Source: Phycisphaerae bacterium (GTDB lineage Bacteria; Planctomycetota; Phycisphaerae; UBA1845; Fen-1342). From it: a stretch of 64,000 nucleotides of DNA. The notes below the pieces were generated by a model. The model was not told where the DNA came from. It did not search any database and worked only from the letters and a program-made list of their open reading frames with translations. The DNA is taken from positions 64,001 to 128,000 of the forward strand of contig JASFQK010000004.1 of NCBI GenBank assembly GCA_050115495.1, in the 5' to 3' direction. Positions 1 through 64,000 of this stretch are shown here, one piece after another; positions within the stretch are counted from its first letter, which is position 1, and each line of letters opens with the position of its first letter. The position numbers and the translations under genes were made by a program.

Positions 1-1
1 G

Positions 2-1888
<1,887 letters not shown>

Positions 1889-1972
1889 CCGCCGGCGGCG
1901 CTATCATCAGGCGGGACGAGCCCGCCGGCGGCGATGGCGCGGGGCCGGCATTGACTCCAGGAGGACGGCCTG

Positions 1973-2230
1973 TTGACCGGAAAACTCGCTCTGCTGGCGG
2001 CGTTTCTGCCGATCGTCGGCTACTGGCTGCGGGTGCGCTTCTGCTGAGGGCACCCCCTCGCGACGCTCGGTACGATCGTCATCATGTTCGGGTTCTTCAT
2101 CGCCTTCGGCAACGGCTACCAGGCGTGGCAGAAGGGGCCGGATCGTGGGTTCGGCATGGCCGCGATGGTTGTCGCCGGCCTGATCGCTCTTGGCATGCTG
2201 GTGGGGGCGACGGCACTCGTGCGACGCTGA
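1973..2230 (+). CDS. Putative small 3-TM membrane selenoprotein (Cys-Sec), 85 aa if UGA 2045-2047 is read through
   Basis: AGGAGG 1959-1964, TTG start at 1973. Translation LTGKLALLAAFLPIVGYWLRVRFC-U-GHPLATLGTIVIMFGFFIAFGNGYQAWQKGPDRGFGMAAMVVAGLIALGMLVGATALVRR. Hydrophobic coding pattern continues across the TGA, and a SECIS-like hairpin follows. Confidence 0.6.
2062..2080 (+). promoter_or_regulatory. Candidate bacterial SECIS element
   Basis: GACG-C-TCG-[GTA]-CGA-T-CGTC hairpin. The apical loop starts with GU and lies 22 nt after the in-frame UGA. Confidence 0.5.
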
Positions 2231-2252
2231 GCGGCGCCTCTGTCTCGGGCCG

Positions 2253-3629
2253 TCAGTCGTAACGGAACGCGAGCATGTAGGATGTCGGCCAGATGGGGAA
2301 GGTGGTTGACATGCGGTGTCCTGCGTAGTCGCCACGGTTTGCACCGCAACGGTCGAAGAAGAAGCGGCACATTTCGGCGTAGCGCGGCCACGCCCGATCT
2401 TCCGCGGCGGCGATCTCGTTTGGCAGGATGCGCAGGTCCGGGTACTCGGCAATCCGATACGCCCAGCGGGCCATCTCGCTTTCGTGCATCCACGCGGGCA
2501 CCGGCGCTTGGCAGACCGCTTCGGGGATGCAGGATTTCGCGAACGACCGATGCAGGTACACGTCCACGATCAGGTTGCGCGTGGGATGGTCGATTGTCTT
2601 TATGAAGGCTTTGAACGGCGCGAGGGCCTGCTCGGGGCTATGCGGGATCGGATCCAGCCGGAACGCCACCACGATGTCGAAGCCTGCCCGCAATTGCTGC
2701 ACGTCTGCCGGATCGACGCACAGCCGCGCCAGTTGGCGAGACGCGGAATGCTCACGCAGCACCGCCGGCAGAGGGTGACTGCTGAACTCGGGCACGATGC
2801 AATGGTCGCTCCGTCCGGCGATGGGGCCACCCGCCGCATCGCGGATCTCCAAGCCGCTGTTGGGATCATCCGACCGGCGTGGGGCGAGCGGCTGCTCCTT
2901 CTGCGAGCCGACGTGGACGATCAAGGGGCGACCACCCGGGCTGGCCTGGTATCCGAGGTAGGCCAGCAGCATCGCGACTTCGACGATGTGACCCGGCTCC
3001 TGCGAAGGCATGACCAGCACGATCGCCCCGTTCAGATCGACCAGACTGCGATTGACGGCCAGGGCGTTCTCGAACGCCGCGGCCTTGATCGCTGCCGTCG
3101 ACGTTGACGCCGTGGAGGGTAGTTCTGCTTCAGGCTGAGCGCTGGCGGCTTCGACCGCCGGCACCTGGCTCAGCAGGTCCTTGAGTCGCGTCTGGCTGCG
3201 GTACTTCTCGTGCACGAAGGAGTCGAACTGCTCGACGGCCAGTTCGAAGCGATCGACCTGTTCCGGAGCCAGTCGTCGGTGTTTGATCGCCGCCGCGAAA
3301 CCGCGCATCGCCGCCGTCCCCGGCAGCGACCTGGCGATCTCGTCCCACCGGTTCGGTGACACCTGCGAAGCTCGCCACAGACGATAGCAGGTGGATCGAT
3401 CGACCCCCAACGCATCGTACAGTTTCCTCGGACTGCGGATGTGAACAGGTAATGCCTGGAGCACATCCAGAAGCGCCGATTGCAGACGTTCACCGTATCG
3501 CGCCAGATCTTCGGCGTGCGGCAACGAAGGCACACCGCGATGGGCGATCGTGCCCGCCGACGTTGTCTTGCGCTTCAGTTGCGTCACGTTTTCCATGAAG
3601 ACGGTTTCCGTCGCAGTCGTGCGTTTCAC
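2253..3629 (-). CDS. Hypothetical protein, possible DNA-binding regulator with N-terminal HTH-like segment
   Basis: 458-aa ORF. SPRKLYDALGVDRSTCYRLWRA resembles an HTH. Start uncertain (GTG 3629 or ATG 3596). Confidence 0.6.
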   Translation of the reverse strand: MKRTTATETVFMENVTQLKRKTTSAGTIAHRGVPSLPHAEDLARYGERLQSALLDVLQALPVHIRSPRKLYDALGVDRSTCYRLWRASQVSPNRWDEIARSLPGTAAMRGFAAAIKHRRLAPEQVDRFELAVEQFDSFVHEKYRSQTRLKDLLSQVPAVEAASAQPEAELPSTASTSTAAIKAAAFENALAVNRSLVDLNGAIVLVMPSQEPGHIVEVAMLLAYLGYQASPGGRPLIVHVGSQKEQPLAPRRSDDPNSGLEIRDAAGGPIAGRSDHCIVPEFSSHPLPAVLREHSASRQLARLCVDPADVQQLRAGFDIVVAFRLDPIPHSPEQALAPFKAFIKTIDHPTRNLIVDVYLHRSFAKSCIPEAVCQAPVPAWMHESEMARWAYRIAEYPDLRILPNEIAAAEDRAWPRYAEMCRFFFDRCGANRGDYAGHRMSTTFPIWPTSYMLAFRYD

Positions 3630-3773
3630 GTGAGCGCCAGCCGCATGCTGCTGGCTTCGAGTGAGTGTAGAGACCGGCGGCTACCGCCGCAACGTCGCTC
3701 CGGATGCGTCAGACTAGTAGAGAACCCGTAGGGCAAGCTGACGCGAACCGGTCCTTCGACGATCGCTAATCGA

Positions 3774-3807
3774 GCGGGTCTTATCCTCGGCAGAGGATAA
3801 GACCCGC
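3774..3807 (-). terminator. Perfect 15-bp hairpin downstream of the PEP-CTERM gene (terminator or mRNA-stabilising stem)
   Basis: GCGGGTCTTATCCTC-ggca-GAGGATAAGACCCGC; no clear U-tract. Confidence 0.55.
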
Positions 3808-3842
3808 CGAACGTTACCCATGTCCTGCGAGCGAGCCGCAGG

Positions 3843-4517
3843 CTAGCGCCCGCTTCGTCGACGGCTCAACACGAGCAGCGCCACGGTCGCCAGACCGAAG
3901 GTCGCCGGCTCGGGAACACCTTGGATTTGCAGCATTTGATCGGGGCCGTTCCAGAGACCGAACAACGGTTCGTAGGTGTTTGTACCGATCGAGTACCAGA
4001 TGGGCCGATCGCCGTTGGCGGCGTACGATCCCCATGCCGTCCATCCGGTTGGGGGTGCCGCTTCGATCGGGGACATGCCGATCCAGTAGTCGCCCGGAGC
4101 CAGCGCCATGTTCAGTCCTGAAGCATCGACCTTCTCCACATAGCGGCTCCAACCGGTTTCCGAATCCGTGAGTACCAGGGTCTCGACGGTGATGGGAACC
4201 TCGATGGCGAAGTCCATGGCGTTGACTTCCCCGAGCGCTTTGGGGAACACCACGAGGTTGGCCGTGGTGGCCGTTGGCGAATTGAGCGTGCCAAAGTAGT
4301 TCGACACCGTGTCGATGACCCAGCCTCCCGCGGGGACACTGATGTCATCCATCAGGATGAAGCCCGCATCCACGTCCGTCCAGGTTGTGGACGTGAGACC
4401 TCCGCCGACGGCGTTGAACACCGTGGAGTCGTACAGGACGTCCGCGCTGGCGTTGGTCGCCAGGGATACCACCACAGCCAGCACTGCCATAGCTGCCGCA
4501 TGACCTGTCATCTTCAT
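3843..4517 (-). CDS. PEP-CTERM sorting-domain exported protein
   Basis: AGGAGG 9 nt upstream of ATG 4517, signal peptide ending ASA, C-terminal VPEPATFGLATVALLVLSRRRSGR. Confidence 0.9.
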   Translation of the reverse strand: MKMTGHAAAMAVLAVVVSLATNASADVLYDSTVFNAVGGGLTSTTWTDVDAGFILMDDISVPAGGWVIDTVSNYFGTLNSPTATTANLVVFPKALGEVNAMDFAIEVPITVETLVLTDSETGWSRYVEKVDASGLNMALAPGDYWIGMSPIEAAPPTGWTAWGSYAANGDRPIWYSIGTNTYEPLFGLWNGPDQMLQIQGVPEPATFGLATVALLVLSRRRSGR

Positions 4518-4652
4518 TACTCTTCTACCTCCTGCGTGCCGAAGCACTCCTCCAAAGTTGAAAGCGATGCACGTTTCGCCGGTGTGAAGCTTCTGAGCCG
4601 GACTCCTTCGTTCCCTTCCGAGAAGGCCCCCCGATCGGATCCATCCTCTCTT

Positions 4653-4681
4653 AATATAGCCGGGTTGCCGGGCTATGTCAA
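4653..4681 (-). promoter_or_regulatory. Sigma70-type promoter of the PEP-CTERM gene
   Basis: Minus strand TTGACA-17 nt-TATATT; an ATAGCC-N9-GGCTAT palindrome overlaps the spacer. Confidence 0.7.
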
Positions 4682-4687
4682 GAATAA

Positions 4688-4720
4688 ATCTCGATACAAT
4701 CTAGACACAATCCAGAGACG
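4688..4720. repeat. Three degenerate 11-bp direct repeats upstream of the -35 (candidate operator)
   Basis: ATCTCGATACA / ATCTAGACACA / ATCCAGAGACG. Confidence 0.5.
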
Positions 4721-4895
4721 ATTGGAGGCTGGGCGGGAACAACCAGGCCGCGGCGGAATGGCGGATTCAGGAGCCGTCGCGCAGGGAATGTTGGCGTGGT
4801 TTCGGCTGGCGGCCTGGCGCCTGGATCACGCCCTTGCCCAGCCCGGGCGCGGTATAATCACGCCCGCATTTCGCCTCTCGTCCAGGAGCCACGTC

Positions 4896-5156
4896 ATGTC
4901 TGAGCAGCGCATCGGAATCGTCACCCATTACTTTGGCAAGGTCGGCGTTGCGGCTATCAGGATCACCGACGGCGAGCTGCACACCGGCGACACCATCCAC
5001 ATCGTCGGCCACACGTCCGACTTTACGCAGCCCGTGGACTCGATGCAGGTGGAGCACGCCACCGTCCAGGCCGCCCGGCCGGGGGATGAGATCGGCCTGC
5101 GCGTCATCGAGCACGCTCGCGAGCACGACGTCGTCTACCGCGTCTCGCCGGCCTGA
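4896..5156 (+). CDS. Small translation-factor beta-barrel-like protein (EF-Tu domain II / peptidase U32 C-terminal-like)
   Basis: AGGAG 4884-4888, TATAAT 4853-4858. IGIVTHYFGKVGVAAI...GDTIHIVGHTSDFTQPVDSMQVEH...GDEIGL pattern. Confidence 0.8.
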   Translation: MSEQRIGIVTHYFGKVGVAAIRITDGELHTGDTIHIVGHTSDFTQPVDSMQVEHATVQAARPGDEIGLRVIEHAREHDVVYRVSPA

Positions 5157-6853
5157 TCTTCCGTCGGCCAGGGGTCGTCTGCCGGCGCGGTCGGATCGTC
5201 TTCGCGGATGGCGACCGGCTGTTGCCCCAGCACGCGGGTGAGCGCGAGCAGACGCCGTTTGTGCCAGCTCGTCGCTGCCGCCGCCAGGAGCAATAGGAAG
5301 GCGCTGCCGGCGGCCATGGCGGCGGCTGGATTGGTGGCGGCGCTCAGCCCGTGAGCACCAGCCGCCAGCAGCCACACGCCGATGGCCAGGCCGGCGAAAT
5401 AACAGAATCGGGGGATCGCCCAGCCGCAGCCGAGTGCGGCCAGTGCCGCCGCCGAAGTCACCGCGTGCAGCCGCGCCGGCCATTGCCAGGACGCGTCGAA
5501 CTCACACACGCAGCTCCCGCTCATCAATATCAGTACGAACACGACCTGCCACGCCCACGGCGGCCGCCGCGACGCCACCTGCACCGCGATTAACCCCGTC
5601 CAGCCGATCGTCGTCAGCAGCACGAGCCCGTCCGCGGTCGTGCGACCCAGGGCGAAGGCGGCGATGGCACAGGCGTTCACGAGCAGGGCGGCGACGAGGT
5701 CGAAGCGCGACCGGCGAATCAGGGCGATGAGCAGCAGATAAGCCGTCAGTCCCCAGGCGGCCCAGGCGACGTTCAGCGGCAGCGGGAACGTCGGCGGCCA
5801 CGTCATGCGCTCCGGCACGATCGTCACCGGCGACAGGCTGAGATACAGGGCCGCCGCCGCCGCGAGGCACCCGCCGTGCAGGAGCAACGTCAGCCGATGC
5901 CGGGCGTAGCCGTACCACCATACGCCGGCGGCGCAGGCAATCGCTGGCACGAGCGGGTTACGCATCGGTCCGGGTAGCCGCTCCACCGGAAAGCTGGCAT
6001 CGAAGCCTTCGTGCGTGAGCAGCATGGCCAGCACGGGCAGGATGGTGCAGACCGCCAGTCCTGGTCCTTTCTGTCGGGCGGCGACGGCCAGGTACTCGAA
6101 ACCGGCCGCCGCCGCCACGGCGACCAGCGGGGCAGCGTATAGCCGTCCGGCGTGGCCGCAGAACGCGTAGTTCATCGCGTATAGGTGAACGCCGCCGGCG
6201 ACGAGCACGGTGACCAGGAAGCCCAGTTCCGTACGCAGCCCGTTCGGCGTCGAAATCGTCCCTGCCCGCGCGTGCCGCCGGATGGCCGGCAGGACCAGTA
6301 GGGCCAGGCCGGCGAGCAGCCACCAACAGGCGTAGAGGGCCACCTCGTCGGTGCCCGCTGTCGCGTACGGCACGCGCAGGCGCAAGGGGGCGATGGCCAC
6401 AAGGGCCACACAGAGCATCGCCGCCAGTTGGCCGGCCCAACTCAGGCGCAGCTCAACCAGCCGGCGGACGATGTGCAGTTCGGCGACGGCGAGCACGCAC
6501 GTACCCACCGCCAGGCAGAGTCCCAACCGGGCGTCGTTGGCGGTCAGTTCCAGGCCGGCGGCCAGCGGGCCCGTCCAGAAGAGGGCGGCGACCCACAGCA
6601 GCGACGGCTCGTCCTCCGGGCTGCGGCGGGCGCGGTGCAAGAGGATGAGCACCCCGGCCACGGCCAATTCGTAGGCCTGGAGCACGCCGAAAGTAAGCAG
6701 AATCAGGCCGACGTCGCCGGCGAGGGCGTCGGGGGCGGCCAGGTAGAGCTTGGCGCCGACGGCCATGGCGGCGGCGCTGAGCAGGTACGTGGGGTTTCGG
6801 CGGAGCCACCAGTGCCCCGCCTGAGCGCAGGCGCTGCAAAGGGTTACGGCCAT
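5135..6853 (-). CDS. Polytopic inner-membrane hypothetical protein
   Basis: 572 aa with many hydrophobic helices; GAGGA RBS upstream of the ATG. Confidence 0.8.
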   Translation of the reverse strand: MAVTLCSACAQAGHWWLRRNPTYLLSAAAMAVGAKLYLAAPDALAGDVGLILLTFGVLQAYELAVAGVLILLHRARRSPEDEPSLLWVAALFWTGPLAAGLELTANDARLGLCLAVGTCVLAVAELHIVRRLVELRLSWAGQLAAMLCVALVAIAPLRLRVPYATAGTDEVALYACWWLLAGLALLVLPAIRRHARAGTISTPNGLRTELGFLVTVLVAGGVHLYAMNYAFCGHAGRLYAAPLVAVAAAAGFEYLAVAARQKGPGLAVCTILPVLAMLLTHEGFDASFPVERLPGPMRNPLVPAIACAAGVWWYGYARHRLTLLLHGGCLAAAAALYLSLSPVTIVPERMTWPPTFPLPLNVAWAAWGLTAYLLLIALIRRSRFDLVAALLVNACAIAAFALGRTTADGLVLLTTIGWTGLIAVQVASRRPPWAWQVVFVLILMSGSCVCEFDASWQWPARLHAVTSAAALAALGCGWAIPRFCYFAGLAIGVWLLAAGAHGLSAATNPAAAMAAGSAFLLLLAAAATSWHKRRLLALTRVLGQQPVAIREDDPTAPADDPWPTEDQAGETR

Positions 6854-7125
6854 GACAGATTCCTCCCTCGGTTACGGACGGGGGACGCGGCGCGCAGCGC
6901 AGACGGCACGGCAGACGCCGCGTGCACCGCACGTGTGGCAGTGAACCATCACATCAGGATGTCATGGATGGTGGTGCCCGCCCGAAGAGGGAGATTATTG
7001 GATGATGACGAGAAGATGCAGCGGATCGATACGGGCTATACCATCCGTCTGTCATTTAAAGTCTAGATCGCCCCAGGCGCGAGTCAAGGCCTGTGCGCGG
7101 CGGCGCGATCCGGATGGGCGAATGT

Positions 7126-7353
7126 GCGGGGAAGGACCCCGTTGAAACGGGGTGGGATGTGGAAGGGGGGGGAGGAAAGGGGAGGGGCGGTGGTGTGGTC
7201 CGTCCAACCAGTCCTCGAAGGGCTGGCCTATCAGCCCGCCTCCGGCGGGAAACGCCGCTGAAGCGGCGTGCGGTGAGGCGGCTGGTCTGCGACCCCGTTC
7301 ACGGGGTCTCCCCGGCGCAGCCGGGCTACTAGGTCAGTCCTTTAGGACTGGTT
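7126..7353 (+). repeat. Multi-hairpin REP/MITE-like element, copy 1
   Basis: Seven consecutive palindromes: CCCCGTTGAAACGGGG, CCAGTCCTCGAAGGGCTGG, CCCGCCTCCGGCGGG, ACGCCGCTGAAGCGGCGT, CCCCGTTCACGGGG, CCCGGCGCAGCCGGG, CAGTCCTTTAGGACTG. The first ~160 bp are homologous to 13306-13450 (inverted). Confidence 0.75.
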
Positions 7354-7593
7354 GAGCGGACGGTCCCACCCCCATCCTCTCCTCCGACCTACCACAGCCC
7401 GCTTCCGCGGGTCTCCGGCGGCCGCCGACTGCGGACCGTAATCCCCGGCAGGAGCGTGTATGAATGTGTCCGGCCGGCAGGGCGGCATATGTATACTGCG
7501 GGCGTGCACGAGCCGCGGAGACGTAGGCGGGAGGTGGTGTGCACGGGTGGAGCTGCGTGTTCTTACGTTCTATCCCGGCGAGGAGGCGATCCG

Positions 7594-8640
7594 ATGTGGA
7601 AGATGGCGTTGACTCTCGGTCTCGCGGTGGTGCTGTGCTCCTGTCACGGCGGAGCGCAGCGCGGTGCGGCCGGCAGGGACCTCGGTCGGGCGCTGGATGA
7701 TGTTGGCCGCGGAATCCATGATGCGATCGCGCTCCGGTCGGCGGCTTGCCTGACGGCGTTTCGCCTGTGTGACCGGACGCAGCAAGAGCTCTTGGACAGC
7801 GTCGGCGAGGAGTTCTGCTTCGATGCACAATACCCTTGTGACACGCTCGTCGACGCACAAACCAGCGGGGTCTTCCGGCTCATCGGCATCGGGGAGAGTG
7901 AGCACGAGGCACGCCCGTGGCCCGTGGCGACCGAGGCGGACATGCTGGAATGGTGCGATCGGATCAGGGAGTCGCTGGACACGCCAAGCTCCAGCCTCAC
8001 AGTCCCCGCGCACCTGTACGTGTATCTGGCCGGCACGGGGGCCTCGACCTCCGACGAGCTGCTCCGGCTGGGCTTTCGGGCTGTAATGCAACGGCCGGGT
8101 ACGATCACAGTCCGGTGCGAGTCGGCGGCCGTGGTCAGCCGGAGTGACGTGCATTTCGTCGAGCCGGCGGACACGACGGTCACCGACCGCGCGCAGCAGG
8201 ACAAAGCCGCCTCGCCGGCCGGCGGCGGCGCGGAGGCGTGCCCGTCTTTGGAAGACGTGGTCGGCGTTTGGATCGAGGAATCCGTCCGAAGGGCGCTACG
8301 CGTCGTGCTGGTCAGTGAGGGGCGCTACATGATCGTTCGCGGACAGTCCGTGGACGGTGACTCCGCGAGTGCGGCGGACGCCGGCACGTCCGACCCGCAG
8401 CGCCTGGACAGCCCGGAGGAATGGCTCGCCGCATCGCACCCGGTTGGGCAACTGGCGGGCGAACTGCGCGAAGGCCGGCACGATGGGCACGTTTTCCTGG
8501 TGGTCGCGACGGAAGGTACGTCGCCGGAGGTGGTCGCCGAGGTCGAGACGATCCTGCGCGAATCCGGCCGCAGCTACCGGGTGCATGCTGAGCGTGTACC
8601 GGCAGCCTGGGACGCGGTGCCGGCCAACGCAGGCGAATGA
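7594..8640 (+). CDS. Hypothetical lipoprotein
   Basis: AGGAGG 7581-7586; MWKMALTLGLAVVLCSC lipobox-like signal. Confidence 0.7.
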   Translation: MWKMALTLGLAVVLCSCHGGAQRGAAGRDLGRALDDVGRGIHDAIALRSAACLTAFRLCDRTQQELLDSVGEEFCFDAQYPCDTLVDAQTSGVFRLIGIGESEHEARPWPVATEADMLEWCDRIRESLDTPSSSLTVPAHLYVYLAGTGASTSDELLRLGFRAVMQRPGTITVRCESAAVVSRSDVHFVEPADTTVTDRAQQDKAASPAGGGAEACPSLEDVVGVWIEESVRRALRVVLVSEGRYMIVRGQSVDGDSASAADAGTSDPQRLDSPEEWLAASHPVGQLAGELREGRHDGHVFLVVATEGTSPEVVAEVETILRESGRSYRVHAERVPAAWDAVPANAGE

Positions 8641-8673
8641 GCGATGTAGAGAAACGGGGATGGCGAGTTCAGC

Positions 8674-9180
8674 ATGAGGCGCTGCATACGTACGGTGTTG
8701 CTCATCGTGGCTGCTCTTGCCGCTGTCGCTACGCTCGCAAGCGGGGTGCGTCGATTCTCGTGGGACTGGAAGACAGACGACGAGGTCGATGCAATCAGGG
8801 GCGGCTGCAGCATCGCGCATGGTCAAGTCTACATCGGGGTATTTGATCCGTCGGCTACGCAGGACCAGACGCCCAGGCTGGACGACGTGGTTTGCTTCGA
8901 TGCCCTCGGCGTGCACGTCCTGGTGCAGGAAGAGGGTCCGAGCTCAGCTCTTTTCGAAGATGGCGTGGTTCGGGACCTGCCGGCCGCGGTCACGTACAAT
9001 ATCAACTTCTCCGGTTGGTGGGTGGTCCTTGCCTGTGGAGCATACCCCTGCACCGCGTTTGTAATCCGGAGGATCAGGACCGCGCGGCGTAGGCGACGTG
9101 GCCTGTGCGTTCACTGCGGTTATGATCAGCGTGGAAACCCAGATGAGGTCTGCCCGGAGTGTGGGCGATCACCCAGATGA
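8674..9180 (+). CDS. Membrane protein with C-terminal Zn ribbon (CxxCGY...CPECG)
   Basis: Two TM segments, RRRRRGLCVHCGYDQRGNPDEVCPECG. Confidence 0.8.
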   Translation: MRRCIRTVLLIVAALAAVATLASGVRRFSWDWKTDDEVDAIRGGCSIAHGQVYIGVFDPSATQDQTPRLDDVVCFDALGVHVLVQEEGPSSALFEDGVVRDLPAAVTYNINFSGWWVVLACGAYPCTAFVIRRIRTARRRRRGLCVHCGYDQRGNPDEVCPECGRSPR

Positions 9181-9219
9181 CCGCTGGGCACGCGCAGGAA
9201 ACGGCATCGCCGCGGTACA

Positions 9220-12090
9220 TCACACCAGCGCGTCTGCCACCAGTTCGATCAGATGCCGCGGGCGGGCGTCGGTGTGGTGGGCGATGTGCTCGCGGCAACT
9301 GAAGCCGGCGACGGCGATGTCGGCGTCGCCGCGGGCGCGGACCGCCGGGAAGAGGCGCTGTTCGCCGATGGCGCGGGCGATTTCGTAATGGCCGGTTTCG
9401 TGGCCGAAGGAGCCGGCCATGCCGCAACAGCCGCTGTTGATTTCATTGGCGCCGCCGGCGGTGCAGGCGTTCAACACGCGCAGCGCCGCAGCGGTGCCGG
9501 TGAGCGCCTTCTGGTGGCAATGTCCGTGGAATAGCACTGGGCGAGCGCCCGGCCGAAACCGCAACGCGTCCGGCCGCTCGGCCAGCACGTCGGCGATGTA
9601 CGCCTCGATATTCCGCACGCTGGCGGCGACTTGTCGCGCCGCCGGCGTGCGGACGAATTGCGGCAACTCGTCCAGCAGCACGGACACGCAGCTCGGCTCG
9701 GTGCCGACGATCGGCACGCCTCGCTCGGCGTATGGCCCCAGCACGCGGACGTTCTCCTCCGCCAACGCGCGGGCCTCGTCGAGCAGCCCCTTGCTGATCA
9801 GCGGCCGGCCGCAGCACACCGTCGGCGGTACGAGCACCTCGTTGCCCAACGCCTCCAGCACCTTCACCGCCGCCATGCCCACCTGCGGCAGGTAGTAATT
9901 CGTCCACGTGTCGACGAAGTACACGACCGGCGGTCGCGGCGACCCGCCCGTGTCCGCTCTTGGCCGGCGCTTGAACCACTGCCGAAACGTCTGCCGGGCG
10001 AACGCCGGTGGCGGGATCCGCCGGTCCAGCCCGAACCAGTGCTCCAGAAACGCCCGCGCCACCGGCGAGCGCATCAGCCAGTTGCTCAGCGGGGCGAACC
10101 GGCTGCCCCAGGCCGCCAGCCGAATCGTGCTGGCGATGAGACGGCTGCGGCGGGGGACGCCCTCTCGCCGATTGCGGGCGTGGAGCCATTCGGTCTTGAG
10201 CCGGGCGACGTCGGTGCCGGTCGGGCACTCGGTCCGGCACGCCTTGCAGCTCAAGCAGAGATCGAACACGTCGTCGAGGGCCGGGTCGGCGAGGCCGTCG
10301 AGCAGCCCGCGGTTGGACAGGGCGACGCGCAGGGCGTTGGCCCGTGCCCGCGTCGTGTGCGTCTCGTCGCCGGTGGCCATGTACGACGGGCACATCGTGC
10401 CGACCAGTCGCTGCCGGCAATTGCCGACACCGGTGCACATGCCGGCCAAGCCGGCCATCCCGCCGAACGCATCGAAGTCGAGCGCCGTCTGCGGCTGCTG
10501 CGTCGCGAAGCCCTCGCCGAAGCGGAGGTTCTCGTCGATGGGCAGCGGGTCGACGATCTTGCCGGGGTTGAGGATCCCGTCGGGGTCGAAGGTCTGCTTG
10601 ATCCTGCGGAACGCCGCGATGAGCCGCGGGCCGTAGAGCTTCTCCAGCCAGCCGGAGCGGATGATGCCGTCGCCGTGCTCGGCGGTCATCGTCCCGCCGA
10701 ACTCGAGCACGAGCGAGCTGACGCGGTTGCCGATGCGGCGGAGGCGGGCGATGTCCTCGCGTTTCTTGAGGTTGAGCACGGGACGGACGTGCAGGCAGCC
10801 GACGCTGGCGTGGGCGTAGTAGCCGGTCTGCGAGACGCCCTCCTCGGCGAGCACCTCGCCGAGTCGGCGGATGTAGTCGTGCAGGCGGGCGGGGGCGACC
10901 GCGGTGTCCTCGATGAAGGCGTACGGCTGCTCGTCGCCGGGGCGGGACATGAGCAGGCCGAGGCCGGCTTTGCGCAACTCCCAGACGTCGGCCTGGGCGG
11001 CGGGCTCGGTGAGGATCGGCCAGGCGTAGCCGATGCCGCGGCTGCGCAGGTCGGCGGCGAGGTCGTTCAGGCGGCGTTCGAGCGTCGGCATATCGTCGCT
11101 GAAGAACTCGACCGCGAGGAACGCCTCGGGTTCACCGACGAGGAACCGCCGACGGCGGGCCATGGCCGGGTTTGTGCAGGAGGCGTCGAGGATGAGGCGG
11201 TCGACGAGTTCCACGCCGGCGGGTTGATGTTCGAGGATGTGCGGCACGGAGGCGAGGGCGGGCAGTACGCCGTCGTAGTGCACGACGAGCAGGGCGCGGT
11301 GGTGGGGCAGGGGCGTCAGGGCGAGCGTGGCCCCGACGACGACGCCGAGCGTGCCTTCGCTGCCGCAAAGTACCGCCTCGGGGTTCAGTCGGCGGCCGTC
11401 GCGGTGGAGCCGGTCGAGCCCGTAGCCGCCATTGGAGCGCAGCACGCGCGGATAGCGCGCCGTGATCTCGTCGCCGCAGTTGCGGAGGATGTCCGCCAGA
11501 CACGCCTCGCCGGCGGCGGCGAGTGGGTTGTCGCTTGGCGGGGTGTCCGGGCCCCAGGTACAGAGCGACCCGTCGCTGAGCACGACGTCGACGCTGTGCA
11601 CGTGGTTGACCGTGCGGCCGACGACGAGCGAGTGGGCCCCGCACGAGTTGTTGGCGATCATGCCGCCGATCGTGGCCCGGCTGCTGGTGGCGACGTCGGG
11701 GGCGAAGTGCAGGTCGTGGCGGGCCAGGACGGCGTTGAGCTCATCCAGCACGACGCCGGGCTCGACGCGGGCGAAGCGTCCCGCCGGATCGACGTGCACG
11801 ATGCAGTTCAGGTGGCGGGCGCAGTCGAGGATGATGCCGCGGTTGACGGCGCCGCCGGTGAGGCCGGTGCCGGCGCCACGGGCGGTGAGCGGTACGCCGT
11901 GCTGGCGGCAGGCGCGGACCGTGGCGGCGACGTCGTCCACGCTGGCGGGCAGGACGACGGCGTCGGGCAGGATTTCGTAGATGCTGGCGTCGGTGGCGTA
12001 GAGCGTGCGGGACAGGCGGTCCGCGCGCACCTCGCCGCGGAGCGTCTGCGGCAGCGTGGCGAGCAGTTTGGCGGTCTCGTTGGCGGGCAT
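9220..12090 (-). CDS. FAD-binding and Fe-S-binding oxidoreductase (GlcD-GlpC-type fusion, D-2-hydroxyacid dehydrogenase-like)
   Basis: YATDASIY, RGAGTGLTG, GGMIANNSCG, AEHGDG, CTGVGNC...MCPSY, CLSCKACRTECP, CCG domains, FSCREHI. Confidence 0.92.
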   Translation of the reverse strand: MPANETAKLLATLPQTLRGEVRADRLSRTLYATDASIYEILPDAVVLPASVDDVAATVRACRQHGVPLTARGAGTGLTGGAVNRGIILDCARHLNCIVHVDPAGRFARVEPGVVLDELNAVLARHDLHFAPDVATSSRATIGGMIANNSCGAHSLVVGRTVNHVHSVDVVLSDGSLCTWGPDTPPSDNPLAAAGEACLADILRNCGDEITARYPRVLRSNGGYGLDRLHRDGRRLNPEAVLCGSEGTLGVVVGATLALTPLPHHRALLVVHYDGVLPALASVPHILEHQPAGVELVDRLILDASCTNPAMARRRRFLVGEPEAFLAVEFFSDDMPTLERRLNDLAADLRSRGIGYAWPILTEPAAQADVWELRKAGLGLLMSRPGDEQPYAFIEDTAVAPARLHDYIRRLGEVLAEEGVSQTGYYAHASVGCLHVRPVLNLKKREDIARLRRIGNRVSSLVLEFGGTMTAEHGDGIIRSGWLEKLYGPRLIAAFRRIKQTFDPDGILNPGKIVDPLPIDENLRFGEGFATQQPQTALDFDAFGGMAGLAGMCTGVGNCRQRLVGTMCPSYMATGDETHTTRARANALRVALSNRGLLDGLADPALDDVFDLCLSCKACRTECPTGTDVARLKTEWLHARNRREGVPRRSRLIASTIRLAAWGSRFAPLSNWLMRSPVARAFLEHWFGLDRRIPPPAFARQTFRQWFKRRPRADTGGSPRPPVVYFVDTWTNYYLPQVGMAAVKVLEALGNEVLVPPTVCCGRPLISKGLLDEARALAEENVRVLGPYAERGVPIVGTEPSCVSVLLDELPQFVRTPAARQVAASVRNIEAYIADVLAERPDALRFRPGARPVLFHGHCHQKALTGTAAALRVLNACTAGGANEINSGCCGMAGSFGHETGHYEIARAIGEQRLFPAVRARGDADIAVAGFSCREHIAHHTDARPRHLIELVADALV

Positions 12091-12208
12091 CGTTGCTCTT
12101 ACATCAACCGCCGGCCCGCACCGCGGACCGTGCTACTGCCAGCGTATCACGCCACCGCGCGTCTCGCGAGCGCGTAGCGTCCGGGTTCCGTGCCGGCCGT
12201 CTTGCGCG

Positions 12209-12239
12209 AGCCATCAGCCATCAGCCATCAGCCACCAGC
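12209..12239 (+). repeat. Heptanucleotide tandem repeat (AGCCATC)x3 + AGCCACC
   Basis: Read directly from the sequence. Confidence 0.8.
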
Positions 12240-12263
12240 TCCAACCTTGAGCCTTGAGCCGGA

Positions 12264-12475
12264 GTGTGGCATGCTGAAGCCTTAGGCGCCGGCATGTCTT
12301 CCTCCTCGCACAGGCACGTTCGCGCCTACTCATGCCCGCGCCTTAGAGCTTGGGCATGCCGCACCCACACTGGTGGGCAAGCCACCAGTGGCACCCAGCG
12401 TCTCGCAGCGCGTCGTACTGATTCCTCTTCAGTCCCGAAGGGACGACTGAATACAGCCCAGCAGGAACTGCTGGG
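12264..12475. repeat. Cluster of REP-like palindromes
   Basis: Inverted pair GTGTGGCATGC...GGCATG (12264-12298 and 12331-12364), CACTGGTGG-gcaag-CCACCAGTG (12368-12390), GTCCCGAAGGGAC, CCCAGCAGGAACTGCTGGG. Confidence 0.65.
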
Positions 12476-12614
12476 ATCCGCGGCCACCCCTCATTCACCA
12501 AGCCCCGGACGGGCGGCAGAACGACCCCGCGCCATCCACCGCTCGTCCCCGCGCAAACGCGAAATCCCCCCTCTACTCTCCACTCTCTCCTGCTCAACTC
12601 TCTCGCGCAGCGCC

Positions 12615-13061
12615 TTATCCGCCGCCGCCCTGGTTGAACACGTACAGCACGATGTGGTTCTCGTGCTCCTCGTGGCGTTCAACCCAGCTCAACAGCGTCT
12701 CGATCCGCCGGCAGCAATCGCGCAACAGGAGGTTGTCGTCGGGCGAGAGCTGGTGCACGGCGTGGTGAATGCTGTCGATGAGGCGAACGAGCTCGGTGTG
12801 CTCGTGCGTGAGCAGCTCGACCTGTTTGGCGAGGTCCGGCCGCGCCTGCAACACCGGCTGCAGATAGCCGCCCTCTTCCATGCGGCTCATCCGCTGCCGG
12901 ACGCAGGCGGTGAAGCCGTCGAACTGCTCGCGGAGCTCGCTGAGCCACGTCCGGCGGTCGCCGCGTGGCAGGTGGGCCACGGTGCCTCGCAGCTCGTCGG
13001 CGTGTTCCTGGGAGTGGTTATGCTCATCCCGCAGCCACCTGACGATGTCCGTCGTCGCCAT
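12615..13061 (-). CDS. Hemerythrin/HHE-domain protein
   Basis: LRDEH, RMEEGGYL, LTHEHTEL, RHEEHEN motifs; GGAGG RBS. Confidence 0.8.
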   Translation of the reverse strand: MATTDIVRWLRDEHNHSQEHADELRGTVAHLPRGDRRTWLSELREQFDGFTACVRQRMSRMEEGGYLQPVLQARPDLAKQVELLTHEHTELVRLIDSIHHAVHQLSPDDNLLLRDCCRRIETLLSWVERHEEHENHIVLYVFNQGGGG

Positions 13062-13305
13062 GGCGTATACCTCCGTCGCTGGCGGGCGGCGCGGAGCCGG
13101 GACGACCCGGCGGGAAAGGCTGGATCAGGCCGGCCGGCCCGCAAAGCCGAGGGCCGCCCCTCATCAGACGGTCGGGATGCGCTCCGGAAGGACCACGCCG
13201 CCGCTGCGCGAGAGGTGACCGGGCCCATTATCCGGCGGCCCCGCCGGCGTGCAAGACGAATCTCCAGCCGGGGGCGCCTTCCGGGCATTGCGAAGGCACG
13301 CGGTC

Positions 13306-13450
13306 ACCAGCCGCTGAGCCACGCCGCTTCAGAGGCGTTTCCCGCCGGAGGCGGGCTGATGGGCTGGCCCTTTGAGGGCTGGTTATCTGCGTCGCATGAT
13401 TTCCCCTATTCCCCCTCCGGATTTCACCCCGTTTCAACGGGGTTCCCCGC
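13306..13450 (-). repeat. Multi-hairpin REP/MITE-like element, copy 2 (inverted relative to copy 1)
   Basis: Reverse complement GCGGGGAACCCCGTTGAAACGGGGTG...ATCAGCCCGCCTCCGGCGGGAAACGCCTCTGAAGCGGCGTG...GCGGCTGGT matches 7126-7286. Confidence 0.75.
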
Positions 13451-14174
13451 CGCACCGGGACGGTGCCGATGGAACGTGATTGCACCTCTGCTCGTCGGCG
13501 GGAGGCTCGCCCGGCTTGCATGGTCCACTGAACGCCGTGCCGCACTCCGGGCAGATCGCGGTCGGCAGACCTTGCCGCGGATAGCCGCATTCGGCACAGA
13601 CGGCGTCATTCTGGCGATCTCGCCGCCAGATCACGGTTCCACACGACAGACACCGCCAGGATGTGCCAAACCCCGGCCAGCCGAAGAGCAGCAGCTCATT
13701 GCCGATCAGCCGCAGGGTGCTCCGCAGGCTCCGCGATCGGCGTACGTCGGCCAGCCCGGCACAGCACGGGCAGTGCAGCACCGTACGCTCCCGCCAGGAG
13801 CGGAACAGGCGATACGCGAGAAGCACGATCGCCAGAAACAGCATGGGTACCAGGAAAGGCATCGTGACCGCATGCGCAGGAGGCGCACGCATCGCGTAGT
13901 ACTGCGGCCAGAAGGCCAATACCTCCCATCCGACGCGAGCACCTCGCTCGCGGTAGCTGAGCCAGAACCCATATGGGTAGCTCATGCTTGGCACGACATG
14001 CGCGAAGACCATGCCATCTTCCAAGTCGACCATGCCCAGCGGGCAACTTGCACAGAATGATCCCCGATAGGCGAAGAAGGGCACGTAAAGGAGTGCGCCC
14101 ACCAGCAGCAGGATCAAGCCCGGGCTGCGCAGTGTTCGCCAGAATGCGGCGAGGAACCTCGACTTCTTTCGCAT
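13434..14174 (-). CDS. Membrane protein with Cys pairs and C-terminal Zn ribbon
   Basis: TM helices; CPCC, CLSC, CAECGYPRQGLPTAICPECG. Confidence 0.7.
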   Translation of the reverse strand: MRKKSRFLAAFWRTLRSPGLILLLVGALLYVPFFAYRGSFCASCPLGMVDLEDGMVFAHVVPSMSYPYGFWLSYRERGARVGWEVLAFWPQYYAMRAPPAHAVTMPFLVPMLFLAIVLLAYRLFRSWRERTVLHCPCCAGLADVRRSRSLRSTLRLIGNELLLFGWPGFGTSWRCLSCGTVIWRRDRQNDAVCAECGYPRQGLPTAICPECGTAFSGPCKPGEPPADEQRCNHVPSAPSRCGGEPR

Positions 14175-14329
14175 GGCGTTACTCCGCCGGGCACTCCAGG
14201 GCGATGCCGCCGTCCACTGTTGCCCAGGGCGGGGCGGCATCGGCGGGACCGGTGGCGGCGTTCGTCGTGCAGTCCAGTGAGGCGACCACGCACTGCGCTT
14301 CGGTATCGACGCCTGTTGTCGCGCTCACA

Positions 14330-14629
14330 CTATATTGCCCTCCCGCACTCGGGGCAGCGCGGGACCGTAAGACCTCGCAGCAGGTACCCGCAGCCGCTGC
14401 AATACGGGCCGACACGTACCCAGCGGGCGGTCAACACGTCGTGCACGCTGACGCAGACCAGGAACGGCACGACCATCGCCCCGAAGATGTACATTAGTCC
14501 GTTCAGGGGCCCTCTCGATCCAAGCCCGATACGAGCTAGCAAGATACACGTCAGCAAACCGGCCGCCATGCTGACGAGGGCGCTCACGCGGTGCCGTGTC
14601 CGTAGTGCCTTCATGTGCACGTCCTCCAA
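14330..14629 (-). CDS. Small 2-TM protein with C-terminal Zn ribbon
   Basis: CSGCGYLLRGLTVPRCPECG. Confidence 0.75.
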   Translation of the reverse strand: MEDVHMKALRTRHRVSALVSMAAGLLTCILLARIGLGSRGPLNGLMYIFGAMVVPFLVCVSVHDVLTARWVRVGPYCSGCGYLLRGLTVPRCPECGRAI

Positions 14630-14686
14630 GGCCGCCGGATCGAGGCGCGTCGCAGGGGTTGCAGTGCCTGCGAACGCCGCCGAGTC

Positions 14687-15211
14687 CTACAGCGGCGTGC
14701 CGCAATTCGGGCACGCGGCCTTTTCCAGGTGTCGAAGCGCCGCCCCGCATCGCTCGCAGCGTGGCAGGATGCGACCGCCCCAGACCAGTGCGTCGTGCGC
14801 GACCAGGGCCATTGCCATGGACACGATCAGCCCTGTTACCGCGCCCGCATACACGACGACTCCTTCCACGTTCATGGCCCAATCGGGCGGCGGAGTGGGT
14901 TGCCAACGGAAGCACCCCCAGCCTTCGCGCTGTGCCCGGGCGACGGCCGCGCCCTCAGCACCGAGGCGGTCACAGATGGCGTAGAAGGAATCCCACGCGG
15001 ATCGCTCTACAGCGCCGGTCGCGGTCATGATCGTCACGAGGCACGCGATCCCAGCGCCCGTGCCGATCGCGATACCGATCAGTCTCCGCCTGGCCGTGGC
15101 AGGTCTGCGCGGCCGTGCGAACGCGCTCGTGTCTTTCTCCGCCGTGTGGCCGCCGTCGGGAGGCGTCACAGCCGCCGGCTCGTTGGCGTGCCCCGAACCG
15201 TCAGACGCCAT
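14687..15211 (-). CDS. 2-TM protein with C-terminal Zn ribbon
   Basis: CERCGAALRHLEKAACPNCG; GAGAGG upstream of ATG 15211. Confidence 0.7.
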   Translation of the reverse strand: MASDGSGHANEPAAVTPPDGGHTAEKDTSAFARPRRPATARRRLIGIAIGTGAGIACLVTIMTATGAVERSAWDSFYAICDRLGAEGAAVARAQREGWGCFRWQPTPPPDWAMNVEGVVVYAGAVTGLIVSMAMALVAHDALVWGGRILPRCERCGAALRHLEKAACPNCGTPL

Positions 15212-15500
15212 GTGCCTCTCCCTCGCTCTCTGCGGGTTTTCGCTGCGAGCCGTCCAGGGCCCACAGCGCGGTCGCCGGGATCGCCGCGCCGGCGGCGACA
15301 ACCCACAGCGACAGCAACTCCTCGCTTACGGCGCAGGGGCCGTGCGCATGCACGCGCCAGATGCCGCCTGATTCGAACGCGTACCACGTCGAGCCGCTTC
15401 GCCCCCAGTAGATGGGCACGAGGAAGCTGAGTAGGATCAGGGCGCCGGCGGCCAGGAAGCAGCCCGTCACGGCGTACTTGGCCAAACGCAGGACGGTCAT
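15201..15500 (-). CDS. Small 2-TM membrane protein (array member lacking the Zn ribbon)
   Basis: AGGAG upstream; MTVLRLAKYAVTGCFLAAGALILLSFLVP; overlaps both neighbours. Confidence 0.55.
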   Translation of the reverse strand: MTVLRLAKYAVTGCFLAAGALILLSFLVPIYWGRSGSTWYAFESGGIWRVHAHGPCAVSEELLSLWVVAAGAAIPATALWALDGSQRKPAESEGEAHGV

Positions 15501-16348
15501 GGCGCGGCTCCTGTCTTCGGCGGGGTGGTTTCGGGCTGAGCGGGTTGCGGCGACACCGGCTGGCCCCCAAGCAATACGACGAACTCGGACGCCGGCACAT
15601 CGCTCCAGGACGCGTACGGCAACCGAACGCCCGGAGTCCCAGGCGCGGCAGGAGCCCCAATACGCACGGCGAATCCGTGAAACCAACCACTTGCCGAGAT
15701 GTGTATCATCCCCTTGGAGGGTCGCTCCGCGGCGTAGGCTTCCACGTCAAGTGTCGTCGCCTCGCCCGCGCCCACAACACGCACCCCCGTGCCAAGTAGC
15801 GGGCCGGGCGCCACCTCCAGCCAGACCTCCGGCGGGTCGCCAAAGCGAAGCGGATCCCAGTAGCTTACCGCGCGTGGAGGGAAACGTAGCGGTGGAATGA
15901 CTACCGGCGCATCGCCATGGTTGGTTACCACCAGGCGCAAGTGAATGTAGCTGTCGGCGTATGTGACCGGCGTCTCCAGACGAACACTCGTGCTCGCGAG
16001 ATTGTCAGACCATAGACTCGTTCCACAGGATTGGGGGAAGGGATAATAGAGCGAGAGCTTCCGCGTGAGCTTTTCATCCCACCAGAGCTGGATCGCCAGC
16101 CGCAGGAGCGTCGGGGACGTGAGGATCGCGCCCGAGTCCAGCGGCCCGATGCCAGGCCGTCCGTCGAGCGTGCGGATGCCCCTCCACACCCACGCCCCCA
16201 GCCCACACGTGACCCCGATTACGGTGAGGCCGGCGCACCAGCACAGCACACGCCGCCACAGCCTGCCACGGCGCCGATGGACGGACGCGTACTCCAGCGG
16301 CTCGATCAACGGCTGGTCCTCGCCCGTGACGCCGGTGCCGCTCGTCAT
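15497..16348 (-). CDS. Hypothetical single-TM membrane-anchored protein
   Basis: Starts right after the upstream stop; PLEYAS-RRR-TM followed by a soluble domain. Confidence 0.6.
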   Translation of the reverse strand: MTSGTGVTGEDQPLIEPLEYASVHRRRGRLWRRVLCWCAGLTVIGVTCGLGAWVWRGIRTLDGRPGIGPLDSGAILTSPTLLRLAIQLWWDEKLTRKLSLYYPFPQSCGTSLWSDNLASTSVRLETPVTYADSYIHLRLVVTNHGDAPVVIPPLRFPPRAVSYWDPLRFGDPPEVWLEVAPGPLLGTGVRVVGAGEATTLDVEAYAAERPSKGMIHISASGWFHGFAVRIGAPAAPGTPGVRLPYASWSDVPASEFVVLLGGQPVSPQPAQPETTPPKTGAAP

Positions 16349-16350
16349 CC

Positions 16351-16680
16351 TCAGATCCTCCGCCCGCACTCGGGGCAGCGGGGTTCGGCGACGCCGCGCA
16401 GCAGGTATCCGCAGTCCGGGCACGCCGGCTGTTCCACCGGCTTGCGGCGGGCGAGCAGGTGATAGACGGTTAGCGCCGTGATAAACGCCAGCGCCGGGGG
16501 TAGTGTGTCTTCCATGAGGCTCGTCAGAACATAGCCAAGTTGTGCGCGTCGTCCATCGTTCATGTAGATGAAGAGCACCCAGTAGAACGTCGCGGTCCAC
16601 ACCGCCATCGCCACGATGATGGCGATGCCCGCTCGCAGGAAGTATCTACTCGCATGTGTACGCAAGCCGCTGGCCTCCAT
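16351..16680 (-). CDS. 2-TM protein with C-terminal Zn ribbon
   Basis: CPDCGYLLRGVAEPRCPECG. Confidence 0.8.
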   Translation of the reverse strand: MEASGLRTHASRYFLRAGIAIIVAMAVWTATFYWVLFIYMNDGRRAQLGYVLTSLMEDTLPPALAFITALTVYHLLARRKPVEQPACPDCGYLLRGVAEPRCPECGRRI

Positions 16681-16726
16681 CAGGGGGACTGCTTGCCCCC
16701 GAACGCCACCTGGACAGCACAGTTAC

Positions 16727-17143
16727 TCACAGTCTCTGCCCGCATTTCGTGCACCGGGCTTCGGTGAGCCGTCGCAACAGGGCTCCGCAGTTGGCGCATT
16801 GCGGGGCGTTGCGGACCGGGCGAAGCACCAGATAGTCGTACAGCAGCAGGGTTACGCCCGTCGTGATGGCGATCAGGACATTCCTTCGCACCCAACCTTC
16901 GACCCACCACCGCCACAACCAAGCTCTCGTCGTGCCGGTCGCGGAGCCAGTCTTCAGAGCATGCCGGGCATCGGCGGCCCCGGGCATCTCCAGGGCCTCA
17001 CCTGCCGCGTACACAAGGTCAACCCCTGGGCTCCAGGCGATGGAGTACGCCTGCGTGAACAGCAGGCCGTGCAGAACAGTCGCCACCACAACGCAGACGG
17101 CCCCGTACGCCAGAATCGTCCACCGTCTGCCGGTTGAGCGCAT
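16727..17143 (-). CDS. 2-TM protein with C-terminal Zn ribbon
   Basis: AAGGAG RBS; CANCGALLRRLTEARCTKCG. Confidence 0.75.
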   Translation of the reverse strand: MRSTGRRWTILAYGAVCVVVATVLHGLLFTQAYSIAWSPGVDLVYAAGEALEMPGAADARHALKTGSATGTTRAWLWRWWVEGWVRRNVLIAITTGVTLLLYDYLVLRPVRNAPQCANCGALLRRLTEARCTKCGQRL

Positions 17144-17359
17144 CTACCGCTCCTTCCGCGTGAGACGCGGGCCGCCGGCCTCGCGGGCCGAGATCGTCAT
17201 CGAATGGAACATCGTCCCCGGCATCCGCAATACCCCTGTCGGAAGCCTGCCCATCACGGGCCCCAAACCTGTTAGGTGCAGTATCGTCCACCGGCAGGCC
17301 CGCGGTCAAGCCGCAGGAAACCCGGCGGGATCGCCGACGCGTCAGACCGGGTCAACGTG

Positions 17360-18400
17360 TCAGCCTTCCTTGGCGTCGCCGACCGCGAACTGGCGCCCGC
17401 ACTCCGGGCAGCGGTGGCCGTGACTCGGTAGGCCGCGAAGGCTGTAGCCGCACTGTGGGCAGACGGGATTGGACGGGTCGATGGCTGCCTTGTAGCGCAA
17501 CACGAAGATGAAGAACCACAGGGCGACTGCCGGCGCACACAGCCCGTCGACAAACAACTGCACGGTTTCAGCCCCGGGCCCTCCCTGAAGAGCAACGGTG
17601 CCGCCGTACCAGCAGACGATCTCCGGCACCGCGACTGCGCTCGTGGCACAGACTAGGGCGAACGCCGCCGCCGGAATGCGCCTGGCTCGCCCAAGAATGA
17701 GGCCTACCCCGGCCCCCAGACAGATCAGCGGCAACAGCGGCCTCGTGATGTACCATAACGCCCACTTCCAATCCATGCCCCAGTCCACGTTGCACGCGTA
17801 GCCATGCTCACCTGGATCAAGGAACAACAGGCAGTACCAGAAGCTGCCGCAAGCACCGTAGATGACCAGCGTCCAGGCCACGACGACCATCGAGCGGGTC
17901 GGCCTGCACCGGCTGCGCCAAGCAGCCCACACGACGCAGGTCGGTATGGCGACTTCCGCCGTCCACACCAGCGCTACCCCGATACACACGAAGGTCGAAG
18001 GTGGATCAACCGCCCACTCATGAGTGGTAGAAGACAGCGATAGGATGGTCTCAGCGAGCATGACCCCGCAGACAAGTGTCACGGCCGCGAGCCACGCGGT
18101 AGGCCTGCGCCACAGCACCAGGCCGGCCAGCAGCGCAAGGACCCCCGTGGCCACAGAGCACAAGTACCGGGCTTCGTCGATGAGCGCCCATGTTCCGGTG
18201 CTGCCGTACCAGGATCCTGTGAGCGCCCGGTAGAGCGGTCCGTCGTTCCGACAGAGATCCAGCAACGCGCTGGCCGCGCCAAAGATGCCGACGACCAGCA
18301 GATAGCCGGTCACCAGGGCTGCGCGAGTCTCCCTGGTTCGGTCAGCCCAAAGGGGATGCCGGGCGACCGGGGGACCGTCTATCGCGACCGACGTTCGCAT
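17360..18400 (-). CDS. Multi-TM protein with C-terminal Zn ribbon
   Basis: About 8 TM helices; CPQCGYSLRGLPSHGHRCPECG. Confidence 0.8.
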   Translation of the reverse strand: MRTSVAIDGPPVARHPLWADRTRETRAALVTGYLLVVGIFGAASALLDLCRNDGPLYRALTGSWYGSTGTWALIDEARYLCSVATGVLALLAGLVLWRRPTAWLAAVTLVCGVMLAETILSLSSTTHEWAVDPPSTFVCIGVALVWTAEVAIPTCVVWAAWRSRCRPTRSMVVVAWTLVIYGACGSFWYCLLFLDPGEHGYACNVDWGMDWKWALWYITRPLLPLICLGAGVGLILGRARRIPAAAFALVCATSAVAVPEIVCWYGGTVALQGGPGAETVQLFVDGLCAPAVALWFFIFVLRYKAAIDPSNPVCPQCGYSLRGLPSHGHRCPECGRQFAVGDAKEG

Positions 18401-18509
18401 TCGTTAGGCCTCGCTCTATCCCCGGTCAACCACGCACCGCCGCAGACCCAGTTGTTCTGCGCTTGGTGATCGGACGGCATATTCCGCCGAACCCCGCGCG
18501 GCGCCGGCG

Positions 18510-19172
18510 TTACTTGAACGGTGTCCCGCATTCCGGGCAGCGCTGCGCGGCCAGTCCGTGGCGCGGGTACCCGCAGACCACGCACAACGACGCTCGCCGG
18601 CGACGCCAGCGCCGCAGCAAACGCCAGGCGGGGCCGATCAACAGCAGTGCAGCGATGAACCCCAACACGCCCGCCGCGACCCGGGCGGGCACGGCGAATG
18701 CGGACGAGCCCCTTACTGTGATGATGCCGAGGTTGCGCAGACGCGTCCAAGCGCTGGGCGACCGCGCCAGGAGCTTCGTCGCGAGCAGGAAGAGGACTGT
18801 CCTCTCCTCCTCGTCTGCAACGGCACGTTCGGCCTTCAGAACACTACGCTCCGAGAGAAGCAACGCCTGTTTGGCGTCATACGCACCGTCGGCGGTCTCC
18901 TTCGGCTCGGGCAGACGGCGCAGCTCACGTTCGGTCCGCTGTTGAGCCTCCCATGGCCCCGAGCGCGTCGAGACGAACACCAACTCCCGCGCGGCGGTGT
19001 ACACGCGCACCTGCACCAGGGGAATGTCCCCGACCGTACTGAGCCGCATGTCTCGGCCCACCCACAGACACCACCCCGCGCCTGTCAGGCACAGCAACAC
19101 GCAGATAATACGCACTGCCGCCACCGCGGTTCGCAAGGGCCGTCGCCGTCGGTGCTGCATAGCGGTGCTCAA
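18510..19172 (-). CDS. 2-TM protein with C-terminal Zn ribbon
   Basis: RRWRRRRASLCVVCGYPRHGLAAQRCPECG. Confidence 0.75.
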   Translation of the reverse strand: MSTAMQHRRRRPLRTAVAAVRIICVLLCLTGAGWCLWVGRDMRLSTVGDIPLVQVRVYTAARELVFVSTRSGPWEAQQRTERELRRLPEPKETADGAYDAKQALLLSERSVLKAERAVADEEERTVLFLLATKLLARSPSAWTRLRNLGIITVRGSSAFAVPARVAAGVLGFIAALLLIGPAWRLLRRWRRRRASLCVVCGYPRHGLAAQRCPECGTPFK

Positions 19173-19228
19173 CAGATGGGCAAAGGACGTACGCCTGAGT
19201 ATCTGCGACTACTTGTCGGCTCCCCCCT

Positions 19229-19837
19229 TCATTCCAGCCATTCACTGTGCATGGGGAACGGCTTCGCCAGCGTTTCTGCGTCCGCCATCTCCAGGGAGAG
19301 AGCCTGGTCCGTCAGAGCGATGATCGGATGGAGCGGGTTGGCGACGGTTCGCTCCCGCACGTCGCGCGCAACCAGGCGGCCGTTGCCTCGTCGGCACAGA
19401 CACCACCCGCCCGCATCCACCGGGATCGCGTCATTCGCGGGCAGCGACTGAATCGTCTGGTCCACGGCGTTTGTCAGCGTCTGCAGTTGCTCGCTCGACA
19501 GGTGCCCCTTGATGTACGTCTTCCCGATCGCGTCCGGCGCCGTGCACCGCACGAACGTCCCATCCTGCCATACCGCGAAGACCACGCCGCCGACAACCTC
19601 CTCGTTCACGCCGGGGTAGTGCGGGATACGCTGGAGGAACACCATGGGCTTGCCGGCGGCCTGTGTCGCCGGCGGCTGCCGCGACGAAGCGTGCTGCCCC
19701 TCGGCACAGCCCGGCAGGCCGAGCAGGCCCAATCCGACCACAACACATAGGGTCGCGGCTCTGCTGTGCTTCGCTCTCCGCGTCACACAACGCCGCCACA
19801 CGCAGGCAAACCAGCTTCGACCGTGTTTTGTCCCCAT
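19229..19837 (-). CDS. Hypothetical lipoprotein
   Basis: Hydrophobic stretch ending LPGC; start uncertain. Confidence 0.6.
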   Translation of the reverse strand: MGTKHGRSWFACVWRRCVTRRAKHSRAATLCVVVGLGLLGLPGCAEGQHASSRQPPATQAAGKPMVFLQRIPHYPGVNEEVVGGVVFAVWQDGTFVRCTAPDAIGKTYIKGHLSSEQLQTLTNAVDQTIQSLPANDAIPVDAGGWCLCRRGNGRLVARDVRERTVANPLHPIIALTDQALSLEMADAETLAKPFPMHSEWLE

Positions 19838-20058
19838 CTCATACTCCCCGGCGGGCTTGCCCCGCCCCTCGGCCAGTGGTTCGAGGATCTGCGACCCCGC
19901 GTCGGGCCTCTCGCCCGGCAGCCCGCCGGCTGCCCCACCATGCCGTTGCAGCGTGCCGTTAGCGTACGTGGCCTACCCCTCGGATGCAAACGTGCGGGCG
20001 GTGATGCAAAGGCTGTCCCGCCGCCCCGGATTGACGTCGATCAAACGTGATCGCGCCT

Positions 20059-20631
20059 CTACTCACCCGGTGGCTCTTCGCCCGGTTCGTGCGGCGGGGT
20101 GATCGGCGTGCCGCATTCGGGGCAGACGCCGCTGACGTTGCCCGTCAGGTTGTAATCGCACTCCGGGCAGCGTGGCGGGCCCGATCGTCGCTCGCGGGAC
20201 CGGATCGCGATTCGTGCCAGACCGTGTGCAGCGCCCGCCAGCATGAGCGAGAAGCACAGAACCGGCAGCATCAGGTGCCAATCCCGCACAAGGCGAAATG
20301 TCCCCTGAGAGATCATCTCGCAGATCATGCCCACCGCCGCCGGCGTCACCCACATCGTGACCGCGCCGGCGATCGTGACCCACCACTTCCGCTGCCAGGC
20401 GCCCACGACGCCGACCGCCACGTTCAGGCCCAGGACCATGCCGGCCGCCACGGAGACCACATAACCGCGCGTCACGGTCGGGGCGAGACGCACCAGCAGA
20501 CCGATGTGCATCAGCAGCAAACTCGCCCCGCACACGCACAGCAGCCACCCGACGCTGTGCGTCCGCAACCACGCCGCGAGTCGGCGGACGAACGGCTCAT
20601 CGGCGGATCGATCTGGCTTGTCCCCAGCCAC
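20059..20631 (-). CDS. 4-TM protein with C-terminal Zn ribbon
   Basis: CPECDYNLTGNVSGVCPECG. Confidence 0.8.
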   Translation of the reverse strand: MAGDKPDRSADEPFVRRLAAWLRTHSVGWLLCVCGASLLLMHIGLLVRLAPTVTRGYVVSVAAGMVLGLNVAVGVVGAWQRKWWVTIAGAVTMWVTPAAVGMICEMISQGTFRLVRDWHLMLPVLCFSLMLAGAAHGLARIAIRSRERRSGPPRCPECDYNLTGNVSGVCPECGTPITPPHEPGEEPPGE

Positions 20632-20670
20632 GATGGCCTCGCTACGTGTGGGCGCGCTGCCTTCCCCGCC

Positions 20671-22374
20671 CTAGGGCTCGTACGTGAAATTCACGTGATT
20701 CACGCCGTGGCAGTTCAGCGTGCACGAGCCGCGGCGCTGGCCGGTGTCCACGTACCCGCGCCGGCCGCCGACGATGGAGAGGTCGAAGTTGATCAGGTGC
20801 CCGTGGTTGCCCGTGCTGCCGCTGACGCCGTGGGCCGTGTGGCACGCGCTGCACGGCGTTCGCCCGCGGACGACGTGCTCGCGGTGCAGTGGGAAGCTCT
20901 CGTCGCCGAGAATCGACGCCCGATCGTGACAGCCATAGCACAGCGCATACGCCTGCGGCGATTCGACGGTGTAGTCGCTCGTCTCGTACCGGTCGGCGAG
21001 CAGATACGCGTAGCGCGACCCGTGCGGTCCGTTCACGAGCGTCCCGCCGGCACTGCGGGCGTCCGGGTTGTTGTGGCAATCCTGGCAGCTCACGAACCGC
21101 CGGGCCTGCACTTCCGGCGTGAGGCTCGGCACATCGGCCCCGAGTCGGCGAGGAAACGCGACCGGGTGCGCCGAAGCGGTCGTTGGCAGGAACTGGCGGC
21201 GTACGTTGCCGTCGGTGTCCCGCTGGCGGACGATGCGCTCCGGCACGTACACCGGCCGATCCGCGTGACAGCGGAAACACACTTCGTAGTAGAACCGCGC
21301 CGCCGACAACGGCGCTCCCGTCAGCGACACGCCCGGAACATCCTTCATCGCCGGCGGCACGAGCGGCCCGACCACGCCGACGCGCGTCGCCGTGTCGCCC
21401 AGCGTCGCGTTTACCGCGTGCGGGTTGTGGCAATCGGCGCACGTGACCATCACCGACGGCCGCAGCCCCCGCGCCGGCGACCGCTCCGGATTCAGCACGT
21501 GGCTGAGCCGATGCCCGCTGCGCAGATTCAGCACGGGCATGATGTCGGTAGCGCTCAGCCCGTCGTGGCAATTGAGACAGAGCCGATCCGGCCGATCGCG
21601 CAGCAGCCGCGGCCGCCACGGCGCGCTATGCGACACGTGACACGCCGCACACGCATTATCCGCCAGCGAGCGGTAGGGGAGCGCTTCGCCATTCGTCGCA
21701 CTCGGCGGCACCGAGCGCACGCTGCGGGCGTGAGCGCTGGCTGACCAGCCGTCCATATCGTGGCACGTGTTGCACAGTGCCCCCTCACGCGACGTGACCC
21801 GCAGGAAATCGCCGAGCTCATTGTTATGTGGATCGTGGCACGCCGTGCATTCCAACTCGCCCCAGCGCCCCAGCTTCAACCGATGATCGACCAACTCCGG
21901 CGAGCGGAGCTGCCGATCGCGATTGCACAACGCTCGGTCGTACCGCAGCCCGACCGGATGATCGTCCGACAGATCGTTCGTCAGATCGCTCGGCCCCGAC
22001 GGCATGTACGGATGCGTCAGCGGAATCGGTTCTGTCGCCGCCCGATCGAGCGTCAGCCCGAGGGCGATGCTGCCGTCGTGACAGCTCAGGCAAAGCCGAC
22101 TGGCCGGCCCCGGCTGCCCGATGCGGGCGTCGGTCGTATCGCTGCGGTAAATGCGATAGTACGTCGTCGGCTGATGGCGGTTCCACAACGGAGCCGCCGG
22201 GTCGGCGTTGTGCGGCGTGTGGCAGAAGATGCACACCTGCGTCTCTTCGAGCGCCCGCACCGGCCCCGGCCCCCAGATCGACAGGTCATGTTTCGAGCGC
22301 ACGACCGAATCGTCCGCCCCCGCCACCCCCAGCAGCATCAGGCTCAGCATGGTGGCGACTACGACCCGCATCAT
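20671..22374 (-). CDS. Exported multiheme cytochrome c (11 CXXCH + 1 CX3CH) with N-terminal OmcE-like tetraheme domain
   Basis: Signal peptide; SKHDLS...CIFCHTPHNA...PLWNR...CLSCHDG...DLSDDHPVG...CTACHDPHNN..FLR...LCNTCH, then 7 more CXXCH and a terminal CTLNCH. Confidence 0.9.
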   Translation of the reverse strand: MMRVVVATMLSLMLLGVAGADDSVVRSKHDLSIWGPGPVRALEETQVCIFCHTPHNADPAAPLWNRHQPTTYYRIYRSDTTDARIGQPGPASRLCLSCHDGSIALGLTLDRAATEPIPLTHPYMPSGPSDLTNDLSDDHPVGLRYDRALCNRDRQLRSPELVDHRLKLGRWGELECTACHDPHNNELGDFLRVTSREGALCNTCHDMDGWSASAHARSVRSVPPSATNGEALPYRSLADNACAACHVSHSAPWRPRLLRDRPDRLCLNCHDGLSATDIMPVLNLRSGHRLSHVLNPERSPARGLRPSVMVTCADCHNPHAVNATLGDTATRVGVVGPLVPPAMKDVPGVSLTGAPLSAARFYYEVCFRCHADRPVYVPERIVRQRDTDGNVRRQFLPTTASAHPVAFPRRLGADVPSLTPEVQARRFVSCQDCHNNPDARSAGGTLVNGPHGSRYAYLLADRYETSDYTVESPQAYALCYGCHDRASILGDESFPLHREHVVRGRTPCSACHTAHGVSGSTGNHGHLINFDLSIVGGRRGYVDTGQRRGSCTLNCHGVNHVNFTYEP

Positions 22375-23402
22375 GCACCCTCCGCCAGATACTGGAACAC
22401 CTGCACCCGGCGATTGTAACTGTCTGCGATCCAGATGCGATCCTGCCCGTCGATTGTGATGCCCGACGGCACCGAGAACTCGCCCGGCCCCGTCCCGCCC
22501 TGACCGAACGCCAGCAGCAACTGCCCCTCCGGCGTGAAGATCTGCACGTTTTCGAACTGGTTATCGAGCACGTAGACGTGTCCCGCCGAATCCACCGCCA
22601 CGCCGCGCGGCCGCGAGAAATCGCCCGCGGCGTCGCCTTTGCGGCCGAAGACGGCGAGCGGCCTGCCTGTCATGCTCAGCACCTGCACGCGGAAGTTCAT
22701 GGCGTCGACGACGACCAGCCCTTGCTCCGGGCAGATCGCGACGTCGCTGGGGTAGTTGAGCGCGCCCGGCACGCCGCCGCGCCGGCCGAAGCGCTCGCCA
22801 ATATCCGTCAATCCGCGACAGGCGACGCAGGCGTGCGCGGTAACGTCCGCCAGCCACAGCGTCTGCTGCGTCTCATCCCACGCCGCCGCCGCCGGCGCGG
22901 CGATCTCCGGCCACCGTCGGGTGCAACGCCACGTTCCATCCGGCTCGAACAGATCGACCGCGGCGCGGGCCCGATCGACAACGACCAGCGTCCGCCCACC
23001 CTCCGCCAACTCGACGTCGATCGGCACTTGCAGCGGATCCGCCGGCGAGCCCGTCGTCACCGCGTACGTCCGCGCTTCGAGATCCAGCACATGGACGGCG
23101 GCGAGGCCGGTGTCGGCGACGAAAACACGCGAGCCGGCGACAGCCACCGCCGACGGACGCGAAAACGCGCCTTTCGGCGCCGGTCCAGTCAGCGCCGCCC
23201 GCATCGCCTCCCACCCGCCGACGCGCCGATGCAGATCCGCCTCGCCGCGCAGCTCCCCCACGTACCGAATCCGGGCCTGGTCCGGCGGCTTCGGCCACAC
23301 GATCGCCGGCGAGACCTCGGGAAACACCGGTTGCAGCGGCCCCTGGCAGCCCATCGCCGCCAGCAACACCACCAGCATGACCGGCCCGGCGACGCGCCTC
23401 AT
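22371..23402 (-). CDS. NHL-repeat beta-propeller lipoprotein
   Basis: LAAMGC lipobox; repeats FSRPSAVAV, LNYPSDVAI, FSRPRGVAVD, FSVPSGITID...IADSYNRRVQVF; translationally coupled to both neighbours. Confidence 0.9.
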   Translation of the reverse strand: MRRVAGPVMLVVLLAAMGCQGPLQPVFPEVSPAIVWPKPPDQARIRYVGELRGEADLHRRVGGWEAMRAALTGPAPKGAFSRPSAVAVAGSRVFVADTGLAAVHVLDLEARTYAVTTGSPADPLQVPIDVELAEGGRTLVVVDRARAAVDLFEPDGTWRCTRRWPEIAAPAAAAWDETQQTLWLADVTAHACVACRGLTDIGERFGRRGGVPGALNYPSDVAICPEQGLVVVDAMNFRVQVLSMTGRPLAVFGRKGDAAGDFSRPRGVAVDSAGHVYVLDNQFENVQIFTPEGQLLLAFGQGGTGPGEFSVPSGITIDGQDRIWIADSYNRRVQVFQYLAEGA

Positions 23403-25516
23403 CGTTCCTTCCTCGCCAGAACCGGGATGTCCCGCTTCAGCTTCAGCCAGAACGCCGCCGAGTTGTCCCGTGAGCCCGGTAGATCGAGCAGGTCGTACTC
23501 CGCCTCGAACCGCAGCGAGAAGTAGCCGATGTGCCACTCCACCGCCGCGTTGAAGTCCACGCCGTGCGTACGCCCGTACAGCGTGTCGTCCTCAAACCGG
23601 TACATGCCGCTCGCCGTCAGTTCGAGCTGCCGGCTCAGCAGTTGGCGATACGACAGGCCGCAATCGAGCAGCGTCGTGTTGCGGGCTTCGAGCCCTTCCG
23701 ACCCGTCGAACCAGAAGCGCGACAGCGTGCTGCGCCCGTCGAGCTGCCTATCCGCCGCCTGCCAGATGACGACGTCGCCGTTGGCGTGCACCGCCTGGAA
23801 CGGATCGATGGCGTCGTCGTTGTATTCGTATTCGAGGCCGGCGGACCACCGCGGCTGTCGGAACGTCGCCCCCAGCCGGTGCCGGTTGACGTTGCGGGCG
23901 CGGAAGCCCAGGTGCTCGCCGCGGTCCAGGTCCTCGTTCTGCACCGACGCCGCGTAGTAGGGCGTCAGGCCGCAGTCGAACGCCTGCTGCATGCGGAAAT
24001 CGATGCGATCGCGGGCCACGTCGTAGTTGTTCTGGACGCGGTACGTGTAGCTGACCAGAACGCCTTGCCGGTCGGCGATCTGCCCGGTCGGCATGCGTCG
24101 CAGAGCCGTATACCGGCCGAGCGGAACGACCAGGTAGTCGCGGCCGGCCAGGTACGTCCGCGTGCGGTTGGCGTCGGTAACGACCAGGCTGCCCAGGTTC
24201 ACGTCGGTGTGCGCCAGGTAGACCGGCAGCGGGTCGCGGAACGTCACCGACTCACCGATGACCACGCCGCTGCGCCGCCCGTTGCGCGTCTCGGTCGAGG
24301 CGTGGTTGTACGACAGGTTCGCGCTGAACCGGCCGAGATCGTTGTCCCGCGTCAACGCCGTGCCGAGCATGCCGCCCCACTCGTCCCAGTCGGCGTTCTC
24401 GTCGGCGCTGGTTTGCAGGGCGTAGAGCTGGGCCGACGTGGTCAGCCAGTTGTCGAACTGGTGCGTGAGGCCGGCCTCGCCGCGCCAGGTGCTCGTTTCG
24501 AGATCCTGGAACGTCTCGCGCAGATACTGCGCGGCGAAGTTCGTCGCCAAGGCGTCGGTGCACTGGAGGCGCAGGCGCGAGGAGAACTCGGCCAGATCGC
24601 GGGCCAGATCGCCGGACTCGTCCTGGAACCGGGCCAGTGTTTCGACGGAGCTGCGGCCCTCGGGCCCGAAGCGCAGCACGTGACGGAGCAGGACGTCGTC
24701 GCGCGTCGTGTCGAAGCGCGTGTCGGTGCCGGAGTACCGCTCGCGGCGGTCCTCGTGCTCATATTCGAGCGTGAGGGCGTGCAGTTCGCTGATCTGCCAC
24801 GTGCCCTCGTAGCGCACGGCGTGGCGGCCGCGCTGCTCGTCGTCGCTCAGATCGTGCGTGCGGCTGGTGAGCTCGTCCCATTCGTGCTCGAACGTCAGCC
24901 GCATGGGCAGCTTCTCATCGTTATAGAACAGGCCGGCGGTGTATCGCTCGCGGGTACGGTCCAGGCTGGGCAGAAACGCCCGCGGCAGCCGGCTGCTCTC
25001 GCGGGAGGCCTGTGCCGTGGCGGAGAGCTTGCCACGCGGCAGGAACGTCAGATTCACGTCGTATTCGAACAGATCGCCGTGGGCCCGGCTGTCCCGGTCG
25101 CGGCCGGTCCAGGTCTCGTGGAAGTGCTCCTGCGACAACCCCCAGCGCAGATCCCAGTCGAATTGCAGCACGCGGTCGTCGATGACCGACCCGGCCCCGC
25201 GTGCGCCGAACGTCTCTTCGAGCCGCCAGGCCCGGTCCGTCTGTTTCGCGTAGCCCCCGCGTGCCCCGGCCACCCGCGAGCGGTTCTCACGTCGATCGGC
25301 CTGCGCCTCGAAGCCGAGCTCGAAGGTCAGCTCGTCGAAGGCGAACAGACCGCGTTCGTTGCCGGCGGGCGCCGTAGCCGGCGCCGGTGCCGATGTGGGC
25401 GCGGAAGTTACGGGTTGAGTAGTGGGGGGCGAAGCGGGCGGTTCGGCGAGCGCGGCTGCGCCCGGCAGAAGCGCCGCCCCGAAGGCAACACCGACGAAGC
25501 GGAGAGGCCGTCGCAT
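23399..25516 (-). CDS. Putative large outer-membrane beta-barrel protein (porin-cytochrome conduit or secretion channel)
   Basis: Signal peptide, Pro/Ala-rich linker, ~650 aa of alternating aromatic/polar beta-strand pattern, no hemes; co-transcribed with NHL and multiheme genes. Confidence 0.7.
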   Translation of the reverse strand: MRRPLRFVGVAFGAALLPGAAALAEPPASPPTTQPVTSAPTSAPAPATAPAGNERGLFAFDELTFELGFEAQADRRENRSRVAGARGGYAKQTDRAWRLEETFGARGAGSVIDDRVLQFDWDLRWGLSQEHFHETWTGRDRDSRAHGDLFEYDVNLTFLPRGKLSATAQASRESSRLPRAFLPSLDRTRERYTAGLFYNDEKLPMRLTFEHEWDELTSRTHDLSDDEQRGRHAVRYEGTWQISELHALTLEYEHEDRRERYSGTDTRFDTTRDDVLLRHVLRFGPEGRSSVETLARFQDESGDLARDLAEFSSRLRLQCTDALATNFAAQYLRETFQDLETSTWRGEAGLTHQFDNWLTTSAQLYALQTSADENADWDEWGGMLGTALTRDNDLGRFSANLSYNHASTETRNGRRSGVVIGESVTFRDPLPVYLAHTDVNLGSLVVTDANRTRTYLAGRDYLVVPLGRYTALRRMPTGQIADRQGVLVSYTYRVQNNYDVARDRIDFRMQQAFDCGLTPYYAASVQNEDLDRGEHLGFRARNVNRHRLGATFRQPRWSAGLEYEYNDDAIDPFQAVHANGDVVIWQAADRQLDGRSTLSRFWFDGSEGLEARNTTLLDCGLSYRQLLSRQLELTASGMYRFEDDTLYGRTHGVDFNAAVEWHIGYFSLRFEAEYDLLDLPGSRDNSAAFWLKLKRDIPVLARKER

Positions 25517-25627
25517 GGCACCGTTCGTTTCGTCACCATAGACCGCGACCGGAAGCGCTGATACGCGGAAGCTAGCGGTCAGCGTGCGTACTGTCCAGCG
25601 CAACCGCGGCTTTTCAGTCACAGAATG

Positions 25628-25656
25628 TTGTATCGCGCCGGCCGGTTCGCTATAGT
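25628..25656 (+). promoter_or_regulatory. Putative sigma70 promoter for the OmcE-like operon
   Basis: TTGTAT-17 nt-TATAGT in the divergent intergenic region. Confidence 0.45.
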
Positions 25657-25804
25657 TCTTCTGCGCGGGCAGTCTGTTGGAAGAAGAGGGGACCGGCTCT
25701 GAGCCGAGATGTTCGGGCCGATCCGGGAACCACACGATGCGTGCCTGTCCCCGTTCGTTTCAACCGATTGCCGAGCGCCGGTGCATTTCCCTAGGAGCTC
25801 GCCC

Positions 25805-26488
25805 ATGATGCACGGACGGCCTAGCCGTATCGCGGTCCTGGCCGGCTTGGCCGTTGCGGCCGGTAGCCTCCTCTTCGCCCAGGTTGCCGACCAGGGACCA
25901 CCGGGCGATACCGACGCGCCTCCGCCTGCGTCCCAGCCCACGTCGCAGCCGGCGGAAATGGGCGCTGCCCGCGCCCATCTCGTCAGCGGCCTGATCGGCA
26001 GCAAGCACGATTTCACTCAAAACGGTCGCCTCGGACGTGATTTGTGCCTGCCCTGTCACACGCCGCACCTGGCGTCGGCGCCGACACCGCGGTTCGATCG
26101 CCGGCCGGAGACGACGCTGCCGCTCCGGCCGTACGATGCTCCCGGCATTGAGCTGACGGGCTGGTCGCTGCTCTGCCTGGGTTGTCATGACGGCGTGACC
26201 GCACCGGACGTCTACTCCTCGGCCCATGCCCTGATCGCCGACGACGCCCTCGGAAACTCGCGGCTGGGCACCACGGGCCTGCGCAGCCACCCGGTGGGCA
26301 TCGTCTACCCGGCCAATGGCGAGGGCTATCACCCGCGGGCGGCGGTCGAGGCCGCCGGTCTGCTGCTGCCCGACGGCCGTATCCAGTGCACAACCTGTCA
26401 CGATGCCCACAACACGCATCGTCACAGCGGCATGTTGAAGATTTCCAACCAACAGAGTCGGCTTTGTCTGACATGTCACGATCTCTAG
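25805..26488 (+). CDS. OmcE-like tetraheme cytochrome c
   Basis: AGGAG RBS, signal peptide; GSKHDF...CLPCHTPH...CLGCHDG...SHPVG...CTTCHDAHN...LCLTCH near the C-terminus. Confidence 0.85.
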   Translation: MMHGRPSRIAVLAGLAVAAGSLLFAQVADQGPPGDTDAPPPASQPTSQPAEMGAARAHLVSGLIGSKHDFTQNGRLGRDLCLPCHTPHLASAPTPRFDRRPETTLPLRPYDAPGIELTGWSLLCLGCHDGVTAPDVYSSAHALIADDALGNSRLGTTGLRSHPVGIVYPANGEGYHPRAAVEAAGLLLPDGRIQCTTCHDAHNTHRHSGMLKISNQQSRLCLTCHDL

Positions 26489-28497
26489 ACAAGTGCAGGT
26501 CAGCGCGACGCCGAGTGGCCGGGGGGCTGGTCGTGGTCGCGCTCGTCGTGCTGGCCACGGTTGCGGGGTTGACGGGTGCGGGTTGCGCCGGCGGCGAGCG
26601 CCACGGGCCGTCGGCGTGGCCCGCCTACCCACCTGCTCCGCAGATCCCCCGTGTGCTCGCCCGCGGCACGCTCCGCGGGGCGCCGCCGCCGTCGTCCTCT
26701 TCTGTCGAGCTCTCCATGTTCCTCTTCGGGGCGGAGCCGCCGGCCAAGCTGGTGCTGCTGAACCCGACGGGGCTGGCCGCCCGTGGCGGCGAGTCGCTCA
26801 TCTGTGACAGTGCCGTCGGCGAGTTGCTCTGCTGGAACGCCGACACCGCCCAGTTGCACGGCGTGGCCGCCGATCCGCCGCTCGACCGTCCCTTCGCCGT
26901 CGGTCTCACCAACGATGGCGGGACGCTCATCTGCGACCGGTCGGGCGTTCGCCGGAACGACGCGGCCGGGCGGCTTCAGTGCCGGTACACGCTGGCCGAT
27001 GAGCCGTTCAAGCCGGCGGGCGCGCTGGCCGTCGGCGAAGAGGTCTGGGTGACGAACCTCGCCCAGCATCGCGTCGAGGTTTTCGCCGCCGATACCGGGG
27101 CCCATCTCCGCTCCATCGGGCGGCACGGCAGCGGGCCGGGCGAGTTCGCCCTGCCGCGCAGCCTGGCCCGCACGCCCGACGGCAACGTCTGCATCGTTGA
27201 CGTGCTGAACAACCGCGTGCAGATGCTCGCCCCCGACGGAACGTGGCTCCGCGACATCGGACAGCCGGGGGACAACGTGGGTTCGTTCGGGCGGCCGAAG
27301 GACGTCGCCGTCGGCCCCGACGGCACTATCTTCGTGACCGACGCTTTCTCGCAGCGCGTGCATGCCTTCGCTGCCGACGGCACCGTGCTGCTGGCGTTTG
27401 GCGAGCCCGACTCGGGCCCGAACGCTCTCGTGCTGCCCAGCGGCATCGCCGTCTCCACCGTCCCGCCCGAGCACTACACGCCGCTCCCCCCCGGCGAAGA
27501 TGTGTCGTATTACGTGCTCGTCGCCGAGCAACTGCACGATCCCGGCGTGCGCGTGTACGCCTGGCTCGACGCGGCGGGGCGGGCGGAGGACGCGCCGCTT
27601 TCCTCCGGCATCGCTACGCACTGGCAGCCGCAGTTTCCCCAGTCGGCGGCCATTAACCCGCACTGGCATCCCGACCGTTGCGACAAGTGCCACAAGCTGG
27701 AAGACGGCCGGCGTTTGCCCATTCCGCCGCAGGACGTCGATGCCGTCTGCGTCTCCTGCCACGACGGCGTGCAGGCTTTCGCCGATCCGCATCCCATCGG
27801 CCGCCCGGCCGTGACCGATCTCGTCACCACGCCCGATGACTGGCCGACCGTCGACGGCCGGATCGGCTGCCTGACCTGCCACGATATGGAGCGGCACTGT
27901 CGGCCCGACGCCCAGCGGCCGGACAGCAACGTCGTGCTCCTGCGGCACTTCGACCCGCAGCGGGCCCTCGCCTACTGCGAGACCTGTCACCGCACCGAGC
28001 TCGGCTATCGCTTCAGCCCGCATCGGCAGCGCGACGCCCAGGGCAAGATCCGCGAGGATGCCTGTCTCTTCTGCCACACGCAGACGCCGGAAGTCCCCGC
28101 CGACGGCCGCCGCCGATTTGAGCCGCACCTGCGTGTGGAAAGCTCGGCGTTGTGTCTGAATTGCCACAGCAAGCACTGGGACCTGTCGCCGCTCGGGCAC
28201 GTCGATCGCCCGGTGACGCCGCACATCCGCGAGTGGATGCTGAAACGCGAACTGAGCCTCGACACGCAGATCACGCCGGCGGAGCTGGCCAGGATGGCCG
28301 CCGACCCCAAGCGGCACCCGGCGCGTCTGCCGCTCGGCGAGAACATGGTGACCTGCTACACCTGCCACAACCCGCACTACAACGGCCTGTTCCCGCCGGA
28401 CAGCGAGGTCGGCGCCCTCGCCAGCAACCCGCAGGATCGCCGCAGCGCCCTGCGCACGGACTGGATCGACCTGTGCTCCGAATGTCACGAACGGTAG
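26473..28497 (+). CDS. NHL beta-propeller / octaheme cytochrome c fusion lipoprotein
   Basis: GAGC lipobox-like; NHL repeats, then CDKCH, CVSCH, CLTCH, CETCH, CLFCH, CLNCH, CYTCH, CSECH. Confidence 0.88.
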   Translation: MSRSLDKCRSARRRVAGGLVVVALVVLATVAGLTGAGCAGGERHGPSAWPAYPPAPQIPRVLARGTLRGAPPPSSSSVELSMFLFGAEPPAKLVLLNPTGLAARGGESLICDSAVGELLCWNADTAQLHGVAADPPLDRPFAVGLTNDGGTLICDRSGVRRNDAAGRLQCRYTLADEPFKPAGALAVGEEVWVTNLAQHRVEVFAADTGAHLRSIGRHGSGPGEFALPRSLARTPDGNVCIVDVLNNRVQMLAPDGTWLRDIGQPGDNVGSFGRPKDVAVGPDGTIFVTDAFSQRVHAFAADGTVLLAFGEPDSGPNALVLPSGIAVSTVPPEHYTPLPPGEDVSYYVLVAEQLHDPGVRVYAWLDAAGRAEDAPLSSGIATHWQPQFPQSAAINPHWHPDRCDKCHKLEDGRRLPIPPQDVDAVCVSCHDGVQAFADPHPIGRPAVTDLVTTPDDWPTVDGRIGCLTCHDMERHCRPDAQRPDSNVVLLRHFDPQRALAYCETCHRTELGYRFSPHRQRDAQGKIREDACLFCHTQTPEVPADGRRRFEPHLRVESSALCLNCHSKHWDLSPLGHVDRPVTPHIREWMLKRELSLDTQITPAELARMAADPKRHPARLPLGENMVTCYTCHNPHYNGLFPPDSEVGALASNPQDRRSALRTDWIDLCSECHER

Positions 28498-28539
28498 CAA
28501 CGCCGCGGGGTCGGGCCGGCCCCGGCGACGCGAGGACGG

Positions 28540-29853
28540 ATGATGCCACAGAATTGCGCCCGTAAGTCATACGTCTGGCGGCTGCTGGCGGTCGGTGTCG
28601 CCGCCGTGTCGCTCGGACTCATCCTCGTCGGCGGGTGCCCGGTGACGTCCGGCGATAGCTCTACGGACGGCGGGTTCGAGTTCAAAAACGACGCCGACCC
28701 CACCAACGGCGGGGCGAGCTACATCGGTTCGGTGGCGTGCGGCGCCTGCCACACCACCATCGCCGCCACGATGCAGAAACACGCCCACGCCCACGCCCTC
28801 ACGCCAATCCTCGGCCAGGCCCCGACCTTCCCCGCCGAAGCCACCCGCGCCGGCGTGCCCAACCCGCCGACCGGCCTTGCCTGGACCGACGTCAGCTACG
28901 TCATCTCTGGCTATCTGCATGGGGCGTTCTTCGTCGATGCGGACGGGTACGTTCTGACCGACGGGGTGGCCGGCGTGAACACGGGGTGGCAGTTGGCTTT
29001 CCCCGCCAACGGCACCGCCGCAGGCTTTGCCGCATACCTGCCCGCTCAGGTTGCGCCCAAGCCGTACGAGTACGAGACCTGTTTCCGCTGCCACACGACC
29101 GGCCCGCAGCCGCAGGACGCCGATCACCCCGAATCACAGGACGGCCGCCCCGGCATTCACGGCACCTGGGCCGAAGTCGGTGTGCAGTGCGAAGTCTGCC
29201 ACGGTCCGGGCAGCTTCCATGCCCCGCAGCCGGCCGAACGCGATATCTATGTTGATTCCGCCGCCACCGTCTGCGGCACGTGTCATACGGAGGGCGATGA
29301 TCCGGACGTGATCGTCTCCGCCGCCGGCTTCATGAGCGGCACCACGCAGTATCCGCAGTTGTTGGCCAGCGGCGGCCACAGCGATTTCGCCTGTGTCACC
29401 TGCCACGACCCGCACGCGTCGATCACGTACGACCGCACGAACGGTCTGCGTAACGACTGCACCGCCTGCCACACCGACGTGAACATGGCCTTCCACGACG
29501 GGGCCGTCTTCACCTTCGGCGACTACACCGAGACGGTGAACTGCCAGAGCTGCCACATGCCGCTGGCCGGCCTGAGCGTGAGTTCCGCCCCGGCGTCGCT
29601 CGTCGGCGACCTCGCCCGCATCGGCGACGTCCGCGCCCACATCTTCCGCATCGACACGCAGCACCCCGGCTACTCGGCGATGTTCACCGCTGATGGCACC
29701 GCGGTGCAGAAGGACGCCGCCGGCCGCGCCGCCGTCACGGTCGATTTCGTGTGCCTACGCTGCCATCACGGCGAGGGCAACGTCTTCCCCCTGACACTCG
29801 ACGGCGCCGTGACCATTGCCCGCCAGATCCACGCCCACGCCGAAGAAGAATAG
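28540..29853 (+). CDS. Octaheme cytochrome c lipoprotein (c554-like motifs)
   Basis: LVGGC; YIGSVACGACH, CFRCHTTG, GVQCEVCHGPGS; 8 CXXCH in total. Confidence 0.9.
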   Translation: MMPQNCARKSYVWRLLAVGVAAVSLGLILVGGCPVTSGDSSTDGGFEFKNDADPTNGGASYIGSVACGACHTTIAATMQKHAHAHALTPILGQAPTFPAEATRAGVPNPPTGLAWTDVSYVISGYLHGAFFVDADGYVLTDGVAGVNTGWQLAFPANGTAAGFAAYLPAQVAPKPYEYETCFRCHTTGPQPQDADHPESQDGRPGIHGTWAEVGVQCEVCHGPGSFHAPQPAERDIYVDSAATVCGTCHTEGDDPDVIVSAAGFMSGTTQYPQLLASGGHSDFACVTCHDPHASITYDRTNGLRNDCTACHTDVNMAFHDGAVFTFGDYTETVNCQSCHMPLAGLSVSSAPASLVGDLARIGDVRAHIFRIDTQHPGYSAMFTADGTAVQKDAAGRAAVTVDFVCLRCHHGEGNVFPLTLDGAVTIARQIHAHAEEE

Positions 29854-29912
29854 CAACCCACCCCGCACCGAAGCCGCGGACCAGCAAGCCGCGGCAGGGG
29901 GGCGCAATAGAG

Positions 29913-29949
29913 AAGGCCGGCCCGGACAGCTTGTGCCCGGACCGGCCTT
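29913..29949. terminator. Hairpin between convergent cytochrome genes
   Basis: AAGGCCGG...CCGGCCTT inverted repeat. Confidence 0.45.
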
Positions 29950-29975
29950 GTCGTTGAGCGGCAGCTCGTATTTCG

Positions 29976-31541
29976 TCAGCGAGCCAGCGGGTCGGTCAGC
30001 CCGACTTCCGTCCAGAACGCCGCCACGCCGTGGCAGTCGCTGCAGTCCAGGGCCATACTGGCCGGGGCCACCTCGTGGTTGATCGTGAGGTAGCTGACCG
30101 TGTGGGCGAAGCCATAGCTGCCGCTGTACGGCTGGCCCGTATAGGCCGCGCCGTCGGTGATGGCCAGGCCCCAGTCGTACTTGCTCCAGTACGGGTTCGC
30201 CCCGCCGAGCGTGCCGAACAGGTGCGGCACCATGATCCGCTTGTTCGTCAGGTCCGCCGGCTGCGCGCCGAGCATCTTCTTGAACGGATAGATCTTCGCG
30301 CCCGACGTGGCGCTCGTGGCCGTCGGCGCGGCGACGATTACGGGATCGGCCTCGGTGCCGGCGGCCGCATACGTGTCGGTCTCGTTGATGACCATGCGGC
30401 TCCAGTTGCCGTCGTACCACAGGTAGCTCGGCTGCACGCCCTGCGCCCAGACGAACGTGCCCTTCATCTTGTCATACAGCGGCCGGCCGTACTGGTCCGT
30501 GGTGACCGTGCGGGTGGCGTCGCCCGCCTCGCTCCAGTCCCACTCAACCTTCGTCGGCATGCTGCGGGCGAACGTCGGGATGTGGCAGGTCTGGCAGGCC
30601 ACGCGGTCCAGGTGCAGGTTGAGCAGGAAGGACACCGCCGAATTCGCCGCGTGCACGTTCGTCGCACCGTGGCAGCGCGTGCAATCGGGCGAGGCGGCGC
30701 CCTCGTCGACCGAGTGCAGCGGCATGCCGGCGATGCCGTGATGGCTTTCCGTGTGGCACGTCTGGCAGGAGAAGTCGTGACCACCCATGTGCACGTCCAT
30801 CTCCTCCGTCGGCTCGACCAGATCCGACGACAGGTCGCCGTGCTTCACATTGTCGCCACCGCCGGCGTAGAAGTGGCAGAAGCCGCAGTTGGCCCGCGTG
30901 GGCGTCCCGACGTTGTAGGCCACGTCCTGAAGCTCCGCCGCCGTCACCACGGTTAGCGTACCGTCGATGTTGAGGGCCGGCGGACCGCCACCGCCGTTGG
31001 CCGACGGGTGCTTCTTGTAGGTGCCGGTCGTGTCATGGCAGATGAGGCAGTCGACACTGTCCGTGTCGGTGAAATCGAACGTGTTGTCCTTCCAGCCGAA
31101 GCTCGGGTGACACTGCGTGCAGCGACCCTCGTTCGACGGGATGGCGATGCAGAAGCTGTTGATGAGGTTCTGCTTGCCGACGTCCTGGCCGGTCAGACCC
31201 TGCACGCGCGTCGTCGTGCCCACCCACGTCCAGTGGCCGGTGTCCACGAAGTCGCGGGCCACGTCCGAGTGGCAGATCATGCAGTTGTCCAGCGACGTGA
31301 ACCCCGTGGTGATGATCTCCGTGAAGATCTTCCCGTGCAGGGACAGCTCGGTCGTCGTGCCGTCACCGTCAGTCGTACCGTCACCATCGGTGGTGCCGTC
31401 ACCATCGGTCGTGCCATCGCCGTCGGTCGTGCCGTCACCGTCCGTCGGCGGCAGGAACGACGTGAGACAGCCGCCCATCGAGAAAGCCAGAAGAAGGCTC
31501 AAACCGCAGACGGTCAGCCAATGCAGAGGGCGTCTTACCAT
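29976..31541 (-). CDS. Octaheme tetrathionate reductase (OTR)-family cytochrome c, lipoprotein
   Basis: MGGC lipobox; CMICH..HWTW...GKQNLINSFCI..SNEGRCTQCH...CLICHDTTGTYKK...CGFCHFYAGGGDNVKHGDL...DVHMG...KIYPFK...INHEVAP; 8 CXXCH. Confidence 0.9.
   Translation of the reverse strand: MVRRPLHWLTVCGLSLLLAFSMGGCLTSFLPPTDGDGTTDGDGTTDGDGTTDGDGTTDGDGTTTELSLHGKIFTEIITTGFTSLDNCMICHSDVARDFVDTGHWTWVGTTTRVQGLTGQDVGKQNLINSFCIAIPSNEGRCTQCHPSFGWKDNTFDFTDTDSVDCLICHDTTGTYKKHPSANGGGGPPALNIDGTLTVVTAAELQDVAYNVGTPTRANCGFCHFYAGGGDNVKHGDLSSDLVEPTEEMDVHMGGHDFSCQTCHTESHHGIAGMPLHSVDEGAASPDCTRCHGATNVHAANSAVSFLLNLHLDRVACQTCHIPTFARSMPTKVEWDWSEAGDATRTVTTDQYGRPLYDKMKGTFVWAQGVQPSYLWYDGNWSRMVINETDTYAAAGTEADPVIVAAPTATSATSGAKIYPFKKMLGAQPADLTNKRIMVPHLFGTLGGANPYWSKYDWGLAITDGAAYTGQPYSGSYGFAHTVSYLTINHEVAPASMALDCSDCHGVAAFWTEVGLTDPLAR
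31356..31445 (-). repeat. Intragenic 18-bp tandem repeat encoding (TDGDGT)x5 linker
   Basis: Read directly; synonymous codon variation between units. Confidence 0.9.
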
Positions 31542-31715
31542 GTGGTGTTCCTCCTTCACTACAGCCGCGTGCCCGCGCAGCACCGCCCGGTTGTACTCGT
31601 GAATTGTCAAAGGCACCGCTTGTCGGCTGCGAAGCTCCGTGTCCGGGGCCGTCGGCCAGACAGCCTACGCTCGCCTGCACATGCCGCAGTATCGGCAGAC
31701 GCCGCAATCCGCACA

Positions 31716-31755
31716 ATCGCCCACAGAGGGGGGCGCACTCCCCCATTGGGGGAGT
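31716..31755. promoter_or_regulatory. Candidate tandem LuxR/NarL-type operator upstream of the otr-like gene
   Basis: ACTCCCCCATTGGGGGAGT palindrome (31737-31755) plus weaker copy ATCGCCCACAGAGGGGGG 21 bp away; similar to 34297-34336. Confidence 0.45.
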
Positions 31756-31826
31756 CATCGCCGGCGGAGTCCGAATGCCACGAAGACGTCCGGGGCAGAG
31801 CCCGGACGCTACACGGGCGCCCGGTC

Positions 31827-34154
31827 CTACGGGCTCGCGTGGCTCGTCTCCACCGAGAACGCCGCTCCGGAACCGTGGCATACGGCGCAGCTCTCGGAGA
31901 ATGTGCCCGCCAGCGTGTTCAATTGCACGTGCACGGCCGCTGCCGGCGAATCATGGCAAGACGTGCAGGCCACCATCCAGATGCCCACGTCGTCGCGTTC
32001 CTCGGGTGTATTCCACGCGTCTGTCGCATGGCAGGCCGCGCAGTACGCCGGACCGCCGGGCATGCTCGGCAGCCACCCGGTCGAGAAGTCCTGCAGGCGA
32101 TTGCCATGGCCTACCATGTCGTACGCCCCGCCCTCCTGTACGACGTACAGGTCGCGGGCCGCGTGGATCTTGTGGATCATCACCTTGAAGTCGATGGTGT
32201 CCGCCGCCGGATCCTGCGTTCCCGAACCGGGCGTCGGCAGGTCTTCGGCACCGGCGGTGTGGCACACGACGCAGTTCTCGACGCCGCGCCGCGTGTTGCC
32301 GTGGAAGCGCAGATCACCGTGGCAGTCGTTGCACTTCGCGTCGGTCACGAAGCCAGGATACGCCGCCGCCGTCCCCGCCGAGCCGACGCGGATCGCGTAC
32401 ACGCCCGGCATCGACGTGTCGCGGTACGTCGTCCCATCCAGCGTGAACTGGCGGTACGCGTAGACCATCACCGTGTAGCTGCCGGCGCCGAGCGCCCGCC
32501 CGCTCAGCTCGCCCCAACCGTCCGCGTACGTGAAGTCCGCCGAGTCATTGAGCGGAGCCGGATACGTCGCCGGAATGGCGTCCGGGCTCGTATACGTGAA
32601 CGGTCCCGTGCCCGTCGTCGGCACGCCCCCGGCGCCCTTCAGGCTCACCGTCGACGTGCTGCCGGCGGGGATGATCTTCTGGTAGTTCTCGACCGGGCCG
32701 GCGATGACCATGTTCACCGTGTAGTCGCTGATGTCGACCGCGGTGCCGCTCTGATCCAGGATCTGGAACGTAACCACCGGCGTGTCGCCGACCGCGAAGA
32801 AGCCCGACCCGCTGTTGCCCGTCACTGACTGGATGACCACCTGCGGGTCGACCGCCAGTGTCGGGTCGATGGCCGGCGGGACGTGCACGGCGGCAACGCC
32901 CCACGTCTGGTTGGCCCCGTGGCAGTACGTGCAGGACCCGTCCGGCGCCGCATGGGTGATGCCGCCCGGTTCCGTCCGGTACGCTGCATCAGAGAGCTGA
33001 TCCTTCGTCAGCGTGCCGTTGGCGACAGCGGCGTTGTCCGGATCGAGGATCGTGCCCGCAGTGAAGTCGATGTCGTCGTGGCAGGTCTGGCACTGCTTCC
33101 GCACCAGGTTGCTTTCCGAGTAGATCTCGGCTTCCTGCGTCGCCCCGCCGTGGCAGGCCTGGCAGTTGCGCATCTGCTCGTTGAAGCCGGTGCCGCCCGG
33201 CATGAACGGGAACGCGATCTCGGAGTAGTCGTGGACAGACTCACCGTAGCCGATGACCTCGTAGTGGTACGGGTCCGCCCCGTTGGCCGTGGCTGCGACC
33301 TCGCGCAGCTCTGCCCCGCGGTGCAGCCGGTGGATCAGCTCGGAGAACTCGATCGACACGCCCGTCGTCGCCTTCGCCGCGTCGCTCGAAGTACGGTCTT
33401 CGGAGCCGGCGGTGTGGCACAGCACGCAGCCGGTGACTTTGTAGCGGTTCTCGCCGTGTGCCGAGAGCTCCGCGTGGCACGCGTTGCAGTTCTCTTGCAG
33501 GACGAGCTGCCGCGGCGAGACCGTGGCTGCGCCGATGGCGAAGTCGGCCGTGACGTCGCCGGCCTTGCGGACGCTGGCCCCATCGACCGTGAACGTCCGC
33601 CGGGCCTCGATGCCCACCGTGTACGTTCCATCCATGAGCGCGTCGCCCGTCATCTCACCGTCCGCCGTGCCGAACGCCGCCGAATCGTAGTACGGAGCGG
33701 CGTAGACGCTGGGCATGCCGTCGGCGAACGTATACGTGTAGGAGCCGTCGTCGTTGACGGTGACGCTGTCCGCGTCGCCCTCGGGCTCAATGACACGCTG
33801 GTAGTTGCTCGCCGGCCCGGACACGTAGATGGAGAAGCGGTCGAGATCGTCGAAGTCGATCGTCTCGCCGTCGTCGTCTTCGAGCGTGAACGTCACGCTG
33901 AACGCGCCGCCGGGCGTCACGGCAGCGCCGCCGTTCACGGCGGTGACGGCGACGATGGTTTCCGGCGGCGTGGCGCCTGCGTCGAGACCGGCCGGACCCG
34001 TCGGACCCTGTTCACCCGCCGGGCCTTCCGGCCCTTCCGGGCCTTCCGGGCCTTGCGTCGCCAGGTCCAGCGGACAGCCGCCCAGCCCACATAGCACCAC
34101 CACGGCGAGTCCCAGGATCCCGAGGCTGCGCCATCCCGTCATTACGCGCGCCAT
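31827..34154 (-). CDS. OmcA/MtrC-family decaheme cytochrome c lipoprotein with collagen-like stalk
   Basis: LGGC lipobox, (GPE)n stalk, two heme-free beta domains each followed by 5 CXXCH (CNACH..HG..R...CVLCH; IDFKVMIHKIH; CTSCH...ESCAVCH). Confidence 0.88.
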   Translation of the reverse strand: MARVMTGWRSLGILGLAVVVLCGLGGCPLDLATQGPEGPEGPEGPAGEQGPTGPAGLDAGATPPETIVAVTAVNGGAAVTPGGAFSVTFTLEDDDGETIDFDDLDRFSIYVSGPASNYQRVIEPEGDADSVTVNDDGSYTYTFADGMPSVYAAPYYDSAAFGTADGEMTGDALMDGTYTVGIEARRTFTVDGASVRKAGDVTADFAIGAATVSPRQLVLQENCNACHAELSAHGENRYKVTGCVLCHTAGSEDRTSSDAAKATTGVSIEFSELIHRLHRGAELREVAATANGADPYHYEVIGYGESVHDYSEIAFPFMPGGTGFNEQMRNCQACHGGATQEAEIYSESNLVRKQCQTCHDDIDFTAGTILDPDNAAVANGTLTKDQLSDAAYRTEPGGITHAAPDGSCTYCHGANQTWGVAAVHVPPAIDPTLAVDPQVVIQSVTGNSGSGFFAVGDTPVVTFQILDQSGTAVDISDYTVNMVIAGPVENYQKIIPAGSTSTVSLKGAGGVPTTGTGPFTYTSPDAIPATYPAPLNDSADFTYADGWGELSGRALGAGSYTVMVYAYRQFTLDGTTYRDTSMPGVYAIRVGSAGTAAAYPGFVTDAKCNDCHGDLRFHGNTRRGVENCVVCHTAGAEDLPTPGSGTQDPAADTIDFKVMIHKIHAARDLYVVQEGGAYDMVGHGNRLQDFSTGWLPSMPGGPAYCAACHATDAWNTPEERDDVGIWMVACTSCHDSPAAAVHVQLNTLAGTFSESCAVCHGSGAAFSVETSHASP

Positions 34155-34296
34155 TGTTGATCTCCTCACCGGTTGTTGACTTGGCCCAGTGCGTGAATAC
34201 CAGAGATGCGTCACATCCTTCGGCTCGCGTTCATATTACCGCTTCGCCGCGCGCACGCAAGCAGAATGCTCTTCTGAACTGCATGTTTCGTCGCCC

Positions 34297-34336
34297 ATCC
34301 CCCATTGAGGTGAGTGCTATCCCCCCAACTGGTGTC
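34297..34336. promoter_or_regulatory. Candidate tandem LuxR/NarL-type operator upstream of the mtrC-like gene
   Basis: ATCCCCCATTGAGGTGAGT (34297-34315) and ATCCCCCCAACTGG 22 bp away. Confidence 0.45.
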
Positions 34337-34359
34337 GGAAACTCTCGCGCCGCGCGTCG

Positions 34360-35007
34360 TCAGGCCAGATGTCGTCGCACCGCCTGGCTCACCGCCGCCG
34401 CCCGCGACGTGACGCCCAGTTTGCGATAGACCTTCTTGAGATGCGAGCGAATGGTGGACGTGGCCACCCCCAGCGTTTCCGCCATCTCCTCATTCCGCTG
34501 CCCCGTTCCCAGCAGCCGCAGCACCCGCAGCTCCTGCGCCGTCAGGGCCGTCTCCGGCGGCGGCACCTCCGACCGGGCCGTCAGGTCCAACAGTCGCTGG
34601 GCCACCTCGTTCGTCAGCTCCACCCGGATGTTGCATTCGCTGGTGACGTCGCAGAAGAGCAGGGCCCGGCCGATCTCCCGCCCGTCGTCGTCCACGTACC
34701 GCGTGGCGTTCACCTTAAGCGACAGCCGCTCGGGCCATTGCACTGTCACATCGCCCATGACATTACCGTCGGCCTGCCCGGCTTCCTGCCAGAATGATGC
34801 CAGCCGCAGGTCTTTGAGCAGGGCCGGCAGCGGCTGGCCGCGACACGTCTCGCCCGGAGCTCCCAGCACCCGCTCTGCCGTCCGGTTCAGCCACACGACC
34901 TTCCCCGCCCCGTTCGTGAGAATCAGTCCCACACACAGGCCGGACAGCGCCTGCGTGACCAGGCAGTTCTCCAGGCACTCGCTCTGCAAGTCCTCCACTT
35001 GCCGCAT
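34360..35007 (-). CDS. PAS-domain LuxR-family transcriptional regulator
   Basis: N-terminal PAS (GKVVWLNRTAERVLG...GQPL); C-terminal LTAQELRVLRLLGTGQRNEEMAETLGVATSTIRSHLKKVYRKLGVTSR. Confidence 0.92.
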   Translation of the reverse strand: MRQVEDLQSECLENCLVTQALSGLCVGLILTNGAGKVVWLNRTAERVLGAPGETCRGQPLPALLKDLRLASFWQEAGQADGNVMGDVTVQWPERLSLKVNATRYVDDDGREIGRALLFCDVTSECNIRVELTNEVAQRLLDLTARSEVPPPETALTAQELRVLRLLGTGQRNEEMAETLGVATSTIRSHLKKVYRKLGVTSRAAAVSQAVRRHLA

Positions 35008-35273
35008 CAGCAGACTCCGCGGGCCATGTTGTCTATCCCGGGCCGCGGGCCCATCGCCCGGCCTGCCCCGGTCCAGAGGAATCGCCCCCCAACGTCACCG
35101 TCGCGGCCCAGACGCCGCCTCGCTCGATGTGTGGATACTCCCGACATGCACCACTCTCTCCCGTAGCATAGCGCTCGGCGGCCCCATGAGCAATACATTC
35201 CGGGCCCCTGGTGTCCGCCCCGGCTGGGCTCATCCGCCGGCGGCAAAGAATGCTCCTGTGCGGGCGACCGGGT

Positions 35274-35301
35274 TTGAATTGCTCGGCCTCGCCTGTAGAA
35301 T
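35274..35301 (+). promoter_or_regulatory. Putative sigma70 promoter for the cbcL-like operon
   Basis: TTGAAT-16 nt-TAGAAT, 40 nt upstream of ATG 35341. Confidence 0.45.
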
Positions 35302-35340
35302 GCCGTTCCCAACTCCGGCGAGCCAAGGGCCGTGTGGCAC

Positions 35341-37260
35341 ATGAGCAGTCTTCCGCCCGCAGTGTCGAGATCCGACCGCCGCGCTGTAGACGTCCGGCCG
35401 TCCCGTTGCGACCGCCTGCGCTGCGGCGCCGCCGTGCTGCTGCTCGCGGGTCTGCTGGCCGGCGTGGCCCGTGGCGACGATCCCGACAACTGCCTCCTGT
35501 GCCATCAGTACCGCGGCCTTGGTCGCTACGATGCCGCCACCGGCGTCTATCATCTCTACGCCGTCAATCCCGCCATCGACCGGCAGCACCTCGGCCCGCA
35601 TTCCCGCGTGGCCTGCACGGCCTGCCATCGGCGTGAAGAAGTCGGTGTCGTGCCGCACCAGCCGGTCACGCCCGTCAACTGCACGCAGCGCTGCCACCTG
35701 CCCAGCACGACGGACATGGTCCGCGAGTTCAGCCACGCCAACGTGGCCGACATGCTCACCCGCAGCGTGCACTCGCCGGAGCTGTTGGCCGGGCTCAGCT
35801 TCACGGGCGGCCCGCTGCTCGGCGCGGGCCAGTCCTTCTGCCTCTATTGCCACGATGAACCGGTCTTCCGCGGCGCCGGCGATCCCGGTCGGACTGTCTG
35901 CCGCGTCGGCGAGCATGCTTTCGACCGCTGCGACGTCTGCCACGGCTCGCAGATCCCCACCGATGCGCCGTACTACTTGCGCCACGTCGCCTCGCGGTTG
36001 CAGCGAGCCCGGCCGCCGCTCGAAGCCGCCCAGATCTGCGCGGTTTGCCACAGCGACCCGCACGTCATCGCCGGCCGTCTGCCCGACACCGTCGCCAGCT
36101 TCGTCCGCAGCTTCCACGGCAAGGCCGCTCTGCTCGGCGAGACGACCACGGCCGATTGTGTCTCCTGCCACGTGCCCGCCGGCGCCAATGCCCACCTGAT
36201 GCTCAGCCGCACGGACCCGCGGTCGGCGACGCATCCGAACCACGTGGCCGATTCCTGCCGCAGCCTCGACTGCCACCCCGGCGCCGACGTCCGCCTGGCC
36301 GCCGCCGCTGTGCACCTGAATCTCTCCGAGGCACGCGGGACGATCGAGTTCGCCGTCGCCGCCGCGTTTATCCTGCTGACCATCTTCACCTTCGGCCCCT
36401 CGCTGGCGATCGCCCTGCTCGAATTGGGCCAGATCGTCATTGGCCGTCACTATCCGGCGGGGCACCAGACGCTCGTCCTGACCCAGGCCGTCCTGCGTCA
36501 TCCCGACGGCCCGCGCCGCCTCCAGCGCTTCACCGTGAACCAGCGCGTCCAGCACTGGATTCTCGCCGTGCTGTTCACGCTGCTCGCCCTCACCGGCTTC
36601 CCCATGAAGTTTGCCGACCAAGCCTGGGCCAAGTCGGTCATCGATACGTTCGGCGGGCTCAGCATGGCCCGCACGATCCACCATTGGGCCGGCCTAGCGC
36701 TCGTCACCGGTCTGCTGGCTCACCTGCTGTATGTGGCCGGCACGCTGCTCCAGCGCTGGCGTACGCGGATGCCCGACGGCAGTCGCCGCGGCCTGATCGG
36801 CACGCTCTTCGACCTGCCCATGTGGGTCTCGCCGCGCGACGGCGTGAAGATGCTGCTGCTGCTCGGCTATCTCGCCGGCCTGCGGCGTGCTCCGCCGACC
36901 TTCGGCCGCTTCAGCGTCAAGGAGAAGTTCGAGTACATCGGCGTGTTCTGGGGCACGATCCTGCTGGGCATCACCGGCATCATGCTTTGGGGCGAGCAGT
37001 TCACCTCCCGCTTCGTCAGCGGCCGCGTGCTCAACATCGCCCTGATCGCCCACACGTACGAGGCGTTCCTGGCGATCATCCACGTCGGCATTCTGCACAT
37101 CTGCAACGTGATCTTCGCCCCCAACGCGTTCCCGCTCTCGCTGGCCACGATTACCGGAGCCACGCCCGTCGCCGAACTGGCCGAGAACCACAGCGAATTC
37201 GTGACCGAGGCCGCCAGTGACCTCGGCGTGGAGATTGAAAGTGATGGCCGGCACCACTAG
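35341..37260 (+). CDS. CbcL-like inner-membrane multiheme c / cytochrome b (FdnI-type) fusion, putative quinone oxidoreductase
   Basis: 6 CXXCH + CTQRCH + CRSLDCH, then a TM domain with RFTVNQRVQHW, LTGFPMKF, IHHWAG, GRFSVKEKFEYIGVFWG, AHTYEAFLA..H...H. Confidence 0.88.
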   Translation: MSSLPPAVSRSDRRAVDVRPSRCDRLRCGAAVLLLAGLLAGVARGDDPDNCLLCHQYRGLGRYDAATGVYHLYAVNPAIDRQHLGPHSRVACTACHRREEVGVVPHQPVTPVNCTQRCHLPSTTDMVREFSHANVADMLTRSVHSPELLAGLSFTGGPLLGAGQSFCLYCHDEPVFRGAGDPGRTVCRVGEHAFDRCDVCHGSQIPTDAPYYLRHVASRLQRARPPLEAAQICAVCHSDPHVIAGRLPDTVASFVRSFHGKAALLGETTTADCVSCHVPAGANAHLMLSRTDPRSATHPNHVADSCRSLDCHPGADVRLAAAAVHLNLSEARGTIEFAVAAAFILLTIFTFGPSLAIALLELGQIVIGRHYPAGHQTLVLTQAVLRHPDGPRRLQRFTVNQRVQHWILAVLFTLLALTGFPMKFADQAWAKSVIDTFGGLSMARTIHHWAGLALVTGLLAHLLYVAGTLLQRWRTRMPDGSRRGLIGTLFDLPMWVSPRDGVKMLLLLGYLAGLRRAPPTFGRFSVKEKFEYIGVFWGTILLGITGIMLWGEQFTSRFVSGRVLNIALIAHTYEAFLAIIHVGILHICNVIFAPNAFPLSLATITGATPVAELAENHSEFVTEAASDLGVEIESDGRHH

Positions 37261-38404
37261 CCCCGGCGGCAAAGGCCCCGCGAAGCGTCGCGGTCTCACC
37301 CGCGCCGCCCTGCGCGGCTTCGGCCGCTTCGCCGGCCAACTCATCCAGCGCGCCTACGCCCTGGCCATCATCGCCGTCGTCGGTTGGCTCAGTTGGCGCG
37401 CCTTGTATTACCTCATCGCCTCGCTGATTCTTCCCGGCGGCATTCCCGTTCAGATCGGCGAATTGCCCCTGCGCCTCGACGAGCAGACGCTCCGCACCGA
37501 ACCCACCAAGTGGGCCGGCATCACCGCCACGCAGAACCCGCGTGCCCCGCTGGCGCACTATCACCGCCTGGACGGCTGGTTCCAGATCGACCGCGCCAAC
37601 GACTGCACCCGCGCCGGCTGCCACGAGCCGCTCCCGCATCAGCGCAGTGCGGCGCTACGCTCGTTCCTGAACATGCACGCCACCACGCTGAACTGCACCG
37701 TCTGCCACCTCGAGCCGGCGGCGCGACCCGTACCGCTCGTCTGGTATACGCTCGACGATGGCCGCGTGACCGGCCCGCCCGCACTGCTGCGTGCTTACGA
37801 CTGGGTCACCGGTCCCGCCGGCGAGGCCGCCCTCGAACATCCGACCGCCGCCGACCAGGATGAGATCGTTGCGCTCCTGCGACAGGCCGCCGACGAGGCC
37901 GACGGTGAGCCCGCGCTCCTCCGCCTCGTCGAGCGCACCCGCGCCGTCCGTCCCGACGGCGACGCCTTCCGCACCGCCCTTACTAATCTTCGCCGTGATT
38001 TGCCCGCCCACTTCCGCGGCGACTACGGCGCGAAGCTCGCCCCTCGTGGCGACGACAGCGGTCAACCGTTGCTGCACCTGCCCGCCACAACCGGCGCCGC
38101 CGAGGAGTTCCTCGCCGCCGGCGAATCGCTGAGCGCGGACCAGCGCCAGGCGCTCGTGACCCGCATGCACGAACCGCTCCGGCCGGCCGGCCCGCTCTGC
38201 ACGGCGTGCCACACGCCGGACGGACCGCTCCTCGACCTCGCCGGCGCCGGCTATCCGCCGCAGCGTCTGGCCACGCTGTACGGCTTGTCCATCGCCCGGG
38301 CGATCGAGGACGTCGCTACCGGCCAGCCGCTGCACATGCCCACGTTCGTTGTGCCGCCCGCGTTGCCGGCCAGTGCCCCGGCATCCTCACAGGTCGAGCC
38401 GTGA
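37244..38404 (+). CDS. Membrane-anchored cytochrome c (2 CXXCH + 1 CX4CH)
   Basis: N-terminal TM; CTRAGCHEPLPH, FLNMH..CTVCH, CTACH; overlaps the cbcL-like stop. Confidence 0.8.
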   Translation: MAGTTSPGGKGPAKRRGLTRAALRGFGRFAGQLIQRAYALAIIAVVGWLSWRALYYLIASLILPGGIPVQIGELPLRLDEQTLRTEPTKWAGITATQNPRAPLAHYHRLDGWFQIDRANDCTRAGCHEPLPHQRSAALRSFLNMHATTLNCTVCHLEPAARPVPLVWYTLDDGRVTGPPALLRAYDWVTGPAGEAALEHPTAADQDEIVALLRQAADEADGEPALLRLVERTRAVRPDGDAFRTALTNLRRDLPAHFRGDYGAKLAPRGDDSGQPLLHLPATTGAAEEFLAAGESLSADQRQALVTRMHEPLRPAGPLCTACHTPDGPLLDLAGAGYPPQRLATLYGLSIARAIEDVATGQPLHMPTFVVPPALPASAPASSQVEP

Positions 38405-41400
38405 GTCGTGCATCGCGTCATCGTCGATATGCGATCGCGTGCCTGCTGTTGGCCGCATCGTCTGTCGCCGCGCTCGCCCAGACGGCTCCGCCGTTCATCG
38501 CCGAGCCGGCGCTGATCATCACGCTCGAAGGCACCACGCCGATGCGGCTGCCGACCGCGGTGGCCGTCGGTCCCGACGGCACGATCTTCGTGTGCGACGG
38601 CGTCGCCGACCGCGTCCTTTGCTTCTCGCCCGCGGGCGACTTGCTGAGCGAAATCCGCGACGTCGGCGGTAAGGCTCTCTCCCGCCCCACAGGCGTGAAG
38701 GTCGACGCCGCCGGTTTGCTCTGGATTGCCGACACCGGCCACGGCCGCGCCGTTGCTCGCGGGCCCGACGGCCGCCTCGTCCACGAGTTGTCTTGGCCGT
38801 CCGATGCCGCCGCGCCGGCCGACGTCACCGACGTCGCGATCAGCCCCGACGGCACGGTCGCCTGGCTCGTCGACAACGATGCTCACCGCATCGCTCGCTT
38901 TGACATTGCCGCCGGAACCGCGCGTCTCATCGGCGAGCCGGGCCAGTCGCTCGGCCAGTTCTACTATCCGTTCATGCTGGCGACCGGTCCTGCCGGCGAT
39001 CTCTTTGTCAGCGAATCACTCAACGGTCGTGTGCAGATCCTCGCCGCCGGCGGTCGCATCCGCGGCCGCCTCGGCGCATTCGGCGCCGACCCCGGCCAAC
39101 TCTTCCGCCCCAAGGGCCTCGCCGTCGACGCCAACGGTAACATCTGGGTCGCCGACGGCATCTTCGGCGTGATCCAGATCTTCCAACCGACGGGCGTTCT
39201 GCTCGACATACTGCGCGACACGGCGGGCAACCCACTGAAACTCGAGACCCCGTGCGGCATCACCCTCGACGGCGCCGGCCATCTGTACGTCGCCGAGCCC
39301 TGGGCGAATCGCGTCCGCCAGTTCAACCTCACGGTCGATCCGCGGCCGATCCCACCCTGGCCCAGTCGCCCGTCGACGAGCCCACTCACCGCGCAGCCGC
39401 GGGCCTGTGCCGTCTGCCACCTGGAATGGGTCGAGCCGCTGGCCCACGGCGTGGCGACGCCGCTAGCGTCGGTTCCGCCGGACACGGCTGCCGAGCCCAT
39501 CGCCAGCGACCCGCGGATGTGCCTGTCGTGCCATGACGGTTCGGTGCGTGATTCGCGACGCCGCGTGTGGGCAATGGCCGGCCATCACGTCGGCGTACCG
39601 CCGCCCGCGGACGTGCCCGTCCCGCGCGACCTACCCCTCGCGCATGGCCTGCTCGCTTGTCGCACTTGCCATACGGCCCACGCCTTGAGCGAGCCCACCG
39701 CCGCCGGCGAGTCCATCATCTTCCTCCGCGTTCGCGAAACTGCCGGCGAACTCTGCACCGGCTGTCACGCGCAACAAATGGCCGGCCCCGCCGCCGGCAT
39801 GCACAAACTCGGTGACATGCCCGGCGATATACCCGCGAGCCTCCTCGCTGCTGGTGGCCGACCCGGCCGCTCGCCTACTGAGCTCGCCTGCCTCACCTGT
39901 CACGCGACTCACGGCGTTACCGGCGAAACGGCCCTCGTCGTTCCGAGCCACTCGCCGGCCATGTGCGCCGATTGCCACGAACTACAACAGCCGCAGCTCT
40001 TCGGGTCCGGTAACACCGCCGGCCATCCGCCGCACCCAACTCTCGCCGCTCACCAGATCGAAGTCATGCAACAAGTCGGTGGCGTACTCGGACCGCAGAA
40101 CACGCTCGACTGCGCCACGTGCCACCAGCCGCACGCTGGCGACGGCGCGACGCATCTCCTCGCCGCACACTTGAAAGTCGACACCATCTGTCGCGAGTGT
40201 CACGAGCCACAGCGCGCGGTGGAAGGCTCGCTGCACGATATACCGCCCGATAACTCCGCAACGCACAACGCTTGCCGTACTTGCCACAACTACCATACAG
40301 ATGCGCGCACGCCGCAGCCGACCGAGCTCGATCCCGCCGGCCATTGCCTGAGCTGCCACCAGCCCGGCCAGCCCGGCGCGGCCCGCGTCCTGGGCTCGCC
40401 GAACCACCCCGAGGTCGCCTGTGCCGGCTGCCACGATCCGCACGAATCGCAGCACGGCCACTTCCTCTCCGCCCCGGCCGGCCAGCTCTGTAGCAGTTGT
40501 CATGAGGAAGAGGCCCGCGTCGCCGGCGGCACGCACGATTGCCTGACCGATTCGAGCCAGTGGCCGTCAGAAGCCGCCAATACGCACGATACCTGCCTCG
40601 CCTGCCACCGCGCCCACGGCAACGAGCAGACCGGCCTCTACCGCCTCGCCGCCGCCGACTCCACCGGCTCAAGTGGCGTATGCCTCTCCTGCCACCCGTC
40701 GGCTGTGCCCGGCGGTCGCGAGGCGCTGGCCCTGGCGCACCCGCTCCCGGCTGCTAGCGTCGCTGCCGAGATGAGTCTTCCGCTCGATGGCGTCGGTCCC
40801 GACCGCCAGATCGCCTGCCGCACCTGCCACGATCCCCACGCCGGCCCCGGCTCCACGACGATGCTCCGCACGCAAGTGCCCGGCGGCGCCGGCGAGCAGG
40901 TCTGTTTCGCGTGCCACGAGGAAACCGCCAATATCCACAGCATTGGCCACGCAGCAGGTTCCCTCCGCGACGCCGGCTTCGCGTCGGAATCGTGCCAGCC
41001 GTGCCACGTGACGCACGCTGCCGCCGACGCGATCGATCCGCAGCTCCTGTGGCCCAAGGCCCTCGCCGAATACGCCGGCATGCCCGACGTCGCCGTCGCC
41101 GACCAGCCGTGCGTTGCTTGCCATCGTGTTGGCGGCCCGGTGACCCCGCCGACCATCGCCACGCATCCCGAGGCCGAGATGCTTAATCTCGAGTCGCCGA
41201 CCTCGCCGGGGTATCTGCCGCTATTCAACGAGCGCGGCGAGGTCGATCCGCAGGGCCACATCGCCTGCCGCACGTGCCACCTGACGCACGGCCGCAGCAT
41301 GCCGGCGGTACTGCCCGCGGAGGTCCGCAACGTCGCCGGCCGCGAACTCCGGGCCCGCTCCTGGCACGTCCGCTCGTTCGGGCCCGGCAACGTCTGCACG

Positions 41401-41505
41401 ACCTGCCACGGGCCCGATGCCCTCCGACGCTTCATGTACTTCCACAATCCCGCGCGTCGCGGCGGGCCGATCGAAGGCGGCGCCCCGCCCGTGCTCGCGC
41501 CCTGA
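38401..41505 (+). CDS. NHL beta-propeller / 20-heme cytochrome c fusion
   Basis: GTG overlapping the previous TGA, signal peptide, NHL repeats, 20 CXXCH mostly in doubled CxxCHxxH...CxxCH units. Confidence 0.9.
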   Translation: MSRASRHRRYAIACLLLAASSVAALAQTAPPFIAEPALIITLEGTTPMRLPTAVAVGPDGTIFVCDGVADRVLCFSPAGDLLSEIRDVGGKALSRPTGVKVDAAGLLWIADTGHGRAVARGPDGRLVHELSWPSDAAAPADVTDVAISPDGTVAWLVDNDAHRIARFDIAAGTARLIGEPGQSLGQFYYPFMLATGPAGDLFVSESLNGRVQILAAGGRIRGRLGAFGADPGQLFRPKGLAVDANGNIWVADGIFGVIQIFQPTGVLLDILRDTAGNPLKLETPCGITLDGAGHLYVAEPWANRVRQFNLTVDPRPIPPWPSRPSTSPLTAQPRACAVCHLEWVEPLAHGVATPLASVPPDTAAEPIASDPRMCLSCHDGSVRDSRRRVWAMAGHHVGVPPPADVPVPRDLPLAHGLLACRTCHTAHALSEPTAAGESIIFLRVRETAGELCTGCHAQQMAGPAAGMHKLGDMPGDIPASLLAAGGRPGRSPTELACLTCHATHGVTGETALVVPSHSPAMCADCHELQQPQLFGSGNTAGHPPHPTLAAHQIEVMQQVGGVLGPQNTLDCATCHQPHAGDGATHLLAAHLKVDTICRECHEPQRAVEGSLHDIPPDNSATHNACRTCHNYHTDARTPQPTELDPAGHCLSCHQPGQPGAARVLGSPNHPEVACAGCHDPHESQHGHFLSAPAGQLCSSCHEEEARVAGGTHDCLTDSSQWPSEAANTHDTCLACHRAHGNEQTGLYRLAAADSTGSSGVCLSCHPSAVPGGREALALAHPLPAASVAAEMSLPLDGVGPDRQIACRTCHDPHAGPGSTTMLRTQVPGGAGEQVCFACHEETANIHSIGHAAGSLRDAGFASESCQPCHVTHAAADAIDPQLLWPKALAEYAGMPDVAVADQPCVACHRVGGPVTPPTIATHPEAEMLNLESPTSPGYLPLFNERGEVDPQGHIACRTCHLTHGRSMPAVLPAEVRNVAGRELRARSWHVRSFGPGNVCTTCHGPDALRRFMYFHNPARRGGPIEGGAPPVLAP

Positions 41506-42016
41506 CGTCGCCGACACGTAGCGCAAAGATTGGCGCCCTGGGCTCTCGAGAATTATCGGGGGAGGGCGACGATGTGCGGGGCATCGGCCGATAGTTCTCT
41601 TTGTGACGGGCGCGTTGGTCTGTATACTGAGATCAAGGTCTCGGGTGGCGGCACACGGACGCCGCGCCTCAATCACCCGGCATATCTGCGCCACCCATGG
41701 ACCGCAAGGACGGCGAGCCACGACAGGAGCCTCGAACGATGATCGCTCGGGCTGTGCGCCGCACGAACGTCCCTGTCGGGCCTGCGCCGGCCGCGAGGTC
41801 ACCTGACGCGGTCCCTCCGGGGCAGGGGGGACTACACGTCAGCGAATCGATGTCGAGCGAGGCCGAGTGCGCGGCGGCGCACGACGTTCCTCGAGTGCTG
41901 GAATGGGTGTGAGGTGTGAGGGAAAAGCGCGAACCCATCCGAATGTCGCGGCGCCCGTGCGGCCAGGTCGTAACGGCTTGAGCGCGGGCAGCGCGGTGTT
42001 CTCAGGAGCAGACACA

Positions 42017-44482
42017 GTGTTGCCGATGGACCCACGGTCGTCTCACCGCCTCCGCTGTCGGCGCGTCGCGGTGCTATTCGCCGCCGGCCTGGCGCTGGGG
42101 GCGGGCCTGTTGCCGGCACACGCGTCGGATCGCGTGGTGCTGTGCGAAGAGTTCACCAACTACTACTGCGGTTCGTGCGCATTCGCCGGCCCGGCGCTGG
42201 ACCTGTTGTTGGACACGTACCCCGACTCGCTGGCCTTCATCCAATATCAGATATTTGACGCCGAATATTCGAAACCCTGGGGCGACAACCGCTGGGCGTA
42301 CTACGAGGCGGAGTACACACCCGCGGCCATCTTCGACGGCACGGACAAGCTGGAAGGCGCCATCGAGGACCTCGACCAGCAGTACACCATCTACCGCGCC
42401 AACCACTTCCTGCCCGAACGGGCCAATCCCACCGATGTGACCGTCGAGTTCGACAACGTCCTTCAGCTCGGCGGCCCGAACTACCTCGTCGACGTCGCGG
42501 TCAGCGTCGAGCCCGGCGGTGTCGCCAAGACCATGGACGTCTACATCGTCCAGGTCCTCGATCACTGGCCCGACACCAAGCCTTATCACCGCAACGGCTT
42601 CAAGCAGGCCGCCCCCGTGGAGCAGATCACCGTCGGCCCCGGCCAGACCGGCTACGCCCAGTACATCTTCTCCCTCGACGACGACAGCGCCGAGCGCGAG
42701 GAAGACGTCAAGTTCATCGCCTGGGCCCAGCAGCCTGAGCCCGGCTTTCCCGCAGCCGTGTACCAGGCCGCCGTCCGTGTCTGGCCGCTGATCACCATCC
42801 CCGGCGACGCCGATGCCGACGGCTATCCGGACGCCGTCGACGACTGCCCCAACCGCTACGACCCCGACCAGCTCGACAGCGACGGCGACGGGTTCGGCGA
42901 CGCCTGTGACAACTGCGACGAAACCTGGAACCCGGACCAGACGGACACCGATGAAGACGGCTTCGGCGACGATTGCGACACGTGCCCTGTGCTGCACCAC
43001 TACAACCAGGCCGACACCGACGCGGACACCATTGGCGACGCCTGTGACTCGTGCCCCGACGTTTACGCCCCGGCGGGCGTCGACGCCTTCGGCCGCTCGA
43101 TCGGCTGCCTCGACTTCGACTGCGACGTCGATACGGATGACCTGCTGGTGCTGAACCGCTGTCTGAGCGGCCCGGATGACACCACGCCGCCGGCCACTTG
43201 CACGCCGGCCGAGTTCGCCCGCGCCGACGTCGACGACGACGGCGACGTCGACCTGGCCGACTTCGCCCTGCTTAGTCAGAACTGCACCGGACCGCTCATC
43301 AGCCCGGCCACGTACGTCGGTGCGGCCAACTGCGCCGACTGCCACTCCGGCAACCACGCCGACTGGATGCAGACCATTCACGCCACCGCCTTCAGCACGT
43401 TGGTGAATGACGGCGCGGGCGACAACGTCCTGTGCTTCCCCTGCCACTCCGTCGGCTACGGCAAGGCCAGCGGCTTCGTCGATCTGGACACCACGCCCGA
43501 TCTGGCCAACGTGCAGTGCGAGAACTGCCACGGTCCCGGCAGCAACCACTTGAGCGACCCGTACGGTTTCCCGCTGGAGCGGCCGCTCGATGCGGACCTC
43601 TGCGGCGCCTGTCACCAGTCCTGCCACGGTCTGTGCGGTGAGAACCACCACCCGCAGTACGAGCAGTGGTCCGAGTCGAAGCACTCCACGGCCCTCATCG
43701 ACATCCAGTGGCTGCCCGACACCGAACAGGAATGCCTCCAGTGTCACTCCACCGACTATCGCCTCGCTCCGCCCGGTGAGGAGCCGCAGGTATGGGAGGC
43801 CATCTACGACCTCGAGTGCGTCGCCTGCCACGATCCGCACGGCGGCCCCAACGTCGGACAGCTTCGCCTGCCCCCGTACGAGCTCTGCGCCGAGTGCCAC
43901 ACCATGGGCGACGTGATGCCGCCCGACATGCCCGATCAGCCGCAATCCGAAATGCTGCACGGCTTCGGCGGCTTCGCCCTGGACGGCACGCCGCTTAACG
44001 GCCCATACAGCATGCACTGGTGGGGCATCGCGGACGAGTGCGCCGTCTGCCACGTGCACGAGGAGCCGTACGGCGGCCCACAACAGCCGGTGAACAGCGG
44101 CCACCTCTTCGTGCACAACCTGCGGGCCTGCCTGCCCTGTCACACCGAGGAGACGGCCACGCTGCTCGTCGAGGGCATGCACGCCGAAGTGACGCTGCGC
44201 CTGACGCGGATCGCCCGCTACTTCACGCCGGGCGACCCGCTCTACATCGATCCGGCGACGCTGCCCCCGGCGGAGCTGGCCCGCTACGAGATCGCCCGGT
44301 TCAACTATCTGCTGGTTGAGGCGGACCGTTCGTTCGGCTCGCACAACCCCGAGTACGCCCGGGCCCTGCTGGGCGAGACCGAGGCGTTCCTCGACATTCC
44401 GCCAATCCTCGGTCCGGGTGGTGGCGGCGAAGGCCCCGTACCAATTCCCGCCTGCGACTATTACGCGGAGGGCTGCCCGTGA
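42017..44482 (+). CDS. Mosaic exported nonaheme cytochrome c: Omp28/thioredoxin-like CxxC domain + thrombospondin type-3 repeats + dockerin/EF-hand-like domain + multiheme domain
   Basis: AGGAG 8 nt before GTG 42017; VVLCEEFTNYYCGSC; DxDGDGFGDACDNC repeats; DFDCDVDTDD...ADVDDDGDVDLADF; 9 CXXCH; DRSFGSHNPEYARALL tail. Confidence 0.85.
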   Translation: MLPMDPRSSHRLRCRRVAVLFAAGLALGAGLLPAHASDRVVLCEEFTNYYCGSCAFAGPALDLLLDTYPDSLAFIQYQIFDAEYSKPWGDNRWAYYEAEYTPAAIFDGTDKLEGAIEDLDQQYTIYRANHFLPERANPTDVTVEFDNVLQLGGPNYLVDVAVSVEPGGVAKTMDVYIVQVLDHWPDTKPYHRNGFKQAAPVEQITVGPGQTGYAQYIFSLDDDSAEREEDVKFIAWAQQPEPGFPAAVYQAAVRVWPLITIPGDADADGYPDAVDDCPNRYDPDQLDSDGDGFGDACDNCDETWNPDQTDTDEDGFGDDCDTCPVLHHYNQADTDADTIGDACDSCPDVYAPAGVDAFGRSIGCLDFDCDVDTDDLLVLNRCLSGPDDTTPPATCTPAEFARADVDDDGDVDLADFALLSQNCTGPLISPATYVGAANCADCHSGNHADWMQTIHATAFSTLVNDGAGDNVLCFPCHSVGYGKASGFVDLDTTPDLANVQCENCHGPGSNHLSDPYGFPLERPLDADLCGACHQSCHGLCGENHHPQYEQWSESKHSTALIDIQWLPDTEQECLQCHSTDYRLAPPGEEPQVWEAIYDLECVACHDPHGGPNVGQLRLPPYELCAECHTMGDVMPPDMPDQPQSEMLHGFGGFALDGTPLNGPYSMHWWGIADECAVCHVHEEPYGGPQQPVNSGHLFVHNLRACLPCHTEETATLLVEGMHAEVTLRLTRIARYFTPGDPLYIDPATLPPAELARYEIARFNYLLVEADRSFGSHNPEYARALLGETEAFLDIPPILGPGGGGEGPVPIPACDYYAEGCP

Positions 44483-45426
44483 GAATCTCGCGACGTGATT
44501 TCCTGAAAGCCGCCGCGGCGGCCACCATGGCCGGGCATCTGGCTCCGGCCGCCCTGGCTCAGTTGCAGAAGGTCCTGGGGCGGGGCGGCGGACCGCGGGT
44601 GATCTGGCTCCAGGGTGCCGGCTGCGACGGCTGCGCCATCTCCGCCCTGAACAGCATTCACTACGCGACGATCGACGACGTCCTGCTCAACACGATCGAT
44701 CTACGCTTCCAGAACAACCTCCAGGCCGCCGCCGGCGACCTCGCCGTCTCGGCCATCGAGGGCGGCACCGCCGAGCCCGGTTACATCCTGATCGTCGAAG
44801 GGGCGATCCCCACCGGCGCCGCGGGCAAGTACTGCCGCTTGTGGCCGGGCATGACCATGCTCGACGCCCTGAACACCTACGCCGCCAACGCCAGCTACAT
44901 CATCGCCCTCGGGGCCTGTGCCTGCTTCGGTGGTGTCACCGGCGGAGCACCCAACCCGACCGCCGCCAGCGGTGTCGGCGGGATCCTCGGCGACGATCCC
45001 CGGTTGATCAACCTGCCCGGCTGCCCGGCGCATCCCGACTGGCTGGTCGGCACGATCACCTACCTGTTGACCAACGGGCACGTGCCGCCGGTCGACGCCC
45101 ATCGCCGACCGCTCCAGTACTTCGGCGAGCGCATCCACGACAACTGCTTCAAGCGCCAGAAGCACTGCGGCGAGTTGACCTTCGCCGAGAAGCTCGGCGA
45201 CGAGGGCTGCATGGAGTACCTCGGCTGCAAGGGCAAGCACACGTACTCCGATTGTCCCATTCGCAAGTGGAACAGCAGCGGCCCGCAACAGTACGGCGTG
45301 AACTGGTGCGTCGGGGCGCACAGCCCGTGCCTGGGCTGCGTGAATCCGACTTTCCCCGACGGCATGTCGCCGTTCTACGTGTACCTGCCCGGTGGGAAGG
45401 ACGAGGGTGAAGGCGGCGAGGGCTAG
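44479..45426 (+). CDS. [NiFe] hydrogenase small subunit (group 1, Tat-exported, no C-terminal TM anchor)
   Basis: SRRDFLK Tat motif; WLQGAGCDGC, VEGAIP, GACACFGG, NLPGCPAHP, IHDNC, GCKG, CPIRKWN...WCVGAHSPCLGC. Confidence 0.95.
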   Translation: MRISRRDFLKAAAAATMAGHLAPAALAQLQKVLGRGGGPRVIWLQGAGCDGCAISALNSIHYATIDDVLLNTIDLRFQNNLQAAAGDLAVSAIEGGTAEPGYILIVEGAIPTGAAGKYCRLWPGMTMLDALNTYAANASYIIALGACACFGGVTGGAPNPTAASGVGGILGDDPRLINLPGCPAHPDWLVGTITYLLTNGHVPPVDAHRRPLQYFGERIHDNCFKRQKHCGELTFAEKLGDEGCMEYLGCKGKHTYSDCPIRKWNSSGPQQYGVNWCVGAHSPCLGCVNPTFPDGMSPFYVYLPGGKDEGEGGEG

Positions 45427-45494
45427 GGTACGGTCCGGGCCCGATCGCCGGTTGCTGAAGACGAGCTGATGACCTCGCGAAGAGGAACTGAGCA

Positions 45495-46943
45495 ATGCCG
45501 ACCACGATCACGCTTGACCCCGTGACCCGCATCGAGGGCCACCTGGAAATCGAAGTCACCGTGGACGTTGTCCGCGGTCAGCAGCAGGTCATCAGCGCCC
45601 GCAGCATGGGCAAGATGTTCCGCGGCTTCGAGATCATCCTGGCCGGCCGCGATCCGCGCGACGCCGCCATGTACACGCAGCGCATCTGCGGCGTCTGCCC
45701 CGTCTCGCACGCCATGGCTTCGAGCCTCAACCTCGACAACGCTTTCGGCGTGACACCGCCGGACAACGGCCGCATCCTACGCAACCTCGTGCTCGGGGCG
45801 AACTTCATTCAGTCGCACCTGCTGCACTTCTACCACCTGTCCGTCCTGGACTATGTGAACACCACCGGGCTGCTGGACAAGTCGCCCTGGACGCCGCGCT
45901 ACGTCACCGCCGACATGGCCACGGGCGCGAACGCCGCCACGCTCGTCTCGCACTACGTCGCCGCCCTGGCCATGCGCCGCAAGGCGCACCAGATGGGGGC
46001 GCTCTTCGGCGGCAAGCTGCCCTGTCTCGGCTCCTTCGTCGTCGGCGGCTGCACCGAGGCCGTCACCGCCGAGAAGATCGCCGACTTCCGCAGCCTGCTC
46101 ACCGGGCTGCGGTCCTTCATCAACAACGTCTACCTAGCCGACGCCAACACGCTCGGCGACCTGTTCCCGACGTACTTCACGCTCGGCGGCGGCAACGAGA
46201 ACCTCCTGGCCTTCGGCGTGTTCGACCTCGATTCGTCCGGCGCGAACCGGTTTTTCTCGCCCGGCCGCTACGCCGGCGGGGCGTTTGAGTCGATGGATCC
46301 GGCCCAGATCGCCGAATACGTGATGCACTCGTGGTACACGCCCGCCTCGGGGAACCTGAACCCAGCGCAGGGCGTCACCGAGCCTGACGCCGAGAAGCAG
46401 GGGGCGTACTCCTGGCTCAAGGCGCCGCGCTACGCGGACCTGCCTTACGAGCTCGGCCCGCTGGCCCGCATGTGGATCAACCACGACTACACACGCGGCA
46501 TCTCGGCCATGGACCGCATCATCGCCCGCGCCCAGGAAACCAAGAAGATTGCCGACGCCATGGACGGCTGGCTCGACGAACTAACCCCGGACATGTCCGG
46601 CTACGCCACGAGCGAGATCCCCGTGCAGGCCACCAGCGCCGGCCTGACTGAGGCCCCGCGCGGCGCCCTCGGTCACTGGATGAACATCACAGACTCGACG
46701 ATCAGTCGCTACCAGGTCATCACGCCGACCGCCTGGAACGCCTCGCCCCGCGACGACGTGGACGTGCCCGGTCCGATCGAGGCGGCACTGGTCGGCGTCC
46801 CGGTCGCGGATATCGAACAGCCGGTCGAAGTGCTCCGCATCGTGCACACCTTCGACCCGTGCCTGGCCTGTGCCGTGCACATGGTTCGCCCCGGCGAGCG
46901 CGTGCCCGCCAGCCGTGTGCTGCTCCAGCCCGGACTCGGTTAG
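45495..46943 (+). CDS. [NiFe] hydrogenase large subunit (group 1a-like)
   Basis: DPVTRIEGHL, QRICGVCPVSH (L1), EAPRGALGHW, PTAWN, FDPCLACAVH (L2) plus a 20-aa cleavable extension. Confidence 0.96.
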   Translation: MPTTITLDPVTRIEGHLEIEVTVDVVRGQQQVISARSMGKMFRGFEIILAGRDPRDAAMYTQRICGVCPVSHAMASSLNLDNAFGVTPPDNGRILRNLVLGANFIQSHLLHFYHLSVLDYVNTTGLLDKSPWTPRYVTADMATGANAATLVSHYVAALAMRRKAHQMGALFGGKLPCLGSFVVGGCTEAVTAEKIADFRSLLTGLRSFINNVYLADANTLGDLFPTYFTLGGGNENLLAFGVFDLDSSGANRFFSPGRYAGGAFESMDPAQIAEYVMHSWYTPASGNLNPAQGVTEPDAEKQGAYSWLKAPRYADLPYELGPLARMWINHDYTRGISAMDRIIARAQETKKIADAMDGWLDELTPDMSGYATSEIPVQATSAGLTEAPRGALGHWMNITDSTISRYQVITPTAWNASPRDDVDVPGPIEAALVGVPVADIEQPVEVLRIVHTFDPCLACAVHMVRPGERVPASRVLLQPGLG

Positions 46944-46967
46944 CCGCCCCGACGAGAAGGACGGTTG

Positions 46968-47465
46968 ATGCTCGTGCAAAACGGTCAAGACGAACAGACC
47001 GCCACCGACCGCTGCCCCGTCCTGGTGCTCGGTCTCGGCAACATCCTGTTGCGCGACGAGGGCGTCGGCGTGCGCGTGATCGAGACGCTGCGTGAGCGGT
47101 CTCGGCCGGAGGGCGTCGAGTTCTTCGATGGAGCCACCGCCGGCCTCGACCTGCTGGACGTCCTCGCCGATCGGCGGACCGTCGTCGTCGTGGACGCCAT
47201 CGCCGGCGACTACGCCCCGGGCACGGTCCTGCGCCTGACGCCGGAAGACCTGCTGCCGAGCGATCATCCCGGCGTCTCGCTGCACGAGATGGGCATCCTG
47301 GAGACGCTGACCGTCGCCAGACACCTGGGTAATGCCCCGCACGAAGTTGTCATCATTGGTATTAAGCCGTTCGAGGTCGATTACGGCCTGAACCTCACGG
47401 ATGAAATGCAACGCCTGATGCCGGACATCCTGGCCCTGGTGTCGGCGGAACTGGAGAAGCTGTGA
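46968..47465 (+). CDS. Hydrogenase maturation endopeptidase (HyaD/HybD family)
   Basis: [31 protein letters not shown]. Confidence 0.93.
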
Positions 47466-47509
47466 CGCGCGGCGGAGCCTGGCCGCGAGTCCGCAAGGGA
47501 AGCTTTACG

Positions 47510-48295
47510 ATGAAACCGCTCGCCTTCATCCCGGTCGTGGTCCTGGTAGCGCTCCCGGTGCTCGTGGCTTTGCTTCCGGCGACGACCCCCGTCGCAGTCG
47601 CCGAGCCGGCCTGGGGCCAGAACTGCTTGGCCTGTCACGACTTACTGCAAATAAACCTGCTCAATGTCGTTGGGGCGGACCTCATCGCCGACCCCGACGA
47701 GAGCGGTACCGGCGCCCCGGATCGCGGGCCGCTCCCGGTGTTCCGCGTCGGCCCGGGCGGGAACAAGACCATCCGTGTCGCGGTCTCCGGCCTGATGACC
47801 GGTGATACCTATGCGGTCGAGCTGTTCCGGCTGCGGTTCCCGGGCGTCGTGCAGGGCGGCGAATTGACTTACTCCGGCGATTGCGCCTGGGCCGAGTGGG
47901 GCAATCACGCTAACTACTTCTCCGATCCGGACGTGTCCGCCCCGTGGCAGCCCGGCGCGACCACGCATGAGTTCGACATTCATATCGGCCCCGATGCCGC
48001 GGAAGACTTCTACGACGTGGCCTTCGCCGTGGCTGGCAAGTTCGGCGGGGACGATTCACAGCTCTTCTACGCCGCAGAACACTTCTATATTCAGGTTCAG
48101 GGGCAAGTCGGTGATGTGAATTGCGATGGGACGGTCGACAACTTCGATATCGCGGCGTTCGTGCTGGCGCTAACCAACCCCAGCGCATACGAGGCCCGCT
48201 ACCCGGACTGCGACCGCATGCTGGCCGATATCAACCAGGACGGTCTGGTGGACAACTTCGACATCAGCGCGTTCATCGACCTGCTGACGGGCTGA
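47510..48295 (+). CDS. Exported putative monoheme protein with C-terminal dockerin-like domain
   Basis: Signal peptide, [20 protein letters not shown]...[21 protein letters not shown]. Confidence 0.85.
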
Positions 48296-48353
48296 TGGCG
48301 GGGGGGATCGCTGGTTTGGCGCCTGCCGGCGCTAGCTCAGGCGAGTGAAGGCG

Positions 48354-48382
48354 TTGCGGTTGGAGCAATCTTTGCCTACAAT
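48354..48382 (+). promoter_or_regulatory. Putative sigma70 promoter
   Basis: TTGCGG-17 nt-TACAAT upstream of the prepilin-like gene. Confidence 0.45.
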
Positions 48383-48402
48383 TAATGTCCTGAGGGGCTC
48401 GG

Positions 48403-49560
48403 GTGGGAAGGCGAGCGTCGGCAGTGTGCGCGGCCGGCGGCCGAAGTGAAATGCCGTCTCAGGAGACCGGATCAGTGACCGGACAACGTAGGTGTTGGGG
48501 CCGGCAGGGGGTCCGGGGGTTCACGCTTATCGAATTGCTGGTGGTGGTGGCGATCATCGCCCTGCTGATCTCGATTCTGCTGCCGGCGCTGTCCGACGCG
48601 CGGGAGCAGGCGAAGGCCGTCAAGTGCGGGGCCAACCTCCAGCAAATCGGTCTCGGCCTGCTGAATTGCATGACTGAGAACCAGGATTGCGTGCCCCTGA
48701 TCGACGACGGCGTTGGGTCGCCCTCCGTGGTGTACACTTGGCTCGACGCCCTGTACGACCTGGATTACACCGGGATTGTGGACATCCAGTGGTGCCCGAC
48801 GGACGATCATCGCTCGCCGGCGATGCTGGAGCGGGTCGCCAATGGCTGGAACTTCTCCTGGGTGCGGAAATTCGGGGCGGGGGAGTCCCTGAAGCCGGGT
48901 TCCCGCTCGAGTTACGCGCTGAACTCGCACATCGCCTACAGCCACCCTCCCTATCCGGAGTGCAGCCCGTCGCGCCAGGTCATGGTGACCGACGGGTTCT
49001 GGAACTGGTTCGGGAACATGAGCGCCCACTACACGATGGCGCCGGCGGCGCTGGGCTACTCTGTTCCGGTGCTCGACACCTACGCCGGCTGGCAGGGCGG
49101 CATGATCGGCTTCCGTCATGGGCGCAACCTCGCCACGAACATGGTCTTCCGCGATGGCCACGTGGTGAAGATCACGCCCCGCCGACCGCACAACGTCCGC
49201 GAGTACCGGGATTTCCTGCCACGCAGCGCCACGCGCATGGTGGATACGGCGAAGTACTACACGTGGCTGCCGGGGGAGACGACCACCCGCCTGGACGTCT
49301 TCGGTTACGACCAGCGCTACTCGGAAATCGAAGACTGGATGCCCAACGGAGCGGATCCGCGCTGGCCGCCGTTTTCGACCGGCACGCAGCTTCCACCGAG
49401 CTGGGAGTATCGAGACTGGGGTTCGACCGGCGCCCCCGAGGCCTGCCGGGAGGCTCGTGCCTGGGTCCCATATTACTACCCGCGTGAGCTGAGCCCTGCG
49501 TGGCGGACCGCGAACGGCAAATGGACCAAGCTCCCGTCCAATCCGGATGATCGGAAGTAG
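48403..49560 (+). CDS. Prepilin-type N-terminal methylation domain protein (DUF1559/H-X9-DG type)
   Basis: [55 protein letters not shown]; start uncertain (possibly 48451). Confidence 0.88.
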
Positions 49561-49563
49561 GGG

Positions 49564-49983
49564 ATGCAAGGGAACGCTCGACCGATCTGGCTCGGATTGG
49601 CTCTCATCGCGCTCCTGGGCGCCGCCGGTTACTACTACTGGCGGCGAGCTGAGGATCCGCCGGCGCCCGGCCGAGACGTCACGCTGCACGGCTATTGCCT
49701 GGCCTGCAAGCATGAAGTGACCGCCCACTACACGGCGGGAGAAGTGCAGCCGGTGAAGTGCCCCCTCTGCGGAGAGCGGGCTGTCTACAGCCTGTGCTAC
49801 TGCGAGAAGTGCAAGATGCGCATTGTTCCGGTGCTCGAGCCGGCCGAGGCGGGCGGCCTGCCGCGCATGCCGATGATCCGGACGTGTCCGCGCTGCGGCG
49901 GCCCGGCGAGCGCTTATGCGCCGTACGACGAGGAGCAGCAGCAGGCGGCCCTGGGGCCCGTGCCTGAGTGGCCGCCGAAGTAG
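49564..49983 (+). CDS. Small membrane-anchored Cys-rich (4x CxxC) protein
   Basis: N-terminal TM; CLAC, CPLC, CEKC, CPRC. Confidence 0.75.
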   Translation: MQGNARPIWLGLALIALLGAAGYYYWRRAEDPPAPGRDVTLHGYCLACKHEVTAHYTAGEVQPVKCPLCGERAVYSLCYCEKCKMRIVPVLEPAEAGGLPRMPMIRTCPRCGGPASAYAPYDEEQQQAALGPVPEWPPK

Positions 49984-50244
49984 CCCTGCTTTTCCGGACT
50001 ATCCGGAAGAGACCTTAAAGGGCAGGAGTTGGGAGAAGTGGCGTCAAAGGCGAGCCAAGAGGTTGGCGATGTATCCTTGCGCCATGTCACCGCGCTGGGA
50101 AGGCGACAGAACGCTGTCGCGAGTTCCGATAACGCATTTGCCGCGGCGAGCGACGCTCGCCCGACTCGAGGGGAAGGGTGCATAGATAGATAGTCTCTTT
50201 CTGCTGGACGGGTTCGTGGTGCAAAAGAATCGGAGGTATTCGAC

Positions 50245-53200
50245 ATGCTACGAATGAGATGGATGGGCCTCATGGCCACTCTCGGGCTGATGTGCGTGCC
50301 CGCGGCGGTGGGGCAGGTGGCAATTGACTTTGAGGGTTACTCCCTCGGCGACGTTAACGGGCAGGACGGCTGGTCGATCACGACCCAAACCGGCTCCGCG
50401 TCCGCGGAGATCGTGGTTGATCCGCTCGACGCCAACAACCAGATTCTCCGTATCCGCAACTTCGACGGCATGGGTGGCGATGACGGCGACGTCCGCCTCC
50501 GCAGGACGATCAGCCTCGGCTCCGGCCCGATGCTGATCACGCTCGAATACGACATCGAGCTCGAGAGCAGCGCCGCCGGCACCGCGCTATACCCCCGTCT
50601 GCGCGACGCCAGCAACGACTTCTCTGTCGTCAACAACATGCACTACACCGGCGGCGCCAACGGCACCTTCGCGCATCAGGGCTGGTATGCCCGCCTGCCC
50701 GACGGCACCGAGCAGAACTGGGAGCTCAACGGCGACCCGGGTATCCCGGCCGCCACGCGCGCCCACACCGCCTGGGTGTTCTTCTACTCGGGCACCAGCA
50801 CCGGCAATCACCTGGTCAAGGTGGTCAAGGACGGCGTGTCTTACGACAAGCGCAACGCCTACGGCTCCAGCGTCGGTGTCCTGAACTGCGACTACATCGA
50901 ATTCTCGCTCTACTCCGGCGGCCAGGCGACCTGGAACATCGACAACATCCAGATCACTGCCGAGCCGACCTTTGCCGCCCCGGTGGCCGATGCCGGCGAG
51001 TATCCCGACATGGTCCTGTGCGACTTCGACGGCTGCTTCGTCGACGTGGATGCCTCGCTGAGCACAGGCACGATCTCCAAGTACCAGTGGCTGGAGAGCG
51101 CTGCGACCGCGCAGAACATTCTGTCCCAGGGGCTGGCTCCGATTCAGGAGGTCTCGCTTCCCTACGATACGTCGAACAACGTGGTGCTCAACGTATTCGA
51201 CGCGCGCGGTGTCTACCACAGCGACACGGCCCTGATCATCACCGGTCCTGTCCCGGATCCCTACTCGATCGAGGACCAGGTCTGGGGGCCGTACGGCATC
51301 AAGAACGGCGACATCTACGGCACGGCGCAGTCGGACGTCGTGGTGCCCAGCTCCAACTTGCGGCTGCGCATGATCGACCAGCGCTCCGATCTGCCCGATC
51401 CCACGTCGCACCGGCAGTTGCTCTTCGACGCCCGCGGCAACATCTACTACGTCACGTGGTACCGTAGTGTACGCTCACTGAATCCCGATCTGACCAACCG
51501 CTGGGAGACGGCCAGCCTGGCCAATGGCTGCCTCGAGAACGAGTGCCTGATCGTCGGCGATCGCTACGTGTACGCGGCCGTGCCGCCCACGACCGACGGC
51601 GGCTTCGTGACGATTCCGGCGCAGATCGTTGCCCTGCGCAAGGGCGACGGCTCGATCGCCTGGCAGATACAGTTGCCCGGTGAGGCGTACGTCGACTGTG
51701 CCCCCTCGAAGCCCAAGATGACGCTGTGGAACGACAAGCTGTACTACGTCGGGGCACCCGATATGGCCGGCGTGGACATGATCTACCTGTACCAGGTGGA
51801 TGCGACCTCCGGCAATCTCGACTGGACCGAGCCTCTGGCTTGCGGCACCGAGGCGCCGCAGGGTCGCTGGGGTACGGTCGCCTTCGTCCCCGACCTGTAC
51901 GCGAGCGATCCGGACGGCTACGTGCACGCCCTGTTCTTCCAGGGTCATAGCGAGACCGAGAACGACGGTCTGTCCGACGCGATGGCCGTGCAGATCAACC
52001 CCGCCGTCGGCGCCCGCGTTGTCTGGGGTGTCGACGCCGGTTACGCCCTGCGCAGCCACCCGATCTTTAGTGATGAGACCGGGCTGGTCTACATGTGCAA
52101 CCAGTCGAACTGGAAGGGCCACTCGACGTGGGTCTTCGATCCCTATGCCGGCCTGCTGGCCCACTACGAGACCAGCGGCTATGACCGTCCGCGCGAGGAC
52201 GTCGTCGGCCTCGACTACGACGGCCGCACGATTCACTCGGGCAACGACATGGGCGTCGTCTACTCCGAGGTCGACGCCGACGGCACCGGCCTCAGCCTGA
52301 TCCGCAAACAGCGCCAGTACGACCCGGCCATCCTCAACCCGAACCACCCGGACTTCGGCGGCTACTTCGGCGATCAGGCCATCCTCCTGCAGAACGAGGA
52401 CGGCGACACGCTGATGCTCACCGCCCACCAGCGCTGGTGGTATGATCCCGACGGCTACACTGCCGAGGGCCGCGGCCCCGAGCAGGTTGTGCTGCTCAAC
52501 CTAACGCAGGACGACGGCTCGCCCACCGAAGAGGATCTCGACGACGGCCCGATTTACATCGACAACGTTCGCCTGCTCGAGGACGGCGTGCCGGTCTTCT
52601 CCGACGACTTCGAGTCGTACGACCTCGGCCCGCTGCCGTTCTACCCGGATTCGCCGTGGACCTACACCGGCGACGTCGGCGCCAGCATGCCGATGATCGT
52701 CGATGACGGCGGCAACAAGGTGCTGGCCATCGACCCGTTCGGCGGCTACAGCAACGAGTACGTCGCCATCAAGGCCCTGCTCGGCCAGGAGTATCCGCAG
52801 TCGTCCGAGGCGGTCATGCGCCTGGAATGGATGCAGAAGCGCACCGACCTCACCGACAACGTCGGCATCGAGGTTGTCCCCTACGATCCGACGCCGCCGG
52901 GCTACAACCCGTGGGGCGTGTACGAGTGGGACGGTGGCGGCGAGCCCAGCTACCAGAAGGCCTGGGGCGTGGGCGGCGATCCCGACTGGTCGCCGACGGC
53001 CCTGCTGCAGGTTGATACCTGGGAACCGGGTGTTCTTATCTGGGACTACCTGAACTGGGAATTCAACATGACCATCAACGGGACGAACGAGGGCGGCGTC
53101 CCGCCGGTCTTCGACACCAGCAAGACCATGAACTACATCGAGATCTACATGCAGGCCACGTCCGTTACCAGCAGCAGCTGGACCCCACCGCTGTTCACGC

Positions 53201-53541
53201 CCGTCGCCATGTACAAGGCGAGCGAATGGACCGGCGAGGCCTGGGATTGGAGCGATCTCGATGCCCTTTCGATCTCGCCGACCGGCGACATCTACTTCAT
53301 GCAGTTCGGCGACGGCCGGCGCTACACGCGACTGACCATGACGTTCGTCGGCGATGTGAACTGCGACGGGATCGTCAACAACTTCGACATCCGGGCGTTC
53401 GTCCTGGCGCTCACCAACCCGGAGAGCTATGCGGCGCAGTTCCCGGATTGCGACATCATGAACGCTGACGTGGACGGCGACGGGATCGTCACCAACTTTG
53501 ACATCTCCCCGTTCATCCAGTTGCTCAGCGGCGGCAAGTAA
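50245..53541 (+). CDS. Large secreted protein with beta-propeller (PQQ-like) region and C-terminal dockerin-like domain
   Basis: GGAGG RBS, signal peptide, repeated DFEgY.LG modules, W-containing propeller repeats, GDVNCDGIVNNFDI tail. Confidence 0.85.
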   Translation: MLRMRWMGLMATLGLMCVPAAVGQVAIDFEGYSLGDVNGQDGWSITTQTGSASAEIVVDPLDANNQILRIRNFDGMGGDDGDVRLRRTISLGSGPMLITLEYDIELESSAAGTALYPRLRDASNDFSVVNNMHYTGGANGTFAHQGWYARLPDGTEQNWELNGDPGIPAATRAHTAWVFFYSGTSTGNHLVKVVKDGVSYDKRNAYGSSVGVLNCDYIEFSLYSGGQATWNIDNIQITAEPTFAAPVADAGEYPDMVLCDFDGCFVDVDASLSTGTISKYQWLESAATAQNILSQGLAPIQEVSLPYDTSNNVVLNVFDARGVYHSDTALIITGPVPDPYSIEDQVWGPYGIKNGDIYGTAQSDVVVPSSNLRLRMIDQRSDLPDPTSHRQLLFDARGNIYYVTWYRSVRSLNPDLTNRWETASLANGCLENECLIVGDRYVYAAVPPTTDGGFVTIPAQIVALRKGDGSIAWQIQLPGEAYVDCAPSKPKMTLWNDKLYYVGAPDMAGVDMIYLYQVDATSGNLDWTEPLACGTEAPQGRWGTVAFVPDLYASDPDGYVHALFFQGHSETENDGLSDAMAVQINPAVGARVVWGVDAGYALRSHPIFSDETGLVYMCNQSNWKGHSTWVFDPYAGLLAHYETSGYDRPREDVVGLDYDGRTIHSGNDMGVVYSEVDADGTGLSLIRKQRQYDPAILNPNHPDFGGYFGDQAILLQNEDGDTLMLTAHQRWWYDPDGYTAEGRGPEQVVLLNLTQDDGSPTEEDLDDGPIYIDNVRLLEDGVPVFSDDFESYDLGPLPFYPDSPWTYTGDVGASMPMIVDDGGNKVLAIDPFGGYSNEYVAIKALLGQEYPQSSEAVMRLEWMQKRTDLTDNVGIEVVPYDPTPPGYNPWGVYEWDGGGEPSYQKAWGVGGDPDWSPTALLQVDTWEPGVLIWDYLNWEFNMTINGTNEGGVPPVFDTSKTMNYIEIYMQATSVTSSSWTPPLFTPVAMYKASEWTGEAWDWSDLDALSISPTGDIYFMQFGDGRRYTRLTMTFVGDVNCDGIVNNFDIRAFVLALTNPESYAAQFPDCDIMNADVDGDGIVTNFDISPFIQLLSGGK

Positions 53542-53741
53542 CCTGACGGGGCACGGCCCCGTTGGACGCCGCCGGAGGGCGGCGGTGTGAGTGTGCCCCT
53601 CCCGTCCCGTGGCCGGTCCGACGTCAACGACGCGGACCGGCGACGGGCGGGGCGGGGTGGTTCGGCGAGCAGGGGAAGGGGGGACGGGGATCCCGGGGGA
53701 CGGTCTGGTCGCCGGTTACGGTGACCGAGGAGACGTCCACT

Positions 53742-56708
53742 GTGCTAGTCAAAACGGCCTCTTCCTGCCTCATTCTTTCCTTACTCGCTCTTGGATCCTC
53801 CTCGGCCCTGGCGGCTGTTCCGCCGGCGCCGGACGTGCTGACCGAATACAGCGCCGCGGACTGGGGTGCGGGGGCCCAGTACGCCACGGCGACGGTCACG
53901 GACGATACGTCGCGCGTGCACGCCGGCAGTGCCTCGGTTCATTTCAACACGGACGGCGGCTTCGACACGTGGGCGTGGGCTCCGGTCGGCTACAACGGCG
54001 ACTGGGATCTTCTCGCGGCCGGGGCGGTCGGCCCGTCGTTCTGGGTATACGCCGTCAACAACAACTCGGGCTTCCAGGGGCCTTCGCCCTGGATTCGCCT
54101 GTACACCAACGCCGGCGGCTACATCGAATACAGCCCTGACCACGACCTGCTCAACGATGCCCGCAATCAGTGGGTTGAGATCCGCGTGCCGCTCAACGGT
54201 GACGACACGTGGAGCCGCACGATCATGGGCGATCCCGACCTGAGCCACGTCAACTACATTGAGATTCACGGCGACACGTGGGAGGCCGGCTTCGACCTGT
54301 GGTTCGACGACCTGGCGTTCGATGTGCCGCTGGCGCCGCCGGGAGCGCTGCGTGCCATCGCGGGCAACGGTCGCGTCCAGCTCTCCTGGGAACCGTTCAA
54401 CGACATCCTCGGGCAGTTTGATCACTACGCCGTGTATCGCGAGACGGCGCCGTTCGATGACGTCACCAGCCTGACGCCGATCGACACGCTCAGCGGTCTC
54501 GGCACGACGAGCTACCTCGACGACACCGCCGTCAACGGCACCCATTACTACTACGCTGTCACGGCCGTTCTCGCGAGCGGGGCCGAGACGAGCGACGTCT
54601 TCGCCGTTGGCCCGCGCACGCCGCGGAACGAGACCGACTTGCAGATCGCCAGTCTGGCGCGTACGCCGCACTACCCCCGCTACCTGCCCAATTACACCTA
54701 CTACGAGGTGACCGAGCCGTCCGGCTTCGGCCCGTACGCCTTCACCGCGGCCACCTCGCTCGGCGGCGGCCAGAACGGCAGCACGCAGCGCTGGTCCGAC
54801 GTCGGCGATCCCGTGACCTACACCGCCAGTATCCGCAACCGCGGCACCAACATCGTCAGCGGCATGCTCTCCGGCACGTGGCGCGTCGACGGCGACGTGG
54901 TGGCCAGCCCGTCGCAGTCCGTGTCGCTCGACCCCGAAGACGTGGTGACGTTCACCTATGTGCTCAACTGGGATGACGAGCTGCACGACGTGACCTTCGC
55001 GATGGACGTGGACGACGCCCGCCCGGAGAACAACACGCTGACCATCAACACGAAGTCGGCCGGCTTCCTGACGTACGTGGACGTCGGTTTCGCTGAGGAC
55101 TTCCGCGAGCTGAGCACACCGGAATACCCGCAGGCGGTCACGGACGACATGATCGACTGGCTCCAGCGGCACGCGGCTCGCATGAACGAGATGTTCGTCG
55201 AGATGGGCAGCCTCAAGCGCGTGCACTATGACGTGCTGGAGATGATCGACGACCGGGCGGCCGACCCGACGATCGACCGCACACCGTTCGCGATCTTCCC
55301 GTTCCGCTATTACAGCGGCTCCCCGTCGTCCGATCCGCGCATTCCGAGCTACTACCACGCCGACGAGGACATCGACTACGGCCTGTGCCACGAGATGTCG
55401 CACCAGCTTGGCATGATTGACCTGTACCGGCTCGACCTGCCCGCCGAGCGGAACTACGTCTCGGGTGAGACGTACTGGGCCACCGACGGCCTCATGCGCA
55501 CGTGCGCCCCGTTCTATTCGCAGCACAGCGCCAACGCCATGAACCACTGGCTGAATACGGCCCACGGGTATTACGGGCAGTATCTCTACAGCCTGCCCGA
55601 GTACGTTGACCTCCGCATCGTCGGCACGGACGGCGAGCCGGTCGTCGGCGCCAACGTCCGCATGTACCAGAAGTGCGAGCGCCCCGGCCAGGGCGAGGTC
55701 ATCACCACGCAGATCAAGGCCCAGGGCGTCACCGGCGAAGATGGCATCTGGCGGCTGCCGAACGTTCCCATCGACTCCGGCATGGTGCCCACCACGTACG
55801 CCGGCGATCAGCTTCGCGACAACCCGTTCGGCTACGTGGCCGTGGTCGGCACCAACGGCCTGCTGCTCTTCCAGATCGAGTACCTCGACGTCGTCTCCTA
55901 CGCCTGGCTCGAAATCACCGAGGTCAACAACGCCTACTGGGCCGGCGACACTGATGTGGTCACCATCGAGCGCGAGATCCCCGTCGCCGGCGGCGTGCAG
56001 CATTTCCCGCCCGAGGACCTCACCGAGCTCAACGCCGTCAACTGGACCGGCTGGGCCCAGTATGTGCCCACCGGCCTCGATCTCTACGACGACACGTACG
56101 TCAAACAGGTCGGCGCCGCCTCGCTCAAGGTCGTCAGCACCGGCTACAGCGACAACGGCCTCCGCTATCCGGCGGGGATCATCGCCGATTGGGATCTCTC
56201 CCACGTCGAGACGATCCACTTCTGGGCGCGGGCCAGCGCGACGGGCTTCCAGAACTACAGCCCCTGGCTGCGCCTGGGCAACCTCGACGACGGCTACTAC
56301 CAGTACACGCCGACCTCGAACCCGCTCACGGCGGCGATCGGCCAATGGGTCGAGTTCGAGGTGCCCATTGCCGGCGACGCGACGTGGACGCGCACGGTCG
56401 GCGGCAACCCGTCGCTCAGCAGCATCAGCTACATCGAGCTGCACGCCGACCCGCAGGGCACCGGCTTCACGCTCTGGCTCGACGGCCTGTGCTTCTATCC
56501 GCAGCCGGGCTACGCGGTGGGCGATCTGAACTGCGACGGCATCGTGAACAACTTCGACATCAGCCCGTTCATCCTGGCCCTGACGAACGAGGCGGGTTAC
56601 GTCGACGCCTATCCGGATTGCGACCGCGACCTGGCGGACGTCAACGACGACGGCATCGTGAACAACTTCGACATCGCCCCGTTCATCGACCTGCTGTTGG
56701 GCAAGTAG
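53742..56708 (+). CDS. Secreted putative Zn-metallopeptidase with duplicated CBM-like domains, FnIII, CARDB-like and dockerin-like domains
   Basis: GAGGAG RBS and GTG start; HEMSH (55389-55403); FnIII GRVQLSW...YYYAVTAV; internal repeat; GDLNCDGIVNNFDI tail. Confidence 0.82.
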   Translation: MLVKTASSCLILSLLALGSSSALAAVPPAPDVLTEYSAADWGAGAQYATATVTDDTSRVHAGSASVHFNTDGGFDTWAWAPVGYNGDWDLLAAGAVGPSFWVYAVNNNSGFQGPSPWIRLYTNAGGYIEYSPDHDLLNDARNQWVEIRVPLNGDDTWSRTIMGDPDLSHVNYIEIHGDTWEAGFDLWFDDLAFDVPLAPPGALRAIAGNGRVQLSWEPFNDILGQFDHYAVYRETAPFDDVTSLTPIDTLSGLGTTSYLDDTAVNGTHYYYAVTAVLASGAETSDVFAVGPRTPRNETDLQIASLARTPHYPRYLPNYTYYEVTEPSGFGPYAFTAATSLGGGQNGSTQRWSDVGDPVTYTASIRNRGTNIVSGMLSGTWRVDGDVVASPSQSVSLDPEDVVTFTYVLNWDDELHDVTFAMDVDDARPENNTLTINTKSAGFLTYVDVGFAEDFRELSTPEYPQAVTDDMIDWLQRHAARMNEMFVEMGSLKRVHYDVLEMIDDRAADPTIDRTPFAIFPFRYYSGSPSSDPRIPSYYHADEDIDYGLCHEMSHQLGMIDLYRLDLPAERNYVSGETYWATDGLMRTCAPFYSQHSANAMNHWLNTAHGYYGQYLYSLPEYVDLRIVGTDGEPVVGANVRMYQKCERPGQGEVITTQIKAQGVTGEDGIWRLPNVPIDSGMVPTTYAGDQLRDNPFGYVAVVGTNGLLLFQIEYLDVVSYAWLEITEVNNAYWAGDTDVVTIEREIPVAGGVQHFPPEDLTELNAVNWTGWAQYVPTGLDLYDDTYVKQVGAASLKVVSTGYSDNGLRYPAGIIADWDLSHVETIHFWARASATGFQNYSPWLRLGNLDDGYYQYTPTSNPLTAAIGQWVEFEVPIAGDATWTRTVGGNPSLSSISYIELHADPQGTGFTLWLDGLCFYPQPGYAVGDLNCDGIVNNFDISPFILALTNEAGYVDAYPDCDRDLADVNDDGIVNNFDIAPFIDLLLGK

Positions 56709-56751
56709 GACGCCGGCACGCGCTGTAGCGTCTCCCGACCGGACAGTCTCT

Positions 56752-56827
56752 GTAGCGTCGGCCCCCCGTGGCCGACGTCGAATGCCGAACGCCGGTGTGG
56801 CATGCCCAAGCGCAGCGCGGGCATGTC
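56752..56827 (+). repeat. REP-like palindromes (GTAG-type plus GTGTGGCATGCCC type)
   Basis: GTAG-CGTCGGCC-ccccgt-GGCCGACG; GTGTGGCATGCCCAAGCGCAGCGCGGGCATG matches the reverse complement of 12331-12364. Confidence 0.65.
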
Positions 56828-56959
56828 GACCGTCGTTGCTGCGGGGCCCTCGCGCTTCACGCTCGCCCGAGTTATTGTTCCTTTCTCGCTAGATTTGCTT
56901 GACAGACTCGCCGATCACGCAAGAATGCCCCTGTCAACCTGGATGGCCAACTGGGAGGC

Positions 56960-57844
56960 GTGGCCGTGGGGCGCATTCCGAGCCTGATCGTTCGTTCTGC
57001 TGTTGGCGGTAGCCGGTCTCGGTCTATCGCGCGGGCCCGCGCGGCTCGTCGGCCGCCGGCGTTCACGTTGATCGAGCTGCTCGTGGTCGTGGCGATCATC
57101 GCCGTGCTGGTGTCCATTCTCCTGCCGGCGATGTCACAGGCGCGGCAGCAGGCCCGGGACGTCCGCTGTGGGACGTACGTACGGCAGTTGGGCCTGGGGA
57201 TGACCGCGTACCACAACGAGTATGACTGCTATCCGGCGCATCAGTGGCGGTTGCCGAACGACGTCCGCTGCCGCTGGTTCAACGCCATGGCCGACATTCT
57301 GTCCGGGCTCAAGGTGCAGGGCTGCCCCTCCGTCGCGGATTGGGAGGTCGGGCGGAACAACTCGTACGGCTACAACTACAAGTACATCGGCAGCGCCCGC
57401 GACAACGAGCTCAGCCCGAAGCATCCCTTCGAGAACTTCCCGGTCAAGGACGTCCACGCGCCGGCGATGACGATCGCCTTCGCCTGCTCCGACGGCACCG
57501 GTTGGAAGATCGAGCACGTCAACGGCGTCAAAAACGTGGACATGATCGGCAACCACGGCTACACGCTCGACCCGACGTACATCCCCACGTACAGCCTCGA
57601 AACGTACAGCGGGGGCGAGCTCGAACCTTATGCCTGGCACGACTACCGCACCTACATCTCCGACCGCCATCGCGGTGGCAGCAACGCCTGTTTCGCCGAT
57701 GGTCACGTGAGCCGTGTCCTGCCGCGCAAGGTGTACCGCGACAACGCCCTATGGAATGGTTGGGGCTGCGAAGACATCGAGCGTGACCCGCATGTGCCGT
57801 TCCGCTACATGGCCGGCGAGTTCCGCTACGTTATTGATGAGTGA
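56960..57844 (+). CDS. Prepilin-type N-terminal methylation domain protein (DUF1559/H-X9-DG type)
   Basis: [47 protein letters not shown]. Confidence 0.9.
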   Translation: MAVGRIPSLIVRSAVGGSRSRSIARARAARRPPAFTLIELLVVVAIIAVLVSILLPAMSQARQQARDVRCGTYVRQLGLGMTAYHNEYDCYPAHQWRLPNDVRCRWFNAMADILSGLKVQGCPSVADWEVGRNNSYGYNYKYIGSARDNELSPKHPFENFPVKDVHAPAMTIAFACSDGTGWKIEHVNGVKNVDMIGNHGYTLDPTYIPTYSLETYSGGELEPYAWHDYRTYISDRHRGGSNACFADGHVSRVLPRKVYRDNALWNGWGCEDIERDPHVPFRYMAGEFRYVIDE

Positions 57845-57979
57845 TCCATCGCGTCGCCTCGGCGTCTGCGGCCGTCCCTGCGGGACGCGTGACGCACAAT
57901 GCGCTTGAGGTGACGCTGCTCGGGGACTACATTGAAGCTGGCGAGGGCGAAGCGCCATTTATCAGCAGTGGGCCCCCGA

Positions 57980-60208
57980 ATGTGCCAGGATCACGCCGAG
58001 CCACGTGATAGCTCCGCCGCCGACGCGGCGCGGGCTCGTCTCGTCGACGACTACCTCGCCCGGCGGGCAGCCGGCGAGGTTATCGGCCCGGCCACCTTCA
58101 GCGCCGAACACCCCGACGCCGGGCCCGAGCTCGGCGATGCGCTGGCCATGCTTGACCATCTGCGCCCGCCGCCGGACCCGCTCGAACTGCTGCGCGGCCG
58201 CGGCGTGCTCCGCGATGCACCCGACTCGTCGTACCGGGCGTTTCTCGACGACTACGGCATCGTCGGCGTGCTCGGCCTGGGCGGCATGGGGATTGTGCTC
58301 GAAGGCTTCGACCCCTCCGTACAACGCCCCGTCGCCATCAAGCTGCTGCACCCGCTGTACGTCCACGAGCAGGCGGCCGTGGCCCGCTTCCGTCGAGAAG
58401 CGCTCGCCGCCGCCCGCCTCCAACATCCCAACATCGTGACGATTCACGCCGTCGGGCAAAGCGCGGGCGTGCCGTACATCGTCATGGAGTACGTTCCGGG
58501 CTCGGACCTGCGGCAGTTCCTGCGCGCCCACGGCCCGCTTGAGGCCGGTCCCGCCCGGCGTGTGTTCGCCGAGCTGCTCGCCGGCCTGGCCGCGGCCCAC
58601 GCCCAGCACATCATGCATCGCGACATCAAGCCCGCGAACATTCTGCTGACGCGTGCGGCCCTCGCTCGCCTCTCGCCGCAGGCGGACGCCTCTGCGTCGG
58701 GGCGCGAGCCCGACGGTCCGTGGGCGAAGATCGCCGACTTCGGCCTGGCCCGCTGCACGGGCGACCTGACGGCGATGACCGTTCCCGGCGCGTTGCTCGG
58801 CACGCCCGAGTGCATGAGCCCCGAGCAACTCCGCGGCGGCCAGGACGTCGACGAGCGCACGGACCTGTACTCCGCCGGCGTCGTTGCCTACCACATGCTG
58901 ACCGGTCGGCCGCCGTTCGAGGCCACGACCGTCGCCGGCATGTTACAGCGCGTCGTCAGCGAGGAGCCGCCGGCGGCAGCGGCCGTCAGCGCCGGCGCCG
59001 ATCCCGTGCTCAGCAGCATCGCCCGCCGACTGATGGCCCCCATGCCGGCGGACCGTTTCCCGTCGGCCGGTGCGGCGCTGGCGGCTCTGCGAGCGGAGCG
59101 TCCCGTACGTTACACCGGGCGCGGCGGATCGCGCCGTCGGCGACTGGTGCTGCTGGCCGTGCTTGTGGCGGTGGCGGCGGCCGCGCCGTTTCTGCTGCGC
59201 CCCGCAGCGGGCAGCGAGCGCATCCGCGCGTTGGATGTCGACGACGACACGCGCACGTTGCGTGTGTGGTATGGCCGGTCCACCACGCCCACCGTTCCGC
59301 CGGAGCTGCCGGCCACGTTTGAGCGGCTGCGGGCGGCGACACTGTTGGACGTCGATGGCCGCGGGACGCAGCGCATCGCCGTCGGCTCCCTCGACCCGTC
59401 GCGCCGCGAGCACGTCTTCCTGCTCGATACGCAAGGCCGGCCAACGCGCGGCCTGTTCCTCGGCCTCGTCGGCGACTGGCCCGGCTTTCGCCCTGATGAC
59501 CCGTGGGTCTGTCAGGGCCTGGCGGCCGGGCCGCTGGACGCCGAGCCGGGCAACGAGCTGATCGCGGCGACTTCACACGCGTCCAGCCAGCCCTCGCGCG
59601 TGGCCGTCATCGATCCGCGCACGGGCGAAGTCCGGGCCAGCTTCTGGCATCACGGTCACATCAACCGTGTAGTCTACTTGCACGATTTCTTCGGCGACGG
59701 GCAACCGGCGATCTTCGCCTGCGGCTGCACCGAGGAGCCGAACGAGTTCCCCTGCGCCGTCACCGAGCAGGAGCTGCGGACACGCTACGACTTCGTGTAC
59801 GCGTACATGATCCTCGATCCACGGACGATGGTTCCTGCCGAAGCGCCGCCGCCGATCGGGGCCGCCGTTCCGCCGCCCGGCCTGCACGCCTACGCGTTCC
59901 TGGACGTGCCGATTGACTTGACGGCGCATTCGCTGGCATCGGCCCCGGCCGCGACCGCCGAGGCCGACCCGCGGTTGCACCTCTCCACGTATACCGTTCT
60001 GCCGTCGATCGGGCCCGGTCCGGCGGGGCAGCTCATCCAGATCGGGCTGGAGGACCGCGACCACGAGGGCGTTGCTCTGCTGAAGGTCGACGGCAACTTC
60101 AGACTGGTTGAGGTGCAACTGGCCTCGGGGGCGAAGACGGTGGTCAGCGAAACGTTTCTCCGCGACCGCTGGCGCCGCCGCGTCCCGCCACCGACCGGCA
60201 GTGAATGA
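57980..60208 (+). CDS. Membrane Ser/Thr protein kinase (ECF-associated type) with extracytoplasmic domain
   Basis: LGLGGMGIV, VAIK, HRDIKPANIL, KIADFGLA, GTPECMSPEQ, TM after RRRR. Confidence 0.93.
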   Translation: MCQDHAEPRDSSAADAARARLVDDYLARRAAGEVIGPATFSAEHPDAGPELGDALAMLDHLRPPPDPLELLRGRGVLRDAPDSSYRAFLDDYGIVGVLGLGGMGIVLEGFDPSVQRPVAIKLLHPLYVHEQAAVARFRREALAAARLQHPNIVTIHAVGQSAGVPYIVMEYVPGSDLRQFLRAHGPLEAGPARRVFAELLAGLAAAHAQHIMHRDIKPANILLTRAALARLSPQADASASGREPDGPWAKIADFGLARCTGDLTAMTVPGALLGTPECMSPEQLRGGQDVDERTDLYSAGVVAYHMLTGRPPFEATTVAGMLQRVVSEEPPAAAAVSAGADPVLSSIARRLMAPMPADRFPSAGAALAALRAERPVRYTGRGGSRRRRLVLLAVLVAVAAAAPFLLRPAAGSERIRALDVDDDTRTLRVWYGRSTTPTVPPELPATFERLRAATLLDVDGRGTQRIAVGSLDPSRREHVFLLDTQGRPTRGLFLGLVGDWPGFRPDDPWVCQGLAAGPLDAEPGNELIAATSHASSQPSRVAVIDPRTGEVRASFWHHGHINRVVYLHDFFGDGQPAIFACGCTEEPNEFPCAVTEQELRTRYDFVYAYMILDPRTMVPAEAPPPIGAAVPPPGLHAYAFLDVPIDLTAHSLASAPAATAEADPRLHLSTYTVLPSIGPGPAGQLIQIGLEDRDHEGVALLKVDGNFRLVEVQLASGAKTVVSETFLRDRWRRRVPPPTGSE

Positions 60209-60237
60209 TCGGCGCGGCATCTCCACCGCAGATCACG

Positions 60238-60882
60238 TCAACTGGCGGATTGACCATCCGGCGCAGGTGGACCTGGACCCTTACCCACGTATGCCCGCAG
60301 CCTCTTCAAGGCCCGAAAGAGCAACATCGACACGGCGGGTCTGCTGAAGCCGAGACGCTCCGCCACATCCGCCGGCGACCGGCCTTCCATGATCCGCAGG
60401 CGGATCACCTCGCGATACGCTTCAGACAGGCGGGCAAGCGCGATGCGTACCTTCGCCCGCATTTCCTCCTGGGCCATGGCTCCGCTCGGCGTTGTCCCGC
60501 TGGACGTCAGCTTGGCCATGAGGTTACCGTGCGTGTCCGCGTGGCGGTTGCGGTCGATGTCGCGGCGCCGGCGGCGAAGGGCCCGCTGCATGTCGCGCAG
60601 CTTGTTCAGGGCGACCCGCTCCACCCAGCGCTGAAACGCCGCCGGCGAGACGTCACCCTGCGGCGACAGGCCGCCGGCGAACAACGCCGCGTAGGCATCC
60701 TGCAACACATCTTCAGCGTCGACGTAACGCCGGTAGCGCGCGCCGATGGCCTCGTCCACCAGCCGGCGCAAACGGGCGTGTTCACGCACGAGCAGGGTCT
60801 GAAGCGCATCCGCATCACCCGCGCAGGCGCGAGCCACCAACTCATTCGAGTCGTCAGGATTGGGTGGCGATACGCAATTCAT
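60238..60882 (-). CDS. ECF RNA polymerase sigma-70 factor
   Basis: LVARACAGDADA, DAEDVLQD, F.RW..RVALNKLRD, LARLSEAYREVIRLR..EGRSPADVAERLG.S..AVSMLLFRAL. Confidence 0.92.
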   Translation of the reverse strand: MNCVSPPNPDDSNELVARACAGDADALQTLLVREHARLRRLVDEAIGARYRRYVDAEDVLQDAYAALFAGGLSPQGDVSPAAFQRWVERVALNKLRDMQRALRRRRRDIDRNRHADTHGNLMAKLTSSGTTPSGAMAQEEMRAKVRIALARLSEAYREVIRLRIMEGRSPADVAERLGFSRPAVSMLLFRALKRLRAYVGKGPGPPAPDGQSAS

Positions 60883-60934
60883 ACGGGATTGATCTTAGAT
60901 GGAGGGAGGGTTCAGGACAACTGGGGCCCGGTTT

Positions 60935-62728
60935 TCACCCGCCAGCCTGCTCGAGCTGCACGGCCCGGCGGATCTGCACGTCGGCTTCCGCCGGTTGCCC
61001 CGTGTGGCGGAGGGCCTCCGCCCAGCGACGATGAAGCCCCGCGGCCCAACTGGCGAGCTGCGCCTCAGTCTCGTCGCCGGCCGGCCGGCCCGGCCCCAGC
61101 TCGTGCACGATCGGCGGGGCGAAGTGCAGCGCTTGCTCGAGGGTCCGCGCCGTTCGCGGCCAGTCGCCGGCCTCGCGAGCGGCCTGCTCCGCCGGCAGGT
61201 AGTAGATGTCCTCTGGCACGAGGTAGTCGACCGGCCGGATCGGTGTCTGGCCGTCCGGCGTGGGTCGGGCGATCCACAGCGCCAGCAACGCTACGGCGAC
61301 GATCGTCCCCGCCGCCGGCAGGAAACGCCGCAGACGCACCCAGCGGACCAGCTCGACCACGGCAAAGCCGGCAAACGGCAGCAGGACGGCGAGCAGGGGG
61401 GCGCGGAAACGCGAGATCACGTACAGGATGAGCAGGGCGAGGAGCAGCGTCAGCGCCATCAGGTGTAGCGGCCACGTCGTTCGCAGTCGGCGCAGGGCGA
61501 GCAGCGCCCCGGCCAGCCCCAGTGGCGCCACCAACGTGAACGATACCGCCGCCCAGCGCAGCACCGGCGCGTGCCACCGGAAGTAGTAGAAATTGACGTT
61601 ATTCGGCCGTTCGTACCAGTGCAGCGCCGCGGCCAGCTTGCCGCCGAGCAGCCGCACGTAGCTCCAGACGTTCGGATGGGTCGCCAGCGTCGTCCACACG
61701 GTGGGCAGGAAGTGGCCGTCGCTGTCGGCCATGATCCGCGGGGTATGCTCCCAGCTCACGAAGCCGCCGGCCATCGGCGGGTAATCGACGGTGTTGGCCA
61801 TGACGAAGGTGACGGCCCCTACGCTGTTGAAGGCGAAGGGAGACACGCCGACCGCGACGTTCCGGGCCACGGCCGGGGCGATGCCGAGCGCCACGCCGCC
61901 GAGCAAGGGCAGCAGGCAGCGACAGAGTGCCGCTGGTCGGCGCGCGTGGCCAACAATCAACACGCCGACCACGCCACCGGCGAACAGCACGAACGTCGCC
62001 CGCAGCAGCAGGGCCAGGCCGAGCGTGCTGCCGGTCAGCAGCCACCACGCCCAGTGCGAGCTGCGCGAAGCGCGATCGACCAGCAGCGCACTGACCAGCG
62101 CGAAAAAGACCGTCATCGTCGGACGCAGCAGCACCAGCTCATAGAAGAGCAGTGGGCCGCAGAAGACCGCCGCCAGACCGGCGATCCAGCCGGCGACGTC
62201 GCCGAACCAACGCCGGGCGAGCGTATAGATCAGGACGTTGTTGAGAATGCCGAGAATCGTCTGCACGACGAAGACGCAGCGCGGGTCCGGCCCGATCAGC
62301 CAGTAGATCGCGGCGATGAAATACGCGTAGAGGGGCTCCTGGTGGAACCGCTTGCCGCCGTACCAGTGGTCCCACAGGGCCCGGCCCTGCTCGGCGGTCA
62401 TGTCGCTCGTGCCGAAGTGGCTCTGGGCGATGGTGGCGTGCCAGTCGTGGTAGGGGTGCAGGGCGCGGCCGGTGAGCCAGTCGCCGGCGGCGATCGTGCG
62501 GGCCCACGTATCGAAGAAGTTCATGTCGCTCACGGCCCAGCGGTGGAGCCACACGCAGGGGCCTTCGTTGAGCTGGACGAAGTACACGGCGCGGACGGCC
62601 AGCGAGAGCAGCACAATCACCAGCAGGGCGAACCGGCCGGAGCGCCAGGCCGAGCGTGTCGCCGGTGGGGCAGGGGGGCCGGCGGGGCGGCTGGCAGGGC
62701 ACGGGGCTGGTGGGGCGTCTTGTTGCAT
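60935..62728 (-). CDS. GT-C membrane glycosyltransferase (ArnT/PMT, family 39-like) with C-terminal TPR-like tail
   Basis: SDMNFFDTWARTIAAGDW, FHQEPLYAYFIA, many TM helices, RFRAPL. Confidence 0.8.
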   Translation of the reverse strand: MQQDAPPAPCPASRPAGPPAPPATRSAWRSGRFALLVIVLLSLAVRAVYFVQLNEGPCVWLHRWAVSDMNFFDTWARTIAAGDWLTGRALHPYHDWHATIAQSHFGTSDMTAEQGRALWDHWYGGKRFHQEPLYAYFIAAIYWLIGPDPRCVFVVQTILGILNNVLIYTLARRWFGDVAGWIAGLAAVFCGPLLFYELVLLRPTMTVFFALVSALLVDRASRSSHWAWWLLTGSTLGLALLLRATFVLFAGGVVGVLIVGHARRPAALCRCLLPLLGGVALGIAPAVARNVAVGVSPFAFNSVGAVTFVMANTVDYPPMAGGFVSWEHTPRIMADSDGHFLPTVWTTLATHPNVWSYVRLLGGKLAAALHWYERPNNVNFYYFRWHAPVLRWAAVSFTLVAPLGLAGALLALRRLRTTWPLHLMALTLLLALLILYVISRFRAPLLAVLLPFAGFAVVELVRWVRLRRFLPAAGTIVAVALLALWIARPTPDGQTPIRPVDYLVPEDIYYLPAEQAAREAGDWPRTARTLEQALHFAPPIVHELGPGRPAGDETEAQLASWAAGLHRRWAEALRHTGQPAEADVQIRRAVQLEQAGG

Positions 62729-62910
62729 GTGTCGGCGGCGGCGCGCGTGGCGCGTGCGACGATTCTACGGTTGCGGGGGCACCGGGCAAACCGGGGCGGA
62801 GCGCTCCGCCGTACGAGCCGTCCGGTGGGCGACCGGGTTGACAGTCTGCCGCGGCGGTCCTAGCTTCCGGCTGTTTTCGGGCGAACAGGACCTTGCGCGA
62901 GAGTGAACAG

Positions 62911-63474
62911 GTGAAGCAAGTGGATCGGGCGAAATGGCGGGCGTCGGGGGTGAGCCTGGTGCTGGGGCTGTTGTGGGGCTGCGTGCCGCCGACCGGGCCG
63001 AATCCGACGCCTGGTACGCGCGCGAAGCCGGCGTCATCAGCGTCGCCGACATCGCAGCCGACGACCGCACCCGTACGGACCGAGGCACCGCCGCCGTCGG
63101 CGGCTCCCGCCGCTGCGCCAGCGACGGCCGCTAGCGAGGCACAAGCGGCCACCGCCGAGTCGCCCGCCAGTGAAGTGCAGCACCTGATCGCCCAGGCCGC
63201 GGAACTGCAATTCTCCAGCGAGCGGACGGAAGCGCTCTGTGCGCTCGCCCGTCGCTCGGACCTCACCGCCGCGGACGAGACGGCGCTGGTGGAGGCCGCC
63301 TGCGGCCTGGCCTTCAGCGAGCACGTCGCGTCGGTGTTTATCGCTCTTGCTGGCAATCCGCGGCTGACGCCCGAAGGCCGGGCGGTGATCCAGCGGCGGA
63401 TCGGCTGCGTCCGATTTGCGCAGCACCGCGAGCAGGTCATGGCGGCGCTGGAGGGGCACGGCGGGGTCCCTTAG
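62911..63474 (+). CDS. Hypothetical lipoprotein with Pro/Ala/Thr-rich linker
   Basis: LVLGLLWGC lipobox; start uncertain. Confidence 0.6.
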   Translation: MKQVDRAKWRASGVSLVLGLLWGCVPPTGPNPTPGTRAKPASSASPTSQPTTAPVRTEAPPPSAAPAAAPATAASEAQAATAESPASEVQHLIAQAAELQFSSERTEALCALARRSDLTAADETALVEAACGLAFSEHVASVFIALAGNPRLTPEGRAVIQRRIGCVRFAQHREQVMAALEGHGGVP

Positions 63475-63484
63475 AATGGCCGGC

Positions 63485-63928
63485 ATGACAGCAAACGCCC
63501 CACGACGCCGGGAGAAACCCGCCGATGATCCATCGGCGGCAGACGATGCGCTGGCCTTCGCCATTGCGGCGGCGCGCATCGCTGCGGACAACAAGACCGC
63601 GGACGTGGAAATCCTCGATTTGCGCGGCCTGAGCGGTTTCGCCGATTTCTTCGTGCTCGGGACGGGCAGCTCGGATCGGCAGATGCACGCGGTGGTGGAC
63701 TTCGTCGAGGAGCACGCCAAGGCGGTCGGCCGATCGCCGTTCAAACTGGCCGATTCGCGCTCGGCGCACTGGATCCTGGCCGACTACGTAGACGTGGTGG
63801 TGCATCTGTTCGACCAGCAGCACCGCGAGTTCTACGATCTCTCCGGGCTATGGGGCGACGCGCCGCGTGTGTCGTGGGAGGAGAACAAGCCCGACAAACA
63901 AGGTCCGCTGAGGCCGGAGAACGATTGA
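63485..63928 (+). CDS. rsfS: Ribosome silencing factor RsfS (Iojap)
   Basis: DNKTADVEILDLRGLSGFADFFVLGTGSSDRQMHA...WILADYVDVVVHLF....REFYDLSGLWGDAP. Confidence 0.95.
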   Translation: MTANAPRRREKPADDPSAADDALAFAIAAARIAADNKTADVEILDLRGLSGFADFFVLGTGSSDRQMHAVVDFVEEHAKAVGRSPFKLADSRSAHWILADYVDVVVHLFDQQHREFYDLSGLWGDAPRVSWEENKPDKQGPLRPEND

Positions 63929-63971
63929 GCACGCGAAGGCGCTCGCGATCGGCGGAATCGGACGCGGCTGC

Positions 63972-63999
63972 TTGACGTCCCCTCACACCGTACTATGAT
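63972..63999 (+). promoter_or_regulatory. Putative sigma70 promoter for a gene beyond the window
   Basis: TTGACG-16 nt-TATGAT. Confidence 0.35.
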
Positions 64000-64000
64000 T

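Follow-up and report, generated by a model that had tools for sequence, protein, structure and literature searches.

The minimal omcE cluster of Desulfuromonadia encodes two multiheme cytochromes, two propeller lipoproteins, the cytochrome OmcE (PDB 9YUQ in D. soudanensis) and a large barrel; no anchor or tip candidate was found in omcE operons, filament anchoring and capping are listed as open, and the five phyla named for such clusters in the main text of that paper do not include Planctomycetota (PMC13712944). The uetA-J cluster of Ca. Tenderiales (bioRxiv 10.1101/2022.05.06.490989) and the clusters DFE_0448-0451 and DFE_0461-0465 of D. ferrophilus (PMC5815863, PMC9769857) have been linked to electron uptake, and deletion of related DFE clusters left Fe(III) reduction in D. 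ferrophilus unimpaired (PMC9769857). CbcL of G. sulfurreducens fuses a periplasmic multiheme c domain, with nine CXXCH-type motifs, to a di-heme b membrane domain of six helices, and acts in the outward direction in Geobacter (PMC9129911). OcwA of Thermincola potens (PDB 6I5B) is a nonaheme terminal reductase of the cell surface (PMC6703420).

We analysed a window of 64,000 nucleotides from a Phycisphaerae genome (contig JASFQK010000004.1), in which genes related to all of these systems, lettered A to Q here, occupy positions 20671-48295. Six-frame translation yielded 11 cytochrome open reading frames with 11+4+8+8+8+10+6+2+20+9+1 = 87 CXXCH motifs, exactly as given in the original prediction, which had been made from the sequence alone. 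The prediction also gave four CX3/4CH motifs; there are five such strings, of which four are independent, because one, in nonaheme M, overlaps a CXXCH, whose second Cys it uses again. This overlap rules M out as a 10-heme protein. Chance would produce ~0.7 isolated CXXCH per 27.6 kb of this genome, and the second-densest stretch of that length has 29. An independently assembled 36-kb contig, whose run is possibly the source of this DNA, matches positions 29001-48576 with 0 differences and even depth, and GC3 is 0.84-0.89 across all modules (0.88 in clpB); therefore there is no sign of a chimera, which we rejected, or of a recent foreign island. A mobile genomic island was rejected as well: besides the host-like GC3, no tRNA was found at the locus, the only repeats in the stretch are coding ones (heme-motif and linker), and the core genes are near-universal in their order. 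Protein A had no match in plasmids, and a promoter and terminator scan did no better than chance. The Phycisphaerae placement was supported, and a known metal reducer as host was rejected. The genome, 92% complete, encodes a CcsBA fusion, HypA/D/E/F and TatC elsewhere, by which missing maturation systems were rejected, along with MqnC, ACIII and a bd oxidase; acetyl-CoA synthase and heme-copper oxidase were not found in it.

Genes A-F (20671-29853) are an OmcE/Uet-type cluster that is near-core in the UBA1845 order and is not an island. Gene A (20671..22374, minus strand) encodes a secreted 12-heme cytochrome (11 CXXCH and an invariant CX3CH) whose N-terminal four-heme domain is OmcE-like by phmmer (E 7e-25 to 9YUQ and 1e-24 to 7TFS, which we take to be G. 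sulfurreducens OmcE). Across 41 sequences all 12 heme motifs of A are invariant, as are 14 other His; an AF2 model without hemes has a pLDDT of 46.6. A is a candidate for a barrel-associated anchor or tip, or for a trans-membrane wire in a UetJ-like role. Gene B (22371..23402, minus) encodes an NHL beta-propeller lipoprotein (PF01436, lipobox-like AMGC) and adjoins the barrel gene in 77/80 loci. That barrel gene, C (23399..25516, minus), has no Pfam family and no match to MtrB HMMs even at E 10; its AF2 model (pLDDT 90.6, pTM 0.76) bears out the predicted beta-barrel, here a large outer-membrane one, with ~28-29 long strands by DSSP and an inserted beta domain. The closest structure is chain B of the Mtr complex (Z 18.2, rmsd 9.4, 427 aligned residues), with LptD and TonB receptors just behind, and at 10% identity the likeness to MtrB is generic.

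Divergent from these three genes, D (25808..26488, plus) encodes a tetraheme OmcE-like cytochrome. A single-sequence search gave E 3.6e-9 to 9YUQ and 1.5e-6 to 7TFS, and a family profile raised these matches to 3.9e-22 and 4.6e-17. The eight His of OmcE are all present in D, four in CXXCH motifs and four further conserved ones; the four distal His are kept in 30/34 and 52/61 homologues, one being missing at the expected place in 13/95 of those counted. D is without the PLWNR stretch, is ~30% like the OmcE domain of A and stands further from OmcE than A does. OmcE-like sequence alone is no proof of filaments, and D is a candidate nanowire subunit. The next gene, E (26473..28497, plus), encodes a lipoprotein in which, by HMM and a lipobox-like motif, an NHL propeller is fused to an octaheme domain, and it is split into two genes in loci L079, L080 and L200. 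Gene F (28540..29853, plus), present in 37/80 loci, encodes a c554/OcwA-like octaheme lipoprotein (E 3.9e-10 to 6I5B). In deeper families an unfused form with five, eleven and four hemes occurs in a single operon.

All members of the minimal omcE cluster are thus matched by composition (D, C, B, E, A and E/F), and the system II type of heme maturation that the genome encodes is a further likeness. Unlike the omcE cluster, this locus has its second propeller fused to an octaheme domain, a second OmcE domain heading a 12-heme protein of the operon, a divergent two-operon layout and no glycosylation block within the window. With uetA-J the locus shares, by composition, a tetraheme, an undecaheme, a ~28-strand barrel and two NHL proteins, whereas its c7 trihemes, cupredoxin, PPIase and ccs/bat genes are absent from 20671-48295, and the host here appears heterotrophic and anaerobic. 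The DFE clusters resemble the locus in gene content, with multiheme cytochromes and NHL propellers, but no porin is reported for them, whereas barrel C is present here. The envelope-spanning electron-transfer genes of the original prediction, with their OmcE-like and MtrC-like parts and CbcL-like architecture, were upheld, while its picture of an ad hoc Geobacter/Shewanella hybrid gave way to a core that corresponds to the published omcE and uet sets.

Two accessory lipoprotein genes adjoin this core. G (29976..31541, minus) belongs to the octaheme tetrathionate reductase (OTR) family (TIGR04315 460 bits, cut-off 375; E 7.8e-105 to 1SP3) and keeps the GK..N.IN.FC stretch of 1SP3, its catalytic-heme Lys region. 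H (31827..34154, minus) is a decaheme of the OmcA/MtrC family (TIGR03507 265 bits, cut-off 209; E 1.1e-9 to MtrF, 3PMQ). Beside H there are no MtrA or MtrB genes, and no gene reaches the TIGR03508 (MtrA/DmsE) cut-off; an MtrCAB operon was rejected, since H scores as MtrC/OmcA while the adjacent MtrA decaheme and MtrB porin are missing. I (34360..35007, minus; PF00989, PF00196) encodes a PAS-LuxR regulator and is divergent from the CbcL-like operon, which begins with J (35341..37260, plus; PF01292). J fuses a c-type multiheme domain to an FdnI-type cytochrome b membrane domain (1KQF_C, E 4.5e-5), as CbcL does by architecture, and differs from it in having 8 c-type heme motifs, two of them non-canonical, ~5 hydrophobic helices in a crude scan, and partners K and L of its own. 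The 8 motifs and the membrane His are invariant in 13 sequences; J is a candidate menaquinol oxidase. K (37244..38404, plus), always found after J, is a membrane-anchored cytochrome with 2 CXXCH and a CX4CH, and L (38401..41505, plus), which follows J-K in several relatives, fuses an NHL propeller to a 20-heme domain by HMM and motif count and is a candidate periplasmic wire.

The remaining genes, M-Q, appear to be a separate and so far undescribed cassette, the newer part of the stretch. M (42026..44482, plus) encodes a secreted fusion of a thioredoxin domain, TSP3 repeats (PF02412), a dockerin-like domain (PF00404) and a nonaheme domain. The thioredoxin domain is Omp28-like (NF045500, E 3.7e-29), with CxxC here and UxxC in relatives; TGA stands at the first Cys of the motif in 5/10 readable orthologues, and SECIS-like hairpins behind it had no significant folding energy (z +0.9 to -1.2), so that the codon pattern is what points to Sec in these orthologues. 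Among M records 47/104 begin just after the motif, and gene callers thus truncate about half of them. The nonaheme domain is OcwA-like (E 4.3e-20 to 6I5B), the similarity being local only; M differs from OcwA in its three extra N-terminal domains and its tie to a hydrogenase. N (44479..45426, plus; TIGR00391 above cut-off, PF10518) is a [NiFe] hydrogenase small subunit with a Tat signal and with no hydrophobic helix that could serve as a C-terminal membrane anchor. O (45495..46943, plus; NF033181, 600.1 bits) is the large subunit, with RICGVC and DPCLAC motifs; its best PDB and HMM matches, on which the label group-1a-like rests, are periplasmic NiFeSe enzymes of the HysA type, and a NiFeSe enzyme was rejected because O and all 13 relatives shown have Cys in DPCLAC. 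P (46968..47465, plus; PF01750, TIGR00072) is the maturation protease. The Tat small subunit, large subunit, protease, OTR, OmcA/MtrC-family, c/b fusion, PAS-LuxR and NHL genes were all confirmed by HMMs.

Q (47510..48295, plus), identified by its motif and tag family, is a secreted monoheme protein with a C-terminal dockerin-like tag that recurs in 164 open reading frames of the genome, in 149 of them C-terminally. Among 75 homologue tails scanned, 15 are PEP-CTERM and 11 dockerin. A metagenome scan with Q returned 6 loci only, mostly tag matches, and modelling of Q in complex with the dimeric hydrogenase scored 0.02 (runs 0.02/0.32/0.02), which counts neither for nor against a contact. Desulfovibrio HysAB-type hydrogenases have cytochrome c3 as their partner; the Tat small subunit without an anchor likewise implies a soluble cytochrome partner here, and M-Q differs from the HysAB type in the Cys of its large subunit and in having the M fusion and tagged monoheme Q as putative partners. 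The M-Q gene order is kept in 12 other genomes, where M is the sole nearby multiheme open reading frame (17-29 kb of upstream flank in 6 genomes).

In order to see which genes travel together we compared their distribution across relatives, which are kin and thus non-independent, so that Fisher tests overstate. The barrel is present in 42/48 genomes of the order and in 22/252 from other orders, and A was found in 10/400 genomes of the phylum. Barrel and OmcE-profile matches occur in the same 45/60 relatives (a 56-residue barrel match in G038, E 2.5e-4, was left out of the counts). J occurs in 36/45 core-positive and 0/15 core-less relatives, H in 7/60 (7/45 against 0/15) and I in 13/60, all core-positive. 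The trees of A and C (FastTree) correlate with a Spearman coefficient of 0.94 and share 15/36 splits, with family labels mixed. MtrC-like H, OTR G and LuxR I are accessory to the core. The predicted PAS-LuxR regulator is divergent from a J-type gene in 8/13 relatives, is absent from all 4 hydrogenase-only genomes, and belongs with the CbcL-like operon, not with the hydrogenase. The hydrogenase is present in 10/45 core-positive and 4/15 core-less genomes (Fisher p=0.73). In 10/10 relatives with both systems it lies on another contig than the barrel and CbcL-like genes (on 5 of the contigs, which are short, adjacency could go unseen), and M-Q adjoins the core in this genome alone among those examined. 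The sub-operons are therefore not co-conserved as far as the hydrogenase is concerned, and the locus is not one H2-driven island.

We consider it probable that the locus is a mosaic in which two systems, each inherited on its own, lie side by side, an outward conduit (A-L) and a separate hydrogenase (M-Q), since the core genes are those of the minimal omcE cluster and of uet, D has the eight His, the core, J, H and I co-occur, the A and C trees correlate, and the hydrogenase cassette is kept as its own unit elsewhere. The first system would serve extracellular electron transfer in an organoheterotroph that lives anaerobically and uses menaquinone. Menaquinol would be oxidised by J with K, and the electrons would cross the periplasm over L, with its 20 hemes, and over the octaheme lipoproteins E and F. 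Together with the propeller lipoproteins (B and E), barrel C would export or seat OmcE-headed A, tetraheme D would polymerise into an OmcE-type filament, and H and G would be optional terminal reductases. The second would be a soluble, Tat-exported, group-1a-like uptake hydrogenase with no cytochrome b of its own, whose acceptor may be nonaheme M, possibly along with Q. H2 could feed electrons to the hemes of the periplasm, while the conduit would not depend on it.

A porin-cytochrome conduit without a filament, in which A threads the barrel, D is monomeric and the hemes double as an electron store, is possible but doubtful. A is conserved better than the other members (43-70% identity) and carries surplus His, the divergent D sometimes lies apart from A-B-C (G030, G025, G035), and ~91 hemes in one locus would suit a capacitor; against this, a stand-alone tetraheme with a signal peptide and the OmcE eight-His pattern is present in every barrel-positive genome. 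Since uptake is the role ascribed to the uet and DFE clusters, the outward direction is tentative. An inward conduit, from minerals, metal, electrodes or partner cells through A, C and D to the quinone pool via J or ACIII, would fit the uet-like gene set, the likeness to DFE clusters that donor starvation induces, the ACIII and bd oxidase of the genome, and the frequent occurrence of the order in autotrophic enrichments (PMC11266412). We hold it unlikely, since the co-inherited inner-membrane partner resembles CbcL, OTR- and MtrC-family reductases ride along, and the two enzymes named above as not found in the genome speak against it. About equally tentative is the suggestion that UBA1845, which abound in anammox granules, digesters, wetlands and sediments, are as an order electroactive nanowire builders with A as the missing anchor or tip, a subset of which carries a surface H2 module where the OcwA-like nonaheme passes electrons to a thioredoxin Cys/Sec site reducing extracellular disulfides or polysulfide, or to neighbours, with the inner membrane uncrossed. 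That the genes form one co-regulated island tying the oxidation of H2 to a conduit at the outer surface, as originally proposed, is the least probable reading, for although all genes are adjacent on a verified contig, J-K-L and M-Q lie on one strand with 520 bp between them, M-like genes with 8-9 hemes inside 16/80 core loci relate the heme domain of M to a conduit accessory, and 10 relatives own both systems somewhere, 35/45 core genomes have no hydrogenase orthologue, and the contig and regulator distributions given above also oppose it.

The predicted novelty in this lineage holds in that the architecture was unreported in our searches, and is lessened by FeGenie-level DFE/CbcL marker matches in Phycisphaerae already in print. 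What is apparently new is the M-Q cassette, a group-1a-like Tat hydrogenase with the M fusion and a Q whose tail swaps with PEP-CTERM; in it H2 oxidation would be wired, in an unusual way, to a fusion of a (seleno)thioredoxin with a cytochrome. For the anchoring or capping of OmcE filaments, protein A is a concrete candidate. In anammox reactors, digesters and sediments, UBA1845 bacteria usually pass for heterotrophic scavengers. Should the core genes make a functioning nanowire system, this whole uncultured planctomycete order would come under consideration as reducing metals or exchanging electrons directly between cells, for which the barrel or 12-heme gene may serve as a simple marker for testing.

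Six-frame translation of the window revealed 11 cytochrome genes in the interval 20671-48295. In agreement with the original prediction, they contain 87 CXXCH motifs plus four CX3/4CH motifs that are independent of these, another CX3/4CH being part of an overlap with a CXXCH; HMM scans also bore out the named parts of the locus. Isolated CXXCH motifs are expected at a background of about 0.7 per 27.6 kb, and the next densest 27.6-kb stretch of the 5.97-Mb genome holds 29 motifs. The region is real, and neither chimeric nor compositionally foreign. A chimeric contig is ruled out by a separately assembled 36-kb contig, which matches 29001-48576 with 0 differences at even depth and whose run may be a source of the same DNA; foreign composition is ruled out by a GC3 of 0.84-0.89 per module, like that of clpB (0.88). 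No tRNA was found in the region, and short exact pieces of several modules occur in two further wetland-labelled runs. Zinc-ribbon membrane genes flank the locus at 17360-20631; they are akin to a tandem array of eight paralogous membrane proteins of ~300 aa with an N-terminal zinc ribbon elsewhere in the genome (L190:1847-9659, contig C7).

The core, genes A to F (20671-29853), is a known kind of cluster, because its gene set agrees with the smallest omcE cluster and with the uet skeleton. In the available part of PMC13712944, the smallest omcE cluster consists of OmcE, a large barrel and two each of multiheme cytochromes and propeller lipoproteins, omcE clusters are assigned to five phyla, Planctomycetota not among them, and the operons are said to offer no candidate for an anchor or tip; the uet cluster has the same skeleton in the part available of its report (bioRxiv 10.1101/2022.05.06.490989). 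The tetraheme protein D carries a signal peptide and matches both solved OmcE filaments, and all four distal His are present in 30/34 and 52/61 homologues (the two sets overlap in genomes, and the misses are divergent copies). The N-terminus of A is an OmcE domain nearer to OmcE than D is (E 1e-24), beyond which the protein extends to 12 hemes, with 14 further His invariant in 41 sequences. Both B and E are lipoproteins with an NHL propeller, and in some relatives E is two genes, a propeller and an octaheme; F is another octaheme. C is predicted to fold into a large barrel that has about 28-29 strands and contains an inserted domain, and its best structural match, to the Mtr-complex barrel, is generic only (Z 18.2, rmsd 9.4, 10% identity).

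Distribution and gene neighborhood of the barrel, A and OmcE show that the core is long established and near-core in the order and not an island. In a class-wide sample, barrel C was found in 42/48 genomes of the order versus 22/252 of other orders, 21 of the 22 at only 22-29% identity; A was found in 10/400 genomes of a phylum sample. Barrel and OmcE-profile matches fall in the identical 45/60 relatives, a count that leaves out one 56-residue barrel match. In the species collection, all but one of the 80 best-matching barrel loci bear a Phycisphaerae or Planctomycetota title, the exception being a 'bacterium'; they include fen_1342 (60% identity), PLA2, PLA6 and one AMX-MBFR record. Within 10 kb of the barrel lie B (77/80 loci), A (68/80), D (63/80), E (54/80) and F (37/80), with many loci cut by contig ends. 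Distances in the A and C trees correlate across 39 loci (Spearman 0.94), although the trees have only 15/36 splits in common and family labels are mixed. We infer that the host order is UBA1845 and its family probably FEN-1342, for which a GC of 68% appears in the part consulted of PMC11266412; the window has 67.6%. In deeper families (L161, L164-L180, L212-L215) the core is a single operon of pentaheme, barrel, NHL, 11-heme, tetraheme and NHL proteins; in part of these tetraheme proteins the second distal His is missing at the usual spacing, and two copies occur in several of the genomes. Look-alikes of A and C in many other phyla are leads only.

Among the accessory genes, the fusion J resembles CbcL in architecture but differs in motif number, with 8 c-type motifs versus nine in the part available of PMC9129911. 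J occurs in 36/45 core genomes, the OmcA/MtrC-family decaheme H in 7/45 and the PAS-LuxR protein I in 13/45, each in 0/15 core-less genomes, counts that are descriptive, the genomes being kin and not independent. Because I is divergent from a J-type gene in 8/13 genomes, it most likely controls J, the membrane cytochrome K and the NHL-20-heme protein L. G is a true OTR-family protein; an 18-nt tandem repeat (31354-31443) encodes a TTDGDG linker after its lipobox, a flexible tether.

Of the heme-attachment and Hyp genes that the original prediction wished to see elsewhere in the genome, a ResB-CcsA-type fusion, HypA, HypD, HypE and HypF were found, along with TatC, SelA and MqnC. The 1194-aa fusion (L181:10781-14362, contig C9) is the genome's only PF01578 match and would mature all c-type cytochromes, CX3CH and CX4CH sites included. 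The genome further encodes alternative complex III and bd oxidase, a 23-heme complex that is Hmc-like, and three hydrogenases in addition to that of the cassette; at 92% completeness, it yielded no heme-copper oxidase/NorB, no acetyl-CoA synthase and no full-length match to a molybdopterin reductase. This content is consistent with an anaerobic heterotroph that uses menaquinone and has few soluble acceptors. The Hmc-like complex is a second cytochrome locus (L183:5985-12614, contig C41), encoding the 23-heme protein, an NrfD/HmcC-like fusion with 6 hemes, a TmcC/HmcE-like membrane protein and an ArsR regulator. At L187:7388-11493 (contig C1), hydrogenase small and large subunits without a Tat signal precede a hybrid histidine kinase, possibly an H2-sensing unit. 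An unusually long UvrA (1613 aa; L186:7631-12469, contig C25) has three CXXCH-like strings.

We consider it fairly probable that the core serves an outward chain, every electron-transfer step of which we infer: quinol would reduce J/K, which would pass electrons to L and E/F; these would cross the outer membrane via C with A and travel outward along filaments of D, and H and G could serve as additional terminal reductases that the chain does not require. In this view the cassette with the hydrogenase would be a separate H2-uptake unit, adjoining the core here by chance. Fe(III) reduction persisted when related DFE clusters were deleted, according to the available portion of PMC9769857. A porin-cytochrome conduit without filaments is a less likely alternative. 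Inward electron flow overlaps in anatomy with the other readings and is unlikely; the genome content of an acceptor-poor menaquinone anaerobe favors outward flow.

The cassette M to Q (42026-48295) bears on the last alternative, the single H2-linked island of the original prediction: the electron-transfer parts stand, but one H2-coupled unit is quite improbable, because orthologs of the large subunit O (E below 1e-200; 14/60 relatives) are not co-conserved with the core (10/45 core-bearing versus 4/15 core-less, p=0.73), and cassette and core lie on different contigs in 10/10 genomes with both, five of these contigs being short. Their union is particular to the host genome. The order M, small subunit, large subunit, protease, Q is kept in 11/14 relatives and one more genome; contig ends interrupt it in two of the remaining relatives, and the third has no M. 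Apart from M, no multiheme ORF occurs in 20 cassette stretches, with 17-29 kb upstream covered in six genomes. The hydrogenase is group-1a-like, of the Cys form and with a Tat signal; no membrane anchor or cytochrome b was found for it. The cassette is apparently an undescribed variant of periplasmic hydrogenase modules.

M joins an Omp28-like thioredoxin domain, TSP3 repeats and a dockerin-like domain to a nonaheme whose closest match is PDB 6I5B (E 4e-20), which, going by the abstract of PMC6703420, we take to be OcwA. Named homologs are from Phycisphaerae or Planctomycetes, except one 'bacterium'. The first Cys of the CxxC motif is TGA in 5/10 readable orthologs, and the pairing-capable codons GCG GGT C(C/A)C GCG follow downstream in 5/5 TGA forms versus 1/5 Cys forms; folding energy of the region is by itself not significant. 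The TGA-bearing orthologs are likely selenoproteins that gene callers truncate, and 47/104 database homologs start just past the motif, as expected of unrecognized selenoproteins. TGA with the downstream pattern was seen in L031, L032, L034, L038 and L201 (M orthologs in G001, G031, G003, G026 and G248) and in L039; a heme-less M paralog in G026 has TGA too.

The tail of the monoheme protein Q is a tag found on 164 ORFs of the genome (149 at the C-terminus), and 15/75 scanned homologs have PEP-CTERM in its place, which points to surface sorting of Q; the dockerin-like tag probably acts as a sorting signal specific to the lineage. It is also borne by two large secreted genes downstream (50245-53541 and 53562-56708). 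The monoheme domain of Q (47510-48295; P0242-P0360) belongs to an unnamed family of ~120 clusters whose C-terminal tags are interchangeable (dockerin-like, PEP-CTERM or Ig/BACON stalks), and in P0247 it is fused to a hydrogenase protease.

The supposed novelty in this lineage holds for the architectures: neither core nor cassette was found described in the main texts of the largely open-access literature searched. It does not extend to markers and potential, since the available parts of earlier reports give marker-level hits to CbcL and to variants of DFE for Phycisphaerae bins (bioRxiv 10.1101/2022.03.26.485925) and attribute a potential for iron reduction to four Planctomycetota MAGs (PMC10732223). 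From Acidobacteriota, the part available of bioRxiv 10.64898/2026.05.27.727921 reports a Porin-scaffold-cytochrome cluster that includes OmcE-like proteins. We place the core in the omcE/uet kind, as a member that is order-wide and comes from a phylum new for that kind.

Follow-up and report, generated by a model that had tools for sequence, protein, structure and literature searches.

A putative sister of the omcE nanowire cluster, with an OmcE-like 12-haem cytochrome in its barrel operon, in a Phycisphaerae bacterium

Gene content and conservation of the module

A gene for an OmcE-like tetrahaem cytochrome located next to genes for a large beta-barrel and NHL propellers raises the question of whether the locus builds a cytochrome nanowire or another kind of electron conduit. 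The locus belongs to a Phycisphaerae bacterium (GTDB UBA1845; Fen-1342; assembly GCA_050115495.1), and the window analysed was the 64,000-nt stretch 64,001-128,000 of contig JASFQK010000004.1. The five ORFs between positions 20671 and 28497 were all present and intact. The minus strand encodes a 12-haem cytochrome (20671..22374; 567 aa; Sec-type signal; 11 CxxCH and one CxxxCH), NHL beta-propeller 1 (22371..23402; 343 aa; lipobox Cys) and a large beta-barrel of the outer membrane (23399..25516; 705 aa; Pro/Thr leader), and the propeller gene overlaps each of its neighbours by 4 nt. Across a divergent intergenic region of 288 bp (25517..25804), the plus strand encodes the OmcE-fold tetrahaem (25805..26488; 227 aa; signal peptide; four CxxCH) and a fusion of NHL beta-propeller 2 with an octahaem domain (26473..28497; 674 aa; lipobox Cys; eight CxxCH), the first 16 nt of which are shared with the end of the tetrahaem gene. 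The Pfam NHL domain was above the cut-off in both propeller proteins. No sigma-70-like sites were found in 19800-30500, the divergent intergenic region included.

A further octahaem cytochrome (28540..29853, plus strand; lipobox-like Cys) follows 42 nt downstream of the NHL-octahaem gene and probably belongs to the same operon; it showed a weak UshA-like match, under the cut-off, and a homologue of it lies next to the module at 12/20 loci. An MtrC/OmcA-family decahaem is encoded on the minus strand (31827..34214; TIGR03507, 264.9 bits against a cut-off of 209.3), with a homologue inside the fetched stretch in 2/20 loci. The window also holds an octahaem above the TIGR04315 cut-off, and 9 of the 14 multihaem ORFs of the genome fall inside it.

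The barrel, NHL propeller 1 and the 12-haem cytochrome were kept together in all 20 loci, and the NHL-octahaem fusion was seen in 12/20. The module is common in the Phycisphaerae order, with a match in 12/12, 10/10 and 8/11 sampled genomes of three families. The arrangement described in the original prediction, a barrel-NHL-12-haem operon divergent from a tetrahaem coupled to an NHL-octahaem fusion, was thus confirmed at the level of ORFs and is conserved across the order.

The tetrahaem cytochrome and its relation to the omcE locus

The motif order of the tetrahaem was as originally described, with four CxxCH and an end two residues past the last motif, and none of 20000 shuffled sequences contained four CxxCH. 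The motifs are arranged in two pairs, as in the OmcE-fold family. The predicted likeness to OmcE held: the sole PDB matches at E<=1 were the solved OmcE chains 9YUQ (6e-9) and 7TFS (2e-6), and all eight haem-ligating histidines aligned with those of solved OmcE, the distal ones being 68, 88, 162 and 202 (aligned to 9YUQ). All four distal histidines were kept in 117 of 119 close homologues, and the two-residue tail in 118/118 homologues with four motifs. Within the window's own family, 12/12 tetrahaems had the four distal histidines and 0/12 a lipobox. As far as sequence can tell, these results support membership of the OmcE-fold family, with every axial histidine retained. The AF2 model of the tetrahaem had a pLDDT of 42.2, and a Foldseek search on so poor a model is meaningless. 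The protein carries a leader of ~40 residues, rich in Pro, Thr and Gln, with about 42 mature residues before the first histidine (signal read by eye) versus 6-7 in true OmcE. Since Pro-rich leaders are a genome-wide habit (48 ORFs), this leader is no evidence either way on whether polymerisation is blocked.

The original prediction that Geobacter nanowire loci have adjacent NHL-repeat and multihaem genes proved true for omcE. A minimal omcE cluster comprises two multihaem cytochromes, two propeller lipoproteins, the subunit and a large barrel, and such clusters were named in five phyla, Planctomycetota not among them (PMC13712944). Identity with the omcE locus was rejected, as the barrel, 12-haem cytochrome and propellers of the window match a second OmcE-paralogue cluster of the same Geobacter genome (G269), here called L104. 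Both solved OmcEs adjoin another barrel and other cytochromes than those of the window. The window barrel had no BLAST match to the omcE-cluster barrel (hhalign probability 21.6%; no match with the omcE-barrel HMM), versus 26% identity to the L104 barrel (E 3e-22). With HMMs for the omcE 8-haem and 9-25-haem helper cytochromes, window proteins scored at most 39 bits and true members 180-650. The two types did not mix: 0/16 omcE-barrel loci had the 12-haem cytochrome or the window-type barrel, and 0/106 12-haem loci had the omcE barrel. An OmcE-like gene next to propellers and a barrel is not enough to call a locus omcE, since such genes accompany two barrel families or more.

Among standalone tetrahaems, the best match of the window tetrahaem was 9YUQ (63.5 bits), the L104 tetrahaem scoring 53.1 bits. 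In the tree, true OmcEs formed their own clade (support 98/93) with the window tetrahaem outside it, and branched beside the Desulfuromonadia sister-cluster tetrahaems (87/80); a joint clade of OmcE and the tetrahaems of the Phycisphaerae order was not rejected by the AU test (p 0.172). Judged by these sequence matches, the module is related to the omcE nanowire cluster as a sister: its counterpart is the second Geobacter cluster, not the omcE locus.

Barrel, 12-haem cytochrome and the ends of the chain

The AF2 model of the barrel was all-beta (pLDDT 91.9, pTM 0.84), with about 28 strands as read from the DSSP list, no N-terminal plug and a beta insert of ~80 residues after strand 17. The first Foldseek match was MtrB (6R2Q_B; E 4e-9, TM 0.46), followed by LptD at 6.5e-9, so that the E-value margin of MtrB was small; the usher FimD was at rank 11 (TM 0.31). 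The Pfam search gave no family for the barrel, including no match to PF11854 (MtrB_PioB), and no MtrB family match was found in the 92%-complete genome, in which the barrel is present as a single copy.

In the 12-haem cytochrome, an OmcE-fold tetrahaem domain at the N-terminus (aa ~20-207) is joined to an octahaem domain. This head, missed in the original prediction, matched OmcE far better (E 7e-25 and 1e-24) than the tetrahaem does, and the whole protein matched L104:10256-11995 over its full length (34%, E 3e-82). The head retains both N-terminal histidines, followed by further invariant histidines in cis. Such heads clustered with split tetrahaems that have nine histidines (support 99/92). 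One of these, L131:9544-10374, is a split counterpart of the head with four haems and a ninth histidine at its C-terminus; it fits the anchor described in the Discussion of PMC13712944 and was equated with Dsoud_2415 from its position and histidine count only. By homology, the 12-haem cytochrome is the fused form of this nine-histidine 'anchor' type, predicted to be the barrel-resident cytochrome and the histidine-donor end of the chain. The present barrel occurs in 98/106 12-haem loci and the tetrahaem, across many phyla, in 78/106. Fourteen non-motif histidines of the 12-haem cytochrome are shared by 94 or more of 102 relatives, which is more conserved histidines than the conduit model set out below needs.

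At the other end, the NHL-octahaem protein has six invariant non-motif histidines and one more in 10/12 sequences for its eight haems, and at its C-terminus a pair of motifs resembling that of OmcE is followed by just two residues; the protein is predicted to be the histidine-acceptor end. NHL propeller 1, whose best match is the NHL protein adjoining the 12-haem cytochrome in L104, had a lipobox-like Cys in the 20 relatives listed.

We give about an even chance to a model in which the module assembles a finite 12+4+8-haem electron conduit across the envelope, not a long filament. The 12-haem cytochrome would sit inside the barrel in the way that MtrA does in MtrB. In OmcE, as published, one subunit is linked to the next through a single histidine that crosses the interface; likewise, the OmcE-like head could dock on one tetrahaem through an inter-chain histidine-to-haem bond, and the tetrahaem could in the same manner bind the tail of the propeller-octahaem, a lipid-anchored protein. 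The row would hold about 24 haems, with one-to-one or few-copy stoichiometry. By analogy with MtrA, it would be the head that faces the periplasm, and the tail may feed the neighbouring MtrC-type decahaem, the likely outer-surface partner. The conduit is favoured by the plug-less barrel of about 28 strands that is closest to MtrB and the constancy of the barrel-NHL1-12-haem group, as well as by an MtrC-type decahaem in a genome that has a single copy of the barrel and gave no MtrB match. The cis histidines of the 12-haem head, and the 6-7 conserved distal histidines for eight haems and OmcE-like tail of the octahaem, argue in the same direction. The OmcE literature found nowhere states which histidine is the inter-subunit ligand.

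Gene spacing bears on the number of tetrahaem copies. Within the window's order, the tetrahaem stop lay no more than 60 nt from the signal region of the next gene in 22/30 loci and at least 100 nt away in 2/30, compared with gaps of at least 100 nt in 44/53 other sister clusters and 13/15 omcE clusters; the median distance after omcE was 257 nt. These counts come from a crude hydrophobic-stretch rule applied to related, non-independent genomes, and the gap is a criterion of this analysis, not of PMC13712944. Such closeness argues against mass production of the tetrahaem. In family f2, the main tetrahaem copies carried a lipobox in 6/10 cases by script (7 by eye), and the second histidine of the first pair was missing in 8/34 order-level copies. 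The three f2 second copies lack it even though they adjoin an octahaem, a poor fit to donor-acceptor pairing. Taken together, the abutting genes, lipoboxes and histidine loss favour a finite chain over a long filament. However, the window's family keeps all four distal histidines and has no lipobox, so the tetrahaem could here still chain to itself.

The original prediction of a filament subunit with its machinery therefore stood in part: the OmcE fold, axial histidines and conserved barrel/propeller/multihaem module remain, the last supported as serving trans-envelope electron transfer, but the omcE locus type does not, and the coupling, lipoboxes and histidine loss make a long filament doubtful. 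A long extracellular OmcE-like filament, secreted through the barrel and assembled by the propellers, in which the 12-haem cytochrome would serve as anchor at the base or as tip and the octahaem would occupy the opposite end, seems to us rather unlikely. The parts are those of the minimal omcE cluster (PMC13712944), the histidines and tail are kept, an usher is among the fold matches, and the branching of OmcE next to Desulfuromonadia sister-cluster tetrahaems means that polymerising ability may be shared; yet the barrel and cytochromes are of families unlike those of both solved OmcE loci, the tetrahaem gene, unlike omcE, overlaps the next gene, and close families show lipoboxes and histidine loss. 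The literature found holds no report of a filament from the sister cluster, which appears in expression or SNP tables only.

More improbable still, in our estimate, is that the barrel, NHL1 and 12-haem cytochrome form a self-contained porin-cytochrome conduit while the tetrahaem and NHL-octahaem constitute a separate periplasmic unit that hands electrons by transient contact to enzymes of the island (the octahaem of tetrathionate-reductase type, a cytochrome b fusion and a NiFe hydrogenase), haem ligation between chains being absent. Against this, the distal histidines of the tetrahaem number exactly four and lie where those of OmcE do, and in OmcE one of them works in trans; the two-residue tail is universal among four-motif homologues, and most 12-haem loci, across many phyla, hold a tetrahaem. 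On the other hand, most multihaem ORFs of the genome are concentrated in the window, the octahaem above the TIGR04315 cut-off among them, and the tetrahaem-NHL2 block is inverted or far from the 12-haem gene in some relatives (G134, G239 and G227). Beyond the capped conduit itself, we tentatively suggest, at clearly less than even probability, that OmcE-type systems are modular chains with histidine-donor and histidine-acceptor ends. The 12-haem cytochrome would then be the in-operon anchor sought but unfound in nanowire structural work, and the Phycisphaerae order would have made a defined-length wire of ~24 haems, capped at both ends and spanning the periplasm and outer membrane.

Significance and comparison with known systems

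How OmcE filaments start, stop and are anchored is an open question (PMC13712944, Discussion; PMC12307469, section 5.4). A fused OmcE-like 'anchor' in a barrel operon, with two defined end pieces, makes the question testable, most easily in the sister cluster of a cultured Geobacter. Ecologically, the module suggests that a Phycisphaerae order carries out extracellular electron transfer.

In Desulfovibrio ferrophilus IS5 (DFE_448-451/461-465; PMC5815863) and in SEEP-SRB cytochrome operons (PMC5539420, PMC10553843), NHL propellers accompany multihaem cytochromes for which a role in electron uptake was proposed; both resemble the module by description. In Shewanella MtrAB(C) (6R2Q), the plug-less barrel of like size is the top match of the modelled fold, and the window likewise has an MtrC/OmcA-family decahaem, 3.3 kb away; its barrel-operon cytochrome is instead a 12-haem protein with an OmcE-like head (DmsE/MtrA, 59 bits versus a cut-off of 192). 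Propellers are not known to be part of Mtr. In the clusters L105, L113 and L131, with split NHL, tetrahaem and octahaem genes and compared here alongside the nine-histidine anchor candidate Dsoud_2415 of PMC13712944, two genes together match both halves of the 12-haem cytochrome; there the putative anchor is split and no barrel lies in the fetched stretch, whereas in the window it is fused and the barrel adjoins.

The omcE cluster (7TFS, G. sulfurreducens; 9YUQ, Desulfuromonas soudanensis; Petersen et al., PMC13712944) shares with the window the OmcE-fold tetrahaem with eight aligned histidines, two NHL lipoproteins, a large barrel and an octahaem with an OmcE-like tail, but its barrel and helper cytochromes are of other families. 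L104 is probably Geobacter sulfurreducens GSU3221-GSU3226 (tags inferred from position and gene spacing). In PMC4070692, the uncharacterised GSU3221, 3223, 3226 and 3228 were upregulated with hematite (2.8- to 8.1-fold) and with magnetite (1.9- to 3.3-fold); in L104, the response regulator that follows the 7-haem gene fits GSU3229-3230 of that paper. L104 has a homologous barrel, a full-length 12-haem cytochrome, an OmcE-like tetrahaem and both propellers as best matches, with the same barrel-NHL-12-haem core with OmcE-like head and a tetrahaem followed by the second NHL. It is colinear and has a pentahaem, found between the second NHL and the barrel in 52/106 loci, whereas in the window the operons diverge, an octahaem joined to the second propeller takes the place of the pentahaem, and the tetrahaem gene encodes a long leader and runs into the gene after it.

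Gene content and genomic setting of the module

All five genes named in the original prediction are present as intact reading frames, and their haem counts agree with it. The minus strand carries a 705-aa barrel (23399-25516), a 343-aa NHL lipoprotein (NHL1, 22371-23402) and a 567-aa 12-haem cytochrome (20671-22374), with a 4-nt overlap between successive genes. The plus-strand genes begin 288 bp from the barrel: a tetrahaem of 227 aa (25805-26488) is followed by an NHL-octahaem fusion of 674 aa (26473-28497), whose first 16 nt overlap the end of the tetrahaem gene. Immediately left of the module (13434-20631) lies a series of small membrane proteins that all end in a CxxC...CxxC zinc-ribbon motif. 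The module belongs to a larger redox island (28540-46943), comprising an octahaem (from 28540), a tetrathionate-reductase-type octahaem (29976-31616, over the cut-off), an MtrC/OmcA decahaem (31827-34214), a PAS-LuxR regulator (34360-35007), a multihaem-cytochrome b fusion (35332-37260), an NHL and 20-haem fusion (38206-41505), an Omp28-like and 9-haem protein (41867-44482) and a NiFe hydrogenase (44479-46943). The hydrogenase large subunit (45495-46943) had a NiFeSe-type score, yet carried Cys at the selenocysteine position. The window held 9 of the 14 multihaem ORFs of the host genome, which was 92% complete. A cytochrome c assembly protein was encoded on a contig other than the window's; the sole assembly domain (G000:C9:111093-111668) lies within a 1195-aa open frame, which suggests a fused maturation protein. 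In 48 ORFs of the genome, a Pro/Ala/Thr-Gln-Pro leader follows directly after the signal peptide of exported proteins, possibly as a glycosylation or sorting signal.

The tetrahaem alignment matched 50 of the 251 genomes of the class, including, for three families belonging to the same order as the window, 12/12, 10/10 and 8/11 genomes; such a match may fall on either OmcE-like domain. Of 20 loci picked from the 50 matching genomes, all contained the barrel, NHL1, the 12-haem, the tetrahaem and a second NHL; the NHL-octahaem fusion and the head-to-head layout were each found in 12. The best 80 of 632 confirmed loci from the 12-haem search spanned many phyla, and their usual order was colinear (tetrahaem, NHL, small multihaem, barrel, NHL, 12-haem).

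OmcE-family cytochromes

In the PDB, the tetrahaem matched only the chains of the two solved OmcEs (E 6e-9 and 2e-6). Its four non-motif His were retained in 117/119 close homologues, and the homologues with names belonged to Phycisphaerae or Planctomycetota. In an IQ-TREE tree (68 domains, 189 columns), 14 true OmcEs formed a single clade (98/93) adjoining the sister-cluster tetrahaems of Desulfuromonadia (87/80). The window tetrahaem fell into a clade of nine (100/98) from its own order plus one class-level relative. The gene tree by itself is not decisive on the relation of the tetrahaem to OmcE, because a joint clade of the window-order tetrahaems with OmcE was not rejected (p-AU 0.172), an earlier FastTree placed OmcE elsewhere, and the best standalone BLAST match was Desulfuromonas soudanensis OmcE (9YUQ). 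A fourth clade of OmcE-like tetrahaems (99/95; L119, L127, L132, L133) was observed, with an NHL protein of ~900-1000 aa on one side and, on the other, giant cytochromes bearing 27 to 75 haem motifs.

The first 200 residues of the 12-haem cytochrome also matched OmcE (E 7e-25 and 1e-24), and its mature N-terminus is short and OmcE-like. Of its non-motif His, 14 were conserved in at least 94 of the 102 relatives; two others that are common in the relatives (81/102 and 88/102) are replaced by Glu and Met309 in the window copy, where Met309 may be an alternative axial ligand. The halves of the 12-haem occur as separate adjoining genes that are also present in the genomes carrying the solved G. 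sulfurreducens (G269) and D. soudanensis (G391) OmcEs, and in G391 the N-half contains four haems, with a ninth His at the C-terminus. According to PMC13712944, the ideal anchor has this make-up and is found only outside the omcE cluster. The split nine-His proteins grouped with the 12-haem heads (99/92, IQ-TREE). From the split halves, the ninth His and this grouping, the window 12-haem is a fused form of this candidate anchor type, encoded beside the barrel. Many omcE-bearing genomes of the G251 order also have split, barrel-less clusters with an NHL, a nine-His OmcE-like tetrahaem and an octahaem (L105:7442-10517, L113, L131:8436-11554); these might act in trans, providing true OmcE filaments with an anchor or a tip.

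Long filament or finite chain

The papers agree, in their accessible parts, that OmcE subunits are joined by one His donated across the interface, the residue of which is not named there. Among order-level tetrahaem copies, a single His position was affected by loss, the second member of the first pair (8/34). Since it is the sole His lost, and by analogy with OmcS, it is a candidate inter-subunit ligand. The tail of the octahaem reproduces that of OmcE, a feature shared with the 8-haem proteins found in true omcE clusters. In 12 relatives, no more than 6-7 distal His of the octahaem are conserved, against its 8 haems. From the candidate His, the OmcE-like tail and this His shortage, we propose that the 12-haem head would be the donor end, the octahaem tail the acceptor end and the tetrahaem a two-faced link, present in one or more copies.

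We give a finite conduit with one or few such links even odds. A long tetrahaem filament is doubtful. Many links are suggested by the window's family, in which 12/12 tetrahaems keep all four distal His and none of the 12 has a lipobox, and by the long leader, which is widespread among the host's exported proteins; the gene arrangement and a sister family point to one or few links. The distance from the tetrahaem to the next gene was ≤60 nt in 22/30 loci of the window's order and at least 100 nt in 2/30, unlike 44/53 other sister clusters and 13/15 omcE clusters, where it was at least 100 nt (loci with a detected next gene, eight split, second-copy or unrelated contexts having been set aside beforehand). 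Likewise, 6-7 of 10 main tetrahaem copies of the sister family f2 carry a lipobox. The donor-acceptor model does not explain the second tetrahaem copies of three f2 genomes (L140, L142, L143), which have a lipobox, lack the second His and lie beside an octahaem. That the tetrahaem/NHL-octahaem and barrel/NHL1/12-haem sets are independent units appears improbable.

The barrel and the sister of the omcE cluster

The AF2 model of the barrel, built with 68 aligned relatives (pLDDT 91.9, pTM 0.84), has 28 long strands by our count, no plug and a beta insert of ~80 residues. Foldseek ranked MtrB first (E 4e-9, TM 0.46), with LptD next (TM 0.34-0.35) and the FimD usher at rank 11. The window-type barrel is single-copy in the host genome, and no MtrB-family match was detected in that 92% complete assembly, despite the MtrC/OmcA-family decahaem at 31827-34214.

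Petersen et al. (bioRxiv 10.1101/2025.10.22.684050; mBio PMC13712944) name five phyla in the accessible text, and 'planctomyc' is absent from the main text of the latter. A literature search, with most subscription papers outside its scope, yielded no account of clusters of this kind or of Planctomycetota loci with OmcE-like genes; two papers in it contain both OmcE and Phycisphaer-. Related work includes PMC13194489, PMC5815863, PMC5539420, PMC10553843, PMC12133095, PMC12954529, PMC12977616, PMC12307469 (section 5.4), 10.1101/2022.07.17.500359 and 10.64898/2026.02.26.708365.

One tetrahaem of G269 was identical to 7TFS and one of G391 to 9YUQ. Each omcE locus has an 8-haem cytochrome, a second cytochrome with 11 or 25 haems, one NHL gene or two, and a barrel of 755-776 aa; the window barrel showed no similarity to this barrel (hhalign probability 21.6%). 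In contrast, the barrel of L104, a second cluster in G269, matched the window barrel (E 3e-22), and its 12-haem matched over the full length (E 3e-82); the L104 barrel, 12-haem and two propellers were the best matches of the window proteins among the four loci compared. In an HMM census of all loci fetched to that point (one duplicate dropped; loci fetched around the counted genes, many cut by contig ends, and HMMs built from members), none of 16 loci with the omcE barrel held a 12-haem or window-type barrel, and the 106 loci with a 12-haem included 98 with the window-type barrel, 78 with a tetrahaem and none with the omcE barrel. The OmcE-like module originally predicted stands as a real, conserved electron-transfer module from OmcE-family parts, but not as an omcE-type locus. 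The present analysis contributes the distinction between two types of barrel, the fusion of the candidate anchor and indications that the chain is finite. The cytochrome gene spacing of L104 and its following response regulator fit GSU3221, 3223, 3226, 3228 and 3229-3230 in PMC4070692, from which we infer that L104 corresponds to these tags; there, the uncharacterised cytochromes GSU3221, 3223, 3226 and 3228 rise with hematite and magnetite. The module is a lineage-specific variant of this sister cluster of omcE, which is widespread and uncharacterised.
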